A DNA stretch of 54,287 bases, the filler included, from Jimgerdemannia flammicorona (Eukaryota): the NCBI GenBank assembly GCA_003990765.1. It is 2 parts of 2 records of this genome, joined end to end, with 100 filler letters (N's around TTAATTAATTAA, not from the genome) between each part and the next. Parts side by side here need not be neighbours in the genome. Positions count along the whole stretch, not along the records: positions 1 to 27,100 come from RBNJ01000662.1; positions 27,201 to 54,287 come from RBNJ01000663.1. One strand, given 5' to 3'. Under the pieces are notes generated by a model. That model was given only the letters and a program-made list of their open reading frames with translations. It ran no database searches and had not been told where the DNA came from. Made by a program: the position numbers and the translations under genes. Shown in pieces: positions 1 to 54,287 of this stretch (positions within the stretch are counted from its first letter, which is position 1; each line of letters begins with the position of its first letter).

Positions 1-263
1 TTTTTTGTCGTGGGAAATAAAGAGTTTACTAGCCTGCTTCTATTGACCACACCATCAACATCTCGTTCTAATCAAAAAAACTAGTTAATTATAATGATAT
101 CGTTCTAGCCACACGGCCAACCCTAATGAAAACACAAGACTCATCAAAATAGCCGCAGAGGTACAAACAAGCAAGCGAAACATTACAAGTACCCTCTCAA
201 CGGCACCCACTTCCCACTTAAGCGGTCACGTTCGCTTATACCTGCGAGCCATAGCAGTTCAGA

Positions 264-3255
264 CTATATACTGAAAAAGAAATCCTGAGCCATCATCCTC
301 TTCGGCGTTCTCTTCCCCGGGGTCGATCCCGCACTCGGTGTTTTGGCCTCATTCATCTCCACCGTTGGCGCACCTGCGGCCTTCCTCTTCCTATTCGTGT
401 TCGGGGTCGCCCTCCCGTTCGCCCTGTGGTTCGAGGGCATCAACATCACGGACTCTGTGGGCGACGACGACCACGACCCGGTCCCGTCGCGTAGCGCGCT
501 CTTAATGGGCTGCGTCGGCGTCACGATCGGCCCAGGGATTGTCTGCATCGGGAGAAATTTGTTAAAGCCTGTGATGAAGTAAAGGGGAAGCAAGATTGTG
601 AGTGATCTGGTAGTGGAACAACACATTCTTGAAAAGAACCAAAACACAAAAAAGGAAAGAGGGAGATGGGAGACCCACGTTTCACTATGTTGTTCTCAAG
701 CCTCCAATGCACCTTCTTTTTGCTACTGGGCACGCTCGTGGGGATGTCGTCGGCCAGAGCGAAGACTGGCGTTGTCATCACTTTCAATTTGGCCGCAGCA
801 GCGGAGACGGGGGAACTGGTAGGTGTAATGAACTTGGCATGCGTCTGTATATGCATTGAAGGGACACGGGGGACGTCGATGGAGGTAAATAAGTGCGTTT
901 GCGACTGTGCCAACCATGAAATGCCATCTCATTATACATTCAAAATGAGCTGGGTCAAAGAGCAATTTCAATGCTTGCTCATCACACATCTCTAGTATCC
1001 TGCCAAGGGCATAATAACACACAAACGAGATCCACAACCGTCACGTTTCTCCACGTAACTCACCTTCAGCTTCATGCCGCCATTCACAACAGGCGACCCA
1101 AACGGCGTGTCCACCGTCCCTACCGTCGCCACCGTTCTCATCTTCCCCACCGTCGCCGCCGTCGCCGCCGTTCCCATCTTCCCCACCGTCGCCACCGTTC
1201 CCACCTTTCCCACCGTCGCCACCGTTTCTACCTTCCCCACCGTCGCCACCGTTCCCACCTTCCCCACTTCCCCAACCCGCATCGCCATTCTTGCGCCTCC
1301 GTTGGCTTTCTGCTTCTTATCCTGCCTCTTCTTCGCTGCCGGTCTTTCCTCCGCCTCCTTCTCCTCCCCCCTCCCCTCCTTGTCATCGTCAATGTCCATT
1401 TCTGTCACGTCATCCACCGTCAGCCTTGCCAGGTCGCGCACGACCTTGGCGTCCTTGGCCTTCAGGGACTTGGACTTAGACTTGGTGGTCACGGCGCCGT
1501 TCTGCTGCGGCCTGCCGTTGTCATTCGCGTGCCTGTTCTCTTTCCTCTTCTTCAACAGCATCTGTTCCTCTTCATATCCCTTCTCCTCATCACTAGCCTC
1601 CCCGACATCCTCCCACCCATCCTCCTCCGGATCCTCCTCTTCGTCCCAATCCTCCTCATCCAGATCGTCCTCATCCAGATCGTCCTCATCCAGATCGTCC
1701 TCATCCAGATCGTCCTCATCCAGATCGTCCTCATCCAGATCCTTCTCCTCATCCAGATCCTCCTCATCTAGATCCTCCTCATCTAGATCCTCCTCATCTA
1801 GATCCTCCTCATTCAGATCCTCTCCAACAATCTCGTCGAACGCCCGGTACAGGGTGTAGATTTTGCGCCGGTTCGCGTCCAGCGTGATAGGGTCGGCGCC
1901 CGTCGCAAACAGAGCAGTACGGATGGAGCTGATGTCGTAGATGTAGGGTGGGGTGTCGTTGAGGAGGTCTTCAGCCTCATCCTCGGCATCCTCGACCGCT
2001 TCGATGCGGTCCAGTTCTGTTTGGTTATTGAGGGGAAGAAGACAATAAGAAAACGGTCGCTTTGCTTTGAAACAGGGGCCTGGTAACTACAATCCGCGCC
2101 CCGACATCCATAAGACCTCCAAACCTCTTCACCACCCCACACACGCGCCATCCTCCCCCAACCTACCCTGCACGAACTTTTCCAGCACTGCCTGGAACAC
2201 ACTCTCGATCACACGTTTGACGACCACGTTGTTAGGCGACCTTCCCATGAGGTTCAGCATGGGCTGCATCAGGGCCGCGGTGGGGACGTCGAAATTCTCG
2301 TCCTCCGCGAGGGTCGACAATTGTGCGACCACGACCTTCTCAAGCTCCTCTAACCACACGTCTATGATGTGATAGCGGATCGAGTCAGGAACCTTGGCAT
2401 TCGTGGGGCTGCGAGTGAAGGAAGGTTAGGAAGGCGAGAAAGAAAGGGAGGAAGGCGCACGGAGGAGGAAGAGCGGGGACGTACTTGAGGGGCCCGGCAG
2501 TCATGATTTCAATATAATCGTCCATCATGCCGTTGTCCCACTCGTTTTGAGCGAGGAGCTTGAAGGAGTAGTTGATAAATTTGCGGAGGAGGAGGTAATA
2601 CTTATCGAGCCTGGAGCGTTGCATAGGGAGATTATTCGAATCAGCAAACAGCGTGATCGTTTCCTCTCACGTGAATTAGAAAGTAGCTGATAGCTATAAA
2701 TCAACACAAACAATAATACAGCAGCAACGAGGGACAATCACCTACCGAAGACGATCAATGCCATACCACTCTGCGGCCATAGTTTCCCAGAACGCGCCGA
2801 CGAAGGGAATAGCGTTGTGGCACGGCATCTGCAGGACAAGCGACGCCAAAGTATCGGCCAATGCCTGTTGAACGAGGGGTTTGTCGGACATCCAGAAGCC
2901 TACGGGAACCATGGGATGCATTCCAGGAAGGGCGATAAGAACGTGCAACGTTGTTCACCCACAACAGAGGCGAAAAATGGAGAACAAAAAAAAAGCTCGG
3001 GGCTCTTACAGTAGAAAAGGCCCTTCCACAGTTTCAAGAATTCTCTATGTGTGAAGTCTTTCTTGCTCGAGAGGTATATCTGGAGCGACTTGATAGCCTT
3101 ATCACGGGTCTTGCGGTCTGCAGCGAGCGACACCTATTGGGTCAGCAACGACAGAATGGATGTCTTGGCCATGGTTGTGAATGGGTGCACATACCATTAG
3201 CGGCCAGGTGCTTCCCGAAGGGAGCGACGACGTGGTTTTCCTTGAGAGAGGTCAT
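264..3255 (-). CDS. RRP1: RRP1/Nop52-family pre-60S rRNA processing protein, multi-exon, with acidic linker and RRP1B-like C-terminal tail
   Basis: Spliced translation from ATG 3255: [80 protein letters not shown]..|[18 protein letters not shown]..|NRRKIYTLY, all Nop52 motifs. Continues through an E/D-rich repeat exon to about 1063, then exons at about 844-680 ([16 protein letters not shown]) and about 570-264 (..[18 protein letters not shown]). GT-AG junctions keep the frame. Confidence 0.9.
1118..1270. repeat. Coding 27-bp tandem repeat (VGTVATVGK)n inside RRP1
   Basis: About 5 degenerate copies of ttccccaccgtcgccaccgttcccacc. Confidence 0.85.
1650..1820. repeat. Coding 15-bp tandem repeat ([10 protein letters not shown])n inside RRP1
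   Basis: About 11 copies of (tcctcatccagatcg/tcctcatctagatcc). Explains the spurious poly-Ser, IQIVL and MRTIW ORFs in other frames. Confidence 0.9.
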
Positions 3256-3789
3256 GGTTGTGTTTGAGTAAGTCGAGCGAGACGAGGAAAAAAGAAATTT
3301 GAACTAAGCCACCATTTTCTCAATTGGGACTCAGATATCTCCTCTTGCCAATTATGTCGCATGGCTCTTCATTCCCCCTCGCAATTATACCCGCTGGGAA
3401 CGAGGAGCATCACACGTTATATGACCAAGGGGACAACATGCTTTCCATAGCACAAAGTAGTATGGATTCGCTTAGATCTAGCCCAATCAAGCCGTTTAAT
3501 TAATGATAGCATTGAACAACCCTGGTTGATAAAATCTCATAATTAATTTGCCAATTCAACACAAGGTCTGTCTCGAATTGGACACACAGTGGGGAACACT
3601 ACATTGTTGTTCCTACACTCAATAAAACACTCGCATCCACTAAAAACGCTATCCAGTCGTCCAAAACCATGTGGTTGTCTATAAACGACCATGCTTATGT
3701 ATTTACAGTGGCTCTGCTCAGTCACAATTTTATGTGTTCGTAGACGCGATGCCCGAAATTCGTCATCCTATTTCCAAAAAATTCGACAC

Positions 3790-4722
3790 TCAACCCTTCT
3801 CACCCTCCCCTTCTCCAGAAGCCTCGATTCTCCCACCCGTCGCGAGCTCCCTGTCGAGCCATTCGACTTCTTCCTCCAGCTCCATCAGCTTCGCGTCCAG
3901 GATAGCTTTGTATTCCTCGTCGGTCAGCCTCCTGACGGGCGACCATTCAGGCACCTCTAACAGGTCCCACAGCGCTTTCCACTTTCCCTTCGTCGTCGTC
4001 GACGGCTGGTACTGCTCGTGCGCAAATGCGTCGTCCCCTTCATGCACCGGGGATTGGAGGATGAGAGATTGGCGGTACCGGTTCGCGACGGTGTAAACAG
4101 CTTGTCCCGCCGTGCAGAGAAGAGAGAACACGAAGAAGCCCGGAAGCACGCCTTTGGGACCACCTGTAAGTGATTTGTGATTTAAGGGCAGTTTGTGATC
4201 GCGTATGAGGTATGAAGCGAATGGGAAGAGGAAAGGCGGTCATGCTCACGGACGAGGGAGTACAGAAGGCCACCGGTCGTGCCGCCAGCCATTGCGCTAC
4301 TAAACAGGTCATCAGCGTCTCTTGTCTGCGAGTCCTTGAGGCCAAAACGAGGGTTCTGGCGACGCTGATATGCGAGGAAGGATTCGCGGACACCTTTGTT
4401 GGGGTGGGTCGGGAAATCTGAGCCGCATACGAGACGAGACGCGTCAGAGCTTTCGAATAAATCAGTGAGGTAACTGCTTACTGAAAAAGGTCACGCCAAA
4501 TACGGCACAGTTCAGACCCATGGAGATGGTGTATTGGCGCACGGGGACGTTGCGGAGCACGGCAAGGGTCGCGCCAGTGGTTGCACCTGCGATGGCTATG
4601 AAGGGGAAGTTTGAGGCAGTGTTTAGTAAGGAATTAACAGGGATTGTCCATGTGGTGAAATGTTGCATACCGGCGACAGCGGTTCCGGTCCATATTGTTG
4701 TGGGAGCGTCTTCACTCAGCAT
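3790..4722 (-). CDS. Tim17/Tim22/Tim23-family-like mitochondrial membrane protein, 4 exons
   Basis: MLSEDAPTTIWTGTAVA|GATTGATLAVLR..GLNCAVFGVTFF|SVRESFL..DDLFSSAMAGGTTGGLLYSLV|RGPKGVLPGFFVFSLLCTAGQ..PVRRLTDEEYKAILDAKLMELEEEV. Four Gly-rich hydrophobic helices, canonical introns. Family assigned from motif pattern only. Confidence 0.6.
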
Positions 4723-4831
4723 GGATGAGCAAGAAATGTGGCGCAGGAGTCATTTCGGGTTTGTTGATATGTAATTAATTAATTACCTACGTATCTGCCT
4801 GTCTCTCTCCTTCAGCACACATCCCCGAACA

Positions 4832-6439
4832 ATGTCAATACAACCACAGAAAAAGTATACATCCCTTACTCCCATCTTACTGCTTCTGTTACTAATCACA
4901 CGATCCACATTCTTACCGCCTACTTCCTTACAGAAAATTCGGCGCCGAATTCCTCTGCCGCGTCCGTCACCGCAACATCCTCCCCCCGGTTCCCTTCGGA
5001 CCCAAATTGATCACTACACCTCCCCTGACCGCCCGCTTCATCAAATATGAGAGCACATCACTGGTTGAGAAGACACCCTACGCCCTAGCCGTCGACCAGG
5101 ATCTCGGCATGCCCATCGACACCGCGACCATACAGTACCTGGAGAGGCTCGAGACGGGAGATGAACAAGGTAAACGAACAAACGAAAAGCACAATTCCCC
5201 ATGTGTTGGGTTTGCTAGGCAATCTACTCATCCTGATTTGTTTCCCTCCCCCCCAAAAAAAAAAAAAAATGTGTTCATCCCGAACGCACACAGGCGTCCC
5301 AGCCCTCTCCCCAGAGGACCGCGACCTCCTCGTGGACGCACGTGACGAGACTTCGCGCGCTGGCGCCGGTCTCATGGGGAGCAAGAGGCCCATGGTCACA
5401 TGGCTACGCAGGTCCGAGTACATCTCGAGCGAGGCGTCCAAGACCGTGGGCGGTAAGGACCAGTCAGTGGAGAGCCGGTATGTGTGGCCTTTACATGTTC
5501 TTTTTAAAGCGAATCAATCGTCCCTTGATACACACTCCATTAGCAAAAAATTTCCATCCATCTTTCTTTCTCACCACGCTCCAGCTTCGGTACCTCGGGC
5601 CGCGGTCACAAAGCGACGCAATACCCGACCGTGTCCAAGCAAACCGCAGGTATCGCACGCACCTTCGCACAGTCCGCCAGCATCGCCAGTGACCTCAAGC
5701 AGCTTAAGCACCCGAAGCGGCCGCACCTGCAGGCCGTCTCCTCGCACGCCATCTTCCCGGACCTTTCGACTTGGTCTCACGTCTACACCCTCGGTCAGTT
5801 TTCGACCGACCCCGCCGAGGACGACAACCCGCGCGCCGCCAGCAACTCCGACGAGGCCTATCGCTACGAGCGTCACGTCCTGCGCCCTATGACCAACCCC
5901 GACAACAAACGCGACAACTTCCTGAACCTTTTCTTGCCGGAATTGGACTCGGCTAGAAGGCTGAAGAGGAGAAGGATCGAGCAGGAAGAGGACGATGTCG
6001 TGGCAGGATCAAGCATTGGTGATAGCGACAAGCCGTTCTGGTATGATGCCATCAGGGATTATACGTATCAAAATCTCAATCTGCCGGAGCTGCAGAACGT
6101 AGTCATGGTGTTTAGGGACGAGGGGCTGGGCGAGAAGGAGGAGGTGTTCTATAATGTTGTCAAGAGCAAAATCGTCGCCAAGAAGAAAAGGGCGCCAGTG
6201 GGTGTTCCACATCTCTCTCTTGTCTGGTTGATTTTCTTTTTTCCTTCACCGTGCTCCAACCACCCAATTTTCTTCCCAACCCCCCAACACCCTTCCAGGC
6301 CAAAATCGGTTCACGCCACCAGGACCGCGACCGTGATGGCGAGAGAAAGTCGGCCCTCACGATCCAGTTTCGTCCGAGGACCGAGGAAGAAGAGGAAGAG
6401 AGGCGAACCAAGATGCGCGAGGTCGGCGTCGACGAGTGA
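4832..6439 (+). CDS. PAF1: RNA polymerase II-associated factor Paf1, 5 exons
   Basis: EFLCRVRHRNILPPVPFGPKL..DQDLGMPID..|LSPEDRDLL..VTWLRRSEYIS..|IARTF..LKHPKRPHLQAVSSHAIFPD..IRDY: characteristic Paf1 motifs. Exons about 4832-4855, 4934-5168, 5294-5477, 5585-6197, 6299-6439. Confidence 0.9.
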
Positions 6440-7431
6440 GCCGATGGCTGAAGAGGGGGGGGGAGGTTTAGTCCGGTTTTTTAAACGGATCGGGGGAGAG
6501 GGAGAAGGGGTGGAGTTGAGCGATTGTATGTATATAGAGTTTTGGGTAGCTAGTGTTTGGGGGGCGCGGTTCATTCAAGCGTGCTAGCTGGGGTTTTGCC
6601 TGTTTATATTTTCTAGAGAGCTTGGTTAGTTACATATTCGGACTTACATTTTTTTTTTCACACTATAACAACTGCTATGCGTGCAAGTCGTGCGGTTTCC
6701 ATGAAGTTTGCTGAAATTGATGGCAAAACAGTTTGTATGAGATAGGATGTCATCTCCTTACGAGACGACATCGCACCACGTCCCAACAGCCGTCGCCTGA
6801 TGGCCCATTCTAGTTTTCCAATCCTAAAACCTCTCGGTCACACGCTTTTTTCGCTCTGCCGTCACCTTTACTTTTCAGGACATAGGTTGGCAAGCAATTT
6901 GATTCGTCAAAGCTTGAAGCACGCGTTCACTGCCACACAATAGGCTTCGGGTGGCCGATCCATTTATGGAAATTTCTCCCGATTGAAAGTTGGGAGGGCG
7001 AAAGTACATGGGACTCAATGATTCTTAGATTCGAAAACTCCTTGATGCCGGACGCGGCTGTTTGGAACGGGCTAGGACGAACCTTGTCGGAGATTGTCTT
7101 TGACTCTCGTGCTCTCGTGAATAAAGGGAGCGAAAACGGGTCGCTGGGGGGTCGATTATTCCATGCGAGACTCGAGATGCTATACTTTTAAGTAGTGTAG
7201 TCAATAAAAGCCTGAAAGGCCCTCATACCCTTATACGAGGCGGCGGTCGCCACGTGGTCCCGAAAATTCTTAGCGGCAGTGATGTCATGCGCAAATTCCC
7301 CACGGTCCGAATCCGGTCACACCAAGCCACCCCCTACCGTGCCACCCATTTTTGTGCTCATTGTTCCTCCGCTCCCCGCTCCCCTCCGCCCTTCCACACG
7401 TTCCCCCCCAACCCCCCAAACTTCAATCCCA

Positions 7432-8721
7432 ATGGCAGATTACATTCACACCCCCTCTCCAACCGCAAGCCCGGCACTCCAGGCCATGTTGACTCACTCC
7501 GGGTTTCCTCTCACCGAGAGCAGGTCCCAGTCCCCCATCTCTAGGGTGAACTCGCCTATCGATATGGACGGTTTGAGCTGGCCGAGTAGGTTTCCTGTTT
7601 TGACCGTGGGCCCGGTAACTTGGGAAATGCAGCTAGATCTTTGTCTTCGATTTTTTTCGGTGGTTTCCCGAGTTTTGGCATCCGCCGTCGTCTCAAATAT
7701 CGCTTTGCGGTAGTTCTTCTCGCCAGAGACTCTCCCTCTCTTTTTCGGCCGCTGGCATGACCAAGCAACCTCAGACGCAATACCAACCTTGACTCCCACT
7801 CACTCCACTCCAGGTCTCGGCACCAAGGCCCGCCGCGACGAGACCAAGGCGGAGGCCGAGGAGCGGATCCGTAAGATGTCGGGCGCCGTGCGCACTCTTC
7901 TCGAGTGCATGGGCGAGGACCCGGACCGCGAGGGCCTGCTTAAGACTCCCGAGCGCTACGCAAAGGCGCTCATGTTCTTCTCAAAGGGGTACGAGGAAAA
8001 TGTTCGCGGTGAGTGGTCGGTCGGTGGCTGAGAGGGTGTCGTGGACGTGTGATAATGTTTGTTTGCTTACTATACTCTTTCTCAACTCTGTCTTCCTGAT
8101 CTTCCAAGACGTTCTCAACGGCGCGATATTCGAAGAAGGTAAGCAACACCCGCCTTCCTCATCTCCACTCATTCGTTCCATCCTCGCCACTCTTGCCAAC
8201 CTTCACTACTCTCCCTCTTTCCCGCAGATCACGACGAGATGGTGATAGTGAAGAACGTTGAGGTTTTCTCGCTCTGCGAACACCACATGGTCCCCTTCAC
8301 GGGCAAGATTCACATTGCCTACATTCCCAACCGCAAAGTCGTTGGCCTAAGCAAGTTGGCCCGTATCGCAGAGATGTTCGGTCGCCGTCTCCAGGTCCAG
8401 GAACGCCTCACCAAGCAGATCGCAATGGCTCTTATGGAGATCCTCAAGCCTCAGGGTGTTGCCGTTGTCATGGAGGCGAGGTGCATTGTCTTTGTATTTT
8501 GGCGGCGGATTGGCTTGGACCTGAAGAATGGCCAATGAAGACATTCGCGCGCCCCGTACTCACCACAACCCTATGCTTATCTTCCCTCCCACAGTCACCT
8601 CTGCATGGTCATGCGTGGCGTCCAAAAGCCTAGCGCCTCGACCATGACCTCGTATATGCTCGGCGTTTTCCGGAACAACCCTAAGACCCGTGAGGAGTTC
8701 CTCTCGCTGATCAGAAACTAG
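7432..8721 (+). CDS. FOL2: GTP cyclohydrolase I (FolE/FOL2/GCH1), 5 exons
   Basis: [79 protein letters not shown]. Zn ligands intact. Introns start at 7586, about 8009, about 8138 and about 8481. Confidence 0.97.
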
Positions 8722-9087
8722 AGGAGAGAGTTGCGTGGGAGGGGGCGTTTAAAGGCTTGTGTAGTAGAATATTTAATACCACCCGGGAGGGGGAGGGGGC
8801 GCCGGCGTTAGATGCCGCACGTGGCAGAGGGAGAGGGGATTGATGATGTTCAATAATAGATTGATGGGGATTCGTCATGCTTGGGGGTTTTTTTTGTGGT
8901 TTTTCATGTTGCAAAATATAGGTGGATTTGATATTGAATAAAGCGTTGGAATGAATAAGATGATTGTTGGGTTCTGAGAACAGATGATGTATAATTTGGG
9001 TTTTGACGGGTTCCTATGTGACTGCTATGGAACGACCTCGCGTTTCTCCTTTCCGCCCCCCCCTCCGACGCGAACACGAATAACGCC

Positions 9088-10583
9088 ATGGCCCCCAAGA
9101 CACTCGAATTCGATCTCTCCAAAGCCGTTGGCTACCAGAACCACCCCGCAAAGGTCGCCTACAACCGTCGCGACCTCCTCCTCTACGCCCTGTCCATCGG
9201 CATCGATGCCGACGAGCTCAACTACCTCTACGAGCTCGGTAGGTCCAATTCTTTGCTACTTCCCATCTGATTGTCTCTAAGTCTCGCGTTTCTCACATAT
9301 CCGGCCCTCTTGGCCTCATAGACCCCAACTTCACCCCCTTCCCCACCTACCCACTCGTCCTGCAGCTCAAGGGTAATACCTTCGATGTCAACTCGTACGC
9401 CGCCATCTCTGCCGACCAGGGCACCGTTCCCGGAGTCCCGCCTTTCGACTTGAACCGCCTTGTGCACGGCGAGCAGTACCTTGAAGTTCTGAGGAAGCTG
9501 CCGCATGAGGGTAATTTCGATCTTAAGAACGAGGTGCTCGGCGTGTATGACAAAGGTGAGTTAGGATTCTATATTTTATTTTATTTTTTGCGAATGATGA
9601 GTTTCGGAGGGGTTGGTGTTAGTACCCAGTTATTTTGGCATTATTATCGATAGCGTTGCCATATCAAGTTATGCCGAGGATAATCATGTCCTTTCTATTT
9701 TCATAACAATGTTTGAATATCTCCTCACCACGTAACCCTCACAGGGTCGGGCCTCGTCATCGAGCGCTGCCTCACCATGGTCGACGCCAAGGGAGTCGAG
9801 TATGTCAAGATGATCACCAAGGTGTTTGTCATCGGTTACGGCGGCTGGGGGGTAAGTCACCGTCTCACATCATCTCGAACGGTTTTTTACAATGCGGAGC
9901 AAACATCCCTCCTCTCACACTTTTCACGCTTTCCTGTCATAATTGTTAACAGGGCCCCAAGGGTCCCAAGTCCGTCACCCGCACCCTCCCCAACCGAGCT
10001 ACGGACGCCGTCGAGGTGACCACCACCTCGCGCAATGCCGCGCTCCTATACCGCCTGTCTGGGTATGCGCATAATTCTCTCCTAGCTTCACAAATTCTTG
10101 TTGTCTTTTGCTCATCGCATCCGTGGCCCGTCGCTTATACCATTTCCCCACTTTGCAGCGACTACAACCCTCTCCACGCGGACCCGACCATCGCCCCCAA
10201 AATCGGGTTCGAGCGCGCCATTCTGCACGGCCTCTGCTCCTACGGCACCGCCGCTCACGCCATCGTCAAGCACCTGGCCGCCAACGACTCGGATCGATTC
10301 GTCAGCATCGACGCCAGGTTCGCTAAGCCCGTGTATCCTGGTGGTAGGTTTGCGAGATCATTCTTTTTTCCTTTACCTGAATGGGACGTTGGCCACAATC
10401 TCACCATCCTTTACCTCGACCTTCATAACAGATACCCTCGAGACCCACATGTGGAAGGTGGACGGCGCCCCCGCTGGCCACGAGCACGTCTACTTCATTG
10501 TCAAGGTCAAGGAACGCGATGTTGTTGTTATTAGCAACGGGTTGGTTGTGCTTAGGAAGGGAGATGGCAAGTCCAAGTTGTAA
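9088..10583 (+). CDS. MaoC/double hot-dog enoyl-CoA hydratase 2 (stand-alone MFE-2 hydratase-like), multi-exon
   Basis: YNRRDLLLYALSIG, PFPTYPLVL, LVHGEQYL, hydratase-2 motif YRLSG|DYNPLHADP..GFERAILHGLCSYG, ARFAKPVYPG. C-terminal SKL is a canonical PTS1 peroxisomal signal. Confidence 0.9.
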
Positions 10584-11235
10584 TCGAAATAACCAAACCT
10601 TTCTTTTCGGTTTTATCGTGACTACGTATGTTGTGGAAAGGAGGTTCGTTCGCAATAAAGGGGGGGAAAACTATGAGAACCTCAAAGTGTACTTGTGAGC
10701 ATTGCAGAAATGTGAGGGCGAGGGTGGGGAAGAAGAGATGGGGGAAACTTGTGAGATGTGGTTACAAGCGACACGAGTCAAGAATGTACATAATCCAAAT
10801 AATTATTATAATTAATAATAATCGGGGTCGTGCAACGTCTTCCTGGGTAGATCCACACGACCCGTAGCACTTCGCTAGCATCGCACAAATCCCACATCGT
10901 ACTGCATCACTGCGCTACTGCGCCAAAACTACCAATCGCGACGCTTGGATAGAATCACATCGTCGATCACTGCTCTCCACACGCAACTAGCACCTGCTCT
11001 GGGTCACCCTCAGCTTTCCACATACTCCGCCCCCTCATCCTCATCCAGCAGCAACATTCCTCTCCGTCGATAATACCAACGTTGGTGTAAATAAGCAATT
11101 AAAAGATCGAATTTGCTTTGTTTTATTTTTGACATGCTGAGTGCTGGGAGGAAAACAATATTGTAGACCACTTTTAGGCGAAAAATCAAATTGCCTAATT
11201 TGCTTCGTTCCACAAACGAGAGAGTACGTGACAGG

Positions 11236-11278
<43 letters not shown>

Positions 11279-11444
11279 TAATGACAAATGATAATTGAAA
11301 GATGGCAGGTGGGTGAAAGAAGGATAGTTAAAAAAGCAAGCATAGTGATCCCACATATGTGCCCAACAACCAAAAGCACTTGTCGCCAATCTCCACCAAA
11401 ACAACAAAAACGTTCTTCAATCCTTTCCTCACTAATTTCTCCTC

Positions 11445-12779
11445 TCACAAATCAACCATCAACCTTCTCGATCGTGGCACCACGTTGTTCACCACGAATA
11501 TGACCTCAAGTATGCGTCTCTGTGCCGGAGTAATCAGGTCTGGTGGGATGAGATTCAGCTCGCCAGTCAGGGATTTGGGGTTCACGTTGACGTCAGGACC
11601 GGTGTGAGACTCCGAATTGACTTTATCTGTCGTCCCGCGTTCCACTTCCTCTGGTATCTCCAAATCCATGTCTACATTCTCATCGTTCCCATGGCGCGTC
11701 AGGATTACAACCCCCTTCCAGTAATTCTGTCTCATTGACAACTCTGTCGGCGCCACTGACGTGCTCGCATCCGCGCTCATTTCGTTCTCTCTAGGCCTAA
11801 CGAACGTCTTCCAGTCTTGCGGCAGAGGCTTCTCCCAATCCCAAAACTTCTTCCAGTGATTCGGTTTCATTGGAAACTCTGTCGGCGTCCTCACATCCAC
11901 GTTCACCTCGTTCAGCATCCTTTGGGCGCACACCTTTCCTCGAGACCCGACGAATGTTGTCCAACCTTGCAGTTGAGGCTTTTCCCAGTTCAAATAACCA
12001 AGATTTACCAACCCGATCTTAGCCTCCCCCTCCTCTTCAGCGTACAGTGCCTCGCATACATTTATGTTACTCCTCGCCCACGTCACAAGCTCCCCCCACG
12101 TGCCGATCTGAATTTCCTTCTCGTTTTTCCCGCGGACAGTAAGCGGAAACTGAGTATCGCAGAGCGGGCCATAGGCATACTTGTAGAGAGAGAGGAGTAG
12201 TTTGTCGCACTGAATATGCGTGGGACAAAGGCGAACGATGCGTATACAGAGTAACTTGGCGGGAAGAGGGTCCGTGTGTGAAGGGAGCGGTGGGCGGTGG
12301 GTCAGGGTGATGACGGTGGTAGTTATCCCTTTGTCGAAATGGCGGGTAATGGTCAAATGGTTGGGGAGGATCTCGTAGAGCCAATTTCTCTGGAGAAGGG
12401 AGGAGAGACGAAGAAAGCATGGAATATATATGGAGGATTTATGCATTTTCTTAACAGTGCAATCGAAACAAGAATCAGGGGTTCAACGTACTATCTTCCC
12501 AACGGTTTCAAAAACGAGGCGGTACTTGTGCTTGTAATGAGAAGCTATGGAAGCGGTTGTGATATAAACCATATCCTCGAACAGCTTTAACACACGGAGA
12601 CGGATTAGATTAAGCTCTTTGTCCTTTGGTTCGGGAATGGCGGCTGTCTGGATAGGGTTGGGCCATGCGGCTGACGTTGAAGCTGTTGGGTTGAGCCTGT
12701 CACGCGATAGTAGGTAGTTCCCGCGTTGCTTCCTTATGGTGGTTGGGACCGAAATATTCTCGTCGGCCTTGCGTTTCAT
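11445..12779 (-). CDS. Hypothetical protein of about 410 aa, two exons (12779-12492, 12389-11445)
   Basis: Phase-0 intron gtacgt..ctccag joins ORF 12483-12779 to ORF 11445-12446 in frame. CpG-rich genic composition, no recognisable domain. Confidence 0.6.
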
Positions 12780-13711
12780 CGCGTCGTAATCAGGATGCTG
12801 AAGAAGAGGTGGAACAACAAGGGTGCGCGTAGCGTATATTTATGGATAAGTCGATGTCGTCATAAGAACGTCACATTTTTTCCAGAGGTGACGTATATAA
12901 TTTAGCGTGATGAACCAGGGGTCAATGAGCTAGTCAATCGGGTCAGGCAAGAAAATTTGTCAATGAGGAAAAATAGTTACTTCCATATGGAAAAAATGCA
13001 AAACCCCACTTGGAAAAAATGTAGAAAAATATAGAACCTCAATGAAAATGTTAGCTTTAAGATACTAAGAAAAAGTCACATCCAAGTAGATTAAATATAC
13101 CTCAATAAGAGTTATATAGGATTATTTCTACCAAGGTATGCAACTGAGATAATACTTATATTAATAGTTTGATATAGATTTATAAAAAAAATACTTTATA
13201 ATAATACTTTTATATAAGAAATTTCAGTAAAAATCAATGGTAGTTATATAGTAATTATACCATTCACTAATAAAAAGAAAAAAAGGATATGAAATCTAGT
13301 TATATATTTATATCATAATGTCTTCATAAGTTTATTATATAAAGAAATCTATAGAATTCAGCAAAATATATATAAATATTATATAACTATAGTTTAAAAG
13401 ATTATAGTATATCAATTTCATATAAATAAAAAATAAAGTACAAAGAGCTATAAATTTCAGTATAGTTATATAGTAATTGTGCTATTTACTAATAGAAATA
13501 TCATAAATTCATATTATAGAGAAATCTGTAGAATTTAGTAAAAATACATATAAATTCTATATAACTATAGCTTAAAAGGTTGAAATGTACTAATTTCTGA
13601 TCATAGTTATATAATTTAGCTCTAAGTAATAATTCATAATATAAGATAATAATTTAAGAAGCTCAAGACCCTTTAAGAGACTCAATATATATATTATTGA
13701 ATTACTCACAT

Positions 13712-15801
13712 TATAACCAGTATATAATAAGTAGTACTAGTATAAGAGGGTTGCTTTTTAGAGTAACCATTACATAGTTCTGGAAAGGTTTTCTAGATAT
13801 TCTGGATGTTCTGGAAGACTATTTTCTTATAGTCAAGATCAATTTCGTATGGAGTATGTCCTCTACACTTATTGATTTCAAGATTGGGTTGACATCTCAA
13901 TCAAAGTCCTTTCCTGGACTAGTTCTGGATGTTTAGAATTTTCCATATTTCAGGAAGTTTAAGAAACTAAGACCAGCTTAGTTGAATTGGCGTATTGCTG
14001 CAGACAATACCCAATTAGGAAATTTCGTGATAGGGTTAGGAGTGGGACCTAACAGGAAGTAGATTTACTTAAGAGTGGTTTATGGGTTATGGAATAGGTT
14101 TATTTGCTATTTATGATATTGCTATACTAGGAGTAGTTGTATAAAGAATATTGTAGGGAAGTATTCAGGAATATTCTTATGTGTTCGAGTCTGAGATTCT
14201 GAGGTCTGGGGGAGGGGGTATTTATACTAGTGAGGGACTATCTGGACTATGCTGAATATGGATGTAGCACTAAGTGCCTTGCTGAGTCGGAATGCAGTCA
14301 CATAGTACAAGTGTGATCTGACATATCAAGAGATCATCTGACTGCTGAGTCAGTTCACAGTTACATCATATAATGCTAATCTAACTATACTATGACTGCT
14401 AGGCTATTTATGGGTTTAGGCGCTGTCTGGGTAGTCTTCGATAACATCACCATTGATTGCATCATCTCTGATAAAGTAGTCGTCTAGGAATAATGGTTCA
14501 CGGATTACTTCTCCTTGTTCGCTGAGGTAGTAATACATTGGGACTTCATCTCCATCCTACAGGATAGCATCATCTGTTTTGTATGCTGGATAAGGTGTTG
14601 GTGGGCAAAGAATGGGTGTATTGTCTTCACTTTCATCAGATTCGCTGTCTATATATCTTCTATAGATTACGGCACTGTGAGTTGCAGGGTTGTAGTATAC
14701 TGGTGGCTGTGGTTCATGTCACTCGTACTCTGGTGGTAGAGTGGTTGGTTCGATCTTGAGGGTTGTCTAGAGGTACAGGTTATATTCTCCAGTCTCTTTA
14801 TTGTAGTTGAAGTAATCGGGGGTGAATGCAGGTTAGTATTTATGCCAGTAGTCGTTATCCTAATAAGTCTCGTATGCAGTTATGAACTGTTGTAAGTTCA
14901 TCGACAAGGTTGGCAGTGTGATCAGGGTTGGCAGAGATCCTTGGCTTGAGGTCATGTCGGCATCGGAGAGATCATTGTCTTCTGCTTCATCTTCATCGAA
15001 GTGGATTATATCGTAGATGTCCTTCATAGCGTATCCAACTTGGGGCATTTGCAGGATGTGATCATTGGGGTGTGGGAAGATTCTGTCTGTGGTTTCGACG
15101 TACTCGAGGTACTTGTGGTTGAGTTCTTGTATTATGTCATCGATTTGGCCATAGGATAGGGTAGCAACCATTTCGCTGGTAGTGACTCGGAGGCAGGGAA
15201 TAATTGTACTGTACTCATAGAAGAGTTCTCGATGTTTGCGAGCGATGAGCTTCTGGTGTTGAGACATCTGGGTAATGTCTGTATCATGATGGTGTTTGAC
15301 CATATCTTCCAGGAGGCAGCCGATCTGGTAGTAGCTTGAGATTTGTCTGATTCGGTGGGCCTCACTAAGCATATTTAGAGCATTCCATCAGGCTTCCACG
15401 AAGTAGAGGGGTGCTAGGCTGTGGATATTCATGAGGGGCAGAGGGAGTGTAGCTCGGTTGACAATGGTATTCCAAATGTCAGCACAGATGCGGTTGTAGA
15501 TCTCAGTGATCATGTTTGTATGTTTAAAAGTTATGGTTGTTATTTGTTTTGGTTCTCTGATTCAATGCATCTCGGTGCTTGATATATATGCATTTGGTCC
15601 TGATTGGTAAGATTCCATTTGTGTAAATCTTGTATTCTGTGACTTCATATTGACTCAGCTTTGTGCGCTGTGACTTCGGTTTGACTTAGCTTCATGATCA
15701 AGCAGGTGATTTCCAGATTTGTTCAGAGGTCGCGTGTAATTTTGGTGGCTTGTTCAGAGGGTGACGTGTAATTTCGGTGGCTTGGAGGTTGTGCACTTAT
15801 A
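13712..15801 (-). mobile_element. LTR-A: about 2.1-kb solo-LTR-like unit with internal ORF
   Basis: Degenerate termini tataacc..ttata (TGTAA..TTACA after transitions). Minus-strand GTATAAATACCCCC TATA at about 14219-14227, ORF upstream of it. Same layout as LTR-B and LTR-C. No clean TSD, so boundaries are approximate. Confidence 0.55.
14416..15513 (-). pseudogene. LTR-A U3-embedded ORF, 366 codons, 6 in-frame stops, no frameshift
   Basis: MITEIYNRICADIWNTI..YFVEA*WNALNMLSEAHRIRQISSYYQIGCLL..IARKHRELFYEYSTIIPCLRVTTSEMVATLS..VIEDYPDSA*. Every internal stop is one transition away from CGA/CAG/CAA/TGG. Confidence 0.75.
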
Positions 15802-16360
15802 ACTAGTAAGCTTAGTATATATATAGTCTATATATATAGTAAGCTCAATATATATATAGTAAGCTTATATTAATAAGTAGCATGTATCTGATTAAGCTTT
15901 TATTAATATATTATCAATGAGAATTAATTGCTTATATTATAGCTAGCATATATAGTAAGCTCAGTATATATATAGTAAGTATATATATATATATATATAG
16001 TAAGTATATATAGTAAGCTCAGTATATATATAATAAGCATATGTATATTAATAAGTAGTATATATCTGGTCAAGCTTACTTACATCTACTTATTAATATA
16101 AAAGCACTCTTCTCACTCTTTCCACTTTTTCATCCTTATACTTACTTATGCTTATATAATTATCACTATATCACTATATTGCACTCATGCTTGTCACTCA
16201 TACTCATGCTCATTACTTATGCTCATACTTATACTCATTGCTCATACTTATACTCATACTTATTACTCATACTCATGCTCATCACTTACTACTATAATAT
16301 ATAAGCCAAACTGTTAAAATCTACTCAATCTACTCACTCACTCACACTTACTATCTAATA
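15802..16360. repeat. Low-complexity AT-rich simple repeats ((TA)n/tagtaagc; actcat)
   Basis: Directly visible. Confidence 0.75.
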
Positions 16361-16825
16361 TATAATGGTTCTAGTTTCTTTAAAAGAAAGTAGCTAAATC
16401 TGAAAGTTCTAGTTGATCTAAAGTAGCTTAAAGAAATACTTAAAGGTTCAAGTGTTCTTGAAGGATTTCTGGAAGAAAAATATTCTGAGCTTTATTCAGA
16501 TAGAGAATAAGGATATTTATACATGATCTGAAAGAAAGATCTGAAAGAATCTTGGAAAGAAAGAGAAATACCAAGAAATAGATTCTTAGCAAAGCTGACT
16601 AATACTATTCTACAATGTTCTAAAAGGTTCCATAACTAGTTAAGATAGGATACTTAGTGTCAAGAAAAGATAAGAATGTTCTGATAGTATCTGGACATTG
16701 AGAGAAGATTTCTAATTAAGTAAAAGGTGTCAGAACATAGTAGAATATTTAAGAAATGACAAGAAAAGACTAACTAAAAGATACAAAAATATACTAAAAC
16801 TAAATATAACTGTGAAATTATTACA
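16361..16825 (-). repeat. 3' LTR of chromovirus
   Basis: Matches 23492-23956, ends ..ttaca, abuts the PPT. Confidence 0.92.
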
Positions 16826-18399
16826 TCTCTCTCTCCTTAAGAACTAATATCCTCATTGAGTTCTTAGATAATATAAGACTAGATATACTTAACCAAAATT
16901 TCTCAAACTTGTATCAGCATATTGGTGGAGATTAATCATCCTCATATAGGACAGAGGGCCTATTACTAGACTAACCAACTGAAAGGAGTTCGAACCCAGC
17001 TAGTAGCCTTATTTCAGTGGACTTCTTGTTTATTAAATATTCTACTAGTTCTAGGGTTCTAAAGTAAACTTCTAATTAAGATACTGATCATTGTCATAGG
17101 TCATCAACAATTCAAGGAAGTCACTACAGAGATTGGGTAATATGTTTTATCTTGAAGTCTTGAACTAGATCTTGAGAGTTCTTGAGGTTGACCAGTGGTT
17201 TCCAGATAATATCATATTCAAGATAACTCATCTACTTGATTAGGTATTCAAGATAATAGTAGCAGATTCATTTGTCAAGAATTTTTTCAACTTTGTACTT
17301 AATGTAGTCTTTAATAATCATTAGGGGCAGAAGGCTTAGGAATTCAACCAGGGTAGAGTGGTGATTGGTTCCAGATCTTGAGGTATGACATATGAAAGAC
17401 TGAGTGTACTCTCATGATTTCAGGTAACTTGAGGTGATAGGAGGATACAGAGACTTGTTTAGTGATCTCAAAAAGTCCAATATACTTAGGTTGAAACTTG
17501 TTCAAAGAGTGGTTAACTTGAGATTATATCTTGAGATTCTCAGTAGATAGTAGGACTTGATCTCCAATAGTGTAAGTGATATCATGGTATTTCTTGTTGG
17601 TATACTTGGCTTGATACTGTTGAGCTTTCTGAAGATTCATGGTAGCAATCTTGAGTAGTTTGTCCATTTTATCTGTAAGGTTCTTGGTAGTTGAGACTTG
17701 TATTTGACTGGTTTTCTTGAAAGAGAATAGACTTGCAGGGGTCTTGAGATCTTGACTATAAAGTAACTAGAAAGGAGAAAGACTAGTAGATGATTAGATA
17801 GTATTGTTATATATAAACTCCACATAAGTCAGATAGATGTCTCAATCATCTTATTTGTAAGAAATATAGTTTCTAAGCATTTATTCAAGAGTTCTGTTTA
17901 TACACTCAGTTTGTTCATCAGTTTGTAGATGAAAGGCAGTATATATAGTCAATTGGGTTCCCAGAGTCTTGAAGAGAGTTTTCCAGAAGTGACTAGTGAA
18001 CTTGGGGTTATGATTGCTAACAATTACTCATGGTAGACCATAGTGATAGAAGATAGACTTGAAGAAGATTCTTGCAATCTTGGGTGTGGTAGTATTAATA
18101 GTGGTTGGTTTAGCAACCATAGTTTTGGTCAGACAGTCAATGAATACAATGATGGCATCAGCATCAAATTGAGTTTGTGGTAGTTGAGTTACAAAGTCCA
18201 TGGTAACTTACTTAAACTTCTTGGTAGAAATTGGCAGTAGTTATAGTAAACTAATAGATGCTTGGTTGGTAGACTTGTTATACTGATATAGATTACAGCT
18301 GGTAATATAGTTCTTGATTTTCTTGACCATGTTTGGCCAATAGTAGTAGCATTGGATGTTCTTGACAGTCTTCTCAATTTTCAGGTGACCAGTAAGAGA

Positions 18400-19440
18400 T
18401 GATGATGGCTTTCACTGCTCCCATATATCTAAGCTATCAGGAGGGTGAGCATCTCAAGTTTTGGAGACTACAAGTATAGGCTCTAAGGAGTACTGACAGG
18501 TGTACCTTGTCCCTTAGATATAGAGGTCCCACCTGGTCTTTTTAGTATGATCATAGCTTCTAGTTTCAGCAAGTTACAAAGATTTTAAGAATTTTAGGCA
18601 AGATGGCAAAATGGCAAGACAGCAAGACAGTAAGATGGGCAAGATGACAAGATGGACAAGAGGGGCAAGAGGGGTAAGATGGACAAGATGGATAAGATGG
18701 GCAAGATGACAAGACAGGTGACAGGGGCAAGATGGGTAGATAACAAGATAGGTGATATTGGCAAGATGAACAAAATAGATAATACAGATAATATAGACAA
18801 CATAGACAATACAGACAATACAGGTAATATAGGCAATATGGACAACACAGGCAATATGGGTGGGCAAGATGGGCAAGACAAGCAAGATGGACAAGATGGG
18901 TAAGACAGTAAGATGGCAAGATGGATGACATAGGCAAGATGGGTAGACAGCAAAATAAGCAATATAGGCAAAATAGGCAAAATAGGTAATATGGGCAATA
19001 TAGGCAACATGGGCAACATGGGCAACATGGGCAATATAGGCAGATAAGATAGGCAAGATGAGCAAGATGGGCAAGATAGGTAAGATAGGTAAGACAACAA
19101 GACAACAAGATGGGTAATATAGGCAAGATAGGTAAGACAGGTAAGATAGGTAAGATAGATAAGATAGGCAAGATAGGTAAGACAGTAAGACAGCAAGATG
19201 GACAAGATAGGCAAGACAGTAAGACAGCAAGATGGGTAAGATGGGCAAGATGAATAACATGAGCAGGCAAGACAGACAAGATGAACAAGACAGACAAGAT
19301 GGCAAGATAGATGATATGGACAAGATGGGCAGATGGTAAGATAAGCAATATGAGCAAGATAGATAAAATAAATAAAATAGGTAATATAGGCAATATAGGC
19401 AATATGGGCAACATGGGCAAGATAGATAAGATGGCAAAAT
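18400..19440 (+). mobile_element. Retroposon-like insertion: about 190-bp unique head plus about 850-bp (GGCAAGAT/GGCAAGATG)n tail, with a 14-16 bp TSD
   Basis: Interrupts the integrase Zn-finger (..HNSPLTDH / LTGHLKIEKTVKN..). Flanks gtgaccagtaagag (18385-18398) and gtgatcagtgagag (19442-19455) differ only by transitions. Confidence 0.7.
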
Positions 19441-21214
19441 AGTGATCAGTGAGAGGAGAGTTATGGTATTCTTGCAAAACCTTATAGTATAGGTTTATGT
19501 TTTTAAGTAAATAGACTTAGTCTTGATGATAGATCAGATTGTTCTCAACAGTATATATATCCTTGAGTTTATTTGAGAAAACTCTAGTAGCAACTATGTC
19601 TTCTTTGTAAGCTTATCTGATTTGGTCTAGGAATTCTGATGCCAAGGTGACTTATATGATTGTGGCAAGATCTGGATATCTTGATAAGATATCTGGTACT
19701 ATAAGTATCTTGTCAGGCTTATAGATGATTGTCAGGTTGAAGATTTGAAGCTTGAGGTTCCACTTGGCTTATAGATATGACAAAGTAGATTGGGTGTTAA
19801 TATACTTGAGAGATTGATGATCAGTAATGACATCAAACTCAATACCTTCTAGATAGCATTGTCAGTAGTCTAATATATATATTATTGCTAGTAGTTTCTT
19901 CTCATGAGTAGCTAGCTTTTGTTCAGCTAGGGCCAGCTTGTAGGACTCAAAAGCAATAGAGTGATGTCCTTTGCCATCATCTTGTAACAGGACTGCTCCA
20001 ATAGCAAAATTTGATACATTAGTAGTGACTGTGAATTTTAGGCCTTGATCTGTATTATACAGGACTGGAGTATAAGTCAGGTGGTTCTTGAGTTCTTGAA
20101 AGGCTTATTGACAGAAAAGGTCCTAGATATAGGGTACATAGTGGTCAGAGTACAGGGCCTTCCTCATGAGGTTAGTCAGTAGCTCAGCAATATTAGAGAA
20201 GTTTCTGACAAAGTGGTAGTAATAGCCAGCTAGATCAAGGAAGGATTAGAGTTCTGTGAGATTTGATGGAATGGACTATTCTTTAATTGCTTCTATCTTA
20301 TATGGGTCTACTTGAATTCTTTATGCAGAGACAATATGGTCAAGATATTCAACTTGTTTCTTGAAGAATTCATACTTCTTGAGCTTAGTGTAAAACTTGT
20401 ATTTTTGCAGGATCTTTAGAATTATTCAAATGTATTTGAGGTGTTCTTCTTTAGTTGCACTAAAGATCAAGATGTCATCAAGATATACCAACAGAAAAAT
20501 AAATAGTTGATCCTTGAATATCTTATTCATCAAAGTCTGGAATATAGCAGGTATATTGGTGAGACCAAATACTAAGACTAGGAATTCATAGAGTCTAAAG
20601 GGGGTCATGAATACAGTCTTAGGAATATCTTCTAGCTTGATTCAGATCTGGTGATATTCTGACATAAGGTCTAACTTAGTGAAGTACTTGACATTCTTGA
20701 AAGCATCAAAGATTTGATCAATCAAGAGTAGCAGATAGTAGTTCTTGACAGTGAGTTTATTGAGTATATAATAGTCTATACACATTTGCAGGGTACCATC
20801 CTTCTTCTTGATGAATAAGACTGGTGAGCTATAAGGAGATTTGCTTGGCTGGATGACTTCTCATATAAGTAGTTCTTCTAGTTCCTTCTTGACTACTTCA
20901 ATTTTGAGTAGTGACATGTGGTACATGTGTTTCTTGGATGATACAGTTTCTGGAATTAGTTCAATTTCATGATTAACTTCTCATATAGATGGTAGACCAG
21001 GTAGCTTGTCTGAAAAGATATCCTTAAATTCTTCTAGCAGTAGCTTGATGCTTTCATTGACTGATAGTCTCTTGTCTTGTTTCTTAGAGTGGATCATTAC
21101 AACAAAGATATGCATTGTCTTCTTGAGTACTTTCTTATACTATATACATAGCTGACAGTATTACAATCTAGGTCTTACTTGTAGTCTTATCTGTCTTGAT
21201 CATAATATTGGCTC

Positions 21215-21638
21215 TAGTGCTCCCAAACGAGTTGAATCAATTCGAATCAAATCGAATTGAGGGTTAAATGAGTCGAATCGAATTGGGGATTTTTCAATTT
21301 GAATCAATTCAAATCGAATCAAAAGTCAAATCGAATTGAGGGTCTAATTCGAACCCTAATTTTCAAAATGCAATAACTCAGCATAAACTCATCTAAATCT
21401 AATGTACTTTAGCTTGTTAGAATCACATTAATATGGTGAATCTAATAAGCTAAAATATGTTAAATTTGAATGAGTTTTCGTTGAGTTATTACATTTTGAA
21501 AATTAAGGTTTGAATCGAACTTCGAATCAAATTGGACCTTTGATTTGATTCAAATTGAATTGAATTGGACCCTTGATTTGATCGAATTGAATTGAGTTTG
21601 GGCCAAATTCAATTCAATTCGATTCATTGGGAGTACTA
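21215..21638. mobile_element. hAT-type foldback MITE, 424 bp
   Basis: TIR tagtgctccca / tgggagtacta, perfect 8-bp TSD attggctc (21207-21214, 21639-21646), subterminal 5-bp tcgaa/ttgaa arrays. The whole element is an imperfect palindrome. Confidence 0.92.
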
Positions 21639-22049
21639 ATTGGCTCCATCTTAAAGTAAGGTGACTTCATTCTTATATCAATCAATGTCTGGATTGTATT
21701 TTGTAAGCCAGGGTTTTCCTAAGATCAAGTCATAATCTCCTAGTAGTACAATCTCAATGTCTACTCATTCCTAATATTTCTAGATCTTAATGGGCAGTTT
21801 TGTGGCAATTAACTCATAGAGTGTAGAGTACTATCTGTAGTGACTATACTATTGTTCTTGGATATAGACTTGGTGAGGATCTTGAGGCTTTTAATGAGAT
21901 TCTGATTGATGAAGTTCCCTATAGCTCTGCTGTCTATGAGTACTTGAACTTCTTTTCCTTTGACTAGGTCTTTGAAAATGAGCTCAATTTTCACTAAAAC
22001 TTGCTGCTTGATCAGTGCTGCCAAAATTCTTTTGATCTTATTTAGTTTC

Positions 22050-22450
22050 AGAGAGTTCTTAGACTTCTATAATCTTGAGTTGACTGGCTTTTTCCAGGAT
22101 CATTTGTGTAACTCAGTCTCCTTCTTTAACTGTATAGTCTTGATCCTTCTGGTTGACAAGTAAGACTTGAACTTGTTCTCAAAAGTCTGGATCAATGACA
22201 CCAGTACCTACATCTAAATAATATTTGATACTGAGTCCTGATCATAGTGCAATTCTAGCATAATGTCCTTTAGGGCATTGGACTACAATTCCAGTAGGCA
22301 CCAGAGTGTGGCCCTTGGCTGGAATAGTGACTTGTTTGACTGAGTATAGGTCAAGACCAATGACTCCTCCTATTTGATATTGAGGGACCTGGGCCTTTAA
22401 ATGAAGCTTCTTGATCTTGAGCTCAAGTTGACTGATGGTGGGATTGACAG
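22050..22450 (-). pseudogene. dUTPase domain of chromovirus, between Gag and protease
   Basis: LKIKKLHLKAQVPQY..GLDLYS..LVPTGIVVQCPKGHYARIAL*SGLS..VGTGVIDPDF..VQVLLVN..VKEGD*VTQMILEK gives dUTPase motifs 1-4. Confidence 0.85.
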
Positions 22451-23491
22451 ATATGTCCTTGGATAGCACAGTGACTGGTCTTGAGGTTCACTAGTCTTCT
22501 TAGAACATTTGGTTACAATGTGTCCTGTTTAATGACAGAAGAAATAGGCTCCAGATTTCTTCAGATACATAGTTCTTTTCTTCAGAGGTGAGCTTGGTAT
22601 TCTTTTTGTTCATAGTGTCTAAGTCTATTAGTACCAGACCAACTGTCCTTGGTTGGTTTCTGTAGCAGTTCTTGATGTGGTTCTTCTTATAGTATTCTAG
22701 CTCAAAGCAGTTGCCAAAGGTAATAATATCAAATCTATCAGTAATTCTCATAGATTCATCAAGAGTTTTGGGCTCTTCTAGCTCAATATTGACCCATGTA
22801 TTTCCCTTCAGACCTCAGATATAGTGGTCTATCTTTTCATCCTCAGATACTACTGGTAGCTCAAGTAGAATTGACAAGAATTATATATTATAGCTTTATA
22901 TAGACTTAAGTTGCTTGATGTTCACTAGCTTGTCTCTGGCTAGCTTAGTAGCATTAGTAGGCTTGAACTACTTGTGAAGGGCTCTCTTGAAAGCTTCCCA
23001 ATCTCTGATTTGTATATATGAGTATACAGATATAATCATGATATAATTTATCACCAGATGGCTATATTTCCTTAGAGGAGTATGGTGGCAAATTGGACTT
23101 GCATGTTATCTTTCATTCTTATGAGCTCAAAGTATTGATCCAACTGGAAGGTCTATGTATCTGTAGATAGTCCTCCTCAATAGCTGTTGAAGATATCTAG
23201 CTTGAGTGACTTGAAACTGATTGATACTATGGCAGAATGTGATATTTCTATAGTTTGTATTTTCTGGTGTTCTAGTTGTGCTTGAAGTTCTTAAATTTGA
23301 TAGACCATAGCATTGATTATATCTTCTATATTGAGCTGTTATCCTCCTGCTTCTTCTGTAGCAGAAGGGTCTGGCTGATAGACTGACTCTTTGTAACTTA
23401 TTTCAGGTTCATGTGACTAGTTGTGACTGGTTTCTAAATTCATATAAGGTTTCTTAATAAGGTAAGATATAATGATACTACTACTACTAAG

Positions 23492-23956
23492 TGTAACAGT
23501 TTTAGTTTCTTTAAGAGGAAGTGGCTAAATCTGGAAGTTCTGATTAGCCTAAAGTAGCTTGAAGAAATACTTAAAGGTTCAAGTATTCTTGAAGGATTTC
23601 TGGAAGAAAAATATTTTAAGCTTTATTCAAGTAGAGAACAAGAATATTTATATATGATCTAAAAGAAAGATCTGGAAGGATCTTAGAAAGAAAGAGAAAT
23701 ACCAAGAAATAGATTTTCAGCAAAGCTGACTAATACTATTCTACAATGTTCTGAAAGGTTTCATAACTAGCTAAGATAGAATACTTGGTGCCAAGAAAAG
23801 ACAAGAATGTTCTGATAATGTCTGGGTGCCAAGAGAAGGTTTCTAACCAAGTAAAAGATTTCGGAATATAGTAGAATGTTCAAGAAATAACAAGAAAAGA
23901 CTAACTAAAAGATGTAAAAATATACTAAGACTAAATATGACTGTGAAATTATTATT
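23492..23956 (-). repeat. 5' LTR of chromovirus
   Basis: Begins tgtaac on the + strand and matches 16361-16825. Confidence 0.92.
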
Positions 23957-24520
23957 TAATAATATAATATCTAATTAAGCTCAAGCAATACCCTTTATAA
24001 TCTATTATATCAAACTTCTTAGGAAATATGAAGTCAAACTCAAAGATGTATATTCTGATCAGGAGAGAATAATTAAGTTTGAGCTTTTCAGATACATGAT
24101 TGTTATTAACATATAGTTAAATAAAAAGAGATAAGAAGATACCCTCAAGAAGATATCTAAATATATGAGTTTTGACTTAGAAGTGATGATTATGAAATGC
24201 AGTAAGATATGTATTAAATTACTACTATATATTTACCTCTTTTTTATTTTATCTAATTATCTTTTACATATCTATAGATCATAGTTTGACTGAGTGATAT
24301 GAGAAGATAGATCCTTGAAACCATTAAATCTAATATTCTCTCTAAATTTACTTCTATTCTTTCAAATATTTTTAACCTCAACAAGAATGTTGAGATAGTA
24401 ACTCAATATACCAGTATATAATCTTATACTATTCTATCAGATTTACATCATTCATTAGTAATATGAGAAATATGCAATCTATGCAACTTCAATAAAATTG
24501 TCCCTCTCTTTATAATATTA

Positions 24521-26116
24521 TATAGTGGTCGCTGAGTCCTTCAAATATATCAGATTCTCTCCAAGGTATATCTCTTAGACTAACTACAAGTTTGTTATAA
24601 GCAAGTTCTTATTGGAGTATCTTCCCAAGGTCTTATAGTCCTCAAACTTCTTATCTTTAAACTGTCTTGTTATCTCTTAAATTGCTTGCATAGAATTGAG
24701 GATAAGTGAACTTGACTGACTTTATTTCAAAAGAAATAAGAGAGGTATTTATATAAAATATATTTCAATGTTTGCTAAGTTATAAAGCTAAATATAAATT
24801 TCAATAATCAAATAAAATACTGAAATACAGAAAACTATAGTTATAAGTATAAGTTTAAGTATTTATATAAATAGTTATATAAGTTCAGGATGCCAGTAAA
24901 ATTTCAGTGATATAGGAAAAGGATATCAGAAGAATTTCTGAGTTATACAAGATCAGAATGCCAGAAGAATAACAGTTATATAGAAAAGGATGCTGGTAGA
25001 ATCCAGTGTTACTAAGAACTTAGAGCAAAAAGTTCAGAACTATGAGAGCTTCATCTTTGTCACTCTTATCAAAATCAGAGGTCAGAAATAGGATGTCTTT
25101 GAAAGAGATGAGATCTATGAACATTTTGTCTGTCTCATTATATATATCATACATTTCATATATTTCATATATATCATGTGAGATAATATTATTACTGATG
25201 ATATTATTACATTCAGTAGTGATAGGGGCTCTCTAATCTATGACATTCTCTTCTATAAAATAAGAAACAAATGTGAAGTCTTAGGGAGGTCTAATCTGGA
25301 TACTGAGGTCTTAGAATGCTGAGATCAATCCTTGCAGAAACTGATCAGAATTGTTCTCAAGAATAGGATTCCAGAACTCTTCTATCTCATCACTATTGAG
25401 AGTGATAGTAGACTGGACTTCTGTAACTACCATAGCTTCTAGTATATTAGTATAGTGGACTGATAGCTTCTTGAAGTCTGAGATTCTAGTATACTCTAAG
25501 TTGGAGATTGACTATAGTGTATGTCTAAAGATCTGATAAATCTTCTTGGCTATCCTTATTTCACATATATCTATAAGGATGGTATCTTGTATTTCTTGGT
25601 AACTAGTCTAAGGAAATTTCCAGCAGAGGAGGTTTTCTATTTCATACTTCTACATATCTAGAGACATTTGGTAGCAATGATGATCTTTATTTTCATTTCA
25701 TAGTAGTAGAGGATACATATAATAATGGAGGTCACCAGTACTCAAGTTGATACTAGGAGTTCTTGTATAGGTATTTATAGCTCTTCTGATATCTTGGAAC
25801 ATTCTTTTCTAAACTGAGGAGCCTTGGTGGTTTCTGAACCTTAAGGTTTGATGAGCAGCAGATATTTGTTTGTAGTAAGTCTTTAGAACTATTTCTGTAA
25901 GCTTTATTTAGGCTGCTGCTACTGTGGTTTCTTAATCCTTCTTTTATATTCCTTGAGATGTCTGTCTTGGGTCACAATGACTCACAGTTGATCATTATTG
26001 CTCATTTTATAGCCTGGATGAGTTATGCTATATGATTTTCTTGTGTTTCAATCTAGTGGCTTATAAGAAAAGGCTATCTCCTGCACTGATATCATTATTC
26101 TAAGGTCACTATTACA
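24521..26116 (-). repeat. LTR-B, 3' copy, containing a degenerate ORF at about 25030-26005
   Basis: Colinear with 35722-37287, ends attaca next to the PPT. Confidence 0.88.
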
Positions 26117-27007
26117 TCTTTCTCCTAAATAAGAATCTTCTTAAACATTCTTATTCATTGGTCCAGTTCTGAAAAATTTGCTGATTCCATAACCTCTGAT
26201 AGAGAGTCAAAAAGTAGTATTTATGGACTAGAATCTTCCCTATATATTTTGGTATGATAGTGAAGAGTCACTCTCTTTATAGTATAGAGTAAGGACCTGA
26301 TTCTGATCTTGACCAATCAGTTGATGGTTCAAACTCCTCTGGCTTTGAAAGTCTCATAGATGAGTAGTTGCTAGTACTATATCTCTTAAAGAATAGTCCA
26401 GACAGATTGCCTACTGGTTATGAGATATGCTGTTATAATTCATAAACTAGAACCTTATGAGTAGTTATCATATTTTGCTTCTCTTATATAGATTCATAGT
26501 ACTTCTTAAGTCTGTTCCTATATACCATAATAGGCAGTATAGTCTCTGAGAGCTTTCTAAGCCAGAAGGTAGTTTTCTTGATATCTTACACATAGAAGGG
26601 TCCTTCCCATTTGGGCTCCAGTTTTTGCAACCATGAGGCTTCTACCATATTTTGATATAGTAGGACCTTTTCTCTGATTTGGATGGGTTCTAGGGTCTTG
26701 TGATTCTTTTCTGCATTCTTTCTTATCAGTATTTGTAACTTGATGATATAATCTTCAGCCTTCTTCCTGATTTGGTATACTCTCTGGATTTCTGAGTCAA
26801 TCAGTCTCTATATTAAATCTAGATTTGTAGCTAAGGTTCTATCAGAATCTTCTTTTCTGAAAAGTAGTTCTCTTGGAGTAAAGTATGTACTCTGTAACCA
26901 TATATCTCATAGAATAGAGAGGGCAGTTGGGAGGTAGTTATCCCAATTGTCATATGTGTCTGAGATCTTTGCTAGGATGTTTTTGAAGGTCTTATTGGTT
27001 CTCTCTA

Positions 27008-27008
<1 letters not shown>

Positions 27009-27100
<92 letters not shown>
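27009..27100 (-). repeat. Poly(T) run, probable poly(A) tail of a minus-strand LINE, running into the gap
   Basis: About 92 T interrupting the Gypsy integrase. The LINEs beyond the gap have the matching orientation. Confidence 0.6.
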
Positions 27101-27200
27101 NNNNNNNNNNNNNNNNNNNNNNNNNNNNNNNNNNNNNNNNNNNNTTAATTAATTAANNNNNNNNNNNNNNNNNNNNNNNNNNNNNNNNNNNNNNNNNNNN
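27101..27200. other. Assembly gap with artificial TTAATTAATTAA six-frame-stop spacer
   Basis: N-run / ttaattaattaa / N-run totalling 100 nt. Confidence 0.95.
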
Positions 27201-29225
27201 TACAAATAGCCAGTGTCCAGCCAGCCCAACCCAAATAGCCAATGCCCAGCCTAACGTAATCCACTCTTCCCCTACCCCTCCTATCAATCGATCCCTCAGG
27301 TCCTCCCACCTCCCCCGTACATCATCCCCCCTACGCCTTACCCCCAACTGCCTTCCTTACCTCATCAATCTCATAACCCTCCTCCTTCAGGAAGATTGCA
27401 AGAATCTCCACCTTCAGTGCCTCCACCACTCCATCTCCTTGCAGAATTTACACCCAATACTCCTCAGGCATTACATGGAGGTCCACTTCTCCCAATGCCT
27501 CAGCTGTGAGGTTATCTATCACTTTGCTTATCCACAGCAGGTTCCCCACCTCCTTCCCTCCCAGAGTCCCTGGCTGCCCCAACATCATGGTATCTGCTCC
27601 TGCACTGGCAGCCTCATCCCACTCCTCCTCCAAGATATCCACTAGCTCATCTTCACCAACTGCCACCACCTGGCCCCCTTTCACCACATCTGGGACTCCA
27701 AAGTGAACTTGCTGGGCTCTCTGCATCAGTACATCCTCTGCTACCCCTCTCTTCCCAATTGGGCCCTTCCTGATAAGCAGGGGGGTGGGTGCCATCCAAC
27801 TCCTACTCCTAAACCTCGAATGTACCATCAGCATAAGAATCCTTACCCAATATCTTCCCAGCCCCTCTCTTGTTTGCCTCTACCTCCTTTCCTCCTTTAC
27901 CAGTCCAGACACTGGCTTCGATGCCTCCAGCCTCCACAGCCCCATCTAACTTCTTCTTTGCCCCTCCTGTCATATTTGCCAAAAGCTCCCTCTGTTTCTT
28001 TTGCCCCTGGGCCTGCTCTCACTATCTCTTGTCTATGCAGATATGCTTCCCCTCCACAATCTCCAAGTGTATTGACTCGACATATTCTTTCCAGACCTTT
28101 GCCCTCTGCTCAACAGCCCCACTCATCTCTTCCAAAGCCTCCAGTAGATCCTCCTCCTCCTCCTCACTCTCTTTCAACCTCAACACTCGACAGCTAAATA
28201 CCCCCCACATCATCACTACTGGCCAGTCACTCATCTTCCCTGTAGCCTCCTTCCCTGCTAATTGAATCCTGACATCCACATCCCCAGTCCTTATGGCAGT
28301 CTCCTCCCAAATCTGGAAACCAATATCCATGACATTGCCATACTCAGCTATCACCTCCTCAACCCTCCTCCTCATCTCAACTGCTGTCACCATAGGTACT
28401 CCCTTCACCAACAGCTGCACCACCCTGGGGTCTCATCTCAGGCAATACACCATAGGGACCACTATCTCCCCAACTACCACTCTAGTCCTCAGAGTCTCAT
28501 CCAGCATACCCACCTCCTCAAAACCCACCTCAACCCCCTCTAGCCCCTTCAGAAACTTCACTGAGGCTGCTCCAGCCACCTGCTTCGAGATGAGCCCCAA
28601 TACCATCCTCACCATCAGAGCTAAGCCCCAGAAGTACAAGGTGGCCATAAACTCTGAGATGGATTTCTTGAGTAATGGTGCTACTGCCAGCCCCATCACA
28701 CCATTGGCCAGGTCCCCCTTCCTCTTTGGGCCCATCTGTCCAGCCCCTACATCAATAGTCATATCTGGATTTTTTTCTAGATTCTCCATCATGCCACCAT
28801 CAGTAATCTTGCCACTACTACTAGCAGCTACTCCACTTCCTCCACTTCCCACCAGTGAAGGCCCAGCTCCCCCAGCATTTCCAATCTTCTGCTTCCCCTT
28901 CCCACCTGTCTGTCCACTACAGGCTCCCATCAGCCAACCCCCAGTCCTCAGCATATCTACAAAGCTCCTTCCCTGCTGCCCTCCAGTCCCCCCATCAGTG
29001 CCTCCTCCACTGCCCAAGCTGCCCTGCCCACTTGAGCCACCGAAAGACCCCATCCCCAGCCTATACCCTCTTCTGACATATTGCTAGTCGAAGGCCCCAG
29101 GTTCACCCAACCTAGTATGTATGTCAGCTTACTTGCTGATTGACATTGCCTTAATATCTTTCTCCAATAAATGATTTGAAAGTATGTTGTAAAAGTGTGT
29201 GTAATGTGAATTGTAGCAGAGAAAG
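27201..29225 (-). mobile_element. L1-type LINE copy A: 5' end plus ORF1, truncated by the gap
   Basis: ORF1 from about 29146 is clearly paralogous to 31424-33400 (KFLKGLEGVEVGFEEVG, KGVPMV..VEMR.RVEEV.AEY, EEEEDLLEALE.MSGAVE). Shares the 5' motif tacaattcacatta. Confidence 0.8.
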
Positions 29226-32200
29226 ATATTCAACTATCTCCCTAAGCATCTCAACATCTGCTACCAAGCTAAGTCCAACTACCATATCATCAGCAAAGGC
29301 CCCCACCTTCCACACCACACTATATACAGCAAGCCATACCACCTTCTGTTGTATCCTATCCATCAAAGGTTCCAATGAAAGAACATAGAGGATAGGAGAC
29401 AGTGGATCTCCCTGAGGAACTCCTCTTCCCAAGGAGAATACCAGACTCTAGTGACCATTACACACTAGTACTACCCACTGCTCTCTAACAGATTTAACAT
29501 AGAAACTCAAAATTATAAGGGAACACCAATGCTATCCAGTACCTTGTCCAGCCACACCCTCCAAACATGGTCATAGGCCTTCTCCTGGTCCAGAAAAACC
29601 AATCTTTCATCCAATCCACAAGCCCATGCCCCCTCAATAATGCTATGAACCCAGGCTGTCCCATCTCTGATGAGCCAACCTCTAACAATGCCCTGCTGCT
29701 CATCACCCAGCATCTGTTGGGCAACCTTCTATAGCCTTGCAACAATCACCTTGGTCACTATCTTCCTGTCCATATCCAGAAGTATGATCAGTCTCCAGTT
29801 CTTTCAGTTCCCTCTCCTCTCCTTATCTTTGTACAACAAGATCACTAACCCCAAGTCCTGTTCCCCAACCCACTCCCCATTCAAAGAACATAGTCACAGA
29901 GGGCTGCTATTTCTCCTAGAACTCCAGGAACCTTCGCCCTCTTCTTTCTAAAGTTCCAAGGTAGCCCATCCTCTCCTGGTGCCATCCCAAGCTTAGTTGC
30001 TACAATGACTCTCTAAATCTCCTCCTCTTGGACTGAAAGGATCAAGTCACCAAGGCCCTCCACTCAGAGTGGTTTCCAATTCTCCAGCATATTTCCAATT
30101 GCCTCCTCATCTGCACCCCCTTCTTCCTCACACTACAGACCCCTCCACCTCTCCTTCAGTATCCCCAAGATCTGTTGCATGCCATGCACCATCTCCCCCT
30201 CTGTATCCAGAACCCCATCTCATTGATGCCACACCCTCCTGGCCTGGAGGAGCCATGACAAGTACTTTGTAGACCTCTCCTTCTCCTCAAGACCCTACTA
30301 TCTCAGCCTAGCTACCATTCCTTTCACATGCATCTCCTCCTCCTCTCTCAACACCTGTTGCAGCTCCATCACCTCCAATTTTGCTCATACCAACCTCCAA
30401 TTATCTACCTTGCCAGAATTTAACAAATCTGCCCATCATCTGCAATCTAACCAACTGATTGGAAGCTCTTCCTTCTCTACTTCCCTGTCTCCCTGCCAGC
30501 CCCTCCTCAGTAAATCAGTGCAGTCTCTTTCAACTTTAACCATCAGATACCCACTGGCAAACTCTCATGTATCCAGCCAGCAATCTTCACTTGGATGTCC
30601 TCCATCCATAGATCCTACAAAACCTTCTCAGCCAGCAGAGAGGAGTTAAGGTACCAATGTCTGAGTCCATCTCCACTCCCCCCAAACTGCCCCTGCCCCA
30701 AGAGATCCCAATGGTCAGACTACAGGCACCACTCAATATCCAGAGACTTCCAAACATCCATTCCCCAGCATTCAGCTGTCAGGATCCAGTCAATTCTTGT
30801 ACCCAGTCTATTCACTCAGTATGTGTAAATCCTTCTGTCTCTCCACCCTGTCCTCCTCATATCCCCCAGTGAACTAAGATTCTCCACCTCCTCTCACATG
30901 TCCAAGCCACCACTCCTACCACCAGCACTCCTTCCTCCATCAGTTCTATCCATCTGAATATCCCACACCATATTAAAGTCTCTACTCAGAATATTGACCC
31001 CCTACTCCAGTAGAGAGACCTCTTCCAAAAGACCCTTAATCCAAGCAATCCACTACCCTCTAACTGCTGGGCAGTAGCAAGATCCAACCTTCACTGGTAC
31101 CCATCCAGGTCTATGTCACTCTCTCCATACCAAATGATCTCCCCAGCTTCTTATTCCACCTAAGTCTCCTTTACCACCTCACACTAAAATTACCACTTTG
31201 CCAATCTAAGCTGCAGATCCTCTCCATTCTCTGGTCCATGTCTCCTGATTCACATCATTCTCACATTGGACATCCTGTAGTAGAAAGAGATCAGCCTCCA
31301 ATCTCTTAAGCTAATTAAAAATATTCTTATGCTATCCAGAATCCTGTAGACTATTCACATTCAGAGAAAACATGTTGGTTATACTGTTCATTAAGAATAA
31401 TATTTAGAAGTTCTGCTCATCCTCTATAAGTTCATATTCATCTCTTCCCTTGCCAAGTCCAGAATGTATTTGTTATCTACTTCCTTCTCTGCAGCCATCT
31501 TTGCCTCCAATCTCATCAGAAGTTCAGCCATCTCTCCATCCTCCTTTTCCTCAAACTCCTCCCATACTCCAGGCATACCTTCTGCCAAAGCTACAACCCA
31601 TAATGCTCTTTCCAACAGTATGCAGCCCTCTCATCAACCACAATTGCTAGCTCAGCCTCTCTTTCCTTATCAATCTCATACCCCTCCTCCTCTAGGAAAA
31701 TTGCAAGCACCTCAGTCTTCAGCACCTCCACTACACCATCACCATACAAAATCCTCACCCAGTGCTCCTCACTCATCACTCTCAAGTTCACCTCCCCCAA
31801 CTCTTCCACTGCCAAGTTGTTCATCATCTTGCTTATCCACAGAAGATTCCCCACCTCCTTTTCACCTAGAGATACTGGCCTTCCTGCACTCAGCATTGTC
31901 ATGTCCACTCTAGCACTCACAGACTCATCCCACTCCTCCTCCATAATATCCACCAGCTCATCCTCACCAACTGCCACCAACTGACCCCCTTTCTCTATTG
32001 GAAACTCTAAAATGAACTTGCTGGGTGCCATGTATTGGTACATCCTCCACCCCCCAACCCCTCACCACAGGACCCCTCCTGATAAGAGAGGGGGGAGTAC
32101 CATCTAAGTCCTGTTCCTAGACTTCAAAGGTACCATCTACATATGGGTCACTGGGTGGTAACTTCTCAGCACTCTTCTGACCCTCATCATCATCCCCCCT

Positions 32201-33532
32201 CCCCTTCCCAGCCCAGATACTCTCCTCAGCACCCCCAGCCCCCTCCACATCACTATTATTCTTCTTTGCCCTACCCTCTATACTCACCAACAGCTCTCTC
32301 TGCCTCTTACACCCTTGTGTCCTCTCTCACTACCTCCTATCAGTGTGGATATGCTTTCTATCTACAATCTCCAAATACATTGACTCCACATACTTCTTCC
32401 ATGCCTTTGCTCTCCTCTCAACAGCTCCACTCATCTTCTCCAGAGCCTCTAAGAGATCCTCCTCCTCCTTCTCACTCCCTTTCACCCTTGCCACCTGGCA
32501 GATGAAAGCCCTCCAAAGCATCATCAATGGCCAGTCACATCTTTCCAGTGACCTCCTTCTCTGCCAGTCAAATCCTGACATCAATATCTCTAGTTCTAAT
32601 GGTGGTCCCCTCCCAAATCTGAAAACCAATATCTACCACATTGCTGTACTCTGCCATTACCTCCTCAACTCTCTTTCTCATCTCAACCACCATTACCATA
32701 GGCACCCCCTTCACTATTAACTGAACCACTCTGGGGTCCCACCTCAGACAGTACACTATAGGGACCACCACTTCCTCTACAGCCACTCCAGTCTTCAGAG
32801 CCTCTTCTAGTGGACCCACCTCCTCAAAGCCCACCTCAACCCCCTCAAGACCCTTCAGAAACTTCATTGAGGTGGCCTTAGCCACCTGCTTTGAGATAAT
32901 CCCCAAGACCATCCTTGCTGTCACTGCTAAGCCCTAGAAGTACAAGGTCATAACAAACTCTGAAATTAACTTCTTGAGTAATAGTGCCACTACTAGCCCC
33001 ATTACACCATCTGCCAGGTCCTTCTTCCCCTTTGGAAACCCCTGTTTCACCCTGCCATCAGCTGTCACATCTCTTTTTTTTCCTGATTCTCCATTACACT
33101 CCCATCAACAGTTACTCTCCCAGCTACAGAGTCTCCAGCACCTATACTTACATCTCCTGCCTGAGTACTGCTCCCCCTCCCAACACCAGTACTTGTCTTG
33201 CCCTTCCCCTCAGCTGCACCAGCCCTAGAGCCCACTGGCCATCTATACTCCTTCACTTTATCTGCAAAGCTAGGGGGGCCAGGCCTTCCCCTATTTCCAC
33301 CTGACACCAGTCCTCCTCCAGAGCTCTCTCCACTCTTCAACTGTCCAAAGGCCCCCATCCCTAGACCATAACCTCTCCCCACATGCTGTCAGCCAAATAC
33401 CCCAGGTCTACCTGACCCAGTATGCCTGTCAGAACTGTTGCTCAATGATATTTTTATAGTATCTTTTCTCCAAGTTGTGTTGAAAACCATTGCTTGAAGT
33501 TGGTATAATGTGAATTGTATAAGAGAAAAGTG
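29226..33532 (-). mobile_element. L1/Tx1-type LINE copy B: ORF1 plus APE endonuclease and RT, degenerate
   Basis: Endonuclease RIDWIL..SDH about 30710-30800. RT APGEDGLP, WRLIILL..RKIVTK, LDQEKAYDHV, GVPQGDPLSPILYVLSLEPL, AFADD at 29990-29280. 5' junction with Gypsy B at 33532/33533. Confidence 0.9.
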
Positions 33533-35721
33533 TTATTCCTCCTCATCATCACTGTCAGCTTAAAGCTCTGGGGGCTGGTCATCTTCTTTGGCTTTCCTTT
33601 TTGCTTCAGTGACTTCTTGCTCATACTTCTGTTGGCAGATTTTCCTGACTTCACTGATACAGGACCAGCAGTTATTCAGGTGTTCAGAGTGATACATCCT
33701 AGTATCATGAGGGCATCTTTCTTGAGGGGCATAGTCATCGATGATCTTATTGTACCACTGCTCATCTGTGAGCTTGGGTGTCTTGTTCTTATTCTTATTC
33801 TTGTTCACCAAGTGCATAAAGACTTCTGTGTCCTCCTCATCTCCTTCCTCCATATCTGGTAGAACTCCTTTGTAGATATTGATAGAGACTCATATCTTTC
33901 ATCCTCTATAGTTGATCTGCATCTTCTGGACATTGAGATCAATGATGGTCTTGGTCTTGTGAAGTCATTGGTTGCCAATGAGGATGTCATAGTTGGTGGT
34001 GCTTGTAACAATCATATCTACTGGGATGGTAGCTCCTTCTATCTTGATGGAGACTTCTCAGATTTTGCCAAGGGGGGTAGCTTATATATCATCTGCTGTA
34101 ACATAGACCATCTTGGTGGACTCTTCAATGTCCCAGCTTAGGCAGTCAATTGCCTTTTTGCTCATGAGGCATCCTCCAGTACTGGTATCCATGATGGCAT
34201 CAAAGATACAATCTTCGATCTGACATAGAGTATAGGCTGATGTCTTGTGCTGGTCTTCAGATTCTTCATCTGAGTCTTCTTGTGCATTGTGAGCTTTTAC
34301 AATCTTATACTCTTGATTCTTGGTAGTAGTTGCAAGTCCTACTCTCAACTGCTGTCTGAAGGCAGAGACTTTGGCTAGCTGTCCGAAAGTAGTATTGACC
34401 TTCTGTTTCTTGAGGTCCTTGTAGACATCATACTGGTGGATCTTGGTCTTGCACAGCTTCTGTTCCTTCTTGCTTTCACTTTCTCCTGAGACTAGAGTAG
34501 TGCCTTCAATGATTTGGTAGACAGCTTCATCTAACTCTATGTCTTGATCAATCTCCTCAGATTGGGTCTTGCTTTGAATAGTGATAGCTGGGGTCTTCTT
34601 TGGTCTTCCAACTGGCTTACTGTTACTCTTCTTGTCATAGGGCTTGGACTGGATTCTGGTACCTTCAGTAGCAGAGTAGAATTTGAGCTCCTCATAGTAT
34701 TCATCATCATCAGTATCACCAATCTCCTCAATGACTACTGCATTGGTTTGTTCTCTAGTTCTGCTAGCATTACTTGGTTGGGCTTTGCATCTTGTTTCAG
34801 TCATACAACTCTTTGCATAGAGGCCTTCTTCTCCACATCTGAAGTATATAATATTGTGTTCTTCTATAGCAGTTGCAAATCTCTGTACTGGTCTCCTATT
34901 GATACTTCAGACTTCTCTAACAACATTACCAAGGTATGCAGTCATCTCAGCAAACTACTTGGTGTGTTCCTCCACTAGGTCAGCTTTGGCTATCTTGGGG
35001 GTAGGTGGGGATGGTTGTCTGTTTACAACTGTGGTGAGTATGATACTAGTTGGCTTTGATGGCTCCATTTTGATGCCAGTTATTTTCTCTATTGAGTATT
35101 TAGTGGGATATCTGGCAGTCTAATATCTCTGTGCAAAGACCACTTTCTGATTAAGAGTCAGTGCAGCTGGGTAGACTGGATTGTTAGAGCACTTCCTTTG
35201 AGGAAGATTGAATTTGCTATTTGTTTCTTGAGGTAGTCATCATAGCCAGCTAAGATAATCTGGTGACAGACTTAGATATAGAATGAGTTGGGATCTTTGC
35301 TGAGTCTCTGGCAGATAGTATTGAGTTGATTCTTGAGAGCTTACTTGATATCTTCAGTATAATATGTTGTTCTGAGAAAGGCCTTTATGTTGGCAAGTTT
35401 GGCTATACCATTATTAGCAATAGTGGCTGTATTGAACTTGTCTCTGGCAGGTCCTCTGAGGCTGACAGGTAGAAGAGCCAATTGCGCATCCACACCAAGA
35501 GCTCATATGTTGGCAAATTATTCAAAGTCTTCAATGAAGGTCAGGATTGACTCTTTAGTAGTATATCTATAGAATGTGGGGGGGGTATATTTCTATCTTA
35601 TCTTGAATTCTTGCAGGGGTGACTCTTGTAGTCAGAGTAGTTGTTGTGGTGATTATTTGTTTTTCAGCTTAAAAGTGAGGGATTTGTCTTGAATCACCAG
35701 CCAATGGGCACCAAGTTGTTA

Positions 35722-37287
35722 TGTAGTAGTTACTGAGTCCTTCAAATATATCAGATTCTCTTTAAGGTATATCTCTTAGACTAACTCAAGTTTGTTATAA
35801 GTAAGTTCTTATTGGAGTGCCTTTCTAAGGTCTTATAGTCCTCAAACTTCTTATCTTTAAACTGTCTTGTTATCTCTTTAGATTGCTTATAAGGAATTGT
35901 GTATATTATACTGAGTAGACTGACTTTATTTTAGAGAAAATAAGAGGGGTCTTTATACAAAATATAATTCAATGGTTGTTAAGATATAAAGCTAAATATA
36001 AATTCTAATAACTAAAATAAAATGCCAGGATATGGAAAACTGTTAAGTTCCAGTGTTGGTACTAATGGTTGTACAGGTTCAGGATGCTGGTGTAATTTCA
36101 GTGATATAGGAAAATAGTGCTGGAATAATTCTGAGTCACATCAGAATGCTAGTGGAGGAACAGCTGTTACATAGGAAAAGAGTGCAGTATAACTAAAGGA
36201 CTTTTAGGGCAGAATGTTCAGGACCATAGGAGCTTCATCCTTATCAGAGGTCAGGATATCTTTGAAGAAGATGAGGTCTGTGAATGTTTTGTCCATCTTA
36301 TTGTTATCACATAGGTCACATATTTCATGTATGTCATGTGGGATGATATTATTGCTGATAACATTATCACATTCAGTGGCAGCAGGAACAAGGAGATCTG
36401 GAGCTCTCCAGTCTATGAGGTTCTCTTCCTTGAAATAGGAGATAAATATGGAGTCTTGGGGAGGTCTAATCTGGATACTTGGGTCTTGGAATACTGAGAT
36501 CAATCCTTGCAGGAATTGGTCTGAGTTGTCCTGGATGATGGGATGCCAGAAGTCTTCTACTTCATCACTATTGAGGGTAATAGTGGACTGGGCTTCTGTG
36601 GCCACTCTGACTTTTAGTGCATTGCTACAGTAGACTGACAGGTCTCTGAAGTCTGAGACTCTAATATACTCTAAGTTGGAGATCAACTATGATGTATGTC
36701 TGAAGATCTGATAGATCTTCTTAGCTGTCCTTGTTTTACATATATCCATGAGAGTGGCATCTTGTAACTCTTGAGGGATGGTCTGTTGGAACTTCCAGCA
36801 GAGGAGGTTTTCTATTTCATACTTCTACCACATTTGGAGATATTTGGTAGCAATGGTGATCCTTGTTTCCATTTTATAGCAGTAGAGGATAAAGTGATAA
36901 GGATCTGCAGTACTCAGGTTGATACTAGGAGTCTCTCTTATGTGGGTCCTCATAGCTCTTCTGATGTCTTGGAATATTCTTTCTTTAACTGAGGGGCCTT
37001 GGTGATTCTTTGACCTTGAGGTTTGGTGAGCAGCAGACATTTCATTTTTAGTAAGTCTTTGAGCTATTTTGGGATTGGTGGGTCTTGTTGAGTTGCTGCT
37101 GCTACAGTTCCTTGATCCTTCTTTTATATTCCTCAAGATACATACCTATACTGTGGTCATAATGACTCACAGTTAGTCATAATTGCTCATCTTATATGCT
37201 ATATGATCTTCTTGTACTCTGATCTGGTGGCTTTCAAGGAAAGGCTGTCTTCTGTGCTGATGTCATTATTCTGGGGTCACTGTTACA
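35722..37287 (-). repeat. LTR-B, 5' copy
   Basis: tgtag..ttaca termini, adjacent PBS, TATA GTATAAAGACCCC at about 35946-35958 on the minus strand. Confidence 0.88.
36204..37190 (-). pseudogene. LTR-B U3-embedded ORF, about 329 codons with a few in-frame stops
   Basis: ORFs 36825-37136 and 36204-36686 are one frame joined through TAG stops: ..ERIFQDIRRAM..INLSTADPYHFILYCYKM..LQMW*KYEIENLLC..RTAKKIYQIFRHTS*LISNLEYIRVSDFRDLS.. The start codon is uncertain. Confidence 0.8.
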
Positions 37288-39110
37288 ATATATAAGCTAA
37301 ATCTCTTAGTAATTTTAGAAAGAATTTATCTAGTATTTTACATATATATCTCAACTTCAACTGTATACTCTAAACACCTTTGAAGGAAGAACTGTATCAC
37401 TCTCAGATCTAATTATTATCAATCAGTAATCAGAATAAAAAGTTAATTATATTTTAGATTATAAAGACTAATAATTTAAATAAGCTGTCAAGTCTACCTA
37501 TTACAATCTAGTAAAATAGAAAAGATATCCTAAATATAATACCATCTGGAGAAAAGAGAATAATCTGATATAAATATCTAGTATAATGAAAATTCTAATA
37601 GAATTTTCAAAGAGCAGTCATATTACTGACAAGTTAAGTATAATATAAATAGTCAACAATAATTAACAAATCAAAAGCAAGATTATAATAGCCATTCTTA
37701 TAGCTATTGAATATCAATAGACCTCTACTGAACCACCTTCTGTCAATATATAAATTTCTAAATGCTCTGATCTGAATAAAGCCCAATAATATCTTAGAAG
37801 AATTCAATACTTTTAAACCTTCTACTACTAATAGAAACTGAAAGAATACTATAAAATAAGACAGATCAATTATCAACAAGCTATACTTGATAAGGCCAAA
37901 TAGTTATTCTGTCATTTTATTGATAACTATACCTATATTATCACTAAGAGACTATATTTTCTTTTCTATATACAACTCTAAATCCTTGATCATCTCTGTA
38001 AAATATCTTCTAAAAATATTACCCATTTGACTAATGAATATTAAAGAGATATTACTTTTTAAGTAGTCCAGTATACAGTTCTTTAGTTTAATAAATATCT
38101 AGAAATTTAATATAGAATTAATGAGTAGATTCTGATAAAAAAGATAAAACTATAATATTTCATTATATAATAACAACTTAATAAAAATTCTAATAGAAAT
38201 ACTAATAAAAATTACAATAGAATCTTCTATAGAAATTCTAATATAGTTGTCATATATACTATATAGTATAACTATATATAAATATATCCAGTATACTATA
38301 TTTAGCTAGAGCTCCAAATCTGTATATTGTGGCGTTGGTTATGTATAATGAACTTCGTCTGCACGGCTCAATATGTGCCACTTGGTGAAGCGCGCGATGG
38401 ATGTGAGTGCGTTCGCGACGGTTACGGGTCGATGGTCACGTGATCGGGTCGTTCGAAACGTGTGATAATAGCGGGACTTCGATTGTTCAATGATGGTGGC
38501 TCAGGACGTCGATGGTGGCTCGATTGTTTAGTGGATAAGGGCGGCGATTATGCTGGCTAAGTTTCCTGGCGGCAAACTCGGCGACGACGGTCTTGATGGT
38601 CTTGCTCTTTATGCGGTCAATTAAAGCGGTCGACGGTCTTGACTTTAAGCGGTTCGTGGCGCAGTAGGTCGGAAATCGGAGAAGCGGAGGTTGACGGCTC
38701 GCTCGTCCGTCTTGGTTAACTTGAAAGGTTCCTGGCGGTCGTTCGAGTCTTTGGCAGTTGTTCTTGCTAGCTGGCGGGTCTTGTACTGGTATCCTTGAGT
38801 TCCTTGGCTTTTCGGGGTCTTGAATCTCGAATGGCGGCGGTCGGGTAACGTTTTCTTTCTTTCCGTGGCAAGAGAAAATTCTTTTACTCAAACTTCCGAG
38901 CGATCCATTGCTCTAGGTTGTTATCTTGTTCTCAGAATTTATCCGGTCTCTTGGAGGCAGTGTGTTTTCTCTGTAAAACTATCTGACTGAGGTTTATTCA
39001 CTCTAAGAATATGGGTTATTTATACAAGTTTGCTAGCTATGGGCGCGGCTAAGGTATACTACGTTGTGGCAAACTTTGCTATGCTATTGGCTTGCACGAT
39101 GTGAAGGGCT

Positions 39111-39510
39111 GACTTGCTGACAAGACGCTGAAAACGGTTGAGCTGGATAGCAATGCTGGATACGGTTGTGCTGGGTGGCAATGCTGAAAACGGACTTGCT
39201 GACTTGCTGACACGGACGGATATGGATGCGACGATTGTTGCCAGAAGCGGTTGTGGAGGGTAGCAATGCTGAAAACGGACTTGCTGACAAAATGCTGAAA
39301 ACGGTTGCACTGGATAGCAACGCTGGATATGGTTGTGCTGGGTGGCAACGCTGAAAACGGACTTGCTGACTTGCTGACACGGACGGATATGGATGCGATG
39401 ATTGTTGCCAGAAGCGGTTGTGGAGGGTAGCAACGCTGAAAACGGACTTGCTGACAAAATGCTGAAAATGGTGGTACTGGGTAGTAACGCTGGATTCGGA
39501 CTTGCTGACT
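39111..39510. repeat. 167-bp tandem repeat (about 2.3 copies) in LTR-C, candidate U3 enhancer
   Basis: gacttgctgacaa recurs at 39111, 39278 and 39445, built from gctgaaaacgg subrepeats. Lies between the ORF stop and the TATA box. Confidence 0.85.
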
Positions 39511-39697
39511 AAAAGCATGGTTCTCACAGCTGATAGGCGGTACTCTAGAGGGAATAGTACCATTCGTCCGCGGTGGGCAAATCTTGCTGGGTTGCGATTT
39601 CTTCTTCATCATATCTCTCCTCAAAAGGGGGAAGCGCCAGCCAAGAGGTGAGGGGGTAGAAAAGTGGCCAGTCATCTTCAACAACATTCTCCAACCC

Positions 39698-40531
39698 TTA
39701 AACAGCTTGAATGCGGACAGAGGACTGGTAGACTCTCTGTTGCTCCTCTTCTTCTTCTGAAGACTCGTCAGTTTCAGTGTCAGAGGGGGTTTCTTCAGGG
39801 GCAGGGCCTTGGAGTTCTTGGGGCTCCTCTTTAAAGACAGGGACCTCTTGGGCTTCTTCTTGATTCGGTTCCCAAATGATGAGATGTGAATTGTGGCTGA
39901 CAGGGTGGTGGGTGGTTGGGGTAGCTCCAATGGGTGCTTCTATAGTAATGGGCGGTCCTTCAAATATCTCCATAAGACTCATTAGGTGACCTTGATGGTT
40001 GTCTCGGAGTGGGGTGGTGTGGAAACCTGGCTGAGTAGGTTCAGTTTGTTGGCTTCCTACAGCGACCCGGTTGCTACCAGTAGAGTTGGCTACTTCTGAT
40101 TCTATCCAGTCTGCATCTTCAGTTGAGAGACAGGCAAGACTGCCGGCTGTTACTCCTTGCAAGTGTGCTATGGCCCAGGGAATATGGCGGAAGATTTGGT
40201 AGACACGGAGGGCTCTCTTGATTAGCTGGCTGGTGGTTAACATTTCGGCAATGAGGTCTTCTTGGTCGCCTTCTTGAGTCTTATTGCAAAGGCAGTGTCC
40301 AATTTCATAGTCATGCCAGAGGGTCATTCGTTCGGTAGTGTCTTTGAGCTGTTGGGTCATTATATACTGGTAGTTGATGAAGTGTCCAAGGTCTTCGGTG
40401 TAGAAGTTCAAGTGTTCAGAAGTATCTGGGTGCCAGATGGCCTTCTTGATAGCTTCAAAGATCAGAGTCTTTGGGCTGGGCAAAGGGGTAGAGCGGCGGG
40501 AGGTCTGGTTGGATTGGCGAATGGGAGGCAT
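39698..40531 (-). CDS. LTR-C U3-embedded ORF, intact, 277 aa from MPPIRQ (frame open from 40732)
   Basis: Uninterrupted intronless ORF: basic N-terminus, helical core LIFEAIKKAI..WHDYEIGHCLC..RALRVYQIFRHIPWAIAHLQGVT..LS, acidic tail. Homologous to the LTR-A and LTR-B ORFs. Confidence 0.8.
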   Translation of the reverse strand: MPPIRQSNQTSRRSTPLPSPKTLIFEAIKKAIWHPDTSEHLNFYTEDLGHFINYQYIMTQQLKDTTERMTLWHDYEIGHCLCNKTQEGDQEDLIAEMLTTSQLIKRALRVYQIFRHIPWAIAHLQGVTAGSLACLSTEDADWIESEVANSTGSNRVAVGSQQTEPTQPGFHTTPLRDNHQGHLMSLMEIFEGPPITIEAPIGATPTTHHPVSHNSHLIIWEPNQEEAQEVPVFKEEPQELQGPAPEETPSDTETDESSEEEEEQQRVYQSSVRIQAV

Positions 40532-41732
40532 TGTGTGGTGGGTATTTGGTTCTTTGGTGCTGATCCCTGAGGCAGAGTATGGTTCCTTAAATAACATGGT
40601 CTTTATTTTGGCTCGGATCATCTTGTCTTCTTTTGGTGAAATCCTTGATAGATTGGACTGGTCACCAGTTATCGCACCATAATGCCGTCTGATCTTGTGG
40701 TCACAGGGTACTCCAAATTTGGACAGGGTCAATTGTAGATGTCACAATATATAAATACTCTCTATACTGAATATTATAACCTCAGCTCTGCTTTTCTCTC
40801 TTATAAATAAAGAAGTATTCTTATCAAAAAAAACCCTCAGATCCAACTTGTGAATAATTCTAAGTCTCATCAGCTTAGAATATAAGTATAGTACCTCTAC
40901 TCTATATAAGAATCTGAAAGTGATACTTTGGTAATGGATACTTAGAACTTAGTATTTCCTTATAGAACTTGGAATTTAGAGCTGATACTTATCTTATTAT
41001 CTATAATATATTAATTCTATCAGTATATAGTTTTATTATGCTATTGTTCAATTTATAAATAAGTTTATTATTAATTTTATTAATTTTATTTTATTATTTC
41101 TTATCTAATTTATTACTATTTAGCTTTTAATAATATTTAGCATTTATTATTATCTATTTTATTATTACGCAGTTATTATTCAGTAGAATTTATTATTATT
41201 ATATAGAATATAATGATAATTAACTATAGAACAATTAATATATTTAGATTGAGTTTAATAAAATAATACTAAAAAATTATTTATTAATAAGAGTTCTCTA
41301 GAATAGCTTTATATATATTCAGATCTCTCCCAATATATATCAGAAATTCTCCTACAATTTATATAATAAAAATACCATCTCTGGATATATGAGTAAATTG
41401 TAAATTATGCTGGAGATATGTGTGATATTCTCTCAGAGATTCTCAGGTTTTTCTCTGGAAAATATATGTAACATATCAAGAATTTTATATCAAATTTCCC
41501 AGTATATTCTGGATGACATCTCGAAGAATGTTGGGTACTCCTGAAGCCCGGGTTATGAAAATAGTAGAGATTTTCTGGTACTTCCAGATATCATTATAGA
41601 CCACATCCCAATTTCGTGATGTATACGCCAAAGGAATATTTATATTTCACTCAGTTAGGTGACGAAAATTCTACGCTATACAAATCTCTAAAATACATGT
41701 CAATCAATAACATGTCAATCAGCTACGGGAAA

Positions 41733-43243
41733 TTAAATTTGAATACGATCTTTTATCCGGTACTTTGCTTGATTCCACAAAGTCACGGCAGGGTACACGT
41801 TGTCCGGAAGGTCGGTCCACGCAATCCCTTGGTTAACCCCATTGACAGAAAGGGCGCAAGTGTGGTTGCTTTTATCCAGATGGAGCGTGACTACATCGCC
41901 ATTGTGAAGATTGACGCCATATTTACGGGTCACTCCTGACCCCGTTACCTTCCGATAGTTCTGGTAACAATGAAATGCCCAAGCTGATGGCTTGTTCCAC
42001 AAGACGGAATCGAAGCCAGAGAACTCTTCTTCCACTAAACCGATCTCGTTGATGGCACATCCATCAAGTAAACCGACAGACTCGACCTTTATATCCCATT
42101 CGTACAGCCCTTCTGGAGTCATCGTCCCGGGGACGGAGATCCTTGCTGCGTGTTTCGTGCTCGCTGACGTTCCGACGGAAAGTCCCACGACCTTGCCATC
42201 TTCTGAGACGATAACGCGGGAACCGATCTTCGACCGATCCCATTGGATATTTTGACTTTCGTGATTTTGACTTTTACGATACCCAGAGGGGTGCCCCGTT
42301 GAGCACACAGTGTTCTTGCATGCATGGTGGGCAAACGACATGTAGTGGGGAGACGTCTCCATAAACCCGTCGACCGCCTCCGTGACGCTCTTCAGGCGAT
42401 GCGGGCACACAAGGGTGAGGTCCAAATGCCTCATCATGTTTAGCAGCAACGTGTTATTTCCCAGCCGAATTTTGCCCTCGCACCCCGGAACCATGCTGGC
42501 GACAAGACTCAGGATATCGTGACGTTCTGCAATGTTGGGTCCCGGTTCGTCGGCGTGCGCCCAGACCCAGTCAACGATGCACAGTAGCAGATCGTGTTCG
42601 GGAGTAAGGAAGGTAGTCGGGAAAGGTGCCGTGAAGAGCAGCTCGAGAGCCTCTTCGGAGAGATCCGTTAACTCTCCTATGGCGAGCCTGCGAGTATAGA
42701 AGGGCTTGAGAAGAACGGTGTAGAGGTCCCTGTTGGACTCACTCCAAGGGATGGAGGAGGCGGCCTCGTTGAGGAGGAATGACGAGACGCCAAAGTCGGA
42801 AACGTTTTGTGCGCACTCCAACACCATTGCCTTGAGCTTTGGGAGGAGAAGGAAGCTTGCTGCGCGGTAGATGTCCACAGCGATGGCGACGTCGGTGTCC
42901 TCGATCGATTCAGTGTAGATGTAGCCGAGAACGATGGTAAGCTCTGCAGAGTTGATGTCGTGGAGGACGACTCGCTGGGAGATGCTCTCTTGCATGTTTC
43001 CGTAGAGCATTGCCTTGAATACGGGACACCTTAGGGACCGCACGGCATCAATTGGTATACTATTGGCATGTAAAATGTTGAAACACAATAATGAAGCGAT
43101 GGAACACACCTTGCGGCCAGGACAGCACGGCATACCCCAAGCTCGACACCATCGGCGCAGACGATGGTTACGTCGTGGTAGGCAGTGTCGGTCCATATCT
43201 CGGCGATGTCGTCCTTGAGGCTAAGACCACCGTTGGGCTGCAT
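41733..43243 (-). CDS. BTB/POZ plus SPRY-domain protein, paralogue 1 (476 aa; intron 43109-43030)
   Basis: YHDVTIVCADG..RAVLAAR|CPVFKAMLYGNMQES..LGYIYT (BTB). GLYEWDIKVES..IGL..GDVVTLHLDKSNHTCALSVNGVNQGIAWTDLPDNVYPAVTL (SPRY). Confidence 0.9.
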
Positions 43244-43948
43244 AGTGGTTGATTGTTCGGTTGCGCTTTTAATTGCGTTGCCGGATACTGTGGCATAATG
43301 ATTTACGACATGCAAATTTAAGAAAGCAAGCGTTCCAATTCCGGCTATGCTAATTTTTCACGATCGATATGCTAACGCCAGTCTAGGCATAAGCTTCAGA
43401 CGTCTTTGGCCTGTGTTGCTCATAGGTGATGAGCGACGGTGAGCAGCCGAAATTCCCGTGTGTGAGTGTTTCCACAAACACTTCCACGTGGAAATTTGAG
43501 AAGGTTTACGTATTTGCATACAAACAGTACCGCTTCCTCATCAGAGTTCGGTAACAAGGTTGTACAAGATATATTGAATGTACGGGAAATTTCCTTCCAC
43601 GCATTCACTTTTTTTCCTCTTTAACCGAACTTAGAAATATATATATATTGGGACAGCGCTTTCCTCGAGCTGCCAGATAACCATAATGGACAGATCGCGA
43701 AACGCACACTTTCTCTAGGCATCGCATAACACTTGTGATAACTCAGTACACAATTGGTTAACGGCGAATAACTCTCAAATAACTAATAGGTTTCTCGAAC
43801 CACAAAGTAGAGGTAACGTAATAATTCTTTGCAAAATCGGCAAAGGGAACGTTTTCCGGGACGTATATACGAGGCGCCGTAGGCGAAGAAGTCTGTCCCA
43901 GATTTTGCGAGCATTGTGGGGCTGATGGGTCCCAATGTCAGAGGCGAC

Positions 43949-45030
43949 TTATGCCGGACAGTTCGAGCAGCAGGTAGAGGTCTGGAGAGACATAGCGAAC
44001 AACTTGACGATCATCAACGGGAATAAGACCCCACCCGATATAAATGTTTTGAGAATTTCGAACGATTCAAACTGATAGAGGCGCCCACACAGAACCTGGT
44101 GATACGTCCATCGGTATCCTTGCGACACTGTCCGGAACAGTAGGTGATGTGGCAGCGAGAGCACTCGTAACCGAAAGTGCTGGTTACAATCGGCAAGTGT
44201 TCACACGGGTGTCATTGTCTAGGCGCTTATCGGTGGTGGCGAATACTCTCTCATGTAACACGCCCTCATTCTTACTGATTAGGCCCTTGACATACATGCC
44301 GATTTGCAAGCCGCTGTTCGCTATCCCGCCTGCTATGTTGTTGCAATTCACGAACCTGACCTCCATCTTGGACACTCCCAGCTTCTTCGAGACATCATTG
44401 CATTCCCTTTCCAGGTCCCATACTCCCTCTTCAGTGCGCGCAGCCCTGCCTCTGGCATTCATCGTGTCCCACGGATACCGTCCGTTGCGAATGCCTCATC
44501 TGTCAATCGGCTGAAATGTTCTGTCGTAGTTGGGATTATGTTTTATGCATTGTGGTAATCCCATTTGGCTTCCTCTTCGAGCCGTTTCGCCTTGGTCAGG
44601 AAGTTAGTGTTAGTGGGAGAGTCTTCATTGTGAGAGTTAGTGTGGCCAGGCCTCTTTGAAAATAATTGCTCTCGAAACGGCACACGATCCGTGCCTGTGC
44701 ACAGGTGTACAGGGCCTCCAAATATAGTTTTAGGATAGCGGATGAATTGGACGTGATGCCGTGGCCACTGAGGTCTGGATTGAATTCGACGTAGGACAAG
44801 GTATGGGCCGTTAAGACAAGGGGCTGCCAGGATGCTATGAGATCTAAGGCGTGTTTGGCGTCCTAGATGGCTTGGTCAGCATGGCCCATAAGACGGGGAT
44901 GTGAGGTTGATTACGAACGAGGGCAGTGAATTTCTTGAAAGATGATTCTGGGGGCAATGCGGCAGATTTGGCTCCGAAAGGATTTTGATTATTCGGGTGA
45001 CGGGAGCAGTAGAGAAAGTGAGAAAAAGGA
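43949..45030 (-). pseudogene. Frameshifted MYND-type zinc-finger protein pseudogene
   Basis: ECSRCHITYCSGQCRK continues in another frame as WTYHQVLCGRL. Upstream coding-like fragments are broken by stops and frameshifts. Confidence 0.55.
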
Positions 45031-45623
45031 AAAAAGAGGATATACAGTCGGCCCTTAATATAATCACACTCGATATTATCACACATGCGATGCAGTCGCT
45101 CTAAGTTTGGGTACGGAAATTATAAAATGCCAATTTTTCCGCTTCATCACCCTTGATATAATCACTGTGGTCAAACTCCAAGCAGAGAAAATGAATATTT
45201 CTGCCTCGATACAATCACTGTTGCAGTGGGTCCGATTCAATTCGATTACTTGATGAAAACACATCCAATTTCAATGACCTTGAGCTTGTTGGGTTTGCCT
45301 TATTTACGTGAAACCAGTAAATACAACAAAGATCATTAAATTTGGACAAGTTTTCGTCGAGTAATCGAATTTCGAAATTTGAGCTCAACTAGATATAGTC
45401 ACTGCCGGATGTTGCCAGGACTCACTGGTTCGCCCACCGATATATTTAGAAACGTCTTCCACCAGCCATAGAAGTCAATTACAACACCCCAGGCAGCAAC
45501 AATCCGGAAGGTCGGCCCAACTCAACCGATTGCATTATGAAAGAGTCGGAACCACAGATTCAATCCAATGAATCCGAGCCACATGCCTGGATTGTCGACG
45601 CCTTAGCGACGGAGACCATTTGT

Positions 45624-45672
45624 TATATATGGGATAGATGGCTGTATTAATAAAGGAAGGAGTCCGAGTGAC

Positions 45673-45705
<33 letters not shown>
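45624..45705 (+). mobile_element. 82-bp 5'-truncated retro-insertion with AATAAA and poly(A)
   Basis: Perfect 16-bp TSD gacggagaccatttgt (45608-45623, 45706-45721). Confidence 0.9.
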
Positions 45706-45707
<2 letters not shown>

Positions 45708-46050
45708 CGGAGACCATTTGTAAAATACCCGTAAAAGGTGCTATAGTTGGCCGCGGTAACTATGGGACAGTGTACAGGGCTAGGTGTAAAGGATATGAAT
45801 TGCCATTTGTTGCTGTCAAGGATTTTTTGGATTTGAGTGACATGTTCACGATGTTCAAAGGTTTTATAACGTTAGGGGAGCACGACTACATTGTCCAGTT
45901 TTATGGTATCACAAAGTAAATAATTTTAGCAAAAAGGATATTGTAGATATATTGATCAACATTTTGATTATTCTGTATAGGGATCCTGAAACAAGCAATA
46001 CGAAGTATTCTGGAGTATGCGGAGAGTGGAAATACGCATGACTTCTGGAA
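45706..46050 (+). pseudogene. Truncated protein kinase (TKL-like) N-lobe fragment
   Basis: VGRGNYGTVYRA..VAVK..HDYIVQFYGITK|intron|DPET. No catalytic loop follows. Confidence 0.75.
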
Positions 46051-46272
46051 CAAAAAAAAAAAAAAAAAAAAAAAAAAATCGCTACTATAGCCAACAAGAA
46101 CAAAAATGGCATATAGTTTGGCATGTAGATTTCGGTATATATATGCTAATGGAATAGTTATTTTTCACTCAATTAGGTGTCGAAAATTCTACGCTATACA
46201 AATCCCTAGAATACATGTCAATTGATCAAAATGTCAATCAGCTACGAAAAGGAGAGGCTGAACGGAGGGAAA

Positions 46273-47783
46273 TTAAACTTGAATACGATCTATAATCCGG
46301 TACTTTGCTTGATTCCACAAAGTCACGGCAGGGTACACGTTGTCCGGAAGGTCGGTCCACGCAATCCCTTGGTTAACCCCATTGACAGAAAGGGCGCAAG
46401 TGTGGTTGCTTTTATCCAGATGGAGAGTCACTACGTCGCCATTGTGAAGATTGACGCCATAGTTACAAGTTACTCCTGACCCCGTTACCTTCCGATAGCT
46501 CTGGTAACAATGGAATGCCCACGCCGATGGCTTGTTCCACAAGGCGGAATCGAAACCAGAAAATTCCTCGTCCACTAAACCGATCTGGCTTACGGCACAC
46601 CCGTCAAGTAAACCGACAGACTCGACCACTATATCCCATTCGTACAGCCCTTCCCGAGTCGTCGTCTCGGGGACGGAGATCCTTGCTACGTGTTTCGTGC
46701 TCGTCGGCGTCCCGACAGAAAGTTCCACGACCTTGCCGTCATCTGAGACGATAATGCGAGAACCGATTTTCGACCGATCCCATTGGATATTTTGACTTCC
46801 GCGATTTTGACTTTTTCGAAACCCAGAGGGGTGCCCAGTTGGGCACACGGTGTTCTTGCATGCGTGGTGGGCAAATGACATGTAGTGGGGAGACGTCTCC
46901 GTGAACCCATTGACCGCCTCCGTGACGCTCTTCAGGCGATGCGGGCACACAAGGGTGAGGTCCAAATGCCTCATCATGTTTAGCAGCAATGTGTTATTTC
47001 CCAGCCGAATTTTACCTTCGCACCCCGGAGCCATGCTAGCGACAAGACGTAGGATATCGTGACGTTCCGTAACATTTGGTCTCGGTTCTTCCGCATGTGC
47101 CCAGACCCAGTCAACGATGCACAGTAGCAGATCGTGTTCGGGAGTAAGGAAGGTAGTCGCGAAAGGTGTCGTGAAGATCAGCTGGAGAGCCTCTTCGGAG
47201 AGATCCGTTAACTCTCCTATGGCGAGCCTGCGAGTACAGAAGGGCTTGAGAAGAACGGTGTAGAGGTCCTTGCTGGCCTCACTCCAAGGGATGGAGGAGG
47301 CGGCCTCGTTGAGGAGGAATGACGAGACGCCAAAGTCGGAAACGTTTTGTGCGCGCTCCAACACCAATGCCATAAGCTTTGGGAGGAGAAGGAAGCTCGC
47401 TGCGCGGTAGATGTCCACCGCGATGGCGACGTCGGTGTCCTCGATCGATTCAGTGTAGATGTAGCCGAGAATGATGGTAAGCTCTGCAGACTTGATGTCG
47501 TGGAGGACGACTCGCTGGGAGATGCTCTCTTGCATGTTTCCGTAGAGCATTGCCTTGAATACGGGACACCTTAGGGACCGCACGGCATCAATTGGTATTC
47601 TATTAGTGTGTAAAATGTTGAAACACAATACTGAAACGATGGAGCACACCTTGCGGCCAGGACAGCACGGCATACCCCAAGCTCGACGCCATCGGCGCAG
47701 ACGATGGTTACGTCGTGGTAGGCTGTGTCGGTCCATATCTCGGCGATGTCGTCCTTGAGGCTAAGACCACAGTTGGATTGCAT
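46273..47783 (-). CDS. BTB/POZ plus SPRY-domain protein, paralogue 2 (intron 47649-47570)
   Basis: Colinear with paralogue 1 at a constant 4540-bp offset. Intact frame. Confidence 0.9.
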
Positions 47784-50527
47784 AGTGGTTGATTGTTCGG
47801 TTGCGCTTTTGATAGCGTTGCCGGATGAACTGTGGCGTAATGATAAGCAAATTTAAGAAAGCACGCGTTCCAATTAATTTTTGATGTAACCTTCTGACGT
47901 CATTGCCAAGAACTATGAAATGCCACTTGCGTATATATATACTCCCATCGACGCAATAGTTTCTGTGCTCCCCGAGGTTTTCTCTGAAACTGGAAACCCT
48001 GACATATTAGGCAGTGCGATGTTATTCATCGGTAACAAGGAGGTACAAGAAATATCACTTTTTCTGCTTTAACCGAACGTAGAAATATATATATATATAT
48101 TGGGACAGCGCCTTCCTCAAGCTGCCAAATAAACATAATGGAGAGGTCCCCAAATGCACGCTTATCTCTATCGCATAACACATGTGTATATCTCCGAATC
48201 ATTCTCAAACAACTAAAACGTCTCTCAAACCACGAAGTAGAGGTAACGTAATAATGCTTTGCAAAATCGGCAGAGGGAACGTTTTCGTGACTTAATTCGA
48301 TTCCTCAAAATTTGTATACACTTCACGGAGAGCTCCGACCTCAGGTTAGCGTCCAAGAAATTCAAGACCCTCTTTCTGCGAGGAAGACCAATATTATTCA
48401 AGAAACCCAGCGATGAATCCTTTGGCGTGATTTACATAGAATTGGCTCTATGATTTAGTTTGTCAGAACGCTCACACAGTTGCTGTTATGTACTTTTGAA
48501 CCTTCTGCAATCTTCAGTTCAAGATATCAGCCACCCTCGATCGCTTCTATTTCGGGTGGGAGGGGGTGTGAGGACGCTTCATCCTGATTAAGGGGGCAAA
48601 CGTGGACCGAAATACCAATTGTACTATTTTTTGGGATATGTTTGTGGCGGGTTGTTTTGGTTCGTCGCCACTTGGTTAAATTTAATTGAGAACCACAACT
48701 GCGGGCAAATAAATGAGAACTGCCTTCTGTCTCACTTGCAATCTGTACCGTTAGATGTTCTTCTTAGAATATGCACAGACTACAGAGCAATATTTGTATT
48801 AGGTATTTGACCGTCGTTTATTGCTATAGTAATGTTAGCAAAATGTTGTAAATTTGGCGCCTATGGTATCGATTAATTTCTACAGTCAACATCCATCTTC
48901 TCCGCTGGTCGTGCGCTAAACTAATAAACTAAGCGTAAAAGACATAATTATGTTAGATGGGTTTTTCCTAGCCCCCAACATTTCTCACCATCATACCCCC
49001 GACCGCTCAGACAAACAGAATATATCAGAAGCAATCAAATTACTGAATTTTATAGATCCACCAATTCGCCGCACTAAAATGCTACATACCCTTGACGAGG
49101 AAAAAAAAAATTAATAGCTTCCTGGTGCTGGATTTGCGGTTTGACAATGCGTTAGATGCACGTTCGAATATAATGTAAACTCTAGATGGATTCCGTCTCG
49201 GGTAATAAACTTTAATGTCATAATAATGAAAGAAGCGAGATAGATATTGTACGCAATTAAATGTATTTGTCCCACGCGGCCAATTCGTGCGCGTGCTTTA
49301 TAAGAGAATCGGTTTCCTTCATACACATCTTGAACAGGATCACATAGCACGCGAGTATTTGGTAAGGTTTGAGACATTACCAAATGTTCTTGTATTACTT
49401 CCTTGAACGACCCTCGGCGATCGTTTACACGTGCTGCTGCAACGTGGTTTCGAGATGGTAGTACCGGAATATGTGGTATATACATGATCGCGGCAAGGCA
49501 GGCTTGACTGTCAAACCCTAAAATCTTCGGGGTATGTCGCGTAAAGTCGCATTAACGAACTAGTTATAGCCACTGCCACCCAGAGACGCGCTACGCCCGG
49601 GAATTTGTCTACTGTGTATATTCCGTACAGTATCGCTAATGACATCGTCAAGCACCTCAACGTCGGACGTAATGCTGAAAATATTTTGTAGAAATATGAT
49701 GGACGAGTTTGAACTCGTCTTGAAGCTTGGCGAGTCGCTGGGCTAGCGTCATCGATGCAGGCGCGTTTCGCGGTGTCGTGTCAGCCGCGTGGGTACAATG
49801 AGGATGTTTTAAAGGCTGATGCCGTGCAGGATGCGCACATTGTGTCTTGAAAACGGATAATTAGGATCGGCGCAGACTTGTCGGAGATGCTGTTTGCCTT
49901 TGATTTCCAGTTGGAGGTATTGACGATGTTCTATTGTCGTCATGGAAATAAAAGGGTGCGTGCGTGTGGCAATCTTGAGCATCTCCCGAGGATACAAAGT
50001 GGAAGGAGATTGCTACAATATCGAAACACTCAACCTCCGCTATCACTGCTCCGCTGCCAGTTGCCTTCACCACGATTGCGTCTACATGTCAAGCAGCTGG
50101 GTCTCAGGCTTCAGTTCTCTGAGAAAATTCCACCAGCGGATGGTTGAAGTGGCGAAGATCCCTTATGATTACTCCACGCCAAGATGTACATACAAGCATA
50201 ACAGATTTGTGAAGGCGTGCTCGTGCCTGATGTGCGCATAATTTAGTTTGCAAAATTGATAACGCGACGCGCAGCAAACACCATAACAAAATTCTTAGTG
50301 TCCAATTTTATTTTATCAACAAAAAGTTCAAAAGTGGTTTCAGTATATCAATTGGCGAAAATCTTCAAAGTGCTTTTTTTTTTTTTTTTTAAATTTTTTA
50401 TTTTTACTCTTTTGTCGCCCTAATATTGCCTAGAATTGGCAGGCGACGTTCTGTGAGAATTTTTGGTACAACACATAAAATCTCGGCAAAATTCATCTGG
50501 GAAGAATTTGCGCCAAAGTTATAATTC

Positions 50528-51090
50528 ATGATTCAAGGGAGGAAGAGGCAGAGGGATCTGCTGGCCAATCTGAAGGAGAAGATTATAACTAGAGAGGGGG
50601 AGGGGTCAGAAGGTGTGAAGGCAAGTGATTGGGCTGATGATAGAGCCAGAGTGACAGAGAAGGATATGGCAGCTCCCCCTTTCTCCACTATCTTACCAGT
50701 TACAAGGTTTGGTAGGCAACCTTCCAAGTCCACTTTTCACAACTTTTACCCCCTCTACTTTGGGTTGGTTTGCTGTATCTATTGCAGAGCAGTGGGAGGG
50801 AGGCAATGGTGATGAGTTGCCTCTTTATTGGTGTCCAATCAGTACTTTCTCCACTTTTTCATAGTTTCTAGTACCTCTGGCTACATCTGGAGTATATCTA
50901 TTTTGGTGTGATGTCTTCTTCCTTTTGCTGTCATCAATAAGATATCATCTGGTATATTACTGGCTGTATATGGAGTTGGCTGACCTTGGGTGTCAAGTGC
51001 TAGTATAGATTACCTACAGGTCTCCAGTATCTGTAGTAGGGCCCTCTGAGCTTTGGCAAGCTTCCTAGTGAGTGTAGTTCTGATATAAGT
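50528..51090. mobile_element. CpG-depleted TE fragment, partly LINE ORF1-like
   Basis: + strand QGRKRQRDLLANL resembles LINE A ORF1 QGQKKQRELLANM. It sits where the 5' LTR of the adjacent Gypsy copy should be. Confidence 0.4.
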
Positions 51091-54000
51091 GAACAACTTG
51101 GTATCTATTGGCTGGTGATTCAAGATGAATCCCTCACTTTCAAGCTGAAAAATGAACAACTACCAAAACAACTATCCTGACTATAAGAGTCACCCCTTCA
51201 AGAATTCAAGATAAGATAGAAATGTATCCCCCCACATTCTATGGATATACTACTGAAGAGTCAATCCTGACCTTCATTGAAGACTTTGAACAATTTTCCA
51301 CTATATGAGTCCTCAATGTAAATGCACAATTGGCCCTTCTACCAGTCAGCCTCAGAGGACCTATCAGAGATAAGTTTAATGCAGCCACCATTGCTGATAC
51401 TGGTGCAGCCAGACTTGTCAACATAAAGACCTTCCTTAGAACTACATACTATACTGAAGAGATTAAGCAAGCTCTCAAGGATCAACTCAATACTATCTGC
51501 CAGAGACTTAGTGAAGACCTCAACTCAATCTATACTCAAATCTGCCACAAGATTGTCTTGGCTGGCTATCAAGGAATAAATAGCAGATTCAACCTTTCTC
51601 AAAGAAGTTCACTCTAAAATTGCCCTAGCAATCTGGTCTATCCCAGCTGCACTAACCCTTAATCAGAAAGTGGTCTTTATACAGAGATATTGGACTGCCA
51701 GACACCCTGCTGAACACTCAATAGAGAAAATAACTGGCATCAAGATGGAGCCATCAAAGCCAACTAGTATCATACTCACTACAGTTATAAACAGACAACC
51801 ATTCCCACCTACCCCCAAGGTAGCCAAAGCTGACCCAGTAGAGGAACTCACTAAGTAGTTTACCAAGATGACTGCACACCTTGGTGATATTGTTAGAGAA
51901 GTCCAAAGCATCAACAGCAGACCAGTGCAGAGATTTACAGCTACTACAGAAGAACATAATATCATATACTTTAGATATGGAGAAGAAGGTTACTATACAA
52001 AGAGTTGCATGACCAAAACAAGACACAAAGCCCAACCAAGTAATGCTATCAGAACTAGAGAACAAACCAATGCAGTAGTCATTGAGGAGATTGGTGACAC
52101 TGATGATGAAGAATACTATAAAGAGCTCGAATTCTACCCTGTGACTGAAGGTACCAGAACCTGGTCCTAGCCCTATGACAAGAAGAGCAACAGCAAGCCA
52201 GTTGGAAGATCAAAGAAGACCCCAGATATCACTATTCAAAGCAAGACCCAATCTGAGGAGATTGATCAAGACATGGAGTTAGATAAAGCTGTCTACCAAA
52301 TCATTGATGGCACTACTTCAGTCTTAGGAGAAAGTGAAAGCAAGAAGGAACAGAAGCTGTGCAAGACCAAGGAACAGAATGTCAATGCTACTTTTGGACA
52401 GCTAGCCAAAGTCCCTGCCTTCAGACAGCAGTTAAGAGTAGAACTTGCAACTACTGCTAAGAATCAAGAGTACAAGATTGTAGAAGCTCACAATGCACAA
52501 GAAAATGATCAAGAAGACTCAGGTGAAGAATCTGAAGACCAGTACAAAACATCAGCCTATATCCCATGTCAGATTGAAGATTGTATCTTTGATGTCATCA
52601 TTGATACCAGTGCTAGAGAATGCCTCATGAGCAAGAAGGCAATTGACTGACTAGGTTGGGACATTGAAGAGTCCACCAAGATGGTCTATGTTATAGTAGA
52701 TAGTATATGAGCTACCCCCCTTGGCAAAATCCAAGAAGTCTCCATCAAGATAGGAGGAGCTACCATCCCAGTAGACATGATTGTTACAAGTGCCACCAAC
52801 TATGACATCCTCATTGGCAACTAATGGCTTCACAAGGCCAAGGCCATCATTGACCTCAATGCCCAGAAGATGCAGATCAACTATAGAGGAAGAAAGGTAT
52901 GAGTCTCTATTAATGTCTACAAAGGAGTCCTACCAGACATGGAGGAAGGAGATAAAGAGGATATAGAAGTCTTCATGCACTTGATGAACAAGAACAAGAT
53001 CAAGACACCCAAGCTCACAGATGAGCAATAGTACAACAAGATCATCGATGGCTATGCCCCTCAAGGAAGATGCCCCCATAGTACTAGGATGTACTGCTCT
53101 GAACACCTGAATGACTGCTGGTCCTGTATCAGTGAAGTCAGGAAAATCCACCAACAGAAACATGAGTAAGAAGCTGCTGAAACAAAAAGGAATGCTGAAG
53201 AAGATGACCAACCCCCCAAGCTTCAAGCTGACAGTAATGATGAGGAGGAATAAGAACCAGACATCACCCTAAAGGTTAAGAAGTTTCACCCTGAAGCCAA
53301 GATCCCAGAATACAAAACTGAAGGAGCCATAAGAATAGACCTTGCTAGCATTCAAGATGCTACTCTCAAACCACAGACCAACACCCTACTTGGCACCATA
53401 ATTGGAGTCAAGTTGCTAGAGAACCATGCTGGAATTATCAAGACTAGGAGCAGTCTGGCCAAAAGTGAAATCTCAGTTGAAGGAAGAGTAATTGACCTAG
53501 ATTATACTGATGAGATCTTCCTCATAGTCAGGAATCACAACCCCACCACCCCATTTGAAGTTACGAAGTATGACAGGATTGGCCAGATGCTGATCCATGA
53601 AATCAAGAAGTCTAAGATCACTGAAGCCATTGAACTCATCAAGACCAAGAGAGGAGAACAAGACTTTGGATCTACTGGAAGAGGAGCCTATGTTGCCACC
53701 AAGATTACTGAACTTGAATATAAGAAAGACAGAGACCAGAATAAGCACACATATACCATTGTAGAAAACTTTCCTCTGAAAGAACAACTTCTCAAGATCC
53801 TGCACCAGAACAAAGGAGTACTTACTATAGACTTCAGAGATATCCACAATCAAGAACCCAAGTATTATCATGAAGTTGACACTGGCAATACCAAGTCCAT
53901 CTACCAGAAAGCCAAACCTATACCACTTGTCTACAGAGAATGGCTGTGAGCAGAACTCAAGGAAATAGAAAAAGCCAGAATCATCAAGCAAGCTATCAGT

Positions 54001-54150
54001 CTCTGGGCTTCACACATTGTTCTCACCCCAAAGAAAGGAAGTAAGCCTGGAGAGTTTGCCCCAAGACTCTGCATTGACTACAGGAAGCTCAATGCAATCA
54101 CTAAGAAGAATAGGCAGCCCTTGCCAAATATACAAGAAATCCTTACCACC
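51091..54150 (+). mobile_element. Ty3/Gypsy family B internal fragment: PBS-gag-ZnK-PR-dUTPase-RT(N-term)
   Basis: Inverted homologue of 33533-35720. Protease DVIIDTSAREC about 52590-52625, RT start HEVDTGNTKSIYQK..SLWASHIVLTPKK..RLCIDYRKLNAITKK, truncated at about 54150. Confidence 0.9.
53254..53690 (+). pseudogene. dUTPase domain of Gypsy family B, between PR and RT
   Basis: LKVKKFHPEAKIPEY..IDLAS..IKTRSSLA..GRVIDLDYTDEI..KYDRIGQM..RGEQDFGSTG gives motifs 1-5. Confidence 0.88.
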
Positions 54151-54188
54151 CTTTCAATGTTTCTATACAATCAATGTTTAAACCTGAA

Positions 54189-54219
<31 letters not shown>

Positions 54220-54287
54220 TTATTTGGGAAGTCTGAAAAAGGAAAGAGGTACAAAAAAGGGAAAGGGCTATAAAGTCCAGCCAAAAT

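Follow-up and report, generated by a model that had tools for sequence, protein, structure and literature searches.

The LTR-B pair and its reading frame

The window, by which we mean the whole stretch of 54,287 nucleotides of Jimgerdemannia flammicorona DNA analysed here (assembly GCA_003990765.1; positions 1 to 27,100 come from RBNJ01000662.1 and 27,201 to 54,287 from RBNJ01000663.1, joined through 100 filler letters), carries a degraded Gypsy-type retrotransposon on its minus strand, element B, which is flanked by two direct copies of a long terminal repeat, LTR-B. On reading of the sequence, the 5' copy occupies 35722..37287 (the pairing covers 35719-37287) and the 3' copy 24518..26116, both on the minus strand; blastn within the window aligns 24518-26116 with 35719-37287 over 1644 columns, of which 75.6% are identical. 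The repeat starts with TG and ends with CA (TA in the more mutated copy). A purine tract, AGGAGAAAGA at 26117-26126, precedes and directly abuts the 3' copy, and the 5' copy is followed by the leader TAACAACT-TGGTGCCC, in which TGGTGCCC, a TGG-containing candidate PBS, lies 8 nt past the LTR; no PBS-to-tRNA match was made for any of the units. By eye, the outer flanks, where a target-site duplication would lie, read TATAT on one side and TAATA on the other, the DNA there being AT-rich and mutated.

The interior (26117..35721, minus strand) comprises gag and an aspartic protease, at about 33533-35718, followed by an RT-bearing insertion; in a domain scan it yields RVT_1 and Asp_protease matches. 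The insertion holds two N gaps and has a poly(A) run at its end (27010-27100), and the RT probably stems from a nested non-LTR, LINE-like element. The segment 33533-35720 recurs, with 86% identity, in a sibling at 51092-53253, which runs on into PR-dUTPase. Two direct copies around a gag/PR/RT interior were found for B alone among the three units described here; LTR-B is a genuine LTR pair flanking a Gypsy-type interior.

Both LTR copies of element B hold an ORF between the LTR start and a TATA/AATAAA module. ORF B5 (36204..37040, minus strand; 278 codons and a stop, with two in-frame TAG) lies whole and in sense orientation within the 5' copy, the order being ORF at 37040-36207, module at 35958-35920 and LTR end at 35722; its counterpart in the 3' LTR, ORF B3 (25020..25865, minus strand), has eight in-frame stops. 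The main TATA box of the 5' copy (35950..35958, minus strand; GTATAAAGA) is followed about 20 nt downstream by AATAAAGTCAG. The same arrangement of TATA box, about 20 nt and AATAAA is kept in LTR-B, in unit C and in the short, ORF-less LTRs of a related element, which measure 460 nt and have it about 310 nt from their start. From this module we infer the U3/R border of LTR-B, which would leave the ORF in U3.

A further TATAAA box lies at 37123..37128 (minus strand), 88 nt before the start codon of B5, and is a putative promoter of its own for this ORF. TATA-like boxes stand 75-88 nt before the start codon in A, B5, B3, C and the intact L001 ORF, and in A, B5, C and L001 the box is the sole TATA-like site within 215-375 nt upstream of the start codon; this motif was defined post hoc, after inspection of the sequences, and is degenerate in C. 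None of the public runs on record as RNA contains this stretch.

Units C and A

Unit C (38328..40746, minus strand), which is LTR-like on reading of the sequence and occurs once in the window, has TG...CA ends, the CA being followed by TTGGAGC. Its ORF (39545..40531, minus strand; 328 codons) contains one in-frame TAA at 39698-39700, where relatives have a sense codon. Between the ORF and the main TATA box (GTATAAATA at 39017..39025, minus strand, then AATAAACCTCAG) lie tandem repeats of 167 bp x 2.3 (39111..39499, minus strand), and such repeats are also found in this place in B3 (24873-24993). No matching target-site duplication could be seen by eye. Contigs from four public runs, belonging to three studies, fall on both LTR-B and unit C. 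At position 39700 every covering contig, from four public runs, has a letter other than that of the window; the stop in ORF C is thus, as far as these contigs tell, private to the window copy. The database protein P0001, which is 80% identical to ORF C in a MAFFT alignment (78% by BLASTP), reads through the TAA site.

Unit A (13712..15801, minus strand) is likewise LTR-like on reading of the sequence and a single copy, with ambiguous ends. Its ORF (14860..15513, minus strand; 217 codons, one in-frame TGA) is probably a distant member of the same family. The main TATA box (14219..14227, minus strand) again reads GTATAAATA; unlike in unit C, where AATAAA...TCAG comes after it, no AATAAA follows. 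No PPT-like tract precedes unit A on reading of the sequence, and its sole tandem repeat sits upstream of the ORF. Next to it lies a separate Gypsy-type element (16368..23954, minus strand) with 456-bp LTRs at 16368-16823 and 23499-23954, which have the common TATA/AATAAA module and no ORF. Unit A was considered as an LTR of this element and rejected, since the element has LTRs of its own. Two related elements in the window lack the ORF, this one and the sibling at 51092, whose interior is not preceded by an LTR of this type; both are counted against the explanation proposed below.

A first-pass annotation had described A, B and C as three giant LTR families of one layout, each with an ORF inside U3. 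LTR-B, as a pair, bears this out, including the position of the ORF upstream of the TATA/AATAAA module; A and C, with no second copy in the window, no pairing around an interior and flanks that bear no relation to any known Gypsy interior, are LTR-like by layout alone. The proposed lack of DNA similarity among the three agrees with blastn, which finds none at E 1e-10, and so does the GTATAAA(T/G)A box, which is present downstream of the ORF in all units. The TG...CA ends hold for C and, with the TA variant, for B, and are ambiguous in A; repeats between ORF and TATA box hold for C and B3, and not for A. In each unit one frame stands out: the ORF frame has one or two stops in A, B5 and C and eight in B3, against 6-33 in the other five frames (6-29 if B3 is left aside). 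The ORFs have the look of genuine coding frames. With one to eight in-frame stops each, the window copies are dead, to judge by their sequences; where intact relatives allow a check, the stops prove to be of the transition type.

A protein family with an acidic tail

The ORFs of B and C are, from their protein sequences, clearly homologous even though their DNA is unalignable: the Smith-Waterman score is 195, as against 34.0 +/- 5.1 for shuffled sequences (z 31.8; 0 of 300 reach it), and tblastn gives 29.6% identity over 196 aa at E 2e-17. The homology that the first-pass annotation had drawn across all three units is sound for B and C; for ORF A as it stands in the window it is not significant, as 19 to 242 of 300 shuffles reach its pairwise scores against B and C. 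ORF A ranks 100 of 1001 against a 6-sequence profile and obtains 8-11 bits by itself against the family profile, and in a profile search it is the best non-family ORF among 1021 in the window. Its link to the family runs via P0004 only, an intact database relative 88% identical to it: P0004 scores 28.9 bits against the B/C profile (profile positions 22-142, which span the whole domain), where the best of 5000 shuffles reaches 9.5 bits, and hhalign relates P0004 to the family at E 2.9e-4, with a probability of only 40%. ORF A is thus weakly tied to B and C, and its membership is probable. Conservation of the protein across LTR types with unalignable DNA is real where B and C are concerned; in the case of A it is probable.

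Searches of 1.84 billion proteins return ten representatives of the family, all metagenomic, unnamed and from short contigs. Intact members are P0001 (325 aa), P0005 (247 aa; a relative of B5), P0006 (342 aa) and the L001 ORF (291 aa). They consist of a helical N-domain of about 130 residues, over which B5, B3 and C fit the family profile, and a tail that is acidic and disordered and, in full-length members, 115-185 residues long. The N-domain contains the family motifs WxEYEIGH and A(K/L)(K/R)xxQ(I/V)FRHxP and all of the nearly invariant columns. Relatives in the databases that belong to other subfamilies share 22-31% identity with P0001; that they are intact at such distances argues for past constraint on the protein.

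The acidic tails foreseen in the first-pass annotation are borne out: wherever an intact relative has its tail in full, the net charge of that tail is -20 to -30. The helical DNA-binding core foreseen with them is not: the N-domain is near-neutral (-3 to +3), which gives no indication of DNA binding, and neither a fold nor a family match speaks for it. In Pfam the window ORFs find no family at E <= 0.01, and nothing below E 0.016 comes up for 11 members; a sequence search of the PDB gives nothing better than E 0.58, and fold searches are without a clear match (Foldseek E at least 0.047; best Z in VIA 3.7). As judged from sequence, this is a small, previously undescribed protein family coded inside LTRs of degraded Gypsy-type retrotransposons, a location that is proven for one LTR pair.

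Possible role and comparison with known systems

The explanation that we find somewhat probable is that an orphan family resides in U3 of Ty3/Gypsy-type LTRs of 1.6-2.4 kb, arranged like a cassette, and serves the element as an accessory factor. Units C and A would then stem from related families, as solo LTRs or as the 5' LTRs of elements that have been truncated, and all LTRs with the ORF would descend from one ancestral LTR bearing it, the noncoding parts having diverged past alignment while the protein was constrained. Each LTR would be self-contained: the TATA-like box 75-88 nt upstream of the ORF would drive a short mRNA, ending at the LTR's own poly(A) signal, so that the 5' LTR, the 3' LTR and solo LTRs could all make the protein, presumably a regulatory factor. 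Besides the related elements that lack the ORF, this explanation has against it that a single LTR pair is proven, that the family is tiny, that ORF A by itself shows no significant similarity to B or C, and that the N-domain is near-neutral. The assignment of the elements to Mucoromycota or to 'fungal Gypsy' is a lead only.

As a rival reading, a host or foreign cassette with its own promoter may have been caught once in U3 and since passed on as a neutral passenger that does nothing for the element, as the TATA-like box before the ORF, the absence of the ORF from related elements and the lack of a detectable element-related domain in it might suggest; but the frame is intact in lineages 22-31% identical to P0001 while the LTR DNA is unalignable, the ten unnamed representatives include no named or domain-bearing stand-alone homologue of a host type, and no longer, fused form of the protein was found (which is weak evidence), so we hold this to be unlikely. 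We think it just as improbable that A and C are no LTRs at all and represent a dispersed stand-alone multi-copy gene or another repeat, with the B lineage alone having captured the gene into its LTR. Their single copies in the window, the missing PPT-like tract before A, the flanks unrelated to Gypsy interiors and the mismatched target-site duplication of C are in keeping with it; against it stand the order of parts, which is that of the proven LTRs (TG start, ORF, GTATAAATA box and, in C, also a CA end followed by TTGG), and the AT-rich, heavily mutated state of the flanks, in which lost similarity is to be expected.

The two sets of signals around the ORF could also be read differently, with the upstream TATA box as the promoter of the element, the downstream module as a 3'-end signal only, and the ORF, in R instead of U3, as the first cistron of the genomic RNA. 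In every unit a TATA-like box precedes the start codon by 75-88 nt, and the downstream module contains AATAAA; both agree with this reading, which is nevertheless distinctly unlikely: R would need to measure 1.1-1.7 kb, to our knowledge far beyond any R region; the short LTRs without an ORF, 460 nt long, have that module too, at about 310 nt, with no need of a second promoter; and AATAAA comes after the TATA box but ahead of the presumed start site, as is classical for the short R of retroviruses. That the ORFs arose by chance within repeats and code for nothing is very unlikely indeed, for the stops in every window copy and the want of expression evidence are outweighed by protein similarity at z 31.8 without DNA similarity, by the strong frame asymmetry in stop counts and by intact relatives of 247-342 aa.

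Within the accessory-factor explanation, two more specific forms can be named. The protein could tentatively be pictured as an activator or adaptor that works through its acidic tail and has the LTR in which it is encoded, with its promoter and repeats, as target, loosely in the manner of foamy virus Tas, the functional analogy that we prefer; we regard this idea as possible but doubtful. Unlikely, by our estimate, is the broader proposal that in soil fungi one clade of Gypsy-type elements has long LTRs which are autonomous genes, each with a promoter, the ORF, repeats serving as enhancer and another promoter combined with a poly(A) signal, and that the acidic-tailed product is an element-specific regulator, a transactivator or a suppressor of host silencing, working in trans on every copy. 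If it were true, each solo LTR would stay a potential source of the factor, and a regulatory layer of the 'complex' retroviral kind would exist outside retroviruses.

A gene within an LTR is otherwise best known from the superantigen gene (sag) of MMTV, to which the ORFs described here are similar in being sense frames of about 300 codons inside U3, so that in both every LTR copy carries the gene. They differ from it in lacking sequence or domain similarity (Pfam scans), in having a TATA-like box inside the LTR ahead of the ORF, and in the host element, which is non-retroviral, Gypsy-type and probably fungal. The tas/bet genes of foamy viruses and nef of lentiviruses are likewise 3'-terminal accessory genes reaching into U3, tas/bet with an internal promoter, and Tas, the product of a second promoter, is an activator whose activation domain is acidic; these genes overlap U3, however, whereas the ORF here lies wholly in the LTR, and the family shows no fold or sequence match to them and no DNA-binding signature.

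In the portion of the literature at hand, the term 'LTR ORF' almost always denotes MMTV sag. The sections available on plant aORFs, ORF0 of Retrosat2/RIRE and CERV of Cer1 describe lineage-restricted, fast-evolving extra proteins of Gypsy-type elements, of unknown or regulatory role and often accompanied by long LTRs (above 3.2 kb in Retrosat2), which resemble the present family in these respects but are located in the internal region, not in the LTR; a term search of the plant aORF review turned up no ORF placed within an LTR. In crapaud of Podospora, according to the accessible part of its description, one type of interior is combined with different U3/LTR types, the variation being concentrated in U3 before the TATA box. 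This is reminiscent of the gag leader at 35720, which recurs at 51092 with unrelated upstream DNA, and of contigs of run X5 that pass from the gag leader into other sequence; crapaud LTRs, by contrast, measure 339-443 bp, and that part of the source reports no protein-coding in them. To judge from these comparisons, accessory genes situated within LTRs are a known kind, to which the family found here adds a new form.

LTR-B as a true LTR and the setting of units A and C

The core of the finding is real, as judged from sequence: at least one proven LTR of the Gypsy type carries a conserved orphan ORF family in its U3 region, and homologues are present in two LTR-like units, C (38328-40746, with ORF C at 39545-40531) and, probably, A (13712-15801, with ORF A at 14860-15513), all encoded on the minus strand. 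LTR-B is a genuine LTR; its 3' copy (24518-26116, carrying ORF B3) and 5' copy (35719-37287, carrying ORF B5) are 75.6% identical over 1644 columns in a self-comparison of the window. Read along the minus strand, the purine tract AGGAGAAAGA abuts the 3' copy, whose first bases are TGTAAT; the 5' copy starts with TGTAAC and ends in ...ACTACA, followed by TAACAACT and then by TGGTGCCCATTGG. The flanks of the pair are AT-rich and give no clear reading for a target-site duplication. In the interior of element B, gag and aspartic protease come first; the protease match is weak (18.8 bits) in B itself and clear (30.6 bits) in the 86%-identical sibling at 51092, which runs on into dUTPase (73.9 bits). 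The first-pass annotation had proposed three giant LTR families; the LTR-B pair proves one of them, but A and C have no second copy within the window by self-comparison, and their LTR status was overstated. Unit A is moreover not the LTR of the adjoining Gypsy-type element, since that element, 7.6 kb on the minus strand, has short LTRs of its own: a 456-bp pair at 16368-16823 and 23499-23954 (88% identity, self-comparison). It matches RVT_1, RT_RNaseH_2 and dUTPase, with a weak protease match (E 0.024). When the leaders and flanks of A, C and the short-LTR element were compared with those of B, no similarity was seen.

These units lie in an AT-rich nest of degraded retroelements (about 12.5-41 kb), nearly all on the minus strand, with host-type genes at both ends of the window, where the DNA has about 50% G+C: Paf1 (5089-6587), a MaoC-like gene (9950-10534) and two BTB-SPRY genes (41733-43220 and 46273-47760). 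The latter are intact, of 495 codons each, and sit in a tandem duplication (41611-43340 / 46129-47875, 91% identity) adjoining the nest; a BTB-SPRY query finds matches in clusters of several phyla. dUTPase domains occur within the Gypsy-type polyproteins, at 22245-22487 (minus strand, 33 bits) in the short-LTR element and at 53254-53949 (plus strand, 74-78 bits) in the sibling copy. Downstream of its RNase H region, at 18595-19442 (minus strand), the short-LTR element also has a 9-bp unit (TAGGCAAGA on the plus strand) repeated in about 97 copies, over which three overlapping frames are kept open for 283-316 codons; the array may extend pol by tripeptide repeats, or may have arisen by microsatellite expansion. 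Element B is disrupted further inside, where the segment 27010-33532 has a reverse-transcriptase match, is strongly C-rich on the plus strand, and ends in a 91-nt homopolymer A-run (minus strand, 27010-27100), adjoined by two gaps of 44 N each (27101-27144 and 27157-27200); we infer a nested non-LTR insertion. An internal duplication of 1.45 kb (27350-28802 / 31655-33107) has 74% identity by self-comparison.

The sibling interior (51092-53253, plus strand) is an inverted repeat of 33533-35720 with 86% identity (self-comparison), and the sibling copy as a whole (51092-54287) comprises gag, protease, dUTPase and the start of RT, with far fewer mutations than B. It starts exactly at the leader AACAACTTGG; upstream of it lies unrelated DNA of normal G+C content, which holds no TATA module within 3 kb. 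In the public sequencing run X5, some contigs depart from the leader of B at the LTR border into other sequence. Together, these contigs and the unrelated DNA before the sibling interior point to different LTR types, or none, on one interior type.

Decayed genes and their relatives

In each unit, the sense frame has fewer stops than the other five: one in unit A (6-17 in the others), two in B5 (11-29), one in unit C (7-20) and eight in B3 (16-33). The in-frame stops of A, B5 and C are sense codons in intact relatives, each change being a single transition, and at position 39700 all covering contigs, from four runs, differ from the window. Between B5 and B3 there are 254 transitions and 63 transversions, B3 being shifted towards T and A. 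The window copies look like formerly intact genes that decayed through a C-to-T process.

The B and C proteins are 29.6% identical over about 196 residues (tblastn against the window, E 2e-17), with a Smith-Waterman score of 195 against 34.0 +/- 5.1 for shuffled sequences, none of 300 scoring as high; at the DNA level, blastn gives no match between them at 1e-10. ORF A taken alone yields no such signal: shuffles scored as high in 19 of 300 cases against C, 62 against B5, 66 against B3 and 242 against the C-type database protein P0001, and against a 6-sequence profile it ranked 100 of 1001. The link is made through P0004, an intact A-type database protein, which scores 28.9 bits against a 12-sequence profile over profile positions 22-142 (best of 5000 shuffles, 9.5 bits; reversed sequence, 0.1 bits). 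Alignment of the A pair to the family with hhalign gives E 2.9e-4 at a probability of 40% over 104 columns, and among 1021 window ORFs, ORF A is the top match besides B and C (E 0.075; next 1.5). A is thus a probable distant member of the family, as far as sequence comparison goes; the homology to B and C had been claimed from a by-eye match, whose aligned blocks are the ones recovered here, but its strength was overstated.

A word-indexed search returns three proteins at 74-78% identity for C and one, P0004, at 88% identity for A. When 1.84 billion representatives were searched exhaustively with a profile, ten proteins came up at E <= 1e-3, of which seven reach <= 1e-10 and four <= 1e-30; all ten come from metagenome sources, are without a name or called 'hypothetical protein', and belong to clusters with 1-6 members, the contigs measuring 0.6-19 kb. 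Among the intact members are P0001 (325 aa), the B-type P0005 (247 aa), P0006 (342 aa) and the ORF of the metagenome contig L001 (291 aa). For database relatives from the other subfamilies, identity to P0001 is 22-31%; columns that are nearly invariant are confined to the N-terminal domain. Among metagenome contigs, P0006 as query finds one, L001, which at 1535 bp is too short for genomic context, and the family profile A2 finds no relative there and none among viral contigs; longer, fused forms of the protein were not found, which is weak evidence. In L001, a motif beginning GTCAGGCGGAAC and some 30 nt long was seen by eye to flank the intact ORF at 172-205 and 1471-1504, 1.3 kb apart; it could represent enhancer-like repeats, or point to a template that was tandem or circular.

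Parts of the window are contained in 10 public runs, in small shares each, none of them on record as RNA; one, X3, is RNA only by guess and is given no weight on expression. Contigs on LTR-B and unit C, of 85-99% likeness, come from four of the public runs in three studies (two carry the label soil metagenome and two are coded organisms; 1837, 227, 91 and 168 pieces). In these contigs the spacer 37370-38254 has near-zero cover and the U5 of C low cover, neither of which counts as evidence.

LTR layout and the encoded protein

A module consisting of GTATAAA(T/G)A, about 20 nt, and AATAAA(G/C)(C/T)TCAG is common to B, C and short LTRs that have no ORF; unit A has the TATA box and lacks AATAAA. 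In LTRs with a very short R, the poly(A) hexamer classically lies between TATA box and expected start site; by this order the ORF falls in U3, as originally proposed. Tandem repeats were likewise said to lie between the ORF and the TATA box; this holds for C (a 167-bp unit, 2.3 copies) and B3 (33 bp, 3.6 copies), but the only tandem repeat of unit A sits upstream of its ORF. Many contigs share a segment of about 55 nt (38987-39040) at the main TATA box of C and diverge to either side of it, with loose contig ends at 38986-38987 and 39031-39041 (runs X1, X2 and X3), which suggests a core promoter common to many LTR types.

Within the 215-375 nt that precede the start codon, the sole TATA-like site is located at -75 in A, -88 in B5, -75 in C (a degenerate ATAAAG) and -80 in L001; in B3 there is one at -83 and two more besides. 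This upstream box might serve as a second promoter for the ORF alone, and each LTR could then give rise to a short mRNA ending at its own poly(A) signal. As the TATA-like motif was picked after inspection, this promoter is offered as a hypothesis, not a result.

The AlphaFold2 model of the C family (11 sequences, mean pLDDT 56.7) is usable only over residues of about 20-153, where it is helical, with pLDDT blocks mostly of 80-90 over 61-150; the remainder is disordered. The A-family model is all helical at low confidence (pLDDT 49.7) and was set aside as evidence. The N-terminal domain is near neutral (net charge -3 to +3), and the tails carry a net charge of -20 to -30 in full-length members, with short conserved motifs of hydrophobic-acidic character (FWNPILQDN, FEGPPI and, at the terminus, DEAPxVLNFL). 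No match was found in Pfam, in PDB sequences, or among solved and viral predicted folds (Foldseek against PDB and BFVD); the VIA wide fold search gave no usable match (best Z 3.7), and an Atlas look-up gave leads only, all below 0.9, to hypothetical clusters of Mucoromycota. Of the helical DNA-binding core with acidic tail that the first-pass annotation had envisaged, the acidic tail holds; the DNA-binding core is unsupported because the N-terminal domain is near neutral and matches no Pfam family, PDB entry or fold. The suggested function was overstated.

Implications and known systems

LTR retrotransposons outside the retroviruses are usually viewed as gag-pol machines whose LTRs are non-coding. 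If true, a protein gene conserved in U3 would mean that complex regulation based on accessory genes arose independently outside retroviruses. Solo-LTR formation would scatter such a coding gene across the genome, and LTR-borne ORFs, being annotated as 'hypothetical protein', can inflate host gene counts. With repeats, two TATA boxes and one ORF in 1.6-2.4 kb, these units would also offer a compact test system for the control of a retroelement over its own promoter.

Searches of open-access full texts found no report of a protein gene within an LTR of any fungal or other non-retroviral retrotransposon, and a term search of a plant aORF review turned up no ORF located within an LTR. In the open-access literature searched, MMTV sag is nearly the sole return for an ORF in an LTR. 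ORF0 of Retrosat2 differs in position, lying between the 5' LTR and gag. The varied LTRs on one interior type seen here recall the U3 subfamilies of the Podospora element crapaud.

Follow-up and report, generated by a model that had tools for sequence, protein, structure and literature searches.

Within the window, by which is meant the whole 54,287-nt stretch of Jimgerdemannia flammicorona DNA analyzed here, an island of transposons holds a repeat unit, LTR-C, that is probably a solo LTR and that carries a protein-coding frame of its own (Table 1). On the plus strand the unit starts TGTGGCGT at 38328 and finishes ATGTCACA at 40746; read in the sense direction its ends are TGTGAC...GCCACA, a 5′-TG...CA-3′ short inverted repeat. 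Both the inverted TGTG termini (TGTG...CACA) and the ATAT target-site duplication (TSD) of a preliminary description are there. A match between two 4-mers taken from flanks of 300 bp has an empirical chance of 0.013; the ATAT agreement is over 4 bp only, the 5-mers differing, in surrounding DNA that is TA-rich. LTR-C has 110 CpGs (o/e 0.79), unevenly spread, with o/e 0.37 in the ORF versus 1.35 in 38328-39110. Its flanks (37288-38327 and 40747-41700) have a GC content of 0.23-0.25 and 0 and 7 CpGs; in them no PBS, PPT or same-age internal region was found adjoining LTR-C, and a six-frame Pfam search gave 0 matches. The window contains no second nucleotide copy, the unit matching only itself and its tandem repeats, and no terminal direct repeats were found inside it, so that LTR-C is to be seen as a single repeat unit rather than as a two-LTR element. 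Two further searches were uninformative: a purine/pyrimidine-collapsed BLAST for copies in the window gave noise, and an empty-site search with the right flank matched only the downstream 118 bp of a paralogous BTB-SPRY gene.

Table 1. Features of LTR-C and of its sister repeat R1, in positions of the window
Feature	Position	Strand	Details
Probable solo LTR, LTR-C	38328-40746	minus (sense)	2419 bp; 5′ end at 40746
Putative layout of LTR-C	U3 ~40746-38995, then R/U5 to 38328	minus
Target-site duplication ATAT	left copy 38324-38327; right copy 40747-40750	unstranded
LTR-borne ORF	39698-40531	minus	ATG 40531-40529, TAA 39700-39698; 277 codons + TAA, 0 internal stops
Apparent lost C-terminal tail	39548-39697	minus	50 more in-frame codons beyond the TAA, still open
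Tandem array in U3, between ORF and TATA box	39111-39499	minus	167-bp unit x 2.3; 92% matches, score 673
Core-promoter-like block	38993-39090	minus	CCAAT 39090-39086; TATA TATAAATA 39024-39017; AATAAA 38998-38993; then CCTCAGTCAG
R1b, 5′ LTR of sister family	35717-37287	minus	1571 bp, TGTAAC...TAACA
R1b copy of LTR-borne ORF	36207-37040	minus	278 codons, 2 in-frame stops; starts ~248 nt into LTR
gag (CCHC-knuckle remnant) and retropepsin region	33937-34906	minus	downstream of R1b
R1a, 3′ LTR of sister family	24516-26116	minus	1601 bp; polypurine run AGGAGAAAGA just before
R1a remnants of LTR-borne ORF	25314-25808	minus	three stop-bounded pieces; profile E 9e-19, 1e-7, 5e-4
C-terminal part of Ty3/gypsy-type integrase	26433-27008	minus	precedes R1a

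The ORF starts 216 nt into LTR-C, after a 215-nt leader that contains three upstream ATGs, and it had been reported as stop-free, which it is through all its 277 codons, though the frame is open, stop to stop, to 40741 and not to 40732. An in-frame ATG farther upstream, at 40621, would yield 307 aa; the MPPIR.. beginning at the ATG favored here is common to the homologues P0001, P0003, P0004 and P0006. Against the family profile the ORF scores 439.8 (E 2e-133). ‘Intact’, as the copy had been called, is nevertheless an overstatement. P0001, the nearest homologue (325 aa), has Gln at the position of the TAA, and 29 of the first 31 codons past that TAA (94%) are identical to its residues 284-314; further, 9 of the 20 aligned Arg residues of P0001 are lost, 8 of them via CGN→CAN/TGN changes giving Gln, Cys or His. 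By this comparison the gene appears nearly intact, its frame cut short by the TAA and several of its Arg codons altered by transition, and because of both kinds of damage P0001, rather than the LTR-C copy as had been proposed, is the better template for functional study. Together the 277 codons and the 50-codon tail make up about 40% of LTR-C.

Beyond the ORF in the sense direction lies the tandem array, made of shorter CCGTTTTCAGCRTTGC-type sub-repeats (6 motif matches, all in 39150-39445, versus 0.07 expected); between its copies 14 sites vary, by transition at 12 and as CpG/TpG at 8. The array is followed by a core-promoter-like block that aligns without gaps to the TATAAAG/T - AATAAAG - TCAGTC of R1b and R1a, with an equal spacing of 26-27 nt between TATA and AATAAA. 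On motif matches, the CCAAT, TATA and AATAAA are predicted to mark the U3/R junction, in which case the ~660 nt of CpG-rich sequence after the AATAAA would be R/U5. In the minus sense the ORF comes before this TATA, on its upstream side, as had been stated, and R1b shows that arrangement too.

R1, the sister repeat on which the identity of LTR-C as an LTR leans, shares with it only 26-30% protein identity and one short DNA block; outside the TATA-AATAAA-TCAGTC block the DNA of the two does not align, transition-tolerant local scores of 30-35 being equal to those of shuffles. R1b is followed by ACT and then by TGGTGCCCATTGG, a PBS-like TGG sequence. The protease downstream of it matches Pfam Asp_protease (E 2.4e-4), RVP_2 (1.8e-3) and gag-asp_proteas (6.8e-3), all under the curated cut-offs, and DDI1 retropepsin at E 0.2, while the R1 gag-PR ORF had no match among longer database proteins. 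At the other end, the integrase part that precedes R1a has 80% identity over 99% coverage to P0011 (E 5.5e-71), aligning with residues 244-433 of that 433-aa protein, in which Pfam rve (PF00665) and Integrase_H2C2 (PF17921) are recognized. A BLASTP comparison of the 26117-27008 frame with the integrase of the other element was not significant, its best PDB phmmer match was a foamy-virus integrase at only E 0.8, and no RT or RNaseH was found for the R1 element. Its pol stop, at ~26435-26433, is 317 nt before R1a and so the LTR-borne ORF is not an extension of pol.

R1a and R1b, which may be of one element or of two, compare as 1235 identical positions, 244 transitions and 49 transversions; LINE-like sequence and an assembly gap lie between them, and, taken as one element, their outer flanks give no clean TSD (..ATAT versus TTAT..). 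The ORF in R1b is 29.6% identical to that of LTR-C (tblastn E 2e-17), has three collinear profile matches, and over 256 aa shares 67% identity with P0007, a database protein that is intact. Both R1 copies have the same orientation as the LTR-C ORF and about the same offset from the 5′ end of the LTR (~248 versus ~216 nt). A fourth copy, at 14670-15387, was considered and rejected (profile E 0.6, pieces in the wrong order). Since R1b is followed by the PBS-like sequence, gag and protease, and R1a is preceded by integrase and the polypurine tract, the ORF sits in the predicted U3 of true LTRs. The earlier proposals that the gene is LTR-borne and that LTR-C is a solo LTR are both supported by this sister family.

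Might 38328-40746 nevertheless be something other than an LTR, such as a DNA-type or non-autonomous element, or the remaining end of a truncated one? Its terminal inverted repeat, of 4-6 bp, and its TSD, of 4 bp, are both short, and the window showed no second LTR of its family as a partner. However, the position and orientation of the ORF and the TATA-AATAAA block are held in common with R1 and its PBS, PPT, gag/PR and integrase context; no transposase was found, the ORF having no Pfam family and the six-frame Pfam search no match inside 38328-40746; and the flanks differ from LTR-C in composition and mutation state, so that nothing of the same age adjoins it. An identity other than LTR strikes us as scarcely credible. 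The best explanation of the whole, and a probable one, is that LTR-C is the solo LTR of a retrotransposon, probably Ty3/gypsy-like, with an accessory gene embedded in its U3. The two LTRs of one insertion would have recombined to leave one LTR between two 4-bp target copies.

The transposons around LTR-C have fared very differently. CpG o/e is 0.00-0.07 in R1a, R1b, the Gypsy element at 16349-23954 and the segments 27202-33500, 33501-35716 and 26117-27009, versus 0.79 in LTR-C, whose CpGs are indeed retained, and it is 0.81-0.98 in the flanking gene regions; TpA/ApT is 0.93-1.0 in the neighbouring transposons versus 0.65-0.77 in genes and LTR-C. The Gypsy frames are broken (20 stops in 449 codons of gag-dUTPase-PR, 9 in 357 of RT-RNaseH and 9 in 340 of integrase), the R1 gag-PR frame has 20 stops in 739 codons and the R1b ORF is also interrupted, in which respect the LTR-C frame differs, as had been claimed, from the other TE ORFs of the island. 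Between the two LTRs of the Gypsy element there are 57 transitions and 1 transversion, and the commonest contexts of changes between duplicated copies are CpA/TpG. Judged from these signatures the neighbours fit a RIP-like, repeat-targeted C→T hypermutation, though not of the textbook Neurospora pattern because their (CpA+TpG)/(ApC+GpT) index is not lowered (1.23-1.32). The well-preserved Gypsy element at 16349-23954 was itself considered as a carrier of the ORF in its LTRs and rejected, its own 475-bp LTRs being without it; tblastx between the two Gypsy bodies yielded nothing useful.

LTR-C would have been spared this hypermutation by being recent, by being without a similar genomic partner, or by both. 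The earlier view of a young, recent insertion is plausible from the lack of C→T decay, but a unit without a similar partner could escape while not being young. Was it the want of a partner, and not youth, that kept LTR-C pristine, with repeat-targeted C→T mutation and silencing never recognizing it? In keeping with this, the window has no further nucleotide copy, and the nearest relatives in it share so little protein identity; the CpG transitions that LTR-C does have (8 at Arg codons relative to P0001 and 8 between tandem units) fit slow background decay; and in Podospora, according to the accessible part of PMC10787394, RIP spares most solo or fragment LTRs. Yet the two 2.4-kb LTRs of the parent element would have been identical and linked, and any intervening mutation cycle should have found them an obvious target; the two TSD copies, besides, still match exactly, and CpG o/e reaches 1.35 at 38328-39110. 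We hold lack of a partner as the whole answer to be doubtful, though with an appreciable chance of being right.

Turning to the protein, a profile search among 1,835,955,588 representatives gave 8 matches, 6 of them at E<=1e-10, that include 214-342-aa ORFs of three further subfamilies with 29-31% identity and conserved, ordered motifs. All are of 40-342 aa, none is fused to pol, and 5 of the 8 are of no more than 200 aa, several of the short ones looking like stop-bounded fragments of mutated genomic copies. None of the 8 members has a Pfam family, a PDB profile search with the family gave 0 matches at E<=10, and Foldseek with a model of the LTR-C ORF (pLDDT 52) gave 0 at E<=0.001; an Atlas search returned no usable match, or scores of at most 0.85 where the threshold for a lead is 0.9. 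AF2 places helices at residues 20-150 of the LTR-C protein and a disordered tail after them (mean pLDDT 51.9); the tail, at 226-277, has a pI of 4.05 with 16 of its 52 residues D or E. Comparison of these sequences indicates that the family behind the LTR-borne ORF is real, and that it is an orphan.

Could the open frame instead be a relic or by-product of cis-acting U3 sequence and not a functional gene? The absence of a known domain or fold in these searches, the low AF2 confidence, a low language-model recognition score (1234) and the fragmentary state of most database relatives would suit that notion. It has to contend, though, with protein similarity that survives (tblastn E 2e-17, 4e-6) where the DNA no longer aligns, with a Met-Pro-Pro start and ordered motifs kept across subfamilies at about 30% identity, and with the damage to the R1b copy, which consists of nonsense changes only, with no frameshift. 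We think it very improbable that no functional gene underlies the frame.

How might a U3-embedded gene be expressed? The minus-strand order would be the 215-nt leader, the 277-codon ORF, the tandem array, the CCAAT/TATA and AATAAA, and ~660 nt of R/U5. In a complete element the TATA of the 5′ LTR would direct transcription to start downstream of it, and the end would fall in the 3′ LTR, so that element RNA would include the ORF only at its 3′ end, past pol and the polypurine tract; for translation that RNA would have to serve, or else a spliced or subgenomic one. Its protein, predicted to be helical in the N-terminal half and to end in a tail that is disordered and strongly acidic, may be a trans-acting helper of the element; the best guess, a speculative one, is that it regulates the LTR, with the repeat array as one conceivable target, and another speculation is an antagonist of host defence. 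In a solo copy the gene would have no LTR promoter upstream, and most likely it is silent, or read-through from the BTB-SPRY gene is its only source of expression; the frame of that gene, on the same strand, stops at 41733, 986 nt upstream.

Alternatively each LTR could be a self-contained transcription unit, its 215-nt leader providing a further promoter for a short mRNA of the ORF alone; a solo LTR too would then express the protein, here in a truncated version. CCAAT-like and TATTTAAG-like strings are present 60-125 nt upstream of the conserved start codon. The closest database relatives, moreover, are on contigs of just 1116, 1018 and 633 nt, and the 978-nt ORF of P0001 fills its contig to within 138 nt, as a cDNA would; were these contigs transcripts, they would suggest an ORF-only mRNA with its own promoter and speak against promoter-less silence in a solo LTR. 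The stop-bounded look of several short database matches, however, is that of genomic copies, the leaders of LTR-C, R1b and R1a are unalignable past the first ~10 nt with no TATA-like box conserved in register among them, and the three upstream ATGs would stand in the way. On balance a promoter in the leader is unlikely. A gene carried in this way would be dispersed as a copy with every LTR, solo or not; if it had its own promoter, solo LTRs would stay protein-expressing loci.

The usual picture of an LTR retrotransposon is of gag-pol flanked by LTRs that encode no protein, with pol ending in integrase in Ty3/gypsy (Metaviridae), where the order is PR-RT-RH-IN and the integrase has H2C2 and rve domains. 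LTR-C resembles solo LTRs of that type in its TG..CA ends, short TSD (4-6 bp being expected), single unit without an internal region and U3-R-U5-like layout with predicted TATA and poly(A) signal, and sister R1 has an integrase end (whose relative P0011 has rve + H2C2), a PPT and a PBS-like site. Its great length, 2419 bp, and the large share taken by a protein-coding frame are unlike usual solo LTRs. Genes in or running into U3 are known among retroviral accessory genes: MMTV sag, HIV/SIV nef and foamy-virus bel/bet. Like these the LTR-borne ORF is in sense, downstream of pol and inside the U3 of the 3′ LTR, and its position inside the LTR means that it is duplicated in both LTRs of a provirus, upstream of the LTR promoter. 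It differs from sag, nef and bel in having no similarity of sequence or fold to them detected with Pfam, PDB or Foldseek (the last on a low-confidence model), and from retroviruses in that its host is a fungus-like eukaryote and its element without env.

Closer in kingdom or in element type are two other sets of extra genes. The aORFs of plant LTR retrotransposons, as set out in the accessible part of a review (Vicient & Casacuberta 2020, PMC7264820), are for the most part located after pol and before the 3′ LTR, and may be sense or antisense; like the ORF here they are conserved additions to gag-pol, of unknown function and in most copies of a family, but the present ORF has its start within the LTR, at 216-248 nt, and occurs in both R1 LTRs, and wording for ORFs in, within or inside an LTR is absent from that part of the review. 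The brtn gene of Boty/BcGypsy1 in Botrytis cinerea (Zhao et al. 2011, as cited in PMC8365987) is likewise an extra gene of unknown function in a fungal Ty3/gypsy element; going by the cited title it is antisense, and the sense, LTR-borne ORF of LTR-C is set apart from it by that description. A literature search turned up no fungal LTR described as containing an ORF, which is weak evidence of absence as most subscription journals were outside its coverage. It would be a bold claim, and on present showing an improbable one, that a previously undescribed orphan family resides in the U3 of fungal Ty3/gypsy-like LTRs as a fungal counterpart of sag/nef. Should it be true, the LTR-borne gene would give fungi an analogue of retroviral U3-encoded accessory genes, with trans-activation on the LTR repeat array or antagonism of genome defence as candidate roles, and a solo LTR would potentially be a gene copy and not only a promoter relic. 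For so tiny a family, with no assignable fold, function can be approached directly. As to annotation, such ORFs are likely to be entered as orphan ‘hypothetical proteins’, as P0001 is, even though they are parts of transposons.

LTR-C, a repeat unit of the AT-rich transposon island, opens on the plus strand with TGTGGCGT at 38328 and closes with ATGTCACA at 40746, with ATAT directly outside both ends (the chance of such a 4-mer match from 300-bp flanks is 0.013). It has 110 CpGs at an o/e of 0.79, to be set against 0.00–0.07 for the other transposon segments of the island and 0.81–0.98 for gene regions, and its minus strand holds an ORF of 277 codons (ATG at 40531, TAA at 39700–39698) in a frame open back to 40741. 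The TGTG termini, ATAT TSD, retained CpGs and stop-free ORF listed in the preliminary description are all present, and its statement that the other transposon ORFs of the island are broken is borne out: every remaining frame examined has 2 to 20 stops, with two in-frame stops in the homologous ORF of R1b, a copy of the sister repeat family R1. Read in minus sense, the LTR-C ORF is followed by a tandem array (167 bp × 2.3, with a 16-nt motif in six copies versus 0.07 expected), CCAAT, TATA, AATAAA and ∼660 nt that are very CpG-rich. Given a TATA motif at 39024–39017, the ORF is assigned to U3; it is upstream of the TATA, as had been claimed. Neither internal terminal repeats nor a partner copy within the window were found, and the flanks differ from the unit in composition and mutation state; given these features the simplest reading is the one originally proposed, a solo LTR. 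The same TTATATAT run directly precedes, in minus sense, the TGT start of both R1b (37280–37295) and LTR-C (40740–40755), which could point to a preference for TA-repeat targets or come just from the AT-rich surroundings.

As a solo LTR, LTR-C is ordinary; a conserved sense ORF inside U3 is the unusual part. The island was resolved by six-frame Pfam scans and self-comparison, read on the minus strand. Three nt after R1b is a primer-binding-site-like string, TGGTGCCCATTGG. Beyond it lies a frame that retains traces of a CCHC knuckle and resembles retropepsins weakly (E 2.4e-4 to 6.8e-3 in Pfam, never reaching the curated cut-offs; E 0.2 against DDI1). R1a is preceded by a purine run, AGGAGAAAGA, upstream of which is a frame that matches P0011, a database protein of 433 aa with integrase core and H2C2 domains, at 80% identity and 99% coverage; this frame stops 317 nt short of the R1a LTR. 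To judge from the primer-binding-site-like string with its gag/protease frame on one side, and the purine run with its integrase frame on the other, R1 is a genuine LTR, present once as a 5′ LTR (R1b) and once as a 3′ LTR (R1a), with the ORF inside. Homologues of that ORF occur in both copies (tblastn E 2e-17 and 4e-6), the profile matches being collinear stop-bounded pieces. The two copies share 1235 identical sites and differ by 244 transitions and 49 transversions. They need not belong to one element: their outer flanks have no clean duplication, and between them are the assembly gap, a partial duplication of 4.3 kb and LINE-like sequence in which RT matches occur.

Features of the transposon island and its right flank
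Feature	Position	Strand	Remarks
Transposon-remains island	∼13000–41700		AT-rich
Ty3/gypsy element	16349–23954	minus	gag, dUTPase, protease, RT, RNaseH, integrase
R1a	24516–26116	minus	
Assembly gap in island	27101–27201		N runs around TTAATTAATTAA linker, after run of 91 T
LINE-like sequence	27202–33528	minus	RVT_1 matches at 29806–29255, two frames
R1b	35717–37287	minus	start TGTAAC, end TAACA
LTR-C	38328–40746	minus	2419 bp
BTB + SPRY ORFs	41733–43220, 46273–47760	minus	495 aa each, local gene duplication

At the DNA level LTR-C and R1 do not align, local scores being at shuffled-sequence level. Nonetheless, both start with TGTRAC; the ORF has the same orientation in each and begins at a similar distance from the LTR start (∼216 nt in LTR-C, ∼248 nt in R1); the encoded proteins are similar along their whole length; and a gap-free block, TATAAA(T/G), 26–27 nt, AATAAA, TCAGTC, is common to the two. 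By these four shared features LTR-C is, on sequence grounds, the same kind of object as R1. That the protein is conserved while the DNA around it no longer aligns points to a gene under selection. A word-indexed search yielded three near relatives of the LTR-C protein; when 1.84 billion representatives were searched exhaustively with a profile, there were eight matches, all of 40–342 aa and hence with no fused form. Among the relatives, four or more subfamilies can be told apart: one of LTR-C type (P0001 to P0003, P0005, P0008 and P0009); P0004 with P0006; P0007, which represents the R1 ORF in intact form (R1b, with its two stops read through, is 67% identical to it); and P0010. Between subfamilies identity is 29–31%, with a Met-Pro-Pro start and ordered motifs in common. 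The family corresponds to no Pfam family, has no sequence match in PDB and no usable Atlas neighbour. An AF2 model of low confidence (mean pLDDT 51.9) has helices in residues 20–150 and a disordered tail, and with it Foldseek gave no match at E≤0.001. The last 52 residues of the LTR-C protein are strongly acidic (pI 4.05).

The ORF is less ‘intact’ than had been claimed. P0001 (325 aa, 81% identical) has Gln at the position of the LTR-C TAA, past which there are 50 further open codons, the first 31 matching P0001 at 29 of 31 positions. With Gln at the site and P0001-like codons beyond it, the TAA is best read as a recent nonsense change, for which CAA to TAA would suffice, costing ∼48 residues. 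As the R1-type P0007 ends near the same position, the C-terminal tail may be dispensable. Against P0001, 54 of 277 aligned positions differ, eight of them by Arg to Gln, Cys or His, with codons CAN or TGN. LTR-C has 11 Arg left versus 20 in P0001, and the two tandem units of its array differ mainly at CpG/TpG. By these changes, decay along the mutational path of the neighbours has begun, though it is only slightly advanced. In those neighbours the divergence of duplicated LTR pairs is almost purely transitional, with CpA/TpG the commonest contexts and CpG entirely lost. Their TpA/ApT is raised, but (CpA+TpG)/(ApC+GpT) shows no decrease, for which reason the pattern is RIP-like rather than classical RIP. 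LTR-C itself is at gene level (0.77 and 1.23, respectively). A recent insertion, as the preliminary description had it, explains this, but the claim of youth stands only in part, for absence of any similar genomic partner would explain the values too: repeat-targeted processes require a partner, and solo LTRs in Podospora are reported to escape RIP (PMC10787394). On the side of youth are the two identical linked 2.4-kb LTRs that the parental element had, the perfect TSD and a CpG o/e of 1.35 in part of LTR-C.

Transcription of a full element would be expected to begin past the TATA of the 5′ LTR and to end in the 3′ LTR, so the ORF would be present only near the transcript 3′ end, behind pol and PPT, and its translation would need subgenomic or spliced RNA, or re-initiation. 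This is the position, behind pol and near the RNA 3′ end, occupied by retroviral sag, nef and bel. In a solo LTR the ORF would be promoter-less unless there were a promoter in the leader or read-through from the BTB-SPRY gene on the same strand, the frame of which stops at 41733, 986 nt upstream of LTR-C. Alignment of the LTR leaders revealed no conserved promoter, and that of LTR-C contains three upstream ATGs. The very short contigs bearing database homologues could be transcripts, which would favour an autonomous mRNA. Most plant additional ORFs, according to a review (PMC7264820), follow pol and precede the 3′ LTR, whereas that of LTR-C and R1 is inside the LTR; four ‘in the LTR’ wordings do not occur in that review. 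The extra gene brtn of the fungal element Boty is antisense (PMC8365987), unlike the sense ORF of LTR-C. The literature searched, of incomplete coverage, yielded no description of a fungal LTR-borne gene.

The 475-bp LTRs of the Ty3/gypsy element (415 identical sites, 57 transitions, one transversion) lack the LTR-borne ORF. Its dUTPase domain is between gag and protease (22013–22394, E 4.5e-26). Between its RNaseH and integrase matches are ∼97 copies of a 9-bp TAGGCAAGA-like unit in an ∼850-bp array (18595–19442), and near the protease/RT junction 273 bp (21295–21567) match their own reverse complement at 76%, palindrome-like. At the left island edge, 13000–16348 is intermediate in CpG (44 CpGs, o/e 0.46) and includes a 175-codon open frame without Pfam match (14863–15387, minus); its profile matches to the LTR-ORF family are weak (E ∼0.6) and were taken as noise. 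The 91-T run and the N runs with their linker (27010–27201) mark an assembly or scaffold join, so that sequences on its two sides may differ from the genome in order and spacing; in minus sense the T run reads as poly(A), immediately ahead of the truncated integrase frame. The LINE-like stretch has a partial direct duplication (period ∼4305 bp, 27350–28802 with 31655–33107, 74%) and an odd composition (GC ∼0.49, GC skew ∼−0.5, CpG o/e 0.04): its CpGs are gone yet, unlike other old elements, it is not AT-rich, and it has strand asymmetry. Besides the dUTPase domain of the Ty3/gypsy element there is a second dUTPase ORF near the window end (plus strand, 53254–53946, E 1e-21), which may be a host gene or a further transposon relic. 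The window is eukaryotic and fungal in appearance, and both sides of the island are ordinary genes: Paf1, MaoC-dehydratase-like, the two BTB-SPRY paralogues, whose duplication extends ∼118 bp past the stop (41611–41727 with 46129–46246, 86%), and dUTPase.
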